Below, one piece after another: positions 1 to 64,000 of a DNA stretch of 64,000 bases. The notes under the pieces are model-generated. The model had not been told where the DNA came from and did no database searches. It worked only from the letters and a program-made list of their open reading frames with translations. The DNA is from Zygnema circumcarinatum SAG 698-1b (lineage: Eukaryota; Plantae; Zygnematophyceae): NCBI GenBank assembly GCA_037447605.1, contig CM074806.1:3906001-3970000 (forward strand). Direction: 5' to 3'. Numbering within the stretch: position 1 is the first letter of the stretch; every line of letters starts with the position of its first letter. A program made the translations under genes and the position numbers.

Positions 1-2846
1 CTTGGGAAACTTTCAGACCATGAACCGCCATCAGTAACTCGTATCTTATTCACCACCACGGATTTGGCCGGACGAAGGTGCTTCAAGAGAAACACTCCAC
101 CTGTGAAATTTACGGCAATTCATAGTCATGGCTGAAGCCATATGACTATCTATGAATGATTATGTCTATCACAATACCATGCAGACAATTCCATCCAGTT
201 TGGGTTTCCTTTCCTTATCCTGTCATCGTGTTAGTGACCTAGAAAGTGAAATTTTTCGCAACCGGTCCTCCTGCAGGCTTTCGTCGCCATACACTCAATA
301 ACAACTCACGTATGCCTTCCACACTTGTTTGGTGCTGTGGTAGTGATGGTGGCTGTGCTGTGCTGTCTTGAGTCTGCAGATATGTCCGTTCACTCATGAT
401 TGGTGCAGGATTGGATGTTCATGAGGATACCATTGGAAACATTTATGGCCGTTGGTAAGTTATCCCACTGAAAACAGTGTCAATGAGAGGAGGAAGCGGT
501 CGCTCTTTGCAAGTTACGTGATAACTGAAAAACAGCAGTAAATATCCATTTTTTTCTCAATATATGTTTTCTTCTCTTTATTCGTTGAGATGCTTTAAAC
601 ACACTATACAGCATGGTGCCAGGGTGGGTGAAGAGCCTGCGCTGCCGCGAGTGCTGACGGGGTCACACACAGATGCTATCCCACATGCTGGGAAGTACGA
701 TGGTGTGCTCGGGGTGCTTGGTGCAATAGAAGCCATTTCTGCCCTCAAAAGGTTAGCCTTCCCCTTACATGTTTGAGCACTGAATGCACCAGAGTGCGTT
801 CTTCTGTGCTTAGAGCATTTCAACACACTTATTTCTGCGGTATGTTTTGTGGCATCTGGTGACCACAGGGCTGGCTTCAAACCAAAGCGCAGCATTGAGG
901 TCGTCATGTTTACATCAGAGGAACCAACACGATTTGGCTATGGCTGCCTTGGAAGGTGGGGCGTCTAGACACATCCTGCATGCAGGTGTCATCATGTCGC
1001 AACTACCGTCCCTGAGATTTCCCTGAGACACAACAATCAAAGATTGTTGCAACAGTTGAGATGTGTGAACTTTCTCTTGCGTTTTTGCCTTCAGCCGCTC
1101 TCTCCTCCGACCTCTGTGCTTGTTTCTACTGCAAAACCGGTTGTGCAGCTGCTCGAGATAACTCTGATGAAAGGCTTTTATGCGTGTGGTTGTCCATATG
1201 GTTATTTCAGCCGCATGATGGCGAACCAGGAAGGGTTCGCTGATAAATTGAGAACAGTAAAGGACAAAAACAACATTTCATTTGTGGAGGCAGCAGCAGA
1301 AGCACACCATCCGGAAGCTATTGACAATCTGGATAGTGTCATCATACAGCCCGGCACTCTATCAGCCTTCGTGGAACTGCACATTGAACAGGGCCCACTG
1401 CTAGAAGCGGAAGGTGGGCCCCATCATCATGCTTCCTTTGTAGTGTGGTGCTTTGTTGATGTATGGCTGCCCCAACCTGCCACTCAACCTTGCACTGATT
1501 TGAGGCGATGGTGTTGTTGAGGAAGTGGGGCAGGCGTTCCCATCGGTGTTGTCACTGCAATTGCAGCACCCGCAGCTCTTATTGTAGAGATGAAAGGAGG
1601 AGGTGGGCATGCGGGTGGTGTTCTGATGGAGCAGAGGTAGCGCTGCTCCTTTTCTTTCCTTTTTAACTTCTCCGAGAATCGTGACACATGCTTCCTGATT
1701 CTTGCTGTAACAACCACCATCCTGGAACTTTTTGTTTTGTTATATTGTTGTAGGTGATGGTGGCGTTGTTTGGATGCAGATTTCATGTTTTCGCATCCCA
1801 TTGTGTCTCGGTTCCGTTCTTGCTCATTTCTGTATCCTATTTTTTTTCCGTTCCAGAAACGATGCCGGATTGGCAGCTGCTGAACTAGCACTAGCAGTTG
1901 AGAGCCATGTATTGGCTACTGGTTCACGAGATACAGTAGGGACTACAGGTGAGAAGCATTGTGCAAGAGCAAGGCGTATTTGAGGACCTCTTTCATATAC
2001 GAGCAGAGATTATACCCATAGCTTGCTCATCACTCGGAAACTAATGGACTACCCGTGAGGCTGAATGGGAGAGAACAGGCAAAGTGGAGCTATACCCAGG
2101 AGCGATCAATAGCATTCCGCGAGTGGCACATCTGGAAATAGGTACGAAGACTGCACAATGTATGATTGAATGGCGATCCTGTCTTACAGCAGAAAGGCCT
2201 AAGAGTGGGACCTGCCTTGAACGGATCAGATGTACGAGACATCGATGGTGAGAGGCGTGATAGAGTCGTCGCCGATATCAAGCAATCAGCTAAAGAAGTT
2301 GCCGAAAGGCGGCGAGTGGAGCTGATAAAGTGGGAGGTAGTGAATGCGGACCCGCCTGCACACAGCAGTGAAATGATAGTCCAAACTGTGGAAAAAGCGG
2401 CCTCAGAACTCGGCCTGCCATACCGGCGCATGGTCAGCAGAGCGTATCACGACTCACTCTTCATGGCCAGGTGACCAACCACTGCTGAAGATTGGCTGCT
2501 AGGAAACCAGAGACTGTTTTCCTATACTGATCGAACTTGTGCTCTGGGGGAACAGGGTGGCACCCATGGGAATGATCTTCATTCCATGTTACAAAGGTAA
2601 GGCTTCTCTTTGGTAGCAGGCACCTAGAACCAACGAGGGGTTGGAAGTGCTTGCACAGGTCCATTGCAATTGTAGGTTGTACATAGCCATTAGACTTCTT
2701 TGTTACAATGATCCTTCTATTTTTTCTTTGTTGCCTCGGTCTTGGCAGGTTATAGCCATCGACCTGATGAGTTTGCGTCGAAGCAAGACATGGCGCAGGG
2801 CGTGCAGGTTCTGGCACTCACTCTGGCCTCTCTCTCAGCGAAGTGA
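1..2846 (+). CDS. UAH: Ureidoglycolate amidohydrolase (M20/amidohydrolase family), multi-exon, 5'-partial
   Basis: Spliced exons read LGKLSDHEPPSVTRILFT (1-77), YVRSLMIGAGLDVHEDTIGNIYGRW (380-454), GSHTDAIPHAGKYDGVLGVLGA, FTSEEPTRFG, FVELHIEQGPLLE, GGHAGG, MVSRAYHDSLFMA and GYSHRPDEFAS...LSAK*. The stop is TGA at 2844-2846 and junctions are GT-AG. These motifs match plant UAH. Confidence 0.9.
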
Positions 2847-4091
2847 GAAATATTCGGAGACATCGTGGCCTTGACCTCTACATGGTTATACATTGCATGC
2901 CCACACAAAAGGCAGGCACTGGAGAGACTCTGAAAGCACCTCAAGCGGCGTTTTGCATTAAGCGTGAATTTAATCGCATAGTCAAATCATTCTGGATGAC
3001 TCCAAATACCATTGTCTAAGTTGTCCAAAGGAGACCGAACTTCGTTTTCGCTAATACTCTCTTGCTTACTACATATTGCGGTGGTAAATGTCCTCAAGAA
3101 GTCCTCATTCGAACCTGTTTGCAGCAGAGCATGCAGGAAAGAAACCCTAAAGGCCCAACATGTTGGCTACTCCCTCAATCACGTACTTCCATATTCGCAA
3201 GTTTTTTACCAGAAAAAATCTTGAACTGAAGTAAGTTGCAAACGTCCTAGCAAATATCATGAAGGTTGTCGTACATTCTGGATTTGTTTCAGGGCTTTGT
3301 TTCAGAGGTTCTTTACAAAAAGAGAATTGTACAGAGTGCTTCTCTTCTTTTCGGTGGGTTGAACATGCTTTGCTGAATCTATGAGGTGTGTGTACATTGA
3401 AGCCTCTTTGGGCTCTCCTCTATTCTCTGCGTGTGGTGAGATACAGTCACTGTCTATTCCGTCAGCTCGCCAAGTGGAACAAGAGAAACAATCCAAAATC
3501 GTCCATACTATCAGCAGCAAATCCAGCAGCACATCGCATTCAGCATTACAAATGAATGGATAGCCTTCGACTTTCAACCCCGCTCAACCATTTTGCACCG
3601 ACAACTAGTTGAAGTCTGGAGGTTAAAGAATTTGAGAATCCGAGTTTCTGAAAGCAGAGGATCAGCTTCGGTTTTCAACTTGGGTGATGCAATCGATTGA
3701 AACCACTTTGAACATGAAAACGCTCTCTAAAGATCTTGAGGCAGTAACGCGAGACAGTAAACCTCCTTTCGAAAAACCAAGAATCGCCAAAAACTCGAAA
3801 CCCTTGCTAGCCTTAAACCTCAACCCTAAACGCTTTGTGAGCCAAAAAATGGACGAACGCAGCAAACGGTTTCTCTTCTTTTCGTTTTTTCGTCAGGTTG
3901 GCATCATATTGCCACGCTGAGGCCAGCAATCCCGTGACGTCACCAGCTCCTTATTCTTCCAGCAAACCCTAACCTAAACCCGAACCCTAATTTTTTAGGG
4001 AAGGCCCTCCCTAGCTCGACCTGGAGGGCGTGCCACTCACTAGGAGAGGGCAAGAGGCGGCAACTACTTGTCTCGCAACCGAGAGGAAGCC

Positions 4092-7000
4092 ATGGCGGTA
4101 TGTTTCTGCCTCTAGTTCGTTATTGCATGGAACGCATGCATACGATGTATGTGACATATGTCATTATATGGGATGTATGTTATATGTATGCATTGGGCTG
4201 TATAGGTGTAAAGAGGTGGACTCGACCAGCATGTTCACTCAGCTGCTTCTTCCGCTTTTGAAAGCTTTTTCAATAGTTTGCCTTGAGCTTTTCACCTTGG
4301 CACGCCTGCTTTTGGCTGGCAGTTCTTCATCATTGATGCATTTTTTTGTCTGACGAGTTGCAAGGCCTAGCAGCTGGTCTCTCGACTGAATGAAGAATTG
4401 AGAAATGTCCATTGGCTGGAGATGGGAAAGTGAATTCGGGGACGGGGATGCTTTTGTATTTAGACTTATAATTTAGTCCTCGTTCCATCTGAATGACAGT
4501 GATGATCAATAACGTAGCTCTATTGAGGCAAGCTTCGTTTCTTTTCTATGAATTGAAAGGCGCGAACACATTATGTCTGGATGGCTTCGAGGTATATCCT
4601 CGCGTCCTACACCTAGAAGCTTATTTTTCGTCTGCAGCTTTCTTTATCCGATCAACTGGCTGCAATGTGCAGATTGTTGGCCCTCCTGCTCGGCTGGCAG
4701 CAGTCCTGGCACAGCTGGATGAGATGAGCCGTCTCTTGGCAGATGCTCGCACTGCTGGCGAGCTTGTGATGGAGGCTGTTAACGATGCTGTTCAGAAACG
4801 GGAAATCCCCGCCGATGGAGACACGGTTAAACCCAGTGATATTGTCGTAGCAGCAGTCGATAAGGCAAAGGCCACATTGCAGAGGGCTCGGGTTCTGGGT
4901 GAGTCCATGCAGGCAACCGAGAAATCTTCCTGCCCTGCAGTACTGTGGAGAAATTTACCAACTGTAGCTTTTTCAGCAGCCTTATAGCGACACGTATCAT
5001 GGAGAGACGCTTGTGTGGCAATCTAAAGTTTGGGAACAGATGTGTGACAGGGAAAACACTTGAAGCGGATGGAGCATTTTTTCCCCCTTCATCATCTGCA
5101 GCCTTTGGAGAGCATGAGCTCAGTTTTGGGGGGGGGCTGGCCGCTCCAATGGCTCCTCTTGTCTGCTCCGATGCCGTGCTGCTGCCCTACTCATGGAGGC
5201 GCCATATGATGACGCAGGCAGCAGCAAGTGCTGCAGAACGAGTCAGGTGAGTAGAGAGTCGGAGGGACGTCTGTCCTCTCGCGTATTCGGATGATAACTT
5301 TTTTAAGGGACCTTGTCTAAATGCCTTCTTAGCCTTTCTTGGCGTCTAAGCTTCTCAGGGTGTTTAGAGTGGACGAGGCTCAAGGCCAGAATTTCCTGTC
5401 TTGTTTGCTCCTGTGTTTTGGGCCCAGCGTCGCGCTCGCTGCCTTCAACTGTCAGAAGAATCACTCTTTCCTCCGCCGCCCTGCAAAGCGCTCTGCAGAC
5501 CTCATTGATGGCAGGGGAGTCCAAGTGAGCTCCGTGAAGAGAGTGAAGATTGAAGAGGCTCAAGAAGGCATACGGGAAGATTCGAACAGGCAATTGCCAG
5601 CCATAGCTGGAGCAGTGACTAGAGCGGAAGGAGGGGACTCCCTCTCCCTCACTATGGAAAAATTGCAGAGGATGGTGCCAGGCCTTGTCCTCTCACTGTG
5701 TCCTCGCTCTGCTTGGGCTGCTCGGGCTATGGCGTTGTCAGATGAGCAAAAAAGGACAGTGAGGAGGAGGAAGTCACTCGCAGAGAGTCCCTCGGTAGGA
5801 GGGGTTGCGGGAGAATCAGATAATAAAGCGCTTCTAAATACGATCAAGAAGGAGGCTGTTGAAAGTGCAGAGGGAGAGAGGGTGGAAGATGGATCCACTC
5901 GGTCCGGGGGAAGGGGGGGGTTAGGCAAAGAGAGAGGTGGAGAGGGTGGGGGAGAGGCAGAGGAGACGGATGACGGGGATCTTCCGGGAGTCCTGGAGGT
6001 CGTGCTGCCAGGTGTCCTCCGGGCAGTGGTTTCTCTGCTGCCTGCTGGGAGTGCACGGGCTGATGCTGTGGCTGTTTTCGCCATAGATGAGGTATGCAAG
6101 AATGGTAGAAATAGTGGCTTCAGTGGAAAGCAATTTAAGGCAAGACAGAAACTGGAAAGGAATGGTCGGAAAACTCCACAGGTTGTGAGGTTAATTGTCT
6201 TTCCTGAAGTGTTCGTTGCAGTGGTTGTGGAAAGTAACAGGGATCACATTCCATTTGTTAGACGCCACTGTAAAGCATGGTGGTTTAAAAGCAGATTGTT
6301 TTTTAAGGCACGTTGAAACCTGATTAGTTTTGGCACGATGTTGTGGGTGACAGGAGGGACCACACGTGCACGCTTGGGGTCTATCCGTACACTACACTTT
6401 TCAGTCTATCTCGGTATGCTCCACCTTTGGAAAATGTACAAACTCTATGGCTTTTCAAAAATATTAGATTGAGAAATAGTACTTGCTAACACTCATAAGT
6501 CAAGTTCAAGTTCGAAAGAATGAGCGGAAACTTTGCACTTCCTGGTTGTTCTAAAGACACTTAGAGTTGATGTTTTCGAATTTATTTTTTCTTTTCTGGC
6601 AGGAACGGGCTTATCACGTCCTCCATAAAGGGGGAGAGACCACAGCACTGGAGCTCCTGGTGGTGAGTTCCTTTTTTTCCTCCTTGAACTTTCCCTCTCC
6701 ACAAATTTGGTCTGAAGTTGTGATGAACGAGTTTAAAGCAAATTCGTCCTTCCTCCTCAACAAGTGTTGCCGGAAAATGCACAGAAGTCTGGACTGATCT
6801 TTTTGCTTAACTATTGATGCAGATTTGGCTCTCTTCACACCGGACGCTCTTCAATGAACCCTGCAGGTGCGCTCGTCAATCATCTCCTTTCCTTAAGGCC
6901 TTACTTCCAAGACATTGTCTCCAAGTGAAGGAAATGACGTTATCAGATGCAAAGTGCCCCTTGGTGTGCCATTAGGGTTTCTTTCTTCAGGACCCCTCTA

Positions 7001-7303
7001 GGCAATTTCGTAAGGTTTTGCAACCCTCACCCCTTTAATTTCATGTTGTTGTCTCTGACCCTCCTCCCCGCCCTCCTGTCCCACCTTGTTTCTCCTCCTC
7101 CATTTCCCATATTACGTAACAGCCGGTGTCAGCGCATCCTTGCGGTACACCCCCCGACAGGCTCCCTTCTTCCTCCCCTTGTTCGCCCGCTGCCTGAACG
7201 TCTCAACGGATCTCTATCAATGGCTCCCATTGCCGTCCCAGCATACCATCTGCTTTGTGCTCCTTCCCTGAAAAGTAGTGTTCCATCTTCGAAACAAATG
7301 TAG
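4092..7303 (+). CDS. MED27: Mediator complex subunit 27-like
   Basis: ATGGCG|gtatg at 4092, then exons IVGPPARLAAVLAQLDEMSRLLADARTAGELVMEA, PLVCSDAVLLPYSWRRHMMTQAAASAAERVR, VLEVVLPGVLRAVVSLLPAGSARADAVAVFAIDE, HVHAWGLSVHYTF, IWLSSHRTLFNEPC and RCQRILAVHPPTGSLLPPLVRP...KQM*. These blocks are collinear with plant MED27 as recalled. Confidence 0.8.
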
Positions 7304-7905
7304 TGAAGTCTGCCGAATTAAGCAGGTCCGGAAACATACTTTAGAAAACAGCAGTCTTTAGAGAGACGTCGACTTTTTAGAGTGTTCAATCTTTGGTTAC
7401 CCTTATTGGTCAAACGAGTTTTTCGTACTGTCAATGTCAGAATTGACGACTGACTACCACAGTACTAGCTTGTGCGGAGAGTTCAATTTGCTCGTATAAT
7501 AAAATGGACGTCGTGTTGACGAATCACAAATGCGCACCGTACAGTTTTTTTTCTTTCCCTCTGGCGCATACGCATGCGCATGCCCGCTCCCATAGCTATG
7601 CACACCAGTCCCTCCCTTCCTCCTTTCCACAGCAGAAAAGTGGGAGAGAAAGAGCGGGGGGAGAGAGAGAGAGAGATAGAGCTACCCAACTCACCTTAAT
7701 GTTTAAGAGTGGCGAAAGACTGCATAGAGCTAAGTCAAACATTTCAACAGCCCGTGCCTATCTGCAGTCGCTACTGAAAACAACCCTAAAAAATGACTCC
7801 GAGGCAATCTGAAGAGTCAACAGGAAACAAGCCAAGCAAACGGATTGATAAATTAAGTGAACATCGTATGGCTACAGCTACCCGAGAGCAGACTATCCCG
7901 GCTCC

Positions 7906-9573
7906 CTACATTTCTGTGACTGGGGGAGCAGTCAGCTGCACATCACCTCCCCCACCATAGAAGCCTAAGTTGGAAGGCGGTTGGGGCCGAGCCTTCATCT
8001 CACGATGCTCTTGGCAGATGGCGCAGGGATGACAGAGAAAGTGAGTGCAGCAGTCTCCCATGGGCCGGTCCTGGAAGGTGCGTGGTGCCAAGTAAGACTT
8101 CCATCCATTGTAAGCTTCTAGGATAAGGATGATCCTCACGATTCGACATGACATGCATAAGGATTCATCTTGAGGTGGGGGGGCAGGCTGTGAGCAAGAA
8201 CAGTTTCATCAAAAGAAACCCGAAGACATCTAAAGTCGAACAAAGCAGCATGTGGCACTATTCCCAGAAAACTGATTGCAACCTCATAGCAGCGAAGACA
8301 AGCCAAGGAAGCTCAACTCTCAGAGGTAGACACTTACTGGTAGATGGTATTTCGACCGCAGTTCCGTTCGATATAGACAGGCATAACAAGAGACGAGCGT
8401 CACCCAAAACGCCATGGGCCCAACGACCGCTGAGGTTGCGAAGGCTACGCATCCACCGAGGACGGCATGTATACAGCATGGTCCAAAGCACGGACGTCCA
8501 TCCAGAGTCTCCACATTCTACACAATGCAAGTCAAATGAGGTACAAGAGTAAGACGCAGAGAGTAAATGAAGTCATCGGAAACGGATCGGATATTCATCA
8601 TTTATTCACAGACGATGGTCCTCATCTACCAGACTAAAATGTTGCAAACAGAAGCAATTTCATCTGATTCCTAAGCTGCTGATCTGGTCACCTAGAGTTC
8701 TGAAGCTTTTTTGAACAGACAGCACACCAAAAAAACAAAATTGCGACTGGCATTATATTAAGAAAAAGTTCTCCATTACCAGACAATCAGTTGTTATCGT
8801 AAATTTGATAGACTGCGTAAAGGCCGAGCAGAAAGCAATGGCTTAATGCCATATCCCATAGTTCAGAGAATCGGATTTACTGTCGCGAATCAAGGAGAGA
8901 GTCCGTCAAAGCTGCCATTCTCAGAATGCAGTCAATACATCTCATACAATGAAGGCTCACCTGGCCGAAAAGTACACAAGGGCAGAAAAGGCCAAGACAA
9001 CCTGCAAGAGCCAACATTGCTTGCATTGATGAGTGCATTGATACAACTGCAGTTGGATCGAAAGCGTTTCTCGTCCTTGATCTAAACCTGCAAGTGGAGA
9101 TACTGCAGATACACGTTTCTATAAGAATGGACAACGTTTGAGTATGGTGGAAAATCGGACTGTTCTGTCGAGTCATGCTCGGACAGAATGAAATCCACAC
9201 ATTCATATAGGCCAGTGATGGAAAGAGTTCAGCTGGTGACGAAACATCAGCTTGAATGTCATTTGCAAAACTAACGCCGAATATTCCAACCAGAGAGAAG
9301 ATTGCTCCATTATAGGATGAATAAGAAATGCACAAAAGCCAGTATGACATGATGTCAAGTCTGCAGCTCAGCTGCATGAATTTGCGCTCTATAAAGGACC
9401 ACAAGCCTGCCTTTCAATGTAGCTCCCCTTGCTGCATACTGAACACTACATCACGAGGTCATCCCTTTGCTGTTGAAGGTAACAAACTCACAACTGCTCT
9501 TGTCCTGGAAGCAGTCAAACAGACCCGAACTCCACGCGTCCTCTGCTCCCCCTCTTGCCGCAGAGGGATCCAT
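7906..9573 (-). CDS. PLAC8 family Cys-rich membrane protein (PCR/CNR-like)
   Basis: Minus-strand exons DAWSSGLFDCFQDKSSC, CLGLFCPCVLFGQ, GRPCFGPCCIH...VSCYACLYRTELRSKYHLP and DRPMGDCCTHFLCHPCAICQEHREM...*. The start at 9573 (MDPSAARGG) is tentative; an upstream exon is possible. Confidence 0.85.
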
Positions 9574-9974
9574 GCTCTCACTTCCAGAAACTCGTTCCAA
9601 GGATCGAAAAGGCGCCAAGAGCTGCAGGGGAGACTGCGCAGAGCGGTTGCAGGAGGCGCGGGCGAAGGGGAAGCGGCGGCTTGAACGGAAGAAACCACTA
9701 GTGAAGTGCGCGCCCAGGCATCAGCATCACATGGAGAGCCACCATCAATGTTCACCTTCACAAGGCTTTGCTTGCTGCCCTTGTGCATTCCCAGGATTGC
9801 TTCGCCCTTGTTGTGTGCGAGCTAAGGATGGCTTGCCAAGGCCTCTTATGTGCGAGCCAATCTCTCTCTCTCTTAGGCTTGCTCTGTTTTTGAGAACAGG
9901 CTGTGGAATGAACAAAGATGGCACCTCCTCCTTGCTCGATTCTTGAACCTCTTCTTTAGCTACTGATTGAGTCC

Positions 9975-10005
9975 AGTGATGGCATCGATGCCATCGTGCG
10001 ATCAA
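9975..10005. repeat. Dispersed hairpin element, copy 1
   Basis: Perfect 18-bp palindrome gatggcatcgatgccatc (9978-9995) followed by gtgcgatcaa. It matches the core seen at 10821, 18173, 35898 and 62592. Confidence 0.7.
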
Positions 10006-10769
10006 AGCCGCATGCTTTCTTCAGGTCGAGAGTGCACTCTACAAAGACCAGCTCTCAACAACCACAAAAACATGAATCCCCAAAATGACGAAATTTTACT
10101 TTCTTGCGGTTTGCGGTTCCGAGCCGGGCCTGGGCAGTCAGTCAGTCGGCTGACTGGCCCGGATTGGTCAGTTATTAGCTGATCAGTAAGTTGGTCGCCC
10201 CCGCAACTGCGACCTCTTGACCATCTGACCATTTGACTTAACTATGACCAGTTGGCCGACTTGGTTCGACCGAGAGCCGGCGGGCCTCGAACTATCTAGC
10301 CGTACGGTCGTTTGTCGTTTGCCGTGGCCATCACGGCACGGCGCCCGCCTGACGGCGCGACAGAGCGGCGGCCGGCACACCGATAACGGCGTGTACGGAA
10401 GCTGGTCTAAATAGTGGAGAATTAGGTCATGCGAAGGCAGGTTTTCTAGAAGCTTTGGACCAAACATGGAGGAGGCGCAACATGGAGGCATGCATGCGCG
10501 CACAATGTTGTTGACTGCGCAATGTTGGTGTTGTGCAAGCCTATTTTTCAACATGTCTCGTACACGTGCTGATGCGTATGATGTTACACAATAGAGAAAT
10601 CACAGTATTGAAAACATCAACAGCATATACGTGAAGGGGTGTAGATTAACATGTACCTGTACAAGACTTTTGTGATATTGTAAACTGCCACTGAGTTTGG
10701 TTTTTTGTAGCCGCATGGAAAAGACTTAAACGAAGTGCAAACGACATTCGTGAGGCCTTTTGTATTCCT

Positions 10770-10850
10770 TTGCGATCAGCTCCTCGTGGTTCCCGACAAT
10801 CATTTTTTTCATGTACAGTTGATGGCATCGATCGTGAGATCAACCCCACA
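10770..10850. repeat. Dispersed hairpin element, copy 2 (one hairpin arm deleted)
   Basis: tttgcgatcagctcctcgtggttccc...atgtacagttgatggcatcgatcgtgagatcaa aligns to the copy at 62536-62620. Confidence 0.7.
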
Positions 10851-11242
10851 ACAATCCCATTCATGAACATACAAGTCAAGTGTCTTGCATGATGAGGCGA
10901 TCCATTGTTTTTTTTTTTTTTTTTTTGATGAGGCGCATCAGCCGCGCCCTAGAGCAACAACAGCAAATTGTACGCGTGTATGCATGCATGCATGCCCACC
11001 ACCACGCCGGCTCGCCCATGGTTGACCCGCGAGGAACGACCTCCCGCCAGGTAAGGGGAATAGGGGATAGGCTCACGAGAAACGATGACGTTGCCTGACG
11101 TCATAACGAAGTCGTCCCGCCAGTCGCGCTGTCGCGCGGCCGTCCGCGCCTGGCTGTTCTTTATACGACAAAAATCCCCAGCCAGCTGGAATGCCAAAAC
11201 TGACTCTCTATTGACAGATATACACGTGGCGACATATCACTG

Positions 11243-11464
11243 GTACACGTTCACTTTCGTATAATGTTAGATGTCGGTTAGCGCGATTACAGTTGTCATA
11301 GACCGGTGCCGAGACTTTTCTTTCGTACACATTTGTAGAAACTCGTACGGCTCCCGTCAATGACTCGTGTCGTGACGTGCTGCGACTCCCCGCCGTACCG
11401 TACGGCGGCCGGCCGCTGACCGGGACGGAATGATTGCGTACGCCGACCATATGCGACCGGGTAC
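11243..11464. promoter_or_regulatory. GTAC/CGTAC motif cluster upstream of the multicopper oxidase
   Basis: Seven GTAC cores at 11243, 11325, 11345, 11395, 11400, 11438 and 11461 within 222 bp, including ccgtaccgtacgg. GTAC is the established SBP-domain/CuRE core; function here is inferred. Confidence 0.45.
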
Positions 11465-11957
11465 CGACCGGGACGCGCGGGGGGACCGGGGGAGGGCGGC
11501 TGCCCGACCGCAAAACTTTTCGGGGCAAGCGCGCAACTTCACCGGCGACTAGTTGGGATACCCATCGGACGGTCACTGTTCGCCGATCGAACCTGCGACG
11601 GCTCAAGAGTCGTCGATCTGCCGAGGTTGCGACGGGAATAGTCAACAGACGTCAATGTCGGAGTCCTCCGCAGGTCCCACACGTGTAAGGGAGCGCGTTG
11701 ACCGGGTGCACCGACCTAGCGCCCTGCCCAGCATCTCGTCAAGCTGCCCGAAACAGTTTTCGCCGGCCTGCCCGCCGACTCCTCGAACAGATACAAAGAG
11801 CCGTTTCGTGGCAGCGACCGTTCAGTTGTCCCACTGCCACTCCACCCTTCCCCCTCCCTCTCCCCTCCCTCCCCCCTCCCCCTCCCCTTCCCCCTCCCCT
11901 TCCCCCTCCCTCTCTATCTCCCTCTCCCGCTCTCCCCCCTCCCTCCCCCCCGGCGCC

Positions 11958-14900
11958 ATGCGTCCCTCCAGCGTCTCCGCGGTGCTGGCGGGATTCCTGC
12001 TTGTGAGCTCGGTCCACGGCGCCTTCGTCGAGTACAACTTCACCGGTGAGTGAGCGCGCCCTCAGCCCCCCTCAGCCCCCCTCAGCCCCTGCTCTCGCAC
12101 GGCCTGGCCCGCGCCTCTAACGCAAAGCTCGCACGTGCAGTGACTCACGGCTTCTGGGCCCCCGACTGCGTGACCAAGATGATATACCTCGTCAACGGCG
12201 CGTATCCCGGCCCGGCCATCAACATCACAAGCGGGGACACCGTCAGCGTCACGGTCAACAACCGCCTCTACGCGGAGGGCGTCACAGTAAGCCGCCGCCG
12301 CCCCTCCGGGCCCCCGACTTCCAGCCGTTCTCCTCCGGCGCCTCTGCTATTTCGGGACCCGCAGACGCTGACATGCTCACGTCCGTCCGTTCCATGTGTG
12401 CAGATTCATTGGCACGGTATTTTCCAAACGGGAACGCCGTTTTATGACGGAGTGGGCATGGGCTCGCAATGGTTGGTTCAGAGCCTCTCTCCAAGAAGCC
12501 ATGGCTTGTTTAATGTGAAAAACGAGGCTGCGTATTAAGAGTTTTAATTAAAAACTAAAGATTCTAACTGAGGTTACAATGTCTGTGATGCGCAGCCCCA
12601 TCCTGCCCGGCGAGAGCTTCACGTACACCTTCACAGTGGAGCAGGTGGGCACCTTCTGGTGGCACAGCCACTTCTCCCTCCAGAAGGCCAACGGCCTCTA
12701 CGGCCTCCTCGTGGTTCGCCCTAAACCCACCGACCACCCGGAGCCCGCACTGCTCGCGTACGACGAGGAGCTCGAGCCCATGCTGCTCAACGATTGGTGC
12801 GCGCTCACCTCTGCCTCGTTTCAAATATATATTTCATACTTAAGCGCTTTGGTTAAAACGAATCTCATTTTAGCACGGAGCGCAAAAGCTTCGGGGGAAC
12901 GAGTTCAGCCGTCGAGTGCAGCCTTTGGTATACATTTTGGAGGCTCAGGGTTTTGGTACGTGTTGCGGCTGCGCAGGTGGCACACGAACAACGTGGTGCA
13001 GGAGCTGGGGCTGGTGGGGCAGCAGCTGCCTGCGCCGTTCATTTGGGTGGGCGACCCCCTGTCGCTGCTAATCAACGGCCACGGAGTGTACAACTGCAGC
13101 AACACGGACGGGCTCAACTGCCTCACATGTAACTCCAGCAGCCCGTTCTGCGGCTATCCCGTTTTCGAGGTGGAGCAGGGGAAAAGGTGAGAAGTCGGCC
13201 CGTCAGAGCTCGCCACGTGGCTCGTGGCTCTTCCACATATGCTAAGTTTGCTGCTAGAGAAGGCGCCATGCAGCTGCAGCCCGTGACCAGTAAGGATCTT
13301 TCGCGGCCTTACAGGTACCGCGTGCGCCTAGTCAACGTGGCGGCTCTAACCTACATCAGCTTCGCCCTTGAGGGCCACAACGTCACAGGTGAGTTTGGAC
13401 AGTCCGTCACCGAGGTAACCCTCAGTCAAACACGTGTCGATCAGACATAGGTGAGGCGTGTGCTGAATTTAGGCTGAGGACTCGAGGACTGTGCGGCTGA
13501 GTGGACGGAATCCGTTGGGTCGGTTTGGCAGTGGTGCAGGCGGACGGCACGTACACACAGGCGGTCTCCTTTGAGAACTTGGACATCAACGCCGGGCAGT
13601 CGTACTCGGTCGTGTTCACGGCCGACCGGCCCGTCGACAACTATTGGATCACTACGCACGTGCGCCACCGAGCAGCAGGTCCGTCCACTCTCCGCGCCAT
13701 GATGCTTCGAGGCACATAATTGGCTGGTTTCGTAATTTTTTTTAAACAATTGTGGTCTGCTGAGCTGTTGAATCTGTGGAGTTCTGAAACAGAGGTTAAT
13801 GGATTTTCAACTGCCAAAAGTACGTTTGTTGTCTTTCGAAAATGTCGGCCTCTTGGCATGCGGCGAGCGGTTGCCTGCATTATGTCCAGTGGCGGATCCA
13901 GGATTTTTTGCTGAGGGGGGACTAAGCCCTCTTTCAGCATAATTTACAGAAGATAAAAGAAAATAAAAGTAGAATGCTCAATACCTGCGTGGGGGCTAAG
14001 CCCCCCCAACGTGTATATGTAGGTCCGCCACTGATGCTGTCTCAATGTTTAGTTGCTGCAAACTATTTTTTATGTTTATGTTTATGTTTTTTTTCAAAGT
14101 CGAGAATTTGCCTCCCCCCGCGTGCACACATCTCTCACATGCATGGGAGCACGAAAAGGAAAGAGCTGAGCATAGCACGGCGCATTGGCCATGAATGACG
14201 GGTCGCCCGCTTTGCGAGTTGTGCAGGACCAACCGGAGCCGCCATTCTGCGCTACAAAGGAGCCCCCGCGGCCTACCCCGCGCGGGACATTCCCAGCACT
14301 TTCCCCGCATGGAACGACACTGCGTACAGCATCGCCCAACAGCGCAAGATCCTCACGCGAACTGGCTACACGGAAACGGTGCCAAGCGCAGATCGCGAGA
14401 TCATTCTTGTTGGTATGTAGAACTTACATCGATACGTCTGGCTTCTTTTTTATCGTTAAGCTTAAGATGTTTATGCTTGACTTCTGTCAACATTTCTTTC
14501 TTTTCGTTGCTTTCCACAAGGGTTCGTTCAGTTATTGGGCAGGAAATGTCTCTGAATTCCCACTTCCCTGCAGTGTTGATTGGGTGCAGCGGACGTGTAC
14601 GCCACTCTGTTGTCTGTTCTAAAAAATGTAGCTCCTTCACTGGTCTCTTTTTACCTGTCTCTGCCAGTATTGAAAGCACTCCAGAACGTCTGACCTTTGT
14701 TTCTTCTTCTGTTTCGTTTCTTCTCCGCTTTGTTGCGCTTTTCCTCTCCTTCGCCTTCGGCTTTCGCTTTCAAAATCAGGAACCCAAAATCGCGTCAATG
14801 GCTATCTCGTAAGAGCCCTCACCAGCCCTAACCCTAAATTTTGCATGCGCGCCTGCCACGGCGGATGCACGCCCCCTCTCTCCACATTCTCCTGTTTTGT

Positions 14901-16941
14901 GATTGTTACTTGGCCTTAATTCCAATTTCAGTAAATATTACCAGAGGAGGAAGCAGTCAGGATCTGGTGGCTGAGACACCTGCCTGGTTGCGCGGCTGCT
15001 TGTGTGCCAGAGATGGGCGGTGAACAACCAATCCTACGTTCCCCCAGGAACGCCGCCGCTGCTTGAACAATATTACGGCTTGAATCCCATCGTGGATACG
15101 GGCGCGTACGACCGCCCGCAGGTGACATGGAACTACACGAATCCCCTGCTTGCTGAGGGAATCTCCACCAGCGCAAACTTCAAGAGCATCACTTATAACA
15201 TTCCGGTGAGCTCTCAGCCCGTCCTCCTGCAGGCAGGCAAGCAGGCAGGCAGGCGGGCCTTCCGAACAGTCCAGAGTTGGCTCGCTTAACCGAGCTGGGT
15301 CTGTACGGAATGGCTCTGGGTTTGTACGACTTAGCTCTTGGTTTGTACGACTTAGCTATGGGTCTGTACGAAATGCGTCTGCGTTTGTACGGTTTAGTTA
15401 AGTCTGTACGAAATGATACTTGGCTTGTACGGCTTAGCTCTTGGTTTGTACGAAATGACTCTGATTTGTGTACGAAGCTACTCTTGGTTTGTAGTTACCG
15501 ACCTCGAGTCTGTACGAAATGACTCGAGCTATACATTTTCCCGGCTAGAGAATGTTGGTCAATACTTGTTATGGCTAATGACTAGCCGTCTGGTTAACCA
15601 CTTTCCTTGTCTTTGGTCACGACGTCTTGCAGCTGAACACGGTGGTTCAAGTCGTGTTCCAGAACACGTTGGCGCTGAACAACGTCAGGTGAGCCCTGAA
15701 CTGAGCCTCGGCCTCGGCCTGGCTTTTGACTTTTTCCGCCTCATAGGGCTTGCCTTTGCGCAGTACTGGTCAAATGAAGCACTCAACTTCAAGCTTCAAC
15801 TATAAGCTTCAGCTTCAAAGATTTTAAGCATTTTAAGCAATTTTACCTCCAGCAGGCTGCAGCTTTGCAGACGGAGTTATCCATAGGGTCCCAACTTAAT
15901 ACTCTCGCTCTCCGAAACTAATGCTTGAATGATTCACTTGATGGTGATTAACCCGTGATATTGCTTTTGGATGAACTGCAGTGAGCAGCACCCTTGGCAT
16001 CTTCACGGTCACGATTTCTGGGTGCTCGGATGGGGCAATGGAGTGTATAATCCAGTGACAGATCCCGCATCTTTCAACCTTGTCAATCCCATCAAACGGA
16101 ATACCGCCACTCTTTACCCGAAAGGCTGGCTTGTTATCCGCTATGTTGCTGACAACCCCGGTAAGTGTAGCGCTTAAATGACATGACAGAATGACGAACA
16201 GCCCATCACTACTTAGTGAATTGTCCAAAGAAATTGTTCAATCTTTATCAGCTACGTCTCTGGCTTTTGGTTAATTCATGCTAATGGAACTTGGTACCGC
16301 TGGCCTGTATCTAAATGTACTAGAGGATAAGCCGCCGTAAATGAACTTTTGCATAGTGCGAGAGTATTGACGGCGTGTTGGGTGGGGGTGTTATTCCTCT
16401 GTTCCTTGTGTTCGCAGGCATTTGGCCATTCCACTGTGTAAGTCCGCATCGCCTGCTCGCTTTCTTCTGAATCTCCTGAATCTTGAAACACTCTCGAAGT
16501 TGCAATTCTCAGACTTGAAAGCCAGTTCCATGCCTGCGTTCTGTGGTAGGGGTCTCGCTCAGTCTCCCTTCCTTCACACATGTATACTTCCATCTCCTGC
16601 CCTCCATTTCCTCCTTTGCTGCATGTCCAAGCCATTCATTGGTCTTCCATTCAGCTACTGTTGTTAACAGCTTTACTTCCTCTCCTACCTGTGTGCAGCA
16701 TATTGTCTACCATTTGGTGTTGGGCATGCAAGTCAGTTTCGCCGAAGGCCTGGATCAGCTGCCGCCTCTTCCAGCAAACTTCCCAACCTGTGGCAGCATC
16801 ACTTCTGATATCATCAAGGCCGGCTTCCCTTCTTCCCCTCCCCCTCGCCCTCCCCCTTCCCCTCGACGTGGGGGCAAGCACCCCCCTGGAGTGGGACACC
16901 ATCCTCCCGGCAAAGGGGGACATAAGAAGTTCGGGGGTTAG
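11958..16941 (+). CDS. Secreted multicopper oxidase, L-ascorbate oxidase-like
   Basis: Signal peptide [21 protein letters not shown]. All four Cu-binding motifs appear after splicing: [23 protein letters not shown] and WPFHC|[10 protein letters not shown], with Met as the T1 axial ligand. Also [17 protein letters not shown]|RWAVNN and C-terminal FAEG...FPTCG as in ascorbate oxidases. Confidence 0.92.
13887..14033. mobile_element. 147-bp MITE with CAGTGGCGGA TIRs (hAT/Tip100-like), intronic
   Basis: Left end cagtggcggatcc, right end ggtccgccactg (10-bp perfect inverted repeat). Flanks attatgtc/atgctgtc match at 6 of 8 positions, a possible decayed TSD. A related copy lies at 25013. Confidence 0.75.
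15296..15520. repeat. 21-bp minisatellite with TGTACG core in an intron of the multicopper oxidase
   Basis: GTAC at 15303, 15324, 15345, 15366, 15387, 15406, 15427, 15448, 15470 and 15512, with a GTAG variant at 15491. Unit is approximately ctcttggtttgtacgacttag. Confidence 0.9.
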
Positions 16942-18134
16942 GTTTGAAGGCGTTTGGGTTATTGCTTGGGGAGGTTTCATTTTTGTCCATTTTTTATTCA
17001 ACGTGCGGTATGTTGACCGTGCATTCGTGCAAACAGCCTGGTCAAAGCATGCATGCAATGACACCAAGTGTTCTTCGCAGACACCGTTTTCTCCTTTCAT
17101 AAACGAAGCGTATGTCTTCAATGTTCGTGCGTCTTTTGTTCTGGATGTGACTAACTCCACGATGCCATGGATTGGAATCTATGTTGTGTGTTGATCTCGT
17201 CATGCTTTAAGGTCTGAGCACTTTAGGCAATCTCGCACCGGGGAAGGTCTATCTTATAAAGAGACCCTATGAAGCGAAATGTACATCCCGCTGCATTTCA
17301 ATGAAAATCAGACGCATGGACAGTACAGATTCTGTTGTAACTCCATCCATGGATTTACCACCAGCCGTGTCTCCTCCTCCTGAATCTCCAGTCTCAGACA
17401 TTTCAGACATAAGACAAGCTCAACAGATTGAGAAAAGCCCCGCCGGCCCAAAACTCTTGTTTTCAATGAATGAGTACAAGGTATGTAAAGCAGTGCCACA
17501 CTACTTGTCCCTCCTTGCACTAACCCACACATATCCCATAAGCACCTGCCCTGGCTACAGCCAAACGTCTCAGCAAGCTCTCTGAAAGCGGCTAGATCGA
17601 TTAAGGGTTCAAGCCGTCAGAAGGCTGACTCCTTTGCGTGAGGATGCGGCGCCACACTTCCTGTACATCTATACTGTCCGTACACTTCATACACCAGGTA
17701 AAAGTGGTACGGTACAGTACAGCACGGTACAGTACGGTATACTCGGACGTCCGTACACATGCGCCTCTAACACATGCAAGGCGCATCTAACCTCCCTAGA
17801 GAGTCTATGTCCCAAAACGTTGTACAGTCTCTAGTGCTGTACAACAGATTCTAATTTCAAATTTGTAATCCGACAGGTAAACTCGACCCCCCTTAATAGA
17901 CAAGTTTGCTTCGTCATTATCTACACACACGCATATATAGATCAAAAGAACAAGATGCATGCATGCACGTATGCATATATATATAGATGCATACACCATG
18001 ACAATGTGATTGCTTTTATCTTGGAGAATGATAACCCACCCCTCCCCCCATTTTGGATACCCCCCCCCCCCTTTTAATTGAGTTATTGAGTTGTTGGAGT
18101 TTTAGAGTTTTCCCCAGTTCCTTTGGATCAGTTC

Positions 18135-18210
18135 CTCGTGATTCCTCATGCTAATTTTGTCCATCTACATTTGATGGCCTCGCCATCGTGAGACCAATGC
18201 CACTTCCACT
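18135..18210. repeat. Dispersed hairpin element, copy 3
   Basis: ttcctcatgctaattttgtccatctacatttgatggcctcgccatcgtgagaccaatgccacttccac aligns to 35867-35936 and 62558-62631. Confidence 0.75.
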
Positions 18211-18960
18211 TTTCGCAATGTGATTGCAGTGAATGATTGATTCGCGATGAATTCGGTAAACGACAAGAACGAATTCCACCATAACCTGTAATGGCTAAGC
18301 GGGCCCTCACAGAGCCCAGAAAACATGGCATCTCTGTGATGTTTAAGGCATTGTTGTTTGAGGGCAAACTGGTTCCCAAATCACCAATCGAATAATTCAG
18401 TTCATACGTTGAGGCGGAAGCCCTAGAAACTATGGAAACTCGAAGAACCCTAAACGGACATCAGATATCACAAGGACACTTTCAATCACCACGATCCAAA
18501 GATCAAAATACAGAAGAAACCGAGTCTTGCTTCACATGCGAAGCAGGTTGAACTTTGAATGTCAAAACTTCACGTGATTAAGCTTTCAAGAGTTATACAA
18601 ACCGTACAGAAAATTTCTCTGTCCTTCGACCCGAGAGTTGTACTGGGCCCTTTCATTTTTCTGGTACATATGATGCTTACACGCCATAACAGAGTTACGA
18701 AAACTGGATGCCTTTGTGGGCAAAATGGAACGTGTCCTAACGGGACAGCAACTGTACACACACGTGCAGGATGAGCTGCAGGGTTGAAATAGGTTCGGAG
18801 GTCAGCCTTTGGCCGCCTCTGTTTCAAAGCTGAAATCTTTCGACATGTTTGCTGCTATGTTCAGGCGGCTAATGGACAGAGCTTCTTGAAATGCAGGAAG
18901 CTTTAGTGCAAGCCATTTCCGGTACTTACAAAGGATCCAGTCCACTGCAGTTCGCGCAGT

Positions 18961-20778
18961 CTATAAGGACCCAGCGAGCCTTTCTCGGAAGTCTTCTGCC
19001 ATTTTTGGCAGGCCTTCTCGTAATGCAATCTGTCCCCACCTCCCCATACTATCAGAACCTCTTGAAAGAAATCTACCAAACTGCGACTGCATAAATGACC
19101 TGCACCTCTTCATTCACAGGTGCAAATATAAAGCTTGAAAACGTTACTTCATCAGTTGAGTTTCCTTCTCTTTCCTCCTGCGCAAAAGTAGGATAATCCA
19201 CTGAGCCATGACAAGCATATAGACAGTTGCAGAGGTTTGCCCCCTAATGCGCTCGTGCTGTGCAATCTCACCTTAGGCTCCCATCCAAGAAGTTCTCTGG
19301 CCTTTGTAATGTCCGGCTTCCGTTGCTTGGGATCATCGGGTGTGTTCTCCACAATCGTCCATGTCGCCTTGGGTTCAATCAACTGCACTTGCAGGTCAAG
19401 GATAGTCACTATCACCATCGGATCTATGAGGGTAAATCACCAGTCATCCCGCTAGTTTCAATGTTCTTGACAATGCTATTACTAATTGCGATCCTTTACA
19501 GTGCAAAAGCTCTTCCGATTCGAAGCTAAAAATAGTATAGTACGTACTTCTTTGACTGCCTGGGCCAGCTCCAGCATGGTAAATTCACCTGATTTCGCCA
19601 TCACAACATGTTGGAGGTCATCAGCACCAACCCCCTCCTTTCCACGCAAGCATCCCATCTGCTTTCCAGCAAATGCATATGCTACACCATTATTCATATC
19701 CATATGACACATCACCTGGATTGCCGAGATTGATGGGTCCTGTGTGTGGCCCCTCCATGAGGCGGATAAGGCCATCTACCTGCACCAACATGCTGCACAT
19801 TCAGACATGATCCGAGAAGAGCCTCTCTACTTCATATCTTCCAGAGAAACCGCTTTACCACCTAGTATGCGCTTATCAACAGCTCCTAGACATGTTTCGG
19901 ATTCACGAGTGTCCAGAAACAAGAGAACATTTGGTTGTTTACAAGCAAAAGTTCGACAAGGCAGAACTTCAGGTAATCGAATTTCCCCTACTTGAAGACG
20001 GTTGAAAAAGACCCATACCAAATCTGACACATAGCAGAAACTCCGAGTTTGAGTCCCAGGGCTCTGAACGGTCAGCTCCTCTCCTCTGCAACCCAAATAT
20101 CAGAGGCTCATATTCAAAAGTTAGGCCACCAACTACATGGTTGACCCGCAGGTGATGTCTCCTATGGTCATGATGGATGCACATAGCACAATCAAGTTAA
20201 AATGCAGGGGATTCTGCAAGAACGGGAATCAGCCAGGCAGAGTTTGCAGTCACGGGAGAAGAATGGAGAGAGATTTAGGAGCCATGGAATATATGCAAAA
20301 AGGAAATTCGTCTCTTCATGAGGCAAAATTAGCTATAACAAAGTACTCTTTCTATGTGCTAAAGCGTGAGTTCCATGCATGCCATGGTTCAAACCAATTC
20401 AGTAGATAGCGAAAGGCTGTGCCGAACAGAAGGTTGAGATGTTCTGCAGACCCTTTCCCTGACTGCTGGATGAGGAAAGGGCATAACTTAGGACTTTTCC
20501 AGGCCAAAATTGCTGCACCTGATGGCTTGCGCAATGAAGTTGCTGACGACTCGCCCGTCATCAATGTTCATGCGAGGACCGTAAGTGTTAAAAATCCTCG
20601 CCACTCGGATTTCTGTAATGTGTTCATCACATGGGCAGAAAGAAGCAGGACCCATTCTCAGAAACTATATCCAAAAACCTTGGTGTATCCAACAGAGCGA
20701 GAGTGAGCGGAAGAGGGAGAAGAGAGAGAGGGAGAGAGAGAGAGAGGAGAGAGAGAGAGAGTGAGTGAGTGAGTGAGT

Positions 20779-20814
<36 letters not shown>

Positions 20815-23800
20815 CGGACAGTCCTAACAAACAACCCGCCTGAGGGGGAGAAAGTCACAAGCTCACACCTATGCCATGTTGGCGGTGATAGTCAAACATT
20901 AATGTTTCTGCGACTCGCTTCCCCTCATCGTAACAGCTCCGCACTCCTGCCATGGCACGCTTCAGAAACAAAGTGAGACGCGGGCACTGCAGGAAGAGAA
21001 AACTGCAAACCTTCTGACTTGCTTGTTGTCTCTTTTGCAAAGCGATAGTGAGTGAGCAGAGCACGCTTTCAGTTAGTCATGCGAATGTCTTTGGATAGAC
21101 TATGATTCCGGCTCTGTTGCAGCAATTGAGTAAGAGCTCTGATCAACAGAATCCAGATCAGAGCTCCTTCCGCTAAGGAGCTAGATTCAGTTGGAAGGCT
21201 TTCGTGTTTGCATATTTTTTGTGCATAGCACTGCTCACACGCTTGGGATTCGGAATGTGGAGGATCAGCCGTGTGGTCAGATCAAGCAGAAAAGGAAGAG
21301 GGGAAACGGTAGATGAGCAGATCGCGTGTTGATTGCGAATAACCTAATGATACGCCAGGCGAGAACGGCTTGGTAGCTTTATAAACGTCCGTAGCAACGA
21401 GAGAGCTGAGCATACTATCAAGGAATACGAAAAACCGGCTGCACGTGCGAGAATGAGGGCTGACCAATTGGGTTGACATTGCCCCAGTACTCCTCTGTCT
21501 GAGGATGAACCAAAGGGTCACCATAAACCTCCGATGTTGAAGTCAGGAGTATCCTGCAATGCAACAGAAACTCCGCTGGAGAAATCAAAATCCATATGTA
21601 CAGGACATAAACCTTGTCCAGCTGATCAGCGCTTTTCAGAAGGCAGTCTTGAACGCCATCTCTCAAATTCCGGATTCCATCTTCCAAGAGAAGGTGATGA
21701 TCAAATTAGGAACTTTCTGTTCTTGAAGATATGAAGGGTACCTGGCTCCCACGCGCTTTGCCAGACCGAGCATGTTCAATGTGCCTATCACATTTGTTTT
21801 GATCGTCTGCGCACAGGTCAGGCGTAATAAGCACCCTTCCAATAACTGGTACGCGGCCTACTCTCCCGTACTTTCGACATCATGCGCCTCTTTGATAGCT
21901 AACACAACTAAGTTATCAATTTGGAAGTAACATTGCCATTTGGCAGCTAGATTTTGCGGTTGAAGTGAATGGAGAGGAGTGTACCTTCACTGGATTGTGC
22001 TTGTAGAAAATTGGGGAGGCCGGGCAAGCAAGGTGGTAGATCTGGTCCACCTCCAGCAGGAGCGGCTCAGTCACATCTGCACGACAGTATGCAGAGTCGA
22101 TTGGACCAACTAAAGAAGCTGTCTTTATACCAAATGTCTTAGAATCCCTGGAGGCTTGTAGCAGTATCTTATTCCTTTTCACGATTTCATAACGCTAGGG
22201 TTAACGCAGGGAGCACGCAAACATCGATCAGCCACCTTCAGCAGAAGCAAGAATCAAAAGAATGAAACTTCAATTCCTCGGCAACAGTAAGCCTGTCTAT
22301 CTTTGAATGAGGGGAGCGAGTTCAGTCTCAGTTGTTGAGTGAGAATGCTTTCAAGAAAGAGGAAGAATCGACTTATGCCTGACTATTGTATATTTGTAAT
22401 GAAGCACGTTTTTAACTAAATTGTCCAGCTTTTACTGAAACGATAAAACTGAATTATCGTGACGCGTATCATACCAGTCATTCGAATTCTTTTTGGTTCA
22501 ATAAAACTCATGTACATTCATTTTTTCCCACTGCTGCTGTAGCTTAAGCTGAGGAGTGTTTTAAAAGTTACTTGCAACAACTAAAGAGTCAACGAAATCG
22601 CAAACCAATCCAGACCAGTGCGACACTGCCATGAAAAGCAGCAGTTTATGCTGCACTAGCGGAGAATTCGAAAAGGAAAAAACTGTAACTAATTGGCTTT
22701 GAACATAAAGAGGATTTAGTAGTTTCATATAGAGTAAACGACAGGGAGCAATTTAGGATAAGCGTGAGCCAAAATGTCAAAATCATAGAAGCAAACAGGT
22801 GCAATGAGGTTGGCTCTATTTTCTACCACAGTAATTCACCGAGAGGAGTACCACTTGGTGCATTCCTTTGGCGTTTTTGGAGCATGAACTTTCTTGAGAG
22901 CAAGCTTAACGTGAACTTTGCTTCACCTTTGAACACGAAAACGGAAAAAACGAAAAAAGAGAAAAGAAATCCCATACACGTGTGCAAGTTGACATCCGAT
23001 TATGGCGATATACCCCAGTCCGAGCTATCTGAAGCTCCAAAGCCATGGAGGCGTTGAAAGCCTTTTTCCTTTGGATGGTTTTTTCTTTGTAGTACTCAGC
23101 GAGAGAAATTGTTATGTAGTAGGGTTCCAAAAATGTGAAGGTTCATTGGCTTCCTCAATCAATATCTCTCTAGAAGAACATTTCCAAAAGAAAGAAAGGT
23201 TACCATGTCGTATGATCTCAAAGTCGGGATGCTGGTACCAGCGCTTCACATTATCCTTGGTTCCCGTAAAAAAATTATCGGCGACGATAACCTACAGAAA
23301 GAAAGCCCTTCCAAAGAAGTCATACTCGAGAAAACTCCTGCATAGGCTGAATGAAGACATGTAAGGCTACCACTCGATTGGACATTCCAACATATGAGGC
23401 AGTGGCAGGCAAAACGATGCTTTACTCTTTCAGTTCAAAAAACTGAACAAGCGTACCGAGTGGCCCGCTTCCATCAACCTGTCGACCAAATGTGAGCCAA
23501 TGAACCCCGCGCCCCCAGTCACAAGCACGCGCAGCTTCATCTGCGAACTCAACGAACAAAGAGAAGCCAGCACCGCCCTAAGTGCATTGAAATCGCCTTA
23601 TCTAAAGAATTCTGCCAGAAGGGAGAAGGCGGAATTGAACACGCCTCAATTAAAGTCAGATTGACAATTGGATTGCTCCTATGCTCCGCTCTGCTATGCA
23701 GGAGAGAATATTGCTCCTAACCTTGGCATATTTTGACTGCCGGTGTGGAGAAGGCACAGGAGCGTTCCTCTTCGCTGCCGCAGCATCTGCAGAGCCGTTT

Positions 23801-23823
23801 GCGTCGGGAATGCTGTCGCCCAT
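18961..23823 (-). CDS. UXS: UDP-glucuronic acid decarboxylase (UDP-xylose synthase), cytosolic type
   Basis: Exons MGDSIPD...[128 protein letters not shown] and [22 protein letters not shown]. Confidence 0.95.
20700..20815. repeat. (GA)n/(GAGT)n microsatellite in a UXS intron
   Basis: Directly visible purine-rich run of di- and tetranucleotide units. Confidence 0.9.
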
Positions 23824-23994
23824 GGCTGCAAGCACCTGCACAGGATGGCCCCGCAGCCGCCCTTGTTCACAGCCTACAACCTGCCCCGAGCCTTCTTCCC
23901 TCTTTACCTCCCCCCCTTCTGCAGCTCCCTCACCCTAAACCGGCATAGCATTCTGCTCCTGCAGCCCCTCAAGGCCCTCTCTGCCCACCTACCG

Positions 23995-24038
<44 letters not shown>

Positions 24039-24671
24039 AAGAAGGGAGGGGAGGGGCCACGTGGCAGAAGGAGAGTAACGCAGGTGCCACTGTAGCCTGA
24101 CGGGCAGGCGGCGCCGGGCAGGGGAAAAAAGGTCGCAACCGATCGCGGCGCGGAGCGGGAGGGGCGCGGGCGACGCCGATTGAGCGAGGGCCGTGCACGG
24201 GCAGCCGAAACTTTCAGACGGACGTAACGGCCGGCGACGGAGTCGAGTCCTTGAAGCGCCGCCGCGAGGGGGAGGGCGGGCGAGGCGAGGCGAGGCCGCG
24301 GGGCCATGGCCATTGGGGGCCGCGCGGGAGCATGTGGCGGTGGGGCGCTGGGGATGAAGGAAGGTGGGTGAGGAGAGAGGCTGGTGAGGGAGAGTGAGGG
24401 TGTGGCGCAAGACCCTAAAAACCCTTTTGTACCGACCGGAGCATGTATGGCCGCACGGAAGGGCCCAGCGAGGCTCTCTCTACTCTGCATGCGTCGCCCG
24501 GCGCAGTGCATGCGCTCTCAGTGTTATCCGCCTCGGAATTGTAGGAACGGGGATGGTCGGGACCGAGCTAGGGGACCGGCCGCCATTGTTGGGGGGGGGG
24601 GGAGGGCCCGCCATGGCTGCTCGCTCGATAGCCTCCTCTCTCCAGCTGCCATCCTTAGCTAGCTTTCTTTT

Positions 24672-24773
24672 CTGCCATGAAAGATATTGCCGTGTTCCGA
24701 AAGCTCTGCAGCAAACCACACAAGAAGTATCGTTGATTGAAGAGAAAGACAGCTAGAAAGGAGCGAACGTAGA
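24672..24773. repeat. 102-bp direct-repeat copy of 25754-25855 (splice acceptor plus start of a terminal exon)
   Basis: ctgccatgaaagatattgccgtgttccgaaagctctgcag...gagcgaacgtaga is identical to 25754-25855 except for two A/G differences. Confidence 0.95.
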
Positions 24774-25012
24774 AAGGCTACTTCTAAGCTCAACACGAAA
24801 TTCCAAGTTCAAATTTCCCTTCTTGCATTGAATCGATGGCACCAACACACCAGCACGTGTTCTCGGTTCACGCACAGTTATAAAGTGACATGCTTTTCAG
24901 AGTGAGAGCAATGCATTCAAAGGGAGAAAGAACACTTGCCGGAACATGCCATCCTTCACTGCAATCGCGAGCCTTAGCTGGGCGAAGAGGTTTCCCTCTA
25001 TTGACCTTCATG

Positions 25013-25178
25013 CAGAGGCGGATCCAGGATTTTAATTTAGGGGGGGCCTAACCAGCGATTTGAGAAAATAATCTGATATTAAAGTGTATGTCTGCTATTC
25101 AACCTTCAAACGCGAGCAGCTTTTCAAGATATGAGAGGGGGCTAAGCCCTCCTACTGACATCCGTGGATCCGCCACTG
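25013..25178. mobile_element. 166-bp MITE with CAG(T/A)GGCGGATCC TIRs (hAT/Tip100-like)
   Basis: Left cagaggcggatcc, right ggatccgccactg (12 of 13 match). Flanked on both sides by cttcatg. Shares internal gggggctaagccc with the 13887 copy. Confidence 0.85.
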
Positions 25179-25604
25179 CTTCATGGGCACACAGCCAATC
25201 GCAACCAATGGAGCGTGTGAAGCCCAATTGCGGACGACACATCAATGGTACATTTGAGTTTGAAACTCAGACAGCATCATCAATTCAATTGCGTGTTAGA
25301 ATTATTTTTTTTGTAAATTTCAATAAATAAAAGTCGTTTCAAATGATATGAAGTAAGCACTCGTAATGTACAGGAAAGCCTTCGAAAGGTGTCTGTAGAT
25401 TTTCGGGTTCGAACGAGGGGAGGGGGCTTGACATATGCGAGGCTAGCAGGCATAAGCTATGCGGGCTGCGGTATGCAATAGGGCGGCGGGCAACATTAAG
25501 GTAAGAAGTAATATGCTACTACTATGCATGCATGTTACCACGCTAATACTTTCATGAATGCGTACATGCATGCATGCATATTACATTCTCAAACCGCCTA
25601 TGGT

Positions 25605-28600
25605 TTACGGAATCAAGCTCTTGCTCCATTCTGGGTTTGATCTCAGAAAGACTGCCGCGAGCCATATTCCAAGGAAGGTGATGAACGATTCCACGGCGAA
25701 ATGTCCCTCTCCAACCAGAAGAGAAGTATCCATAAACTTTGCATACACCCAAACTGCCATGAAAGATATTGCCGTGTTCCGAAAGCTCTGCAGCAAACCA
25801 CACAAGAAGTATCGTTGGTTGGAGAGAAAGACAGCTAGAAAGGAGCGAACGTAGATGAGCTCTGCCAATGCTTCAATTTTGAAAAGGCAAGTGTGAAAAG
25901 TTCACCAGGTAGTCGATCACGGTGCCAAAGAAGTACATCGCGGCTATAATGATGAGGAACATAGCATTCCTCACAGTGTAGGACAACCATGCCGTTGCTT
26001 CCCTGCACAATTCAACCAAATCGTTACGAGAGTCTGCCAGACAGAAAGTATGGAGGCAATAACAACGACGTGAAACTTTTTGGGTTCTTCAATTCAGCAG
26101 CCAAAGCGTACTCATACATTTATCTCCTTGGGCGAGCCTGGCAAACAAAACCTCCCAATGACTGTGTCGAGAGAGTCGTCAATTAACGAAAAGAAAGTGC
26201 ACAGTTTTTTCGCGGTTATTGATCCCTCCATGCAACATCCAGGCCTTGAGAAAAGGACTCACCACCAGCCAGCACCAATCAAAAATGCAGAAAGGAAAAT
26301 AAGTGGGCCAAAAAAATAAAGGCCGATCCGATAGGGTCCATACACGCGTTCAGCTCCGAGCAGCTGCATTTATCGTTGACCAGGCAAACATCATATCCAA
26401 GTAACGACTGGCATGAGTTTGAAGCAGAAACTATTACAAAACGAATCTAATGGGCAACTGCAGAATTACAGAAACGACTTCTACAGGGAACAAGTGGAAG
26501 TGGTGTGCAGGGGGAGGGAAAGGCAGAAGGAGGGACGAAACAATCGGATCAGGGAAAGGCGGGAAGGTCTAACGAGAAGAGAATACTGCAGAAAGAGATT
26601 CAGAGTGAATGTAAGGACGCAAAAGAGTGGAAAGGGAAAAGGAATTTAGTAGAATTGAAAGGGAGAATTGCGAAGAGTAGAGAATGGAAAGGCATAATAA
26701 TTCACAGATGAATTTCTTTAATTTTTTGTGATTTTACAATGAGCGGGAGGGACAAGAAAACGAGAGGAGATGAAATACAGACGAGAGATGGCGGGGATGG
26801 AGAAAGCATGAGCCCATAGAGAAGCGGGAGAGCAGAAGCGGGAAATTGGGGAGATGGGAATGGGAAGTGCGAGAGAAGCGGGAGGACTGGGAGGAGGAGA
26901 CGAAGAAGAGCAAGCAGAAGTTTATATAAGAAATGGGGGGATGACAACAGTATTTGAAGCACAGGAAGAGGAGGGTAGACGGTACGAGCGACGCGAAGGG
27001 GAAGAAGGAAAGGACAGTGAAACATGGAAGAGATGTCCCGGAAAGATGAGTGAGATGGCGAAAGGTCAGAGAGAACACACCTTGAGAACAAGGAGCACCA
27101 AAGTTACAAGAAAAGCAGACACCGACCAGGCATCTACGTCTTGAGACACGGATTCATATATTAAAGAGAGCAATCCCCCAAATAAAGCGAAAGCTGCCAC
27201 AAAACCCAGAAGTCCCGAGTCGAACTGCAACTGCAAAAGAACATCACCATTGTCGTTAACGATACAAGAATATCAAATGTTCCAACTGCGGTCCAACATG
27301 CTCTCTCTATCTCGGATCTCTCTGCGAGAGATACTTTACTGCAAAATCAGCCACATGTTCTCCCTTGCTTGTAGAGTGCATTTCTTACCTTGTTCACTAA
27401 CGGCACAAGTGATAAACAAAGATAGAAACATTGAAAGGAAGCGGTAATTCGAAAATCCATGAACGATATATAGTCCACTGCGTAGGAATATCCGGCCATG
27501 GTCAAAACACAGCCTGAAATAGCCACCAATTCGCGCGAGCCTCGGGGACAGCAAAGGGAAACTGCAACGAGGTAGAGGCAGGCGAGCCAAAAGCAGAGCT
27601 CCCATAGTACTTCGAGCCTTTGCAGCACGCGATAGAGATCGACTAGGACGTTTGCAAGCCATTCCAAATACGGTCTGCATGAAGGACTTGCAAGGAGGTA
27701 TATATCAGCAAATGGGTGCGACAGGGAGTCACGTCTACAGCATGTGTATGGTCGTTATGTTGTGTTGATCGAAGTCGACTATTACTTGAAACTTACTTGA
27801 AGGATTTGTCACTCACCCTCCAATGGCCATAAGGAATGGCACCACAGTGGCAGTAAGGCCGATGATGCCAATTAGCCAAAAGCAGTTGACAATAGTGAAG
27901 AATTGCGACAACCAATGGCCAATATGAAATCCAGAGCCCCGAGCATCTGCCATCTGGATCAGATCTCCAAGATTTATGAGTATATCCCTGCATCACCAGT
28001 TTATGCACACCGTGAATAACTATCATAATCATCAGTGAATAAAGAGGATATCTTGCAGACATCACACTGATTCGCACACTTTTATTGATTCAAGGAACGA
28101 TGTAGCTCATGACAAGCATGCGCTAAGTTTGTTTGCTCTTTGCTTTCAGGTTTGCGTCAAAAGTTACTGCAGCCACTATGGAATATGTTCATGCCTGTCT
28201 AATTCCTCGACCGAAACTCCAATTGCATCTGCTGCCTCTATCATATGCTGACTCTCAGATGATGGCGATGCCTCCATGCGTCCCACCGCCCGTCCAACGA
28301 GCCAAGCGGAGAATCTGTCCGGAGGCAAAAAAATCTTCTCCTGTCAAAAGAAGCAGTAAAGCGATTGAAAGGTAAGTAATACGGCGCCAAGCAAGCTGGT
28401 CGGAAGTCAAAACTTTAGAAACGCCAAGAGCTGCCCCTTGCAATTCGTGATCTCAATAGGCAAATAACCAATCAGGCTTGCCCTGTTGCATTGTAGCGCA
28501 GTCCATATTAAACATGAACTTACAATCGAATTTTGCGCCTTACAAAGCAAAAGTTCTATCTGATCGGACTTCACCAAAGAATTTAGGCACATCTTTTTCG

Positions 28601-29400
28601 TGCTAGAATTCACAAATAGCATCCTAAAGTCAAGACGATTCAAGAAAATGGAGGCACCTGGGGAGTTAAAGGTGATCCGTTGCGCCTCCGCTTTAAGAGA
28701 CTATCAACGATACCTTCACTCGCCGACGCTATCTGCTGCTCCTCTTCTGATTGGTCGGTGTGAATCGGTCTGGGCAAGATTTTTGCCACAGCTGCTACAC
28801 AGACAGCACTCCCTATTCCTATTCTGTGAGCGGCTTAGTCGATTATTGTTCTTGTTCTTTCTGTGAAATAACAATGCCCTTCAAATAATTGTTATTTTCA
28901 AGATGGATGATTAGTTTATAGTTTTAATCTACACATCGACCCGACAGAAAATGACGTCTGGGCGTTTAACTTGATTTACTTATGTACATTTAATGCTCGC
29001 GTGCAGTTTTCCTCCAATGGCCTTTAGAGAAACGGAAAACACACTGAAATGTAATCTATTCTCTAAACCAACAATGTAAATTTATGCCAGAAAATTAGTA
29101 TCAGTTTATGATTAGCACGATAATGTCAATATTGGATGAAGAACGAGACTTCAGGAAATGCTCATGCTTTCACTGATGAAATCTTCTAGTAATTTACAAA
29201 GCCTCAAAACAAAATGCAAAATCAAGCCCAATGCAGAACGAGACAGTGGCAGCATGCATGCCTCCTGGGAAGAATGCGATGGTCCAGCAGCCCCCGCAGA
29301 ACAGGATTGGGAGGCATATCCACGTGGCAACGGCTAGCCATGGCGGAGGTCCTGCATAACCTCCCTCTGCAGGAGCCCCGCTCCCACCTTCGCCCTTCAT
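25605..29400 (-). CDS. Uncharacterised multi-pass membrane protein; 5' exons uncertain
   Basis: Phase-compatible exons: DILINLGDLIQMADARGSGFHIGHWLSQFFTIVNCFWLIGIIGLTATVVPFLMAIG|GPYLEWLANVL...LVPLVNK|LQFDSGLLGFVAAFALFGG...LLVLK|LLGAERVYGPYRIGLYFFG...AGW|WEATAWLSYTVRNAMFL...IDYL|SFRNTAISFMAVWVYAK...FLRSNPEWSKSLIP*. Many hydrophobic segments. The 5' end (MKGEGGSG... at 29400) is tentative. Confidence 0.7.
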
Positions 29401-29663
29401 TGCCGCGCTGCGGCCTGCCCTCTACAGCCCCCTGTCGTCCCTCTCCCTCTCCCTCCCTCCCTCTCTCTCCCTCTCCCTTTCCCTCCCTCCCTCCCTCTCT
29501 CTCCCTCTCCCTCCCTCTCTCCCACGCTCAAATAGCGGGAAGGCGCTGCAGGAGTCGATCCAGAACTATGGCTGTATCGGCGATATCTGTATAAAATGAG
29601 GATATATCGCCGTATCGGATGTGGATTGAGGCGGAAGCCAGTGTTTCCTTGGACGGTCCGTCC

Positions 29664-30130
29664 GTACATGTTGTGCGAATGACGCCAGCCATGCGTAAAA
29701 GCGTACGGCGTGGGCGGGCTCCCACACAAAACGACAACAGTGCCGGTCAACCGTACATGTACGGATAAACCAGCCGCGTGAGGCTCACGCAACCACCCTC
29801 AAGGGTCAGTCAGCTGCGTGATCCAGCTCGCGCAACTGCTGGAAACATGGAGCGGACTGCATTTTGTCACATTTTCCCATACGTTGCTCACTCCGTGGTT
29901 CCATGCTCGGTGCCAGTTGAAACGGACCATGCGACGATATACGGACAAAGAGATGCCGTACATATCTGTACGGCGGCGAGCACGTACGGACGGATGAGCG
30001 GCAGCACTGATGACGCACTGGCTGGCGCCACGCGGCGACGCGAGGCTCTGCCACGATGGCCGCCGTGCTGGCCACGTGGCGCGCTGCCGCTGGACACCTT
30101 CCTGCCACGTGGCGCACTTGCCACGTTGCA
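29664..30130. promoter_or_regulatory. Bidirectional promoter with CGTAC cluster and G-box/ABRE cluster
   Basis: GTAC at 29664, 29703, 29753, 29759, 29958, 29968 and 29984. GCCACGTGGC at 30071 and 30104, GCCACGTTGC at 30120. Lies between two divergent genes. Confidence 0.45.
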
Positions 30131-30245
30131 AGCCCTGAGAGGGCAGAGGCGTCCCTCGGGCAGCCATGGCGGAGAGGGGGCCCTTCGCGGCACTCGCTGC
30201 AGGGGAGGGAAGGGAGGCGGGGCGTGTCGTGGGGCAGAAGAGGCC

Positions 30246-32385
30246 ATGGCGGGAGAAGCGGGAGCCATGCGGGGGTTCGAGCGTCGAGCGATCTGCCTGA
30301 TGGTACGCGCTGAAGGCCGAGCTCTTTCTGCATTTCATGGGGCGGCATGGCAAACATGTAAGGGTTGAGCTCGCTTCGGGGTTTTTTATTCTTGGATGAA
30401 TTTTAGTTGCATTCTGTGAGTTCGAATGCTTTTTTAGGGTTTCCCTTTTTTGTATGTGCGTATGGCTTCGCCTTTGAATAGGTATTGGCCACTAATGAGG
30501 TGGCTATACAACATCAAGTTTTTGGGGATGCAATTAACTTTTCGACTAGAATAGGCTTGCGACAGTTCGTTGCAATCTTATTTTGAATCTGAAGTTTTTG
30601 GAAGGCTAAGGGCTTAAATAAACACCTCGCCCCTCGAGTAATGTCCCTTGGCACCTTAAACTATGGTCCATATTGTTCTCGTTCTTGAAATGGTAAAACT
30701 CTTAGATGAAAATTAGCACTCAATTTGAAAAATCTCATGTGTACTCGCGCCCATTGCTGCATTTAACGATTTTAATCTCGTATGTGGACCCATATGCTCT
30801 CATTTATACGGTCATAAAAGATTAAAGAACTGTCATTCCGTGTTTTTCAGATGCCGTTTTCTCTGATTGCAGAGCTTCTTGAGGACTCCAAATTTGTGCC
30901 TATCCGTGAAGATGATCCTCGGTTTGGACCTCCGGTATGCTCTACGATTTTCTGAACTGTTCCTCGCTGTTCCATAGGACCCCGCCCCCGTTTCTTTGTT
31001 CCTTCTCATGTTCAAGGTCACTATGAAACTAGAAAATGCTGCTTAAATGATAAAATACAGCATATGGTGCGTAAGGCAGAGTGACTCACTCGAGCAACAT
31101 GCTTAACGATTAAGGCTGTTCATGCAGGTAACTCTGCTCATGGGATTTACGGCAAGCGAGGTTGTGAAGGCAAGCCTCTTACCTTACCATCAGTCAATAC
31201 AAAGGTATATTTCATGGTTGATGCGTCTTGAATGTATCTTTGCACGAGAAAGTAGAAGAAGAAAAGAAGTGGCCAGTAAGAAGTTAACAAGCGTGCCGGA
31301 CTAAACGTTGGCATGGCATGATGGGTAGCAGGTGCAAGAGATGTTGAACAGCATGGGTGGTGACTTTATGGAAGTAAGCATGCCATCTCCTTTCCCTTGG
31401 AAGTGTTTTTAGTCCGCTCTTGTCATTGGGTATCGTCTTTGAGACCATTGAATTTGAAAAACGCGAGTGCACGAATGGTCACTGTCTCTTTGCAATTTCA
31501 GGAAGTCAGATTGATATGGTTTCTGCCTTGACAACACGCCTCTGAATGGCATGGGCAAGGGCAGGTCAAGATATGCACGCAAAAGATGACAGACGGATCG
31601 TTAATCTCTGCAGTTCTTACGCGGCAAGAAGACCCCCTAACGGAGCAGGTAAAGGTAGAAACTTGGAGAGTTCAGGCAGTCTGAAGAAATGCGAATGTGT
31701 AACAAGTTCAGTTGGAAGGAAAGACAGTCGCAAATTTAGTGTGGTGAGCTTGAGAGTAGTACGTGAATTAAGGTATAATAGTGCTTGCAACAGCTTATTG
31801 GGCTGCCGGTCTCTTAGTGTGGCAGGCTGCATATGGACTGCCACGGATCTGCTTTCTGTCGGGGCTAACGGGGGAGGAGATTATGATGGTAGTGAACGAG
31901 TTCCCTCAGACAGGTAAGAACCCTCGTTTTCCCCTGTTTTTCTCCCAGAAATCTCACGTCACTTCTGCAATATGGCTTTGGCAGATGCAAGTCGCTGCTT
32001 TGCTATCCATCTTCTCTTTCTCTCTTTTCACTCATCTCTTTTGTGTTTCCTTCCAGGCATGCCCATGCCTGCTTTTGCAGCAATGGTGCCAAAGAACGCC
32101 AATAAGCCTCTGAGCGTTCTCGTTGATGAGATCATGGACGACCACAGGCGACTGGTAAGTGAGGAGGAAAGACAGTTTATATTTTGAGTTGCACATAAAC
32201 AAGTTTATTTTCAGGAATCTGTAGCTCATTTGCACCTGGAAGATTAGCACAGCCTCCATTTGTGTCATCAACCTGTTCATCTCACTCCTGCACTCCTCGT
32301 TTCAGTGATACACTACCTCTGTTTCCTTAGGATGTCATTCCACCCTTGTTTTACCCTTTCTTTTTTGCAGACAACCGCCAAATGA
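30246..32385 (+). CDS. DUF3783-like protein, probably plastid-targeted
   Basis: Exons DSKFVPIREDDPRFGPP, VTLLMGFTASEV, LPRICFLSGLTGEEIMMVVNEFPQTG, MPMPAFAAMVPKNANKPLSVLVDEIMDDHRRL and TTAK*. They resemble plant DUF3783 proteins as recalled. The start codon is tentative. Confidence 0.75.
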
Positions 32386-32804
32386 GCGAGTTCCAATCGA
32401 CAACATTGAGTCATTGACAAAGCTACGAAGAAGATCTGAAGTAACAGTCTTCCCAAGTTTTTCTGGCGTTCTTACGGAGAGAAAAGCAAAGGATGTGGCA
32501 TTGATCTAAGAAAAGTCTTGCTTTGAAAAACTTCCGGCGGCTCCGCTAGTTGCGTGCAAGCATGGTAGAAGAGATACAAGGAGAAATGAACGTGCCCTGA
32601 ATCCTTTAAGCAACTCCTCATTTTGATTAATTTTTGTAGCTAGAAGTATGAGAATACTTTCATTGCTTGAAAGAAAATTCGCAAAAAATAAGAAAAAACA
32701 CATCGAAAATTGTTTGTTCCAACCGATTAGTAAAATCGGTAAAAGCTGCAACAACAAGGAAAAGAAAAAGGCAAAAGAAAAAAGGAAAAGAAAAAGGAAA
32801 AGGA

Positions 32805-33300
32805 AAAGGCAACTCGGAAAAGCATGTGCCAAAGCTCGAAGCGCACGATTGTGTGCCAAAGCAAACAAAGGGCCCCCCAAAGGGTCGCCCTAGCGTGTCC
32901 CGGTCACAGACTCAAATGTCGCAGCTCCTTCACAAGCATCGCCGAAGGGAGAAGGAGCGGGCTCGAACAAGAATGAAATGCGTGCACTGAAGGGAAAAGA
33001 GAACCAATCGGGGCAGGCACCTCTCTTAACTCACGAAATATTTCCTGACGATGAGAGACCGTGTTAAAAGCATTCGTCACATCCACCTGCAAAACAACAA
33101 CGCAATATCGCAATATCACAATATGGGTGAAGATCCAGCGTCGCACCAACCCCCAGGGGTCGCCACACCAAATTAATAAGGGGTAAAATGGTCCTGAAAA
33201 CGCCCCTGCAACTGAAAACACATTGCGCGAGCAACCACGCGATACATCCCCCCCCCCCGGGGCAATGGGGCGAGTTCCTCCTGCAGGCTTGGCAAGGGCA
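32805..33300 (-). mobile_element. Decayed non-LTR retrotransposon RT fragment (CRE/SLACS-like clade)
   Basis: Across frameshifts and stops the minus strand reads LAKPAGGTRPIA...YRVVARAMCFQLQGRFQDHFTPY*FGVATPGG...VLQVDVTNAFNTVS...EIFREL...SVTGTR*GDPLGGPLFALAHNRALRALAHAFPSCLF. These are RT motifs with in-frame stops at conserved Q codons. Confidence 0.8.
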
Positions 33301-33379
33301 TATTCATATGAATATGTTTCACAATTGCTTCAGACTCATATATCATATATCACGAGTCGCCAGTTAAATTAGGGTTTTA

Positions 33380-35708
33380 ATGTCTCCTCCCGTCTCGTAT
33401 TTTAGGGAGGTTTTTTTCTCGACCAGGAGCTTCTCGCTGCTTTGCACACGCACATGCATTCGGTGGAGGCCTATTGCTATTCTCTCATGTAGCTCGCGCG
33501 TCTCCTGTGACAACTGTAACCATTCCATTTCGAGAACAATAAGGCTTACTTCTTCGTATGCTGCCAGAACGAGCGAGAACCGGGATGATCCCCATGAAAA
33601 AAATGCAATCCGCAGTTCTGCGAGCACGTCCTCAACAGAGAAGCTGGCAGTTGCTGCACTTTCGGGAGTGGCGGATAGAAGAAATACGCAGAGGGGAGCC
33701 ACAAGCTTCCAAAAGGCACCACTTGTTGCGGACGAGGGGCCTCTGTCAGTTCTCTACGAGGATGAGGACATTCTGGTCAGTTTTCGTTTTATAACACGGC
33801 TACAAATCTTGCGTACATACTGACTTACAATTTTGGCACTGGAAACAGGGTCCAAGGTGCATTCACCATGATTGTGAGTGAATCGAGTTATACAGTTTTG
33901 AGCTACATTTGAAGCTCTTGTCACCTTAATACCTTTTCCTCCTTTTTTTCTCAAGCTTGCATATTGGCACGGAGACAAGCTAGTACGTCAGACCATTTCC
34001 AACTAAGAATGTGACCCGATGTTTTTTATTCATGCTTCTCTAACGCTCCACCATTTCAACCCTCGTCCTCTGAGTGGCACGTTTTTATTACATGAAGAGT
34101 TATACATTCTTTCGCTGTTTTTACAGGTGATAAATAAACCGGCAGGTTTGAAGCATGAACCTCTTCATCGTTTTGTTGGAGGCAGCCTCGTAAACCGTGT
34201 GGTCAGAATTTCCACCTGCCAAAAGAAATGAAATCAGCACTGGTCAAGACTGAGAATGTTCTCTTTGCACATTTGAACGGCCTTGTATCCACGGTATCCA
34301 TGAAAACTCTGATCCAACCGTAGGAAAAACATCTCGGGCACGTTTGTGCTTCTGGAAAAAATGCCCTGTTTATCTTTGAGAAATCCTAATGTACGCCTAT
34401 GAAAATTTCCTCATGGCCAGGTCGGATATCTACGGAAAGAACCCTTCATAGTGCATAGATTGGACATGTATACAAGCGGGGTTGTGATGTTTGGAAAACG
34501 GCGTGAAGTGTTAAGGCCATTGGTGGAGCAATTTCAGAACAATCAGGTGAATTGAATTGAATCAGTGGTTATCGGAACTCCGCTTTCAGCATGCTTCAGA
34601 GGCAGACGCCATCCAGATTCACCTCAGATTGAAATGCAATTCATATAAATATGGGCTACACGGTTGTTTCATAGTCTGTAGCCACACATGATGTGACGCA
34701 GGTCCATCAGTGGATGACAAACTCATCTGCCACGATATGCTGCTTTATTATATTTGATGATGTTGAGGCAAACACAGAGAAACGCGCCCCCCCCTTTTTT
34801 TTTTTGAATCATTGTTCCCTAAACCTTGCCCTCAACTGCAGGTGAGCAAGCGATATGTGGTTCTAGTAGTCGGCTTGCCCCCATCTTTCTTCACTGTGGA
34901 CGCCCGTATAGGACGAGACAGCAACCATAAGTTTGCTCGAACAGTTTGTGCAGACGGGCAAAGCGCCACAACTCATTTCAAATTGCTGGCAGCAAATCAG
35001 CAGTCAGGGTAAGGGCAAATGACAAACTACCTCCATTTTCCATCCTCTGCAATCTCCATTCCCTTTTGAAGGTTAAGTTGTAATGCCCTTGCATTTGATT
35101 CAGAAATGCATCAGAGTCTGTTGAAGTCTCAGCACGAGAAACGTATGTGCAGGGTCTCCCTTTTGGAAGCAATTCTCGTCACCGGGAGAACGCATCAAAT
35201 TAGGGTTCACCTTCAGCATGCTGGGTACCCTGTACTCGGAGACGAGATTTACGGTTGTGTCCCTGTTTTGTGGGACGGTGTATATGGGCGTAACCTTTCG
35301 TCCACAAATCGCCTGCATATGAAGCTAGATAAAGATACGAGTGGGATCGTAGATCCACATCTCGATCACCCGTTGCAAGGCACACACAGCAGTTGCATTT
35401 CTGCCAATAATGCCTCTTTGGGATCCAGGTCTGAAGCGACATTGCCGAGAAATTGTGAGTTCCCAGAGGAGATTCAGGGACCATCTTTATTAGACAAACG
35501 AGTGCTCAGCAATCAGGAACAAGGGATGGTGGTGGATGGAGAGAATGTGCTCCCTATGCAAAGACAGGCGTTACACGCGATGCTGCTCTCCTTGAAACAT
35601 CCTTCAACGGGAGCCATGATGGCATTTGTAGCAGAAATTCCTGAAGATTTTAAGGCAGCGTTGTTTGCTTGTGGAATTCAGGTGCCAGATGAGGTACTCG
35701 CCCAATGA
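33380..35708 (+). CDS. RluA-family RNA pseudouridine synthase, organelle-targeted
   Basis: VLYEDEDIL|VINKPAGL, catalytic IVHRLDMYTSG, VSKRYVVLVVG, LVTGRTHQIRVHLQHAGYPVLGDEIYG and RQALHAMLLSLKHPSTG. The N-terminus is Ser/Arg-rich. Confidence 0.9.
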
Positions 35709-35774
35709 AAAAAATCCAGAAGCACATTCACGTGTAGTATTCCTTGTCCTCGTGCCATGGTCTTTGGATTCTCT

Positions 35775-35936
35775 TGTTACCTTCCCGGCTACTTCTAGGG
35801 CGGGCTGCGTTGTTGAGCCTAGGCGTAGCTTTCCGCTTCTTGCTTTTTTTGCTTTTTCTTTTTGGTTTCCCCACGCTGATTTTGTCGATGCACATTTGAT
35901 GGCATCATCGCCATCGTGAGATCAATGTCACATCAC
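35775..35936 (-). other. Dispersed hairpin element, copy 4, with 31-aa small ORF (35819-35914)
   Basis: Minus strand reads MAMMPSNVHRQNQRGETKKKKQKKQEAESYA*. The hairpin GATGGC-gatgat-GCCATC overlaps the ATG. Confidence 0.6.
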
Positions 35937-35995
35937 TTTCCTGATTATAGTAAATTTTGCAGTCAAATTTAATTAGATACACTTTTTATCACATA

Positions 35996-36069
35996 TCCGT
36001 TGTCGTCCAGCCTGGTTAGGATACCTGGCTTTCACCCAGGCGACCCGGGTTCAAATCCCGGCAACGGAG
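35996..36069 (+). tRNA. trnE-UUC: tRNA-Glu (anticodon TTC)
   Basis: Acceptor stem TCCGTTG/CAACGGA plus G, anticodon arm CCTGG-CTTTCAC-CCAGG, T arm CCGGG-TTCAAAT-CCCGG. A TTTTT Pol III terminator follows at 36072-36076. Confidence 0.95.
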
Positions 36070-36266
36070 GCTTTTTGATTTTTGTAGTCGATGGCACCTA
36101 CCTTCGCGTTCCTTTTTTCAACGGTAGCAACGATGTAGGCCGGCAGGAGCTCTGCGGTCCGTCGGATCAAGTTCTTCCTCCAATCTCCACCGTCCAATCC
36201 GTTGACCGTCTCCTTGCCGGCCCTTTCCCTGCGTCGCAACCGCCGCGCCCTCGTCTCCAACTTTCG

Positions 36267-36731
36267 GTACTACCGTACAATTACCATGCACATTCCGTAC
36301 AACTATGGTACCTTTTTGTGCATGTTCGTACAAGACGAGGGATGGCAAAAAGTCCGTACAAAGGGACTTTTAGAGATTTTTAGATTTCAGAATTTGGACA
36401 TTCTAATACTGGAAAGTTACAACTTTAGAACACTTTTACAACGACCGTACTACCGTTGAAATTGAATGACACATACGGTCGTACGGTTTGCGAATTGGCG
36501 CTGGCCCGTCCGAGACCCTGCCGTATGACCGTACAATCGTATAGCAATAAAGCCGTTTCAGAAGCGTTTTATAAAACGGCCTGACATTTAAAATTTTTGA
36601 TTGCAATTCTGCGTTCTAATATCCGTCCGTACACAGGACACTCTTGGAGCGGAGTGTTCACGCAGGCCCGTTCTCCATCGCGAGCCGTTTTTAGGTGCCA
36701 GCGTCGGCCAATGGATGCCTTCCCAGTGTAC
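36267..36731. promoter_or_regulatory. CGTAC cluster upstream of Tudor-SN
   Basis: Eleven GTAC cores (eight of them CGTAC) at 36267, 36275, 36297, 36308, 36328, 36356, 36447, 36481, 36531, 36629 and 36728. Confidence 0.45.
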
Positions 36732-36919
36732 AAAATGTGCACGTGGCGATCTCCGGTTGGTTGATTCCCGTAGTTTTTTTTTTTCTTTGAAAGTTTGGTA
36801 TTGCAGACAAGGCAGGCTCACCAGTTTTCCTGGAGCCACCACCTGCAATTCCTCACCTGCCTGCAGCAGCAGTCGCAGCTTCAAGGGCGGCATTGCAGGG
36901 TGTGGGAGAAGCGGGGGAG

Positions 36920-36965
<46 letters not shown>

Positions 36966-37005
36966 AGGGAGGCAGAGTGAGAGAGAGGAAGGGAGGTTAG
37001 CAGGC

Positions 37006-40000
37006 ATGGCATCGTCAGGGGAGACTAGCTGGATGAGGGGAGTGGTGAAGTCCGTGTCCTCTGGCGACTGTCTTCTCGTTATGGGAAGTGCCAAGGCGGG
37101 GCCGCCGCCGGAGAAGACTATCACGTTGTCATCTCTCATCGCTCCTAAGCTGGTGGGGAAGGCATCTGTCCTCAGATGTAGTCTTTTGAGGTTTTGTTGC
37201 TGAGTGGGTTTTGAGATTGGCTGGAGCTGAGTTAAGGGAAAGGAGGGACGAGTAATCTGGAGTGGAAATATTTTTGCAGAGAGATTTTCAGTGAGAGGCA
37301 TGCTGGAATTGAGGGAATTCATTGTAGCGTCGGTTTTATGTAGAGAGAAGAATGAAAGTTGCGGTTTCCTCAGATGCATCGCTGAAGCCCTCATTGAGAG
37401 AATTGGGGTCGGCAGTGAGAAGATGAATTGAGGTTTGACTAGCAAACACGAGTGAACATACTTGGAAGGCATTTGTTTGTTTGTTTTTTTTTTTGGGATT
37501 TTCGGATACGATGTTTTCTATCGCGATAACCGCAAATTTGCCATAATTTGAGCTCGATCGAAGTGCATATCGTCGCTGTCGAGTTGGATTGGAAAGGTTT
37601 GGCTTCGCCGAGAGATAACCTGCACAGCAGCCTTGAATCCATCGTACTCTCTTTGGCATTGCAGAAATCCTTTCCTAAAGCATGTCAGCACTTGAGCATG
37701 ATTGGTTCTTCTCATTTCCCCTCTCTTCTCTCCTTCCTCCCGTTTCCTCTGAAGGATGAAAAACAAGACGTAGCGAGAGTTGTTACTCATCTCACATTCG
37801 GAGTTGAATTCTCCATATTCAAATAAGAGATTCTACAAGTGCTTGAAAACGGGGATTATGCAGATTCGGTTATGGAATGCGCAAACCTGAAGATGGCTGG
37901 AACACTTTTTACACGTTGTTTGTGGTCTTGCATCTGCAGCATGGATATTATTTTTTGCTTACTAAAAACTTACACATGACTACAAACCTTTCATTTCTAT
38001 TCATCTTTCATTTATTGCTGCTAATGGTAGCGCTGGATTCCCGTATTTGAGCATACTTTGGCGAGTTCGTTGTCTCAGAATGCAAAACTTGCTCGCTTAT
38101 TCCATTATGATTTTTCTGATATTGGATTGTCCTTCTAGCATCTTTTCATGTTCTGTGCCAGTTAAATCTGAGGCGATCTATTCTGCGATGCAGGCGCGTA
38201 GGGACGGGCGGGATGAACCTTTTGCATGGGCTGCACGCGAATTTTTGAGGAAGAAATGCGTTGGGAAGGTAAGAAGCTTGCTTGTGAGGAGAGAGACCTG
38301 TTGGGACGATCACTTTGTGTAGGATAAATTTATGGAAACATGAGACCTGTGATCATGATTCTGGGAAGTTGAAAGCTGGTGCGTGGAAGCAGTGGCAACG
38401 ACAAGTTGAACAAAACTTTCTAGGAAGAACTACATGGAAGTGTGATTATGCAGCATGAGAATTTAGGGAAGAGGAATTCTTAATTAGATTTGCATCGCAT
38501 TTAGTCCTCATTCATGTTGTGGCCGGCTTCACAACTGATATATTTGGGGCCTGGAATTTTGCATCAGCAACCATTCAAGTAGAAGAATTTGAACGATGTG
38601 GAAGCAAGTAAAGCAGAATAAGGGAGTCTTATAGCATGGGGTTACTTCTTTGCTAGTTGGAGATTTGAGGATTAATCTGGAGTAACTTGATATGCAGGAA
38701 GTTATCTTTAAAGTGGACTACAAAGTGGATGGAATACAACGAGAATTCGGATCAGTGTTCCTTGGCGAAACCAATCTTGCCTTAGCAGTCGTCTCTGAGG
38801 GATGGGCCCGGGTAAGCTGAAATTAGCTATTCGTCCTTATGTTGACCCGTACATTCTACTTTCATATTTTTGCTTTCACCGTAACTCTTTCATAAACATG
38901 GAAAGTGCAGCACATCTGGTAGCATACACGTACAATCTGAAAGAATAGAAATTCCGCCTGATTTCTGGCACCTGCTTTAGTTGGTCGGACATTCGTGAAG
39001 TTTGATTAGGGGATTTGACTGGTATAGGTGCGGGCCCCTTCTACACAAGGACCTTCCAGCCCCTATATTCGTGAATTACAAGCCTTGGAGGAGGCTGCAA
39101 AAACTCAGGGTGTTGGTATTTGGAACAAGGTGAGGGTGTGCCACTGAACCGTTCGCTGTTCGTTTTATCATCTCTGAATGAACAACGCACGTCCATCCTC
39201 TAAAATGGTTCTTGTATCACAGAAGTGTGTTGAATGTCTTGCCACTCGCAATCAAAGAGGGGAAAGTTAAGGGAAGCACGTCGTTTTAAGGTTACTAGCC
39301 TCAGAACCACCCATCAGATTCGTGGGACAACGAAGCTGCTAAAATTTGTGCCTGGTCAACCAAAAGTTTAGCACATGCGTGCATGGAGATGAAGTTTTGG
39401 TTTTCTTCCAATAACATGTGGACAGCATAGGAGGAGGTTTAGGTTGAGGTTTAGGTTTAGGTTTAGGTTTAGGGTTTTGGAAGTACCTTTCAATGACATC
39501 ACACGAAGGCTGCAAGTCTGCAACTTCTCGCCAACTTGTTTCACTTTTCTACCTTCTTTACTTTTCGTCCCCTTTTTATTTCATTTCCCCATAGCCTGCC
39601 CCCTGGTGTTCAGTCATGCTGGCTCTCCTAGATTTACTTGAAAGCTCAGGAAATTGTGAGACATTGGTGAGTCGAGTCTGCCCATGGTTCTGTGATCCTG
39701 TGAAGGAGCATGTACTTTGTGACTTTGACTGTAGCTTTCTAGAGAAAGTCTCCTGCCACCTTCCTGGGGCTTTTGCTGTTGCTCCTTAGCTATTGTGGCT
39801 ATCTGATTTCTTTGCCAGCAGCATTGGACTATTGATTGCTACGACGTTAGGACTACCCCTTATCTGGCCGTGCACAGATGACTTGTACAGGTGCTTTTTT
39901 AGTCGGAAACAGACCTGTCAATCAAACAAGTTTCTAGTGCTCGACTGTCAGAAGAAAGTCTTCCATGCGTTTGTTGCTTGCTTGCGTGCTGATGTATGGT

Positions 40001-43000
40001 GATTTGAAGTGTTGGCTCGCGTCACCTTATAACAATCAACATGGGTATTTGTTGGTTTCTTTTGGGTGCTTGAGTTGACCAGGATCAAGAGGCGGTGGAC
40101 CTTGCGGTTCGCGACCTTCCCCCTTCTGGGGTTGGCCAGGACAGTGGGTTTGACCCCACAGAGCTTCTTGAGGGGAACAAGGGGAAATCTCTTCCTGCCA
40201 TAGTGGAGCAGGTTCGAGATGGGTCCACCGTTCGGGTGATGCTGCTCCCCTCGTTTCATTACGTCCAAGTGTACATCGCAGGAATTCAGGTTCGTGTTCC
40301 AATTCTTTGTCTCTTAGTTTCTGCTGATGTTTGAAGCTCCTGCAAGCGTGTTCTCGGAGGATGTTCTATTGTTTCTGACCGCATAACGCTGGAGCATATC
40401 ATTATATTGTGCTTATCAAAGTTAAAGACTCTGCGACTCTAAGGCTTGTTTTCATGGTGGCTACCTTACCATATGTTGCTTGACCGCAGTGCCCATCCGC
40501 TGGAAGGAGAGCTCTTGGTTCAGTCGACCCGGATAAAGTGTCTAGTGAGGCAGCCAATGGCAATGCTGCTGCAGCAAGCAACGGAAGCAGTGTGGACCCC
40601 TCTCTGAAGGCAGAGAGTGCAGTGCCCAGCATTGCTCAGCGATTGGCTGCTTCAAATGCAGCAGCCGGCGACATCCCTGCCGAACCATTCGGATTGGAAG
40701 CGAAGCACTTCACCGAAGTGCGCTGCTTGAATCGAGATGTAAGTTCGCTATTTCTGCACCTGTTTCGGCCTTTGATTGCTCAGGTGTGACTTTGGACATT
40801 TGTAGTTGGTGATTGGTAGGGCATTCTTTAATAGAGAGATCTCTTCAGGCCATTTGATGACTGGGAGAAACTTAGGTTGCCAGGGCGAAGTGATTGTAAT
40901 TCGTTTTCCTTTCCGCAACTGTCCTCTTTCCTGCTCATACAATCTTCGAAGGATTTTGCTTAAACTTTGCTTGGGTTATGTACGGATGACACAGGTACGG
41001 GTTGTACTTGAGGGCTTGGATGGTCGGGGTACGAATCTTGTCGGCTCCATTTATTATCCTGATGGAGATACTGCCACCGACATTGCACCTTTGCTCGTAA
41101 AGCAGGTAAGGCCTTCAACCCATTGCTCCCTTTTCTCACTGCGAGGGGAAGTGCAGGAAGTAGATACCTTGTGTTCTCATGTCTCTGTATTGTACGCTGC
41201 TTTGCTACAACATGTGCTTGCTTGGATATGTCCTTGCTTCTGATTTTTCTTTTTTTTTTTATTGCGGGCAGGGACTGGCAAAAATTGTGGAGTGGAGTGC
41301 AGAATCTTTGGAGCCCTCTTACAAGGCGCAATTGAAGGCGTTAGAATTGGAAGCAAAGAAAGAGCGGCTTCGAATCTGGACATCATTTGTTCCCCCACCT
41401 TCAAATTCGACAGCTGTCAGAGATGACAACTTCACTGGAAGAGTGAGTTCTGAAGCTGCAGCTTGCAATGTGCAGAAATTCTTAAGTGGCTACTGTAGCC
41501 CATTCGGAGCTGCTATATAAACTTGCTCGATTCCCTAACTCCTATCTTGAGGGGTGTAGTGATGCATGACCCGAAAGGACAAAATGCATGCCTGAACATA
41601 CTGCTTTACGTCTTTGCATGCTTTCCTGCAATTTTTTACCCCTGTAAAAAGGAAAAATCACAAATTCTGGAGGCCTTGGCGATCCCTATTCGTGACGAGG
41701 CTTTCAAAGGAATGCAAGTGGTTTCTAGGGAAACTGTTTTACTGTCATTTTGAAGGTTTTGGTGAGGTCCTTGTCACAGTAAAGCTGGAGTAACTTATTG
41801 TATTGTCCATTGCGATTGCAGGTTGTTGAAGTGGTGAGTGGCGACTGCATTGTTGTAGCCGATGATGCTGGGCCGGTTGGCAGCCCTCAGGCAGAACGGC
41901 GGGTCAATCTTTCAAGCATTCGCACACGCAAATTGGGAAATCCCCGACTTGATCAGAAGCCTGAACCCTGGGCTCGAGAAGCAAAAGAGTTTCTTCGCTC
42001 GCGTCTTATCGGAAATCAGGTGCATTGCTAAAACCTTGGGCTTGAGCGAGTTGTGAATCTCAAAAGTTGAGGAAACTCCTGTTGTTCCCATTGCGGTAGC
42101 TGCTACTACTTTCAAATGAAGGGAAGTAGTCTTGATGTGAGAACATGGGCTTTCAAATGAAGGGAAGTAATCTTGATCTGAGACCATGGGCTTTCAAATG
42201 AAGGGAAGTAGTCTTGATCTGAGAACATGGGCTTTCAAATGAAGGGAAGTAGTCTTGATCTGAGAACATGGGCTTTCAAATGAAGGGAAGTAGTCTTGAT
42301 CTGAGAACATGGACTTTCAAATGAAGGGAAGTAGTCTTGATCTGAGAACATGGGCTTTCAAATGAAGAGAAGTAGTCTTGATCTGGGAACATGGGCTCGT
42401 CACATGCATTACCTTTTGTTGCCTTTTTGCATGGTGTCAGCGACACGTCCATCCTCCATCCGTTTTGTTTACTCCCATACTGAGGTTTGACCACTTCTTG
42501 GTTATCCCCACCAGGTCTCAGTGACTATGGAATACACGCGTAAGATTACAGCTGGAGAGGGGCGTGACCCTGGACCAATGGAGGGCAAAAGCATGGCATT
42601 TGGGACTGTCATTCTAGAGGCTGCATCAAAGCAGGAAGCTGCAGAATCAGGGAATGCTTCAACACAGAATGGAATCAATGTGGCCGAAATAGCAGTGGCG
42701 AGGGGTTTTGCCACTGTTGTGAGACACCGCGATTTTGAGGAGAGGTCTCTTCACTATGAGGCACTCCTTGCAGCTGAGGAGAGAGCGAAGAAGGGGAAGA
42801 AGGGAGTGCACTCATCAAAAGAGCCCCCTATCGCGCATCTGAACGATCTCTCCACACAGGTGAGAAGAGAGGTGGTTTTGGAGTAGAGCTTCATGTCAGC
42901 CCTTTGTGTAGCAAAGTCAAGCACTTTAGACTTTGAGAAGATGCTTCAAACTGTGCCAGGTAATGTATAGTGTAGAGAAAATTTTGTTCTGTTGTGCAAT

Positions 43001-45556
43001 TTTGGATGAAGCGTGCTCAGGCTTGGTCGGTGATGTCCGCTTAAGTTCGGGAAGACGGAAAGCAGAATCTGTCTTAGTGAACTTGGGGAGTTGACTAATC
43101 TGAATAGCTGGAGACGATCCAATTCAACGATTTACTCGAAAGCAATTGTTCCTATTTGATGGTCTGCCTGATTGTCTGTGGGAAACAAACGTAAGAGTGG
43201 TGTCAGCTCGTGACTTACATGCTGATTTGAGCATCCTGATCTGATTTTTCACAGGCTGCAACCAACAAAGCAAGAGCATTCCTACCATTTTTACAAAAGG
43301 CAAGGAGAATGCCGGCCGTGGTGGACTATGTCCTCAGCGGTCACCGTTTCAAGCTCATTGTCCCACGGGAGATGTGTGCTATTGCTTTCTCACTTGCCGG
43401 TGTGCGGTGCCCTGGGAAGGGGGAGCCTTACTCAGAAGAGGCAATTGCATTCATGCGTCGCCGCATACTTCAGCGCGACGTAGAGGTGAGCACTAAAGAC
43501 GGAAGAATGTTGGAAATAGTTCAGTCGACGGTGAAACAACTTTTCATTGCAAGTTGACGCACTTGTGTCAGAGACTTGGCAGGACGATCTGGTGATGCAG
43601 AGCATGTGCATTTTTTGTTTCCTGACCAATACAGCAGAGAGAGAGAGGGCCCTCGCCCCAAAAATGGAGAGTATCCGCTCTGACCAATGTCTTGTATGTA
43701 CTGCAGATTGAGGTAGAAACTGTTGACAAAACTGGAACATTTATTGGTTCATTGTGGGAGGCAAAAACGAATGCGGGAGTGCTTCTGTTGGATGCTGGTC
43801 TAGCCAAATTGCATCCATCATTTGCTCCCGACAGAACTGCAGAGGGGGCAGCTCTCCAAGCAGCGGAACGTCGAGCAAGGGATGCACGACTCAAGGTGAG
43901 TGAAATTTCAGTGTTCGGTTTGTTGGAAGAAGAACGGAGGTAGACTCTAGAGTGCCTTACAAAACGAGAGATAGGGCTGATTTAATCGTGGTAACAATTG
44001 TCGCTGCTCACGAGATGACCATCTGAGTGATTGTGCAGCAGTTTCTATTTTTGGTTTGGAAGGTCTTTATTGTGGGCAAATCATAGTCGATTCAGTGCCG
44101 TTCTTCAATGTGTTGGCCTTGTTCGTTTGCTTTGCAGGTCTGGGAGGCATATGTAGAAGTGGAGGAGGGACAAGAGAACCTGCCATCTACTGACAGTACT
44201 CGCAAGGGAAAAGGGAAGGAGGAGGTGCTTGAGGTAAGTGAGCAACAGCCACACTAGGAGACAAATCTTGGTATCATCTTGATGGTGGGTGTGGTGTTTT
44301 TTCTGGAAAAATCAGATTGATAGCCGTGCTTACGTCGTTCCATTGCGTTTTGGGCCGTTTAGAGTAAGCTTTGAGTGTTAATGACGAGCTTATGGACGAT
44401 TCGGGATTAAGAGTGTTTTAGTCTACGCTTTGAGTTGATGTTGTTGTTGTTGTTGAGCTCATCATTAGTGGCGTGTGATGGCTATATCCAGGTGGAGGTC
44501 ATGCACGTGTTGGGCAACGGCCGTTTCTATGCAGTGCCAACCAATGCTCGGTTGGCTGCAGTTGAGACACAGCTGAAGGAACTGCAGTTGCAGGACAAGC
44601 CATTGGCCCCCGGAGCCTTCCTTCCTAAAAGGGGTGAACGGGTGATCGCGTTTTTCAGTGGCGATAACAGTTGGGCCAGGGGGCTGGTAAGGATGCATGG
44701 CCTGACTTCTCCCTTAGAAATCAGAGTCAAGTCGAGTTTCGTACAGAGGTATAAAGACTGAATCGCACTATGTGCCTCTTATCTATGAGTTGCACATCGC
44801 TATCACAAAGGTATCCCATGCTTACAGCCGACTGTGCATGCAAACCGCAGGTCGTGAATGCTCCTCGACCGGAGGAGACTGCTTCTGGAAGTGCAGAATA
44901 CGAAATCTTTTATATTGACTATGGCAATCAGGAAGTTCTGCCCCTCTCTCGGCTACGACCCATTCATCCTTCAATGGCTGCAAGTGACGGCTTGGCCCTT
45001 CTATGTCAGTTGGCTCTCGTTCGCATTCCGGAACTCGAAGAGGACTTTGGAATGGAGGCGGCGGAGTGGTTGGGACGAAACATTGTGGGCCAAAAATATG
45101 TGGCACGGATTGAAGAAAGAGATTTGAGCAATGGGAAGGTGGTGAAGGGGCAGGGGACAGGCCCCTGCCTCCTCGTCACACTCGTTCAAGCTGAGGCACC
45201 TTCCGGAACTCCTCCCATCAGCATCAACGCACAAATGCTACAGGTCAGTTCTTCGCACCCCTCGACGGCTGACATATAATCTTCAAAGAAAAGGTTTTGG
45301 TTTGCTTGTGGAATGGTCGGTTTGACGACACATTATGATGTAGACTGAAAGGGGGATGCGGTAATGGATGCAGGAGGGCTTTGCTCGCCTGGCAAAACGA
45401 GAGAGGCGTGATAGCGTGGAGAGGAGGGCGGCACTGGACTGTCTGAAGGAACATCAGGAGGTAGCTCGCAAGGGGCGTCTGAACATGTGGCAGTATGGAG
45501 ACATTGATGACGACGATGACGATCAGCGGCCGAAGTGGGGCCCACCTCGTCGATAG
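37006..45556 (+). CDS. TSN: Tudor staphylococcal nuclease (Tudor-SN / SND1)
   Basis: MASSGETSWMRGVVKSVSSGDCL...EKTITLSSLIAPKL|ARRDGRDEPFAWAAREFLRKKCVGK, IVEQVRDGSTVRV, VVEVVSGDCIVVAD, VVDYVLSGHRF, Tudor domain FYIDYGNQE, and C-terminal RLNMWQYGDI...PRR*. Confidence 0.95.
39436..39478. repeat. Interstitial telomere-like (TTTAGG)n run in a TSN intron
   Basis: ggtttaggttgaggtttaggtttaggtttaggtttagggtttt. Confidence 0.7.
42109..42398. repeat. 41-bp tandem minisatellite, about 7 units, in a TSN intron
   Basis: Unit gggctttcaaatgaagggaagtagtcttgatctgagaacat, with unit starts at 42147, 42188, 42229, 42270, 42311, 42352 and 42393. There are no spacers. Confidence 0.95.
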
Positions 45557-46318
45557 TTGCAGCCTCGACAGTTGCAGGGCGGCGGGGGTTGGTTCTCAAG
45601 GTGTGGGAGGCCCCTTATGGCGCCTTGTGGCATGAGGCCAGAGGTTGACCCTCGTGTGGCCGGAGACGAAGTTTTGGGTGCGGTGCGAGGAATAAGGCGA
45701 GGTGTGGTTGCTTTTAAGTTCTTTTGCTTTTATATGGGCCGAAAGGCGGCAACCCTTGAGCACCTTGAGCTCCTAAAAATGCTTCGCTGGGTGTGGGGTT
45801 GCATTTTTCAATGGCCGCTACTTTAGAAAGACGCGAAAGCGCAAGAGGATGGCTCCTCCAAATTTTGGCCCGTTTAGTGGGATTGCTGGATAGTGGCGGC
45901 ATTGGGATAGCTTGAGAAGCCTTCTTCCTAACTTTTTAGCAAAGCGAATGCAAGAAGTGCCGCAAACTGTCTTGTAGCTCGTTAGCATGTTGGGGTGGCA
46001 TGGTCATCGTGGGTCGTGGAAGGTTGGGCCCAGTGTTAAGCCCCTAATGTTGGGCCTTTAGTGTTTTTTGTGTCATCGATTTGCTCCATTTTTTTTTTTT
46101 TTCTTTTTTTTGCTCCTTGTGAGAGTGCAGGCCATGATTCAAAAATGAACAGCCACTAGTCGTTGTTCTATGTGCGAGTCTCTCTTCGATTTGCGTCAAC
46201 TGCGGTTCCATATAGCGACGCCCGTCCTGTTCCACGGCTTGAATCCAGCTCCATGAGGTCCTGTTCTCATTTTACTGTATTCCCTAATAAAGCGAAAGCA
46301 TTCTACTTGGTTGAACCA

Positions 46319-46401
46319 CTCGACTTTGTGGATGTCTAACTTGCTGGCCACGGAATACCTCGACTTTGTGGATGTCTAACTTGCTGGCCACGGAATACCT
46401 C
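46319..46401. repeat. 40-bp perfect tandem duplication
   Basis: cgactttgtggatgtctaacttgctggccacggaatacct occurs at 46321 and again at 46361. Confidence 0.9.
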
Positions 46402-47089
46402 TATAGCATGCAACGAGAACAGTAATCTGAAGTACGTTAGGAAGATAATCTAAGTATAAAAGTTTAGGAAACTTCTATTCTGTACATTGAACTACGAGGC
46501 CAAAATCACAAAATTAGCCTAATAGCTAGTGCTTCTCAAGTAGTTAGGATAACACGCTGCCAAGATTAGAAGATCCATGATAATATTAGGCCAAAGTACC
46601 GACTATATGCTTAATAAAATACTGATCAAATCTTTAATTTGAACCTTGTGCAGCCGATTACTAAACATGATCGTAAACATCGTTTCTAACTCCTACTTGA
46701 GACCTACTTAGAAGGCGAGGTGAAGGATTCCTTTTCAGCCGCCTGAGTGTTATCCTTACAGTTACCGTTGGGTGCCGTGTAACAGTAACTCTCTGTATCT
46801 CTCTCTCTCTCTCTAGCTGCCGTACGTTTCCGTATGGTAAGGCAACCTGGCAGCCGTACCAAGTGGAGACTTCCAAGAAGCTTCCTAGATGTCTCTCTCT
46901 CTAAACAATAAAGCAAGAATATCCAACGCGCATTCCTTTTGGTGGTTTTTTTTTTTTTTGATTGAAACGGAAGGTCGCCTGGGGAGGTTGACTGGCAGCT
47001 TTGCCATTGCCAAACATACAAAAAGAAAAAAAAAAAGTCTTTGGGCCCCACAATGCACTCTCAGCACATGTTCAAGGCACAGCTCCAAC

Positions 47090-48271
47090 TTACATCTGTT
47101 GCGGTATCAAGTGCACTTTGAACTTGTCCATAAAAGCAGCGTTCGTAGGTCTGAACATGGACCTCAGCGAAAACTTTTTGTGATCAATTCCGGCCTCCAC
47201 CAGTGCCCTGTACCTCGGCTTCAGCCGCTTCTCAAGGGAGAGCCTCAGTATGGACGGGTACATGTGGATGTCCTCCTTGCTACGGCCCATCTCAGTCAAT
47301 ACGAAGTCAATCTTGGACTTAATAGTATCCCAAGACGTGCCAAGCAATAAGGGCATCGCATTCACCATTTTCAAGGCTGGAAGGTCCCCGAAGTGCTGCT
47401 TCAGCTGCATGTACGTATTATCCGTTGTGTCCCGTGGTACTAATAATATATTTGGGTAAATCTGCAGCACCTTCTGAGCCCTATCGGGCCCGTAAATCCC
47501 CTCCAATCCAGCCACAACATCCTTGAAGTGATGGCCCTTTCCTTTAACGATGGAGGGGAAACGAAAGAGCATTTCTTTTCTTGTGTAAGGGAAGGTCGAC
47601 CTCAGAGCCTCAATTCCCTCCTTTATTGTTTCAGGACTGCAGGAGAGAATGTGTGGGTAGCTTTCTAGCATAGCGCCTGTGACAGGGAGGCCTAACTCCT
47701 TCCATAGACGAGCCTTCGCCTCAAGGGTATGCACACTGCTAGTCAAAATTCCCGGCATTCTTCTTATCACCTTCCCTAAGTTCGTCACCTTCACAGTGTT
47801 CCGAAGGAACTCGATCACGCCTTCCAACTTCTCATCTGGAGCGAGGAGGAAGTGTCTGTGCACGTAGGCGCGCTTTAAGGCATTGAAAAAGTCGTGGGAG
47901 TTGACCCCATGGCTCTGGAAGAAAGCTGCTTTAGGAAGGATATGCTTATAGCCCCTTATAAGGACACTCTTCTTCTTATCAACAATGCGGTGGACATCTT
48001 GCTGCGTGCATCCTAAGCTCAGGAGAGCGTTCACTGCTTCTCGGAGAACGCTCGTCGAATCCGCAGCTTCTTCCTCAGCCACGGTGGCTCTGCCTGCACT
48101 CGCTTTGTCAAGTTTTTTTCCCTCCTTACTGCTGCTGCTGCTGTATCCATGGCGCCCTTGAAGGGACTGAGTGCAAGTGAGCTGTTCAAGGGATGGATGG
48201 TACCATGGTAGGCGGAACGGAGATCCGTTCCAGACGATCCGGCGAAAAAAAGGAAGAAAGGAAGCCGCCAT
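47090..48271 (-). CDS. mTERF family protein, intronless, organelle-targeted
   Basis: Single long ORF. Repeated mTERF-like units such as RRMPGILTSS, ESYPHILSCS, FRFPSIV, QIYPNILL and MYPSILRLSLEKRLKPRY. The N-terminus MAASFLPFFRRIV resembles a presequence. Confidence 0.85.
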   Translation of the reverse strand: MAASFLPFFRRIVWNGSPFRLPWYHPSLEQLTCTQSLQGRHGYSSSSSKEGKKLDKASAGRATVAEEEAADSTSVLREAVNALLSLGCTQQDVHRIVDKKKSVLIRGYKHILPKAAFFQSHGVNSHDFFNALKRAYVHRHFLLAPDEKLEGVIEFLRNTVKVTNLGKVIRRMPGILTSSVHTLEAKARLWKELGLPVTGAMLESYPHILSCSPETIKEGIEALRSTFPYTRKEMLFRFPSIVKGKGHHFKDVVAGLEGIYGPDRAQKVLQIYPNILLVPRDTTDNTYMQLKQHFGDLPALKMVNAMPLLLGTSWDTIKSKIDFVLTEMGRSKEDIHMYPSILRLSLEKRLKPRYRALVEAGIDHKKFSLRSMFRPTNAAFMDKFKVHLIPQQM

Positions 48272-48349
48272 GGCGCGGACTTCTGAAGCGTGCGGCCGCT
48301 GATAGAGAGTCACTTCCCCATTTCTTGCTGCACAAGGTCTCCAGCACTC

Positions 48350-48445
48350 AACCCGAATCTCCTAGACCCAACTCTGACCCTAATCCTTACCTTAATCCTA
48401 ACCCTAACGCAAACCCTAACCCTAACGCAAACCCTGAACTTGACC
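48350..48445. promoter_or_regulatory. Degenerate telo-box (AACCCTAA) cluster upstream of mTERF
   Basis: cctaaccctaacgcaaaccctaaccctaacgcaaaccctga. Similar clusters occur near 3965, 14826, 53100 and 57650. Confidence 0.55.
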
Positions 48446-48782
48446 TGACTCTAAAATCATTCGCCATTTCTCTACTCTGTGCCCTCTCCTGCCCGATGTC
48501 ATGCATGGACCTTCTTGTTAGCAATGCGAAAATGAAATCAGAAAGACATTACAGTACTGTAACCGAGACAATCCAATACACTCCTATGCGGTATATTGTC
48601 GGCATTATTGAATGCATTATCACATTTGGCATTCCCATGGTGATATTAATGCACATTTCTCCCCCATTATCACCAATTGAACTCTCATTATTACTATCAA
48701 AAGGGGAAGAAAGAGGCGCACTGAGGGATGCGAGGCTGCAGAAATGCATAAGCTCCGGCTTACTGTACTTCCCTCATTAGGG

Positions 48783-48975
48783 GGAGTCAGACCTTGACCA
48801 TCGCCAAATCAATTTCGTAAGCCTGTCGGGCGAATTAAGCATTGGCTAGGTACGCATCTCGGTAGGACTATGTAGGGCGAAGCCGCCGATCCCGACCCGG
48901 AATTCGTACACGAAACTTTTACTTTTAGTATAAGGAATTCGGGAATCTCGTAAGCGATGGTCAAGGTCTGACTCC
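48783..48975. mobile_element. 193-bp MITE with perfect 22-bp TIRs
   Basis: ggagtcagaccttgaccatcgc (48783-48804) and its exact reverse complement (48954-48975). The TSD is not cleanly resolved. Confidence 0.85.
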
Positions 48976-49666
48976 TAATTCTAAAAATCTCACACAACAT
49001 GGAACTGTTACCGCACTTTGTAAAGACGACACTCCGGCACTACAACGGAACTGGAACTGGAACACTAACTGCCGCTATATTATTCGATTGCATATAACGG
49101 GCTACACGTGCCGCTCCCTTCAACGAGCGCCTGGCGCGGCTCCCCCTTTCTTGGGTTATGTTTTGTGATGTATGGGGTACATCAAGGTGTTGGTACTTAG
49201 TTCATCGCATGAATGTTGTCCAGGACATCAATGTGTTGGTGGAGAAAGTACAATGTGGCATAGGGACAATGTCCATGCATGGATGGGTGCCCGTATCATT
49301 TGGGCACGGTACGGCAGGTCTAGGGATGGTCCATGGTCGTAGGTTTGTGGCCGAGGCTTAGACCGCACCAAAGGGGGTGCGTGGAATGCGCCTGGACGGA
49401 TGGAGCGTGGCAGTACGTACGGCGCGCTATTCAGCGCGTCCCCAAGAAATTCGCCCTGATTTTGCCGAAGGAAAATTCTATACTCACACCTTTTTTGTCT
49501 ACACACAGACATTTTTCCGCCGGGCAGGTTCTAATTTAGAAAGAAAAAGGATCAAAAAACGAAAAATGCTTTTTTCACGCCTTTCTGGAATCGATACAAA
49601 CCTTTATCCGTCGGGCAGATTTTACCCTTGATTTTTTTTTGGAGAGAAAAAAATAGGAGGCGACTA

Positions 49667-50158
49667 CAGTAGGACCCCATCATATTTTCCACCTCCAAAA
49701 GTGCGTCTCCAAGAAATTCGCACCAATTTTGCCGAAACCACTTTTTGTACGGTAACTTTGTGTTATCCGTATTATCCGTATTGCTCGTACTAGCCGTACT
49801 AGCCGTACTAGCTGTACTAGCCGTCACGGGCTTACGCAAAACGCACCTAATCTCCCCGCACGTGCCGCCGTGAGGCGCTCACTCTTCTCCCGCTGTTCTT
49901 GGCTTCGATACGATACGATACAATACGATACGAACCGATACGGTACTATCCGTACTAGCCGTACGAGCTGTAGTAGCCGATGCGGTACGATGCGGTTTGA
50001 TATGCCAGCAAACGATACGATACGACACGTACGAACATACATGAACTCTAACACAATTCCTCTCGCCTGTTGGTAACACAGACCTGATATTTGCCAAAAA
50101 CAATATTTTCGCCGGATATTTGCTAAAACCAGGTGGAAAATATGATGGGGTCCTACTG
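49667..50158. mobile_element. 492-bp MITE with 28-bp TIRs and TA flanks (Tc1/mariner-pogo-like)
   Basis: TA|cagtaggaccccatcatattttccacct ... aggtggaaaatatgatggggtcctactg|TA is a perfect inverted repeat. The interior holds (tagccgtac)n and (gatac)n. Confidence 0.8.
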
Positions 50159-51021
50159 TATTTACAGTGTCCTTTTTCTGAATGTAGTGTACGTTTTCGC
50201 CGGGCAGCAAAAAAAAAGGATTTTTTTGGCGAAAAATGCTGTTTCATACTTTTCAGAATAGATACAGACCTTTTTTCGTCGGATGTACGGATGGTGATTT
50301 GAAATGTACGAAGCGAGCGCGGCTACAATGTATAAGGGCGCACACGTGGAGCGACATGATTGGTCGCGGCAACATATGACGTGACAAGTATGTTTGGGAC
50401 CGTGACGTGACGAAACGAGACGCGACAAAAGTGGAGTCCGCGGATTTCAATCGGAAATGGCGGGAATGAAAACTGACAGAAAAAGATAGGGCACATAACG
50501 TAACGTGTTTCAGAGCGCCTCTCCCCTCTTATTGGCTTCGATACGATACGATACGATACGATACGTAAGTTTCGACACGATACGTTACGATACGGTACGG
50601 TATGATACGTACGGACAAACATGAACTCTAACAGAATACCACCCGCCTATTGGTAACACGAACCTTAATATTTGCAAAATCAAGATTTTCGCCCCATATT
50701 TGCCAAAACCATGGCGAAAATATGAGGACCCCCTATACCACAAGTTAGTGTGTACCATGCGATGTCTAACTATCATATACTAACACTAACAAATTTGGGC
50801 ACACACAAAGCACGACAATGCGAGATATATGAAAAAAACTGCATTTGAAGGTCAATCATTTTGAGTGAAATTTCGAATTTTTGTACGAGAATCAAATAAC
50901 GAACACAAACCAAAAGATTTTTTGCACATACAAACGGTAACAATGTTTGACTTGCCCTAGAATCAACAATGCCCTCCCTCCCTGGTCTGCTGTCTGAGCA
51001 CAACTTTTTTTGCCTCGCACA

Positions 51022-53480
51022 TCACCCTTGTCTCCGTTGACCTTTGTACATCTTCTCATCCTCAGACTCTCCCATTCTTATGACCTTATCCCCACCAGCA
51101 CCAAAGTCTTCATCTCTGTAATGTTTCGCTCCATTTATAGGGTCTCTTTTAACAGTTATCCCTCTCTGATTTTCACTTTCTCGTTCTTTATGTCGATTGT
51201 GTCCTCGCCCACCTCCATCTTCACCGTCTCTCAACCTGCCCTCGTCATAACCCTTCGTCCTATCGGGAGACCTCCTTGAGCTCTCTCCCGGCCTCCTCTC
51301 ATCATCCTTCTCCGTCCTCATTCTTTGGGGCTCGTCAGCCTCTCTATCATTATGCACTGACTCCTTATGTCTTCTACTTCTCCCCTCCTCTCTCTCCCTC
51401 TCCTCCCCTCCTCGCCTCCTGCTACTGCTGTGCTCTCCATGCCTATCTCTCGACTCATTCAAGCTATCCAATCTTCTGCGCTTCTCCAGGCTTTGAGTCG
51501 TCCTACTCTCTTCCTCCGCCTCCTTTTTTATGCTCTTCTTGTTCGGAACAGGAATGGATGGATCTGAAAGGATGGAGAAGAGACTACCACCACTCTCCCA
51601 TGGGCTGCTTCCGAGTTTCCCCTCCGACCCACGGGCTCCTGTACTACCTCTTTCCTCCCCTTCATCGTCCCCCCATCTCCTCTTGCCTTGCTCTCCTTCC
51701 TCCTTTCCCGGTACCACTCGGGGAGGCGGGGGCAGCATGTCCCTGCTATTCTTTTCCACCCTTACCGTTTCTCGAGCAGGTGGCCCTCTCGGCCCTCTGT
51801 TTCCTTGCGGACCACCTCGCCCTCTCCCTCTTGAAGGGCCCCATTCGGAGTCGTACTTTCCAGCCCCCCCAGTGTTTGCATTCCTCTGCGATCAGAATTC
51901 AGACAAAAAAAAATGACCGTCAGACACGATGATGGCTTGTCATCATTTGATCACGATCTGCAAATAATCTGGGTTGATGTTTGACACAGTGAGGCACACA
52001 TAACATGCTGACAAGCATCTCCCCATAGTTAAAAATGTCTCCACCCTGCAAGTTATTCTGGATATCTCACGTAGAGAGGCTAAGTGCCAGGACTCGGAAC
52101 GCATTGCAAGCCCTAAAGTTACCTAAACCTCACCTGCTCATCGTGAGAATATTTGCATGTGATTCCCCGCTTGCACTCCCCTCTCTGAAACGAATGGCAA
52201 ACCCCGTTGGCCTCCCTCTGCTTTTGGAACTCCTCCTCGTCGATCTCCGCCAATCGCTTATAGTTTGCAACATGATCCACCTTCAGGATACGTCCGCTAA
52301 CTCGAGCCCCATTTAGATTATCTGCAATGAACAGCCCAACGTCGACAAGCCAACCAAAAAGCACCAACTTCAAACCAATAAGGAGCATTTCAACAGTGTA
52401 TTGCCTTAAACCAAAGCCATAGCCGTTTGACTGCGATTCATACCTGCCGCGTATCTTCTGTCAGGCCGTACTATTCCTTTCATTACACAACTCTTGCATT
52501 TTTCCCGCGCAATACCAAGGACTAAATCGCCTGCCTCTAACCAAAAAAATGGTCCTTTCCAAAGCCGTTTCATCGACTGCCTAACACGGGTCTTTAGGAC
52601 TTTGAGGGTTTTCAGACTGCTCAGCACAAATGAAGCTTATCACTGACAGGAAGGCCTCGAAATCTAAGGCTTTATGGTTAAAATGCTATTTAGAACATTT
52701 TGAGCTATTAAAATGGACAAATAGAAGGATCAACACATTTCACCCTTCCCGCTTTGTCGTTTCCTTGAAACACAAACGTCCCTCGTCTATACAATTCATG
52801 CTTTTGAGAGATGTGACACTCACCAACAGCAAGCACAGTGCTTCGCTGGTCTTCATACGCTAAAAACGCGAATCCTCGCGACTTTCCCGTCGCTCTATCC
52901 CGCACCAAATTTACATCCACTATTTCGCCATACCTGTAGCAAGGTACACGGGTCTCTCTCAACATGGGGTTTCAAACTCAACGAGAAGTGCCTGAGGTGC
53001 AAGAGAAGTTTCACAAGACTGCAGTTGACGAAAAGTACATGAAGGGCACAGCAGGCGCACAACGGTCATGAAGCCTAACCCAGGTGTAAACCTGCACTGA
53101 CGCAACCCTAACGCTAGCCCTAACCCTAAACCTAAGGTTCCTGAACCTGAAAGGGACATCGTCTATCGGAAACTCTTTACCACGTCAGCACACCCTACCT
53201 CCTGTTCTCGCCGCGCCCTCCTCCCTTCTCTCTCTCACTTTCTCTATCTTCCTCTGATTTTCTCAGGAAGAGTGGAAAAAAGGGGCGAATTTACAAGGCA
53301 AACTCACTGCGCGAAGACGGCGAGGAGATCGCCCTCCGTGAGGTCGAACGGCAGCCCTCCCACAAAGACATAGGCGGAGTCACGGTAGCGCGCGTGCCAA
53401 GAGCCTTCATCAGAGACGCCTTTGGCCACTTCCTGCGCCGATATCTTCTGTGTGTTCTTTATCTGCGTCAAGGGGTTCAT
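51022..53480 (-). CDS. RBMX2: RBMX2/IST3(Snu17)-like RRM plus CCCH zinc-finger splicing protein (RES complex)
   Basis: MNPLTQIKNTQKIS...WHARYRDSAYVFVGGLPFDLTEGDLLAVFAQ|YGEIVDVNLVRDRATGKSRGFAFLAYEDQRSTVLAV|DNLNGARVSGRILKVDHV...CHSFQRGECKRGITCKYSH, followed by a long charged tail. Confidence 0.92.
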
Positions 53481-54427
53481 GGCGCGCCACTCCCCTGCGC
53501 CTCTGCGAGCGAGACACAGAGAGTGAGAGCGAGATAGGGAGAGAGAGAGCGAGAGGCGAGGAAGGCCGAGAGAGGGAGCGGGAAATGCGGAGCAGGTCTG
53601 GGTTTGAACGAGGGAGGGAGCCTGGAGGCAGGCAGGGGGCCGGCGCGGGTTCGATACTCGGCAGCGCCAGAAAGGTGAAATTGCAGATTGTATGTGCACA
53701 GGCATATGGAAAGTCAATTTCAGCTTCAAAAAGTTGAACCGAGCTGGAGCTTAGGAGCTGAGGACCGAGCTGAAGTCCTCGGTTTGATTTTAGACTGGTT
53801 TAATTTCGCTGTGATGTCTGCATCCCAATGGGTTCGAGAATAGTTTGGGAAAACTATGGCGCGAGGAAACGTGGTTGGCTACTACTGAGCAGAACAGAGG
53901 GGGTGTGGGGGGGGACAAGAGGTTCGTCATTTAAGGATGAAGAAAGAGGAGCAGCGAGAGCAAGAGCAGGTCTCAAAGGAGATGCTGATATGCGCAAGTG
54001 AGGGCGCTTAATTAGACTATAGACCAAGTGTGTCTCATTCAATCAATTGTGAAGAATAGTAAGTCAAGAATAACACGACAATGCCTTGTGAATGACTAAA
54101 GACTACAGCATCACGCAATGGATGAATCTAAGCGTTCTCAGCCAGCCTCATTGATTGATATTGACTGCAGAAACCTGCCCATTACTATAAGTTTTCTCTT
54201 CTTCCCGGAACAGTAAGTGCTAAAGCGAGCTAGAAACCAAAAAACAAAGTAAAAGTAATAGAGGCATGCTGATGCAGCAGCCACCCTTCATTCTAAACCC
54301 TCGTGCTTCAACGCCATAGCCGTGACTCCCATTAGGTCTCCCCTGCCACCTTAGTCCAGGTAATGGCTTGACCCCCCCCCCTCGCCGTCAAGCACAGCTT
54401 GATTCTTATTCGAAGGCAGAGGGTCAC

Positions 54428-57411
54428 TCAGTCATAGAGCCCCTCCTGATCCCACACGTCCACAAGGAAATCCACCATTTCCTGCACAGCGTTCACATCC
54501 AAATAACCGCATCACTCACTTGCAGTAGTGAAGGGGGTCAAGAGATGCAGAAAAAATAAGATCTCTTCATAACTAACAGCTGCATATCTCCTTGTAGCTC
54601 GCTCGCCCTGATCCATCTCTCTACGTGCAAATTCAAAGCAAGAAGTCTCGTGACAAAAGCCACATACGGACTGCAGTGTCTTCAACATGTCAGTAAAGAA
54701 GAGTCTGATTGATACACCACTAAACTTTTTGTGGACAACCCCAAATCGTCCTCCCGACCAGCCAATGCATCCACCCAAATGATGCAAAAGACTGCGAAAA
54801 TAGGAAAAGGTCCCACCACTGATGGGAAAAAAAAAAACCAATGGCTTAATTACCCGCAAAGGCACAGGCTGAGGGAAGGGTCGGCTCGTCGCTAGCAGAT
54901 CTTCATATGTGGCATCAGAACTGTACCAGAAAGAGCACCGACAGACAGGTAAAACAAATGGCCAAAGCTGACTTGCAACGAATGCCTCCATCACATGTTC
55001 TCTGCTTCAAGTTCCATAAACAGAATGGCCCTTGTAAAACTCAAACGGGAAGTCGCAATTGAGTTGAGAAGGCAGAGCTTGCCATGGTCGTGGTAATGGT
55101 AGAATAACCCCTACAGTGAGCGGACGAATGCACAAGAATGCACTCCCTTCTCTTGAAGGTCATCACCGCAAGGAAAAGAGGAACTCACCTGATGCATGCA
55201 CCTCTGGGCGGTCTGCGATGCCTCGATCGAGAACCCACCCACTGATGCCGTCGATCGTTCCATAGAATAAGTGCTGCAGCAGCATCCAACCATCCCATAA
55301 GGCCTAGGAATGACTAGTGAACAAATAGCTACTCATATATGGATCACCTTCAGGTATATAGAAGAGAGACGACGTGAAGATCTATCTTTCAAAAACTAAT
55401 AGCAGTTTAAAACTGTTGGAAGCATAGCTTGGAGTTACGAGGCACATCTATCAAAGGTACGGCATGGGCTTCTGTTTTTAGTGAACATAAGGTACTACTC
55501 CCTTAGACAGAGCAGCATATATCCATCCTTCATGGCCTAGACCATCTTGTAACACCTGCTGTTTTTTAATATGCTAAATTTGATTGTCTCCTTTGTCGCC
55601 TAAAACAAAGGATCACACTACAGGATTTAATGATGTAAAGCACGGACATTAAGCACCTCAGTCTCAGATGTTTCATTAAAAGCAAATCATAAGTATTCGT
55701 ATGGACGTTTTAAATCCCCTGCGATTGGACAGGCATCGACTCTCGTCAGAACTAAACGCATTGGAAACGCACAAAGGCAGGCTATATGATCCCTTAACGA
55801 AAATGATGGTCATAGCCAAGGACTTGGCCTACTCTTGCACCAAAGCTACCATCTCTCAAACTACTTCTGCCAGCAGCATCCACCTAGATTACCTACCCCA
55901 GTTCCTTCATTCCATACTAGAACAAGCCACATCAGCCTCTCCTACTTCCTTCCCAATTCCATACTCGTCTCAAAAGTACCTCTTGAACTTACACCTTTTC
56001 CCTCCCCTCTTATCCACGAAAGCAACCACACTCGCACACACCGTGGTTCACAAACTCGCCCGAAGTCGCATTTCCCAAAGCCCCCACCGTCGCCTGCATT
56101 GGAGTGGAACTCCCACTGAGTGGTGCAGAGGGTGCGGCTGCGGAGGCACGTTCTGTCCCCCCTCTTGAAGTTGCTTCCCGCTCCATCTCATCGGAGCTGC
56201 CGCTCCACCACTCGCCCGGGGGGTGAGCCAGGGCCTGCACAGGCTGGCTCTGCTCCCCCCCCCTTGGAGGGCCCCTCTTGCGTTTCGATTTTAGGTCAGT
56301 CGCGGAAACTCCCTTCCCCTGCTCCGCACCCCCAATACACGTACTGCATCCAGTAGAGAAGAGAGAAAAGCAGACATGAGGTGGTAGCATCAGGGAGTGG
56401 CATAAAGGAACGAGAATGCAGAAAGAGGAGGTATGGGAATAGATGATGCTAACCCTAACTGACCTATGAGGAGGAGGAATTGTTTCAACGTGATCAGGAA
56501 CGTGCTAGCAGCCATTTGTTGATTGATTCCATTTGCTAGGTCAAGACACTGACTCCAACTGAAAGAAAAGCTAAAAAGTCACCAATACCAAACCCAGCGG
56601 ACATTCCAAAATCACTCCTTGACTGAAGGAAGATAAACTAGGCCATAGCCTGCCATCCAAGCAGGGAATCAGCCTCAGGGGAACAGCAGGAGGGGATGAT
56701 GCAAGGAACAAAGAAATACAGCAGGAGAATTCTGAATGGGAAAACACATGACTTGGAAAGTCAATGTTTCATCAAACAGCCTATGCGGAATAGAACTAGC
56801 TACAAGTGAATTTACCAGAAGTCGCAGCAGAAGCTGAAATGCAGGGTCATAAGTTAAGGACTTATTACCCAATCAAACCGGCAGCAACCATGAGTAAGGC
56901 ACAAAAAATGATGCTTCTCTTCAAAAAGAGCAGGTTTTCACACCTCACATTCATTTGGAATCTCTTTATACCTCGTTCCTCTCTCCCTGCCTTCCTTCTC
57001 TCCCTTCCCCGCCAATCTCCCCATGCTTCCCGTCGCTCTTATTTTTCAAGATTTTCCTCTTTTGCCCTCACTCTGCCTTCCTCTGCATTCTTTGACAATC
57101 CTCTCTCTCCCTCCTATCCCTCCTGCACTTTCTATCACGCCCCTAGATCGCTCACTTTCCACATCTCTAATTTTCTCCCCCCCCTCTCTCTCCCCCTCTT
57201 CTTTCTCTCTCCTCACACCCCCTTGTCCCTCCACACCCCTTTCTCACACTCCCTACCGTACCCTTCCTCCTCCCCCGCCCCGTCATATCTCCCTCTCTCT
57301 CTCTATCTCTATCTCGCCCTCTCTATCACTCCAACTCTCTCACACACACACATACACACACCTGAATAGGGTGCCTATAGCGTTCGACGCCAGTACAGCA
57401 GCACCAGCCAT
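54428..57411 (-). CDS. DUF4050 (Gag1-like) family protein
   Basis: MAGAAVLASNAIGTLF|STCIGG...GEWWSGSSDEME...EFVNH|ALILWNDRRHQWVG...CIS|SDATYEDLLATSRPFPQPVPLR|EMVDFLVDVWDQEGLYD*. All junctions are phase-compatible. Confidence 0.85.
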
Positions 57412-57885
57412 GCAGCAGCGCCACCTCCCGGGGCGCGCCCTTTCACCCCCCGCCCCCCCTACCGCATCCTCCTCCGCCCCTCTCCTCCGCCTGTCTCGCC
57501 CTCTCACGAGCGGAAGATCCCCACCACGCGCCTTTTACTGCCACATACAGCAGCACTGCACGCCCAGGAGGAGCAGCGACACACAGAAAAGAGAAAGGGG
57601 TGGTCCCGAAGTAGCTCCCCGACAGGAAATTTTCCTCTCTGCCCCCAGCAACCCTAAAAAACCACCCTGCACTGCCCCCAGCAACCCTAAAAAACCACCC
57701 TGCACTGCCCCCAGCTCTGTTACGAAAAGAAACTACTTTACTTTACGCAATCCCTCGCCCAGCGCTACACCCTCGCCGCCGGGAAGCGCAGGGGAACCTT
57801 AGTCTGTGTCTGTGAGGCGGCCCTCGGCCCTTCCCTTCCCCTTGCACAGCCCCCACCGCAGTCCAAAGCAGCGCAGCCGCAGGGC

Positions 57886-57887
<2 letters not shown>

Positions 57888-57978
<91 letters not shown>
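57888..57978. repeat. (GA)n microsatellite, about 45 units
   Basis: Uninterrupted GA run. Confidence 0.95.
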
Positions 57979-57981
<3 letters not shown>

Positions 57982-58589
57982 GTCGCTAGAGCGGCCCTGC
58001 CAGCCAGCGCTCAAAACGTTTCTTTTCTTTTCTTTTTCTTTCAAGGAAAGGGCAGCGAGAAAAGGCTGCCGGCCAAGGGGAGAAACGTCAGGTTCAAGAA
58101 ACGTGGGGGGGGGGGAGCACGGGACTGGTTTTTGGAAACAAACTAGTTTTTAGGGCTCCACGTCAAATGCTGGTTCCTTGCCCATGTTTTTCGTCCTCAA
58201 TGTTGCAAACTCAGCCCGATTCAGGTTTTTTATCAAAAACCAGGAGCCGCCCCGCACCTGCGGTTCCAGTTTGAAGCTAGCAAGGAGGTCGGACTGAAGA
58301 TGGCGACAAAAACGGATCTTCCAATAATAGCACGTCACGTGGCAGCCATTTCTTCTCTCATTGGCTGTCATGGCCGCAGGTCAATTTTTTTGCTCATTTT
58401 GGTCGCCAGGTGGAAATTTCGTTACCTTTTTTACCATAAGATTTTTTTTTTTTCCCCCTAAAAATAAAGGTGACGCGGAGTTGACTGAAATTTCTGCCGG
58501 CGGCGGCATAGGTCCGTACCGTACGGACACGCTTGGCCTCTGCAGAGTCGGCTGCGGGTAACGACAAAAGGGGCGACTGAAAGTAGCGG

Positions 58590-58651
58590 CTGACTGACTG
58601 ACTGACTGACTGACTGACTGACTGACTGACTGACTGACTGACTGACTGACT
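58590..58651. repeat. (GACT)n microsatellite, about 15 units
   Basis: Uninterrupted ctgactgact... run. Confidence 0.95.
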
Positions 58652-59481
58652 AGGTTTTATGGTATGGGTTTTTTTTTCTTTGTAGTGTATCTAGACAAAA
58701 AAGGTGTGTAAATAGTAATTCCCTTAATATATTATTCCAACAGATGGAGATGACGGGTCCTAAAGCTTTCCCAGCACTTGATGTGAATAGGCGACAGTCG
58801 GTCTACAGAACTCGGCTTTCAGCAACGGAGCAACCGTGAGTGCCAGATCCATGAATGACCAGAGAGAAGAACTTGAATTTTTTTAAGATTGCGAGGATCA
58901 TTGCTCAACAGCATGAACAACAGAACATGGAATTCATGCGCGCGCTTCACCGGAGCAGCGCAAGTGGCTCTTACAATTGGACTGTACACCTAGGAACGAA
59001 GGGAAAGGAAAAAAAACAGCTGACATCTACACTCGCTCCCGCTCTCACGAGCTCGCGAGCTCGCCCTCTCCCTCTCTTTCTCTCTCTCTCTCCCGCCCCC
59101 CCTGTCTCCCTCTCCATCTCTCTATCATCCGTAGTTCATAACCCCTAAGCACTTGCCTTCGCTCTCCGTCCTCCCACCGCGCGCTATCTCATCCTTCCTT
59201 CCCAAAAGCCTTGCGAAGCTAGGTCCCATCGCACAAGCCCCCTCTCACTCGCTACATTGCAAGGCCAACTGCAGCAGAGTAGAAGAACTAGACATTGTAT
59301 GGCTACAGAGCTCCTGTCCCCCTCCAATCTCTCTCCTCTTGTATATACACAGACGAATTACACACACCGCTGTTTTCCTAGATGGAGGTACTCAGCTCCT
59401 TAATAAAACCAGCGCTCCTTTAACCTCGACGACCCTCACTTTCTGCCCATGCACCATTCCTCTTCTCCTTCTCGCCTTGCG

Positions 59482-61902
59482 TTATCTTCCCTGGGAAGGT
59501 GCTCTCATAGCCATGGCTGCCACATAAGCATGATTCAGGGCTTGCTGCGCTTTCACCTTCATCAATCTGTGCATGAACTGATCTCTGGACAATGCACGTA
59601 TATGCCTCAGATACATCTCCACTGACAATAGCCGTCGCTCATTGTCATCTTCCTGGACCGCCTTTTCCAAGGAATAAAGAATATCTTCGATTGCTAAGTC
59701 AGCACAGCTCGCTTCCAGCATCTGCATCGACAATACATCAGCTGGCTCGAACGCTGCATCGATGTCCAACTCTACCGTTTCTCTGTCGTTAGCCTTCAGC
59801 CAGTCTTCTAAGACGTCTGCATTTGTCAACATAACCTGAATGCGGAGAAACCAGCAAAAAATGGTAAGGATGCAAGAAAAATGGGCTGTATTCAAGAGCT
59901 TGCAACCCTAATTCCTTCCATTCAACTCGGTATGCCAATTCTACCGCTTGCAAGGTGATACTTCCGCACGGTTGTGTAAAGGACATAGCTTGTACCAGTC
60001 TTGTGTCCAACTACCGCCAGCAGCCATTCAAACAAAAGAACGACAGGATCTCCGCAACTGAATTCGACAAAAATACTACGGAATCTACTAACTACCGCAG
60101 CTGATATCCTCAGCCCATTTCCCTTCACCTTCAGAGTTACCTTCCGCCAAAGCTCTAAACGGACTCAATTATCTTTCCTTCGTTAATCCCAGGCTCATGA
60201 CTGTTGATCAAATTAACTGCGCGGGCCATGATGTCCTTCGCTTACCTGCAACTGATGCTCCAGCGCCTCCTTCTCCCTGTTCAACTCTCTCAAACCCCTA
60301 TCAATCGCTTCCGCTCGTTGATTCAGCAGTTGCTGGTTGCTTATCTGTTGCTCCAAGTCTTGTAGTGTGTCTTTATTAAGCCTTTGAATATCTTGTTGTA
60401 GCTTCTCTGTCAATGTATTGATCGCCTTACGCCTGAAGATCGTCTCAGGATCTTCTTGTGGCGGAGGCGGCTTTTGGTAAACGTTCTGATATACCGGCTG
60501 CGCTTTTGCCGTGCTGGCATATACCGGCTGGACTTTTGCCGTGCTGGCATAGAGCGGTGGTTCAAATCCAAACATAGAGGAGCAAACCTGCACTAGTTCT
60601 ACTAAGTTGGATCTTGGAAAAAGCCATTCCCTCAAATATGGAACATTCACGAGCCCCGATGCGTCAACAAAAGGATGTCGTGCTTGGATAATCATGTCTT
60701 GAGTAGGAACTACATAAAAAAGAGGGGGAGTTTTGGGAAATCCGTCCAATAGCCATAACTTCACCGGTATGTTGTAAGTAGCGGACTGGTAGTACATAGG
60801 AATCGTCCCAAGCAATCGCAGGAGCTTGGCAGATCGACCATCATTGAAGATGAACGATTCAGGCTTTAACTGCAAAAATGCAGACCAAATTCACCAGAAA
60901 AAAATGGAAGTGAGCTTCACAAAAATAGAACCATCATATCATTTTGCCGGTATATTCTAAGTTGCTCAAAAAAAATCGTAGTAGCCCATAAATAAAAGAG
61001 TTTGATTAGTTTAGTTAAACAAAATTTCTTTAAAGCATGCAAACATGAAGAAATCCGATATACAAAACGAATACAGAGAAATTCCTGCGAATTCGCCACC
61101 TTTATGCTTAACACTATGGCATGACTCACATTGATAATTTAAAATATTGTGCAGTCCTAGTACTTCAAATTCACTCTTTACGAAAAAAAAGATCCTCCTA
61201 TATGATGGAAGGGTTAGGAAGAGCAGCGGAATCAGCTTGTTTAGCCCCAACCAAAAGTTGAAGGACAAGTGGAAAGTACGCCATGCCATGCAAACTCAGC
61301 GCTGGATATAAAGTAGGTGCCTTATACTGCACGCTCAAATCCTCTATGAGCGATGGGCAGACACATCCAAGGCAAAGTGATGAAACCCCCCGAGACAAAG
61401 CAAGAATTGTGCATTTCCACAGCACAAGCACGTAGAAACCCTCTTCTATGATGCATGCATCCCCGTCTGGGGACCAGAGAGGATATATGTAGAACAAGCA
61501 GCGCGAACCCTTGAACCACCAAAAATTCAGCTAAAGGAAAAAATCAGATTCAGCGCAGTAGAAGCTGGGACCTCCATACTGGGCGCCCATTTTAGCCTCA
61601 ATTTCAACCATATATTTTGGTATATCTGCCTCTCTGACGACCAAAGAGTGACAAGAGGCCAGGCAGAAGAGACAAGAGAATAATGGTTAACATCCACAAT
61701 GATTTGAATCCTAAAATAAAACACTAGATATACATACCTCCAGAGTGGGAAACTCCTGCATGACGGCGCAAAGTTGCTGCCGTATAGACCACTTCGAACT
61801 CTCTTCATACGGAAGGGCACCCGGCCCTCCCTGTGACAACATACTGTTCAGAAACTGCATGATCGCGGCCTGCGGCTGATGCCCATTCATTGCGATCGCC
61901 AT
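59482..61902 (-). CDS. ELC: ESCRT-I subunit ELC/VPS23/TSG101
   Basis: QFLNSMLSQGGPGALPYEESSKWSIRQQL, UEV domain FNDGRSAKLLRLLGTIPMYYQSATYNIPV...HPFVDASGLVNVPYL, a coiled coil, and steadiness box DLAIEDILYSLEKA...YLRHIRALSRDQF. Three exons. Confidence 0.93.
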
Positions 61903-62439
61903 GGCTGCAGAGCCCTAAGGGCGGAGGAAGAAAATTTCAGGATATGAAAGCAACAGGGAAGAACATATATGTCTGTGTCAATCAATACGAATAAAATCTG
62001 CACAAATTTGCTGCTTATCAAAGTAAAAAGTGCGGTACAGCCGTGTCTCCAAACCCTACAAGCAGCAGGCGGAGGGAGGATAGAGGAAGGCACGAATTGA
62101 AGGGCCCCTTCAGGAGGATGCACGAGGTGGGGAGCCGTACTGTACGAACGACGCGTGTGAATACGGCCCTTTTACTGGCGGCTACAAAATTAGTTCCCTT
62201 CAGAAACCCGCACCTGTCACGGTGGGATCCGATTGACGGAACGTGTGAGGAGTGGTCGTGATTGGCTGCCCGCTGAGGAGTTTTGCTGAGGAGCACACGT
62301 GGCAATAAGTTCGGCGTTTCGGCGTCGGTCAAAGTATGAGGAGCTCGGACCACGCGGAAGGCGCGGATTGGGCGCCACATGTGATGGGGCTGTTAAGCGT
62401 ATTATTGCGAAACCCGTTATACGACGATTTCTGATCGCG

Positions 62440-62631
62440 ACAATTTCCGTCGCGGCTGCTTTCAGGAGGACTTGAAGCGTGGTTGAGCCTAGGCGTAGGT
62501 TTTTGCTTCGAGCTTTTTTCTTGTGAGCTTGGGTTCTTTGCGACCACCTCTGCGTGGTTCCCCATGATGCTGATGTTGGCCATGTACATTTGATGGCATC
62601 ATCGCCATCGTGAGATCAATGCCACATCACT
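62440..62631 (-). other. Dispersed hairpin element, copy 5, with 39-aa small ORF (62489-62608)
   Basis: Minus strand reads MAMMPSNVHGQHQHHGEPRRGGRKEPKLTRKKLEAKTYA*. Same hairpin and start context as copy 4. Confidence 0.6.
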
Positions 62632-63047
62632 CACAATTTGTGATCATTCACAGATATAGCATTTACATAGATTCTGTTTACAGTTGCGTAGAGACATGGA
62701 AGGGCAACAAGGTCTGATTCTGCAAGCAAGGGCATGTGAGACTTGCAAATTTCGAACGAATGTGTTTTCTTTCAAGGGGTAGAGAAAGATTTAACGAGCT
62801 GGATTTGGTGGTTCTTAGTAACCAGAGGAACTTACAAAAAAAAAAAAAAAAACGGGGAAAAAAAAACAGTAGTAGAGGCTTTTGTTTGTCCTGTAACCGC
62901 TCACATCCACAAGCAGGTCTCGTTCTGATGGGAATGCAGGAAGAAGGATGATGATTACCATTATTTCCGATCTTGGTGGACTTTCACAAGCTGTGAATCT
63001 CTGCTTCTGCTCTTCCGCTTTTGCAGCTTTCGCACAGATACTTGTAG

Positions 63048-64000
63048 ATGGACCTCCACCAGTTTTGCCCGTGGGATGGGCAAGAATACGAGGGCAGCGC
63101 TCCATTCTGCGCCACTTGCAGATGCCCGCGGAATTCCGGTGACAGGTGGGAGAGATACCGCCCCCCATGGCGGAAGATTCTTTATGAAGAGCAGCCCTAT
63201 GATGATAATTATACTGACGACACATTCCTGGACGCGCTCGTCACTAACCCTAATTTTGTAGAACGCGACTTTTGGTCCGTTGTGCTGCACTCCCTCTTGG
63301 TGTCTCAACAGGTATGCACAGTGGTGTTGCTTGTGTTAGTTGCGACCTATTCTATGGGAGAAATTCCTCCATTCTGTCGAACAGTTCAAGGGCATTCAAC
63401 CGCTCCAACAGAAGTCAATCTGCAACAGTTTGAAGCAATCGATGAAATGCGTCATCCCGGAACGAATGGCACTGGTGCGATTCTAGGAGAAACATATTCT
63501 CAACAGTTACTCACTGCATCTGTGAATCTTCGCGTTGATTCGTCTCCCCACTCTAGCTGCCAATGCCCGGACCGAAGATCTCTCCATGCAAGCACATTAT
63601 TGCTTCTGGATTTTACACTTTTGTTGCTCGGCTCTGCAAGCCTTTTGTTGATCAATTCAAGGTTGACCTCTTCTTCTTCTGGCAATGAGCAGCACGTTAG
63701 CAATTCAGGCTATGGTTTCACTGTCGGGTCTCAATGGCGTTATATCAGAAGCACCTCCTTCAACGGCTTCCTCTTCTTCGGCGGAACTTATGCCCTCTCT
63801 CCCATACTCCAGACTCTTGCGAGGTCAATAAGCTCTGACACCATTTGTACATCCACCATTTTTCTGTTTCTTATACATCTCTTCTTTCATGACTACAGCT
63901 ATTCACACTTAATCACCGCCAAGTTTTCAGGAAGCGTTTCACTCATGTCGGGGATCTTTGCTTCAATTCTGCTCGCTTCTCGCCTACAGTCGCACATCAG
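63048..64000 (+). CDS. PIGC: GPI-GlcNAc transferase subunit C (PIG-C/GPI2), 3'-partial
   Basis: Frame is open from ATG 63048 to the window end, which is why it is missing from the ORF track. It reads WRKILYEEQPYDDNYTDDTFL...SQQVCTVVLLV...LSPILQTLARSISSDTI...LHLFFHDYS...ILLASRL. Confidence 0.88.
   Translation, partial: MDLHQFCPWDGQEYEGSAPFCATCRCPRNSGDRWERYRPPWRKILYEEQPYDDNYTDDTFLDALVTNPNFVERDFWSVVLHSLLVSQQVCTVVLLVLVATYSMGEIPPFCRTVQGHSTAPTEVNLQQFEAIDEMRHPGTNGTGAILGETYSQQLLTASVNLRVDSSPHSSCQCPDRRSLHASTLLLLDFTLLLLGSASLLLINSRLTSSSSGNEQHVSNSGYGFTVGSQWRYIRSTSFNGFLFFGGTYALSPILQTLARSISSDTICTSTIFLFLIHLFFHDYSYSHLITAKFSGSVSLMSGIFASILLASRLQSHI

Follow-up and report, generated by a model that had tools for sequence, protein, structure and literature searches.

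Five copies of a hairpin-bearing element and their genomic context

Five related stretches of DNA were found in the 64-kb Zygnema window (the whole stretch of DNA that was analysed), each of them lying between Pfam-supported genes. Copies 1, 2 and 5 occupied head-to-head intervals, upstream of genes, with copy 5 flanked by ELC/UEV (− strand) and GPI2 (+ strand). Copy 3 lay in a convergent interval, 1.2 kb beyond the oxidase stop codon. Copy 4 was located 70-230 nt past the stop codon (35708) of an open reading frame with a pseudouridine synthase match, in the orientation of that gene, and a tRNA-Glu began 55 nt further on. As divergent, convergent and tandem intervals were all occupied, the copies are not consistently associated with a gene end.

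A pattern search of the window for exact GATGGC-N(1-9)-GCCATC returned four matches, at 9978, 18173, 35898 and 62592, versus 0.03 expected. With blastn and an nhmmer profile the number of copies came to exactly five, each of them on the + strand (E values between 1e-18 and 1e-26), the additional one being a degenerate hairpin copy that starts at 10821 and is without the 3′-arm; neither method detected a further copy on either strand of the 64 kb. These searches agreed with an earlier note, made from the letters of the sequence, which had listed five intergenic copies in one orientation at these places. The two-sided chance of all five copies sharing an orientation is 1 in 16, which alone is not significant. 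The density in the window was approximately one copy per 13 kb.

Copy 1 (9931-10018, + strand; nhmmer E = 1.4e-18) was the most diverged of the five. Its clear homology to copies 4 and 5 by blastn spanned 9977-10013, and its hairpin (9978-9995) is now a perfect 18-nt palindrome. Copy 2 was placed by nhmmer (E = 2e-22) and by alignments at 10765-10856 on the + strand; the 3′-arm of its hairpin was gone via a 5-nt deletion, leaving remnants between 10821 and 10833. Copy 3 (18014-18215, + strand; E = 4e-23) was a 202-nt insert whose bounds were set by a flanking 12-nt repeat. Its hairpin, GATGGC-CTC-GCCATC, was found at 18173-18187, and homology to copies 2 and 5 started at 18117. Copy 4 (35777-35940, + strand; E = 2e-24) and copy 5 (62447-62632, + strand; E = 1e-26), the latter a 186-nt insert, encoded hairpins at 35898-35915 and 62592-62609 respectively, both with the loop ATCATC. 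A local alignment of these two copies ran from 35777 to 35988 and from 62444 to 62680.

Metagenomes were also searched for related loci with a 20-base pattern. This gave 21 matches, approximately the estimated chance number, which were rejected as family members because the profile matched the pattern alone at every locus.

Common 3′-end, hairpin tail and body

All five copies shared a sharp common right end, approximately 25-30 nt after the hairpin GATGGC-loop-GCCATC, while similarity on the left side faded or stopped at differing points. Measured from the right end, homology extended leftwards for 37-88 nt in copy 1 and approximately 90 nt in copy 2, with copy 3 reaching approximately 95-100 nt and copies 4 and 5 reaching 155-190 nt. 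The mutual homology of copies 2 and 3 started at the same point, and copies 4 and 5 may share the same starting base; such shared starts would be better explained by a discrete short element than by 5′-truncation at random points. Mean identity was 76% in the 40-nt tail block versus 51% in the 50 columns upstream. The stem was intact in four of the five copies, with loops of 2, 3, 6 and 6 nt, and was followed by GUGAGAUCAAUGCCAC and then a few short units containing CAC.

Consensus folding of both strands gave only the 6-bp hairpin, at −7 to −9 kcal/mol, and fold z-scores of the copies were between −0.5 and −2.6. Covariation in the stem, which had been proposed earlier as a check on the hairpin, was not found: there were no compensatory changes across the five copies, the stem being either invariant or lost, and the covariation term of the consensus fold was positive.

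The conservation of the hairpin block well above the body, together with the position of copy 4 shortly past the stop codon of the pseudouridine synthase-match open reading frame and in that gene's orientation, could suggest that the copies act as a retroposon-derived cis-acting signal between genes (a 3′-end or termination element, an insulator or a promoter module), with the hairpin under host selection. We consider this quite unlikely, as the contexts differ (head-to-head for copies 1, 2 and 5; convergent and distant from the oxidase stop for copy 3), the stem was lost in copy 2 and selection on the source elements is a simpler cause of tail conservation.

Direct repeats at the flanks

The earlier note had seen no target-site duplication. 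This is corrected here, as direct repeats, both exact, flanked copy 3 (12 nt) and copy 5 (7 nt). The left repeat of copy 3, CAATGTGATTGC (18002-18013, + strand), recurred exactly on the right flank (18216-18227, + strand), where it began directly after the tail, and the pair is a putative target-site duplication. A repeat of 12 nt at the flanks was reached in 0 of 300 shuffles; across the 64 kb, approximately ten distinct sites had an exact 12-mer repeated at the copy-3 spacing, and several of these sites belonged to tandem arrays. The copy 5 repeat, ACAATTT, was found at 62440-62446 and 62633-62639, exactly at both limits of the homology to copy 4. No clear flanking repeat was found for copy 4; a degenerate one (CTTGTTA and CCTGATTA) would tentatively give bounds of 35780-35939. 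The flanks of copies 1 and 2 contained no repeat above chance. The lengths of the two exact repeats, 12 and 7 nt, are compatible with target-primed reverse transcription and not with a transposase. The two empty sites that could be reconstructed both read GACAAT(TT)GTGAT at the 3′-junction.

The minus-strand open reading frame

Translation of the minus strand confirmed that copies 4 and 5 encoded open reading frames of 31 codons (35819-35914; MAMMPSNVH...SYA*) and 39 codons (62489-62608; MAMMPSNVH...TYA*) that agree in their first nine residues and in the terminal YA*. The ATG lay in the palindrome, as had been noted, and the minus-strand readings given earlier for copies 1 to 3 were as described. 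The earlier note had offered a micropeptide family as one of two explanations, the other being a mobile element. In its fullest form the former describes a minus-strand gene family for small basic proteins (MAMMPSNVH...) in which a regulatory hairpin contains the start codon, to which could be added that the frame continues for approximately 25 codons through copies 2, 3 and 5 with one 3-nt length difference. The evidence did not bear this out. The open reading frame was intact in only two of the five copies (4 and 5); an in-frame stop was present at codon 12 in copy 3 and at codon 13 in copy 1, and copy 2 was without the first ATG. Selection on the codon frame, a check that the earlier note had proposed, was not apparent, as the three codon phases had even shares of variable sites (13/22, 11/22 and 11/23), a comparison of low power with five short copies.

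The Lys-rich middle of the open reading frame corresponded to the poly-T tract of the body. An alignment of this tract between copies 4 and 5 contained gaps of 4, 2, 2, 9, 1, 1, 2 and 3 nt, and since these are mostly not multiples of three, the middle peptides of the two copies are not homologous. The start and stop of the open reading frame fell in the two best-conserved blocks of DNA, and these blocks extended beyond both of its ends. A + strand frame, ...HLMASSPS*, was equally 'conserved', which a palindrome would be expected to produce. Neither the two minus-strand open reading frames nor two open + strand frames matched a Pfam family at E values up to 1. A 45-amino-acid stop-to-stop reading shared three 5-residue words with no protein among 5.8 billion clusters, in a search which covers only proteins of approximately 25-79 amino acids. 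No coding signal was apparent on either strand of the copies, and a small-gene family is highly improbable. Most likely, the conserved small open reading frame is a by-product of the hairpin in a decayed retroposon tail: the arm GCCATC gives ATGGC on the opposite strand and the poly-T tract gives the lysines.

Two further gene-related candidates were rejected. An exon on the + strand, with GTGAG as its splice donor, would meet stops just upstream in all frames in most copies. A 5′-leader or upstream open reading frame of a minus-strand gene would have such a gene downstream for copy 5 only, and for copies 3 and 4 would extend into 3′-ends in antisense orientation.

Other element classes and structured RNA

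A profile search of the 64 kb found no reverse-strand copy and thus no terminal inverted repeat, in agreement with the earlier note. LTR-type ends were absent, copy 3 having the ends TTTTAT...TTTTCG, and so was the CTRR end of Helitrons, the tails ending in ...CACTTTTCG and ...ATCACTC. When the whole window was scanned with Rfam 15 at gathering scores, only the tRNA-Glu passed. An E-value scan of copy 5 gave best scores of 13-16 bits at E values above 1, versus gathering scores of 35-70, and identified no tRNA, 5S or 7SL-like head at E values up to 10. ARAGORN likewise found only the genuine tRNA-Glu in the window. The observation that Pol III boxes are missing was upheld by ARAGORN and Rfam, neither of which detected A or B boxes. 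Without a tRNA, 5S or 7SL-like head, the element is not established as a classical SINE.

The five copies are unlikely to derive from another mobile class (a Helitron end, MITE or solo LTR) or from a gene for a structured small RNA (snoRNA or miRNA). The elements are short and intergenic, and a short palindromic hairpin approximately 20-30 nt before a sharp 3′-boundary, with variable sequence upstream, is a likeness to Helitron 3′-ends. The Zygnema hairpin, at 6 bp, is however shorter than the usual Helitron palindrome of 16-20 nt, there is neither a CTRR terminus nor an A/T insertion site, and direct repeats are present at the flanks. A MITE would have an inverted partner end, of which there was none. 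A solo LTR would be expected to have TG...CA ends, which are lacking, and duplications of a fixed length of 4-6 nt, whereas those found here measure 12 and 7 nt. A small RNA is opposed by the low Rfam scores, by the stem of only 6 bp, by the fold z-scores and by the absence of covariation.

Comparison with known retroposons and proposed origin

Of the two explanations in the earlier note, the mobile-element reading was borne out and can be narrowed to the tail of a non-LTR retroposon, because the copies have a common 3′-end and a variable 5′-extent, lack terminal inverted repeats, are better conserved in the tail than in the body and, in the case of copies 3 and 5, are flanked by repeats of 12 and 7 nt. 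Most likely, the five stretches are decayed remnants of old insertions by a non-LTR retroposon family belonging to this streptophyte alga. They would be either 5′-shortened LINE copies or copies of a short non-autonomous element of approximately 160-200 nt with a borrowed LINE tail.

In stringent-type LINEs and SINEs, including a plant L1 lineage, a 3′-end stem-loop conserved above the rest is typical (PMC3747384). Pairs which share such a tail include UnaL2 and UnaSINE1 of eel, and LINE1-1_ZM with ZmSINE2/3 of maize (PMC3747384). The Zygnema copies resemble these pairs in having conserved last 40-60 nt with a short stem-loop and a conserved 3′-flank, with poly-A not needed, and in their common 3′-end, variable 5′-end and putative target-site duplications of variable length. 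As the earlier note had stated, the copies contained no poly-A tail; a clean terminal microsatellite was not found in them either, which is a difference from the stringent-type pairs. They also differ in that the stem sequence is fixed and not covarying, and in that the window contained no partner LINE: among its open reading frames of ≥150 amino acids there was none encoding a reverse transcriptase and followed by such a tail. In the maize pair the loop is conserved (UCU), whereas the loop of the Zygnema copies is 2, 3 or 6 nt long. Copies 3, 4 and 5 are also similar to classical tRNA-derived SINEs in their length of 160-200 nt, their dispersed, intergenic distribution and their LINE-like tail, but neither the head nor the A and B boxes of that class were detected by ARAGORN and Rfam. 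Copies 4 and 5 include a block, GGTTGAGCC, which may bear no more than a loose resemblance to a B box.

The non-LTR retroposon proposed here would be transcribed from what is the + strand in this window, and the last 40-60 nt of the transcript would carry the stem-loop GAUGGC-loop-GCCAUC and the 3′-flank GUGAGAUCAAUGCCAC. By analogy with the stringent-type LINEs and SINEs, the reverse transcriptase would recognise this stem-loop tail and copying would start at the nicked target, leaving a target-site duplication of variable length. The existence of a LINE partner is presumed. As source elements would need the tail in order to stay mobile, subfamilies would keep similar tails even as their bodies diverge.

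The main value of this finding lies in annotation. At the density seen in the window, a compact algal genome could contain thousands of copies of the family. The palindromic tail makes look-alike ATG-started open reading frames on both strands, and these could mislead gene finders or readers into calling regulatory hairpins or conserved small genes. Masking of the family would clear this recurring false signal. It has been argued that the LINEs of early green plants depended on recognition of a specific 3′ stem-loop and not of poly-A (PMC3747384), and if a LINE partner were confirmed, the Zygnema family would provide a streptophyte-alga example for this argument.

Readings in which an abundant element is more than junk were also considered. 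It is improbable, though conceivable, that the family has a sequence-preferring endonuclease or that the host has co-opted its tails as a signal between genes, and either would, if true, give the element such a role. Translation of a peptide from the minus strand is the least probable of these readings. The idea of a sequence-preferring endonuclease was raised because the two reconstructed empty sites share the same reading at the 3′-junction.

Repeat copies and neighbouring genes

A pattern search of the window for GATGGC-N(1-9)-GCCATC gave four matches (9978, 18173, 35898 and 62592) against 0.03 expected, and a further copy at 10821 (copy 2) had lost the 3′ arm of the hairpin through a 5-nt deletion. 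Short-word blastn and an nhmmer profile, made from the five copies themselves, agreed on exactly five copies in the window (E-values 1e-18 to 1e-26). The repeats that the earlier note had placed at these five sites were therefore present, and the repeat family is real. All five copies were on the + strand, in agreement with the single orientation claimed earlier (two-sided chance of 1 in 16 for five out of five), and neither blastn nor the profile found a comparable match on the reverse strand of the window. A metagenome scan with the repeat pattern returned chance matches only.

A rough gene map was obtained by running Pfam on the longer reading frames of the window. Copies 1 and 2 were located in the head-to-head interval between a PLAC8 gene (~7.9–9.4 kb, − strand) and a multicopper oxidase gene (+ strand, from ~11.9 kb, with its stop near 16941). 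Copy 3 was in a convergent interval, 1.2 kb beyond the oxidase stop; a UDP-glucuronate-decarboxylase-like gene was mapped to 19.15–22.2 kb (− strand). Copy 4 was 70–230 nt beyond the stop (35708) of a + strand ORF with an RluA-type pseudouridine synthase match, just ahead of a eukaryotic tRNA-Glu(TTC) gene (35996–36069, + strand) that begins 55 nt after the copy and ~290 nt after the ORF stop. Copy 5 was in the interval between ELC/VPS23, which has a UEV domain (first exon from 61902, − strand), and GPI2/PIG-C (from 63048, + strand), which stand head to head ~1.1 kb apart. As the five copies in the window had no common position relative to genes, a purpose-built gene-end or promoter signal was unsupported there.

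Termini and insertion footprints

The right end was common to all copies, roughly 25–30 nt past the hairpin, and read ...GCCATCGTGAGATCAATGCCAC followed by ATCAC/TTCCAC-like units. The left limit of similarity differed among copies: it was clear for 37 bases in copy 1 and for ~90–100 in copies 2 and 3, and copies 4 and 5 matched each other across 155–190 bases. Mean pairwise identity was 76% in the 40-nt tail block versus 51% in the preceding 50 columns of the body. Neutral decay of relics from a single source would give even divergence along the length; this uneven divergence suggests that the copies derive from different source elements, each obliged to keep the tail. The stem sequence was invariant wherever present (loops of 2, 3, 6 and 6 nt), with no compensatory changes among the copies, and its predicted stability was modest (−7 to −15 kcal/mol, z-scores −0.5 to −2.6 for 38–45-nt pieces).

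No target-site duplications had been seen earlier. Copy 3, however, was flanked by the exact 12-mer CAATGTGATTGC (18002–18013 and 18216–18227), the right one starting immediately past the tail and the two delimiting a 202-nt insert (18014–18215). A repeat of 12 nt was reached in 0/300 shuffles; exact 12-mers of any kind recurred at 150–400 nt in about ten separate places in the window, several within tandem arrays. ACAATTT was present on either side of copy 5 (62440–62446 and 62633–62639), giving a 186-nt insert; these 7-mers were not significant alone, yet they coincided exactly with the two points where similarity to copy 4 stopped. The flanks of copy 4 gave a degenerate repeat candidate only, and those of copies 1 and 2 nothing above chance. 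Both pre-insertion sites that could be reconstructed had a similar 3′ junction: copy 3 gave GACAAT--GTGATTGC and copy 5 gave GACAATTTGTGATCA, and the sequence to the right of copy 4 (CTTTCCTGATTAT) was similar to them. This likeness, noticed post hoc and in two reconstructed cases, could reflect a target-site preference or tail-target pairing.

Class of element

The unequal length of the duplications and the lack of inverted ends argue against a DNA transposon. A solo LTR is opposed by the same inequality and the absence of TG...CA termini, and a Helitron by the absence of a CTRR terminus and the presence of flanking duplications. These features fit target-primed reverse transcription, and the five copies are best read as relics of non-LTR retroposons with a conserved 3′ stem-loop. 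The mobile origin, one of the two readings proposed earlier, is supported, and the "unclassified" element is narrowed to this class by its ends, duplications and tail.

Stringent-type LINEs require their 3′ end for retroposition, and there are SINEs that share it (PMC3747384). In one plant L1 lineage, divergence is 0.14 in the last 45 nt versus 0.57 in the whole element; these 45 nt fold as a stem-loop, a structure termed common in stringent-type tails (PMC3747384). The Zygnema family matches this pattern of LINE/SINE tails, with a putative LINE partner. No small-RNA-like head was detectable with ARAGORN or in an Rfam scan of copy 5, and the SINE label is therefore withheld. The finding is an ordinary one, of little interest outside annotation.

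The small ORF

The minus-strand ORFs of copy 4 (31 aa, 35819–35914) and copy 5 (39 aa, 62489–62608) were as the earlier note described, and had been offered there as a possible family of micropeptide genes. Their ATG is within a palindrome arm, GCCATC being GATGGC on the opposite strand. The common MAMMPSNVH falls on the most strongly conserved stretch of DNA and the common YA* on a second block conserved in copies 4 and 5 (GTTGAGCCTAGGCGTAG); conservation of the DNA extended beyond both ORF ends. The + strand frame ending ...HLMASSPS* was equally "conserved", as the palindrome dictates. The Lys-rich middle is a T-rich tract in which the copy 4/5 alignment has gaps of 4, 2, 2, 9, 1, 1, 2 and 3 nt. 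A net difference of 24 nt, which preserves the frame, has a chance of one in three, and poly-A codons account for the lysines. In-frame stops were present in copies 1 and 3, and copy 2 had lost the first ATG. Variable sites by codon phase were 13/22, 11/22 and 11/23, a comparison of low power that favoured neither strand. A Pfam scan of the small ORFs gave no match, and when the 45-aa reading from stop to stop was used as a word-search query, no word-sharing protein emerged. With stops, a lost ATG, flat codon phases and no Pfam match, a micropeptide family is unsupported.

Other features of the window

The window has a G+C content of ~48% and contains GA/CT microsatellites. An mTERF gene was mapped by Pfam to 47.1–48.3 kb (− strand). 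The plant-type telomere motif (AACCCTAA and its variants) formed interstitial runs at 3965–3990, 48370–48443 and 53104–53129, and there was a tandem array of ~nine copies of a 41-nt unit (95–97% identity) at 42068–42436. Two 102-nt direct copies with 98% identity (24672–24773 and 25754–25855), 1082 nt apart, may represent a local duplication or the two ends of a young insertion. A patch of short repeats of the GATAC and GTACTAGCC types (49760–50725) included a 147-nt pair with 78% identity (49999–50145 and 50579–50725).
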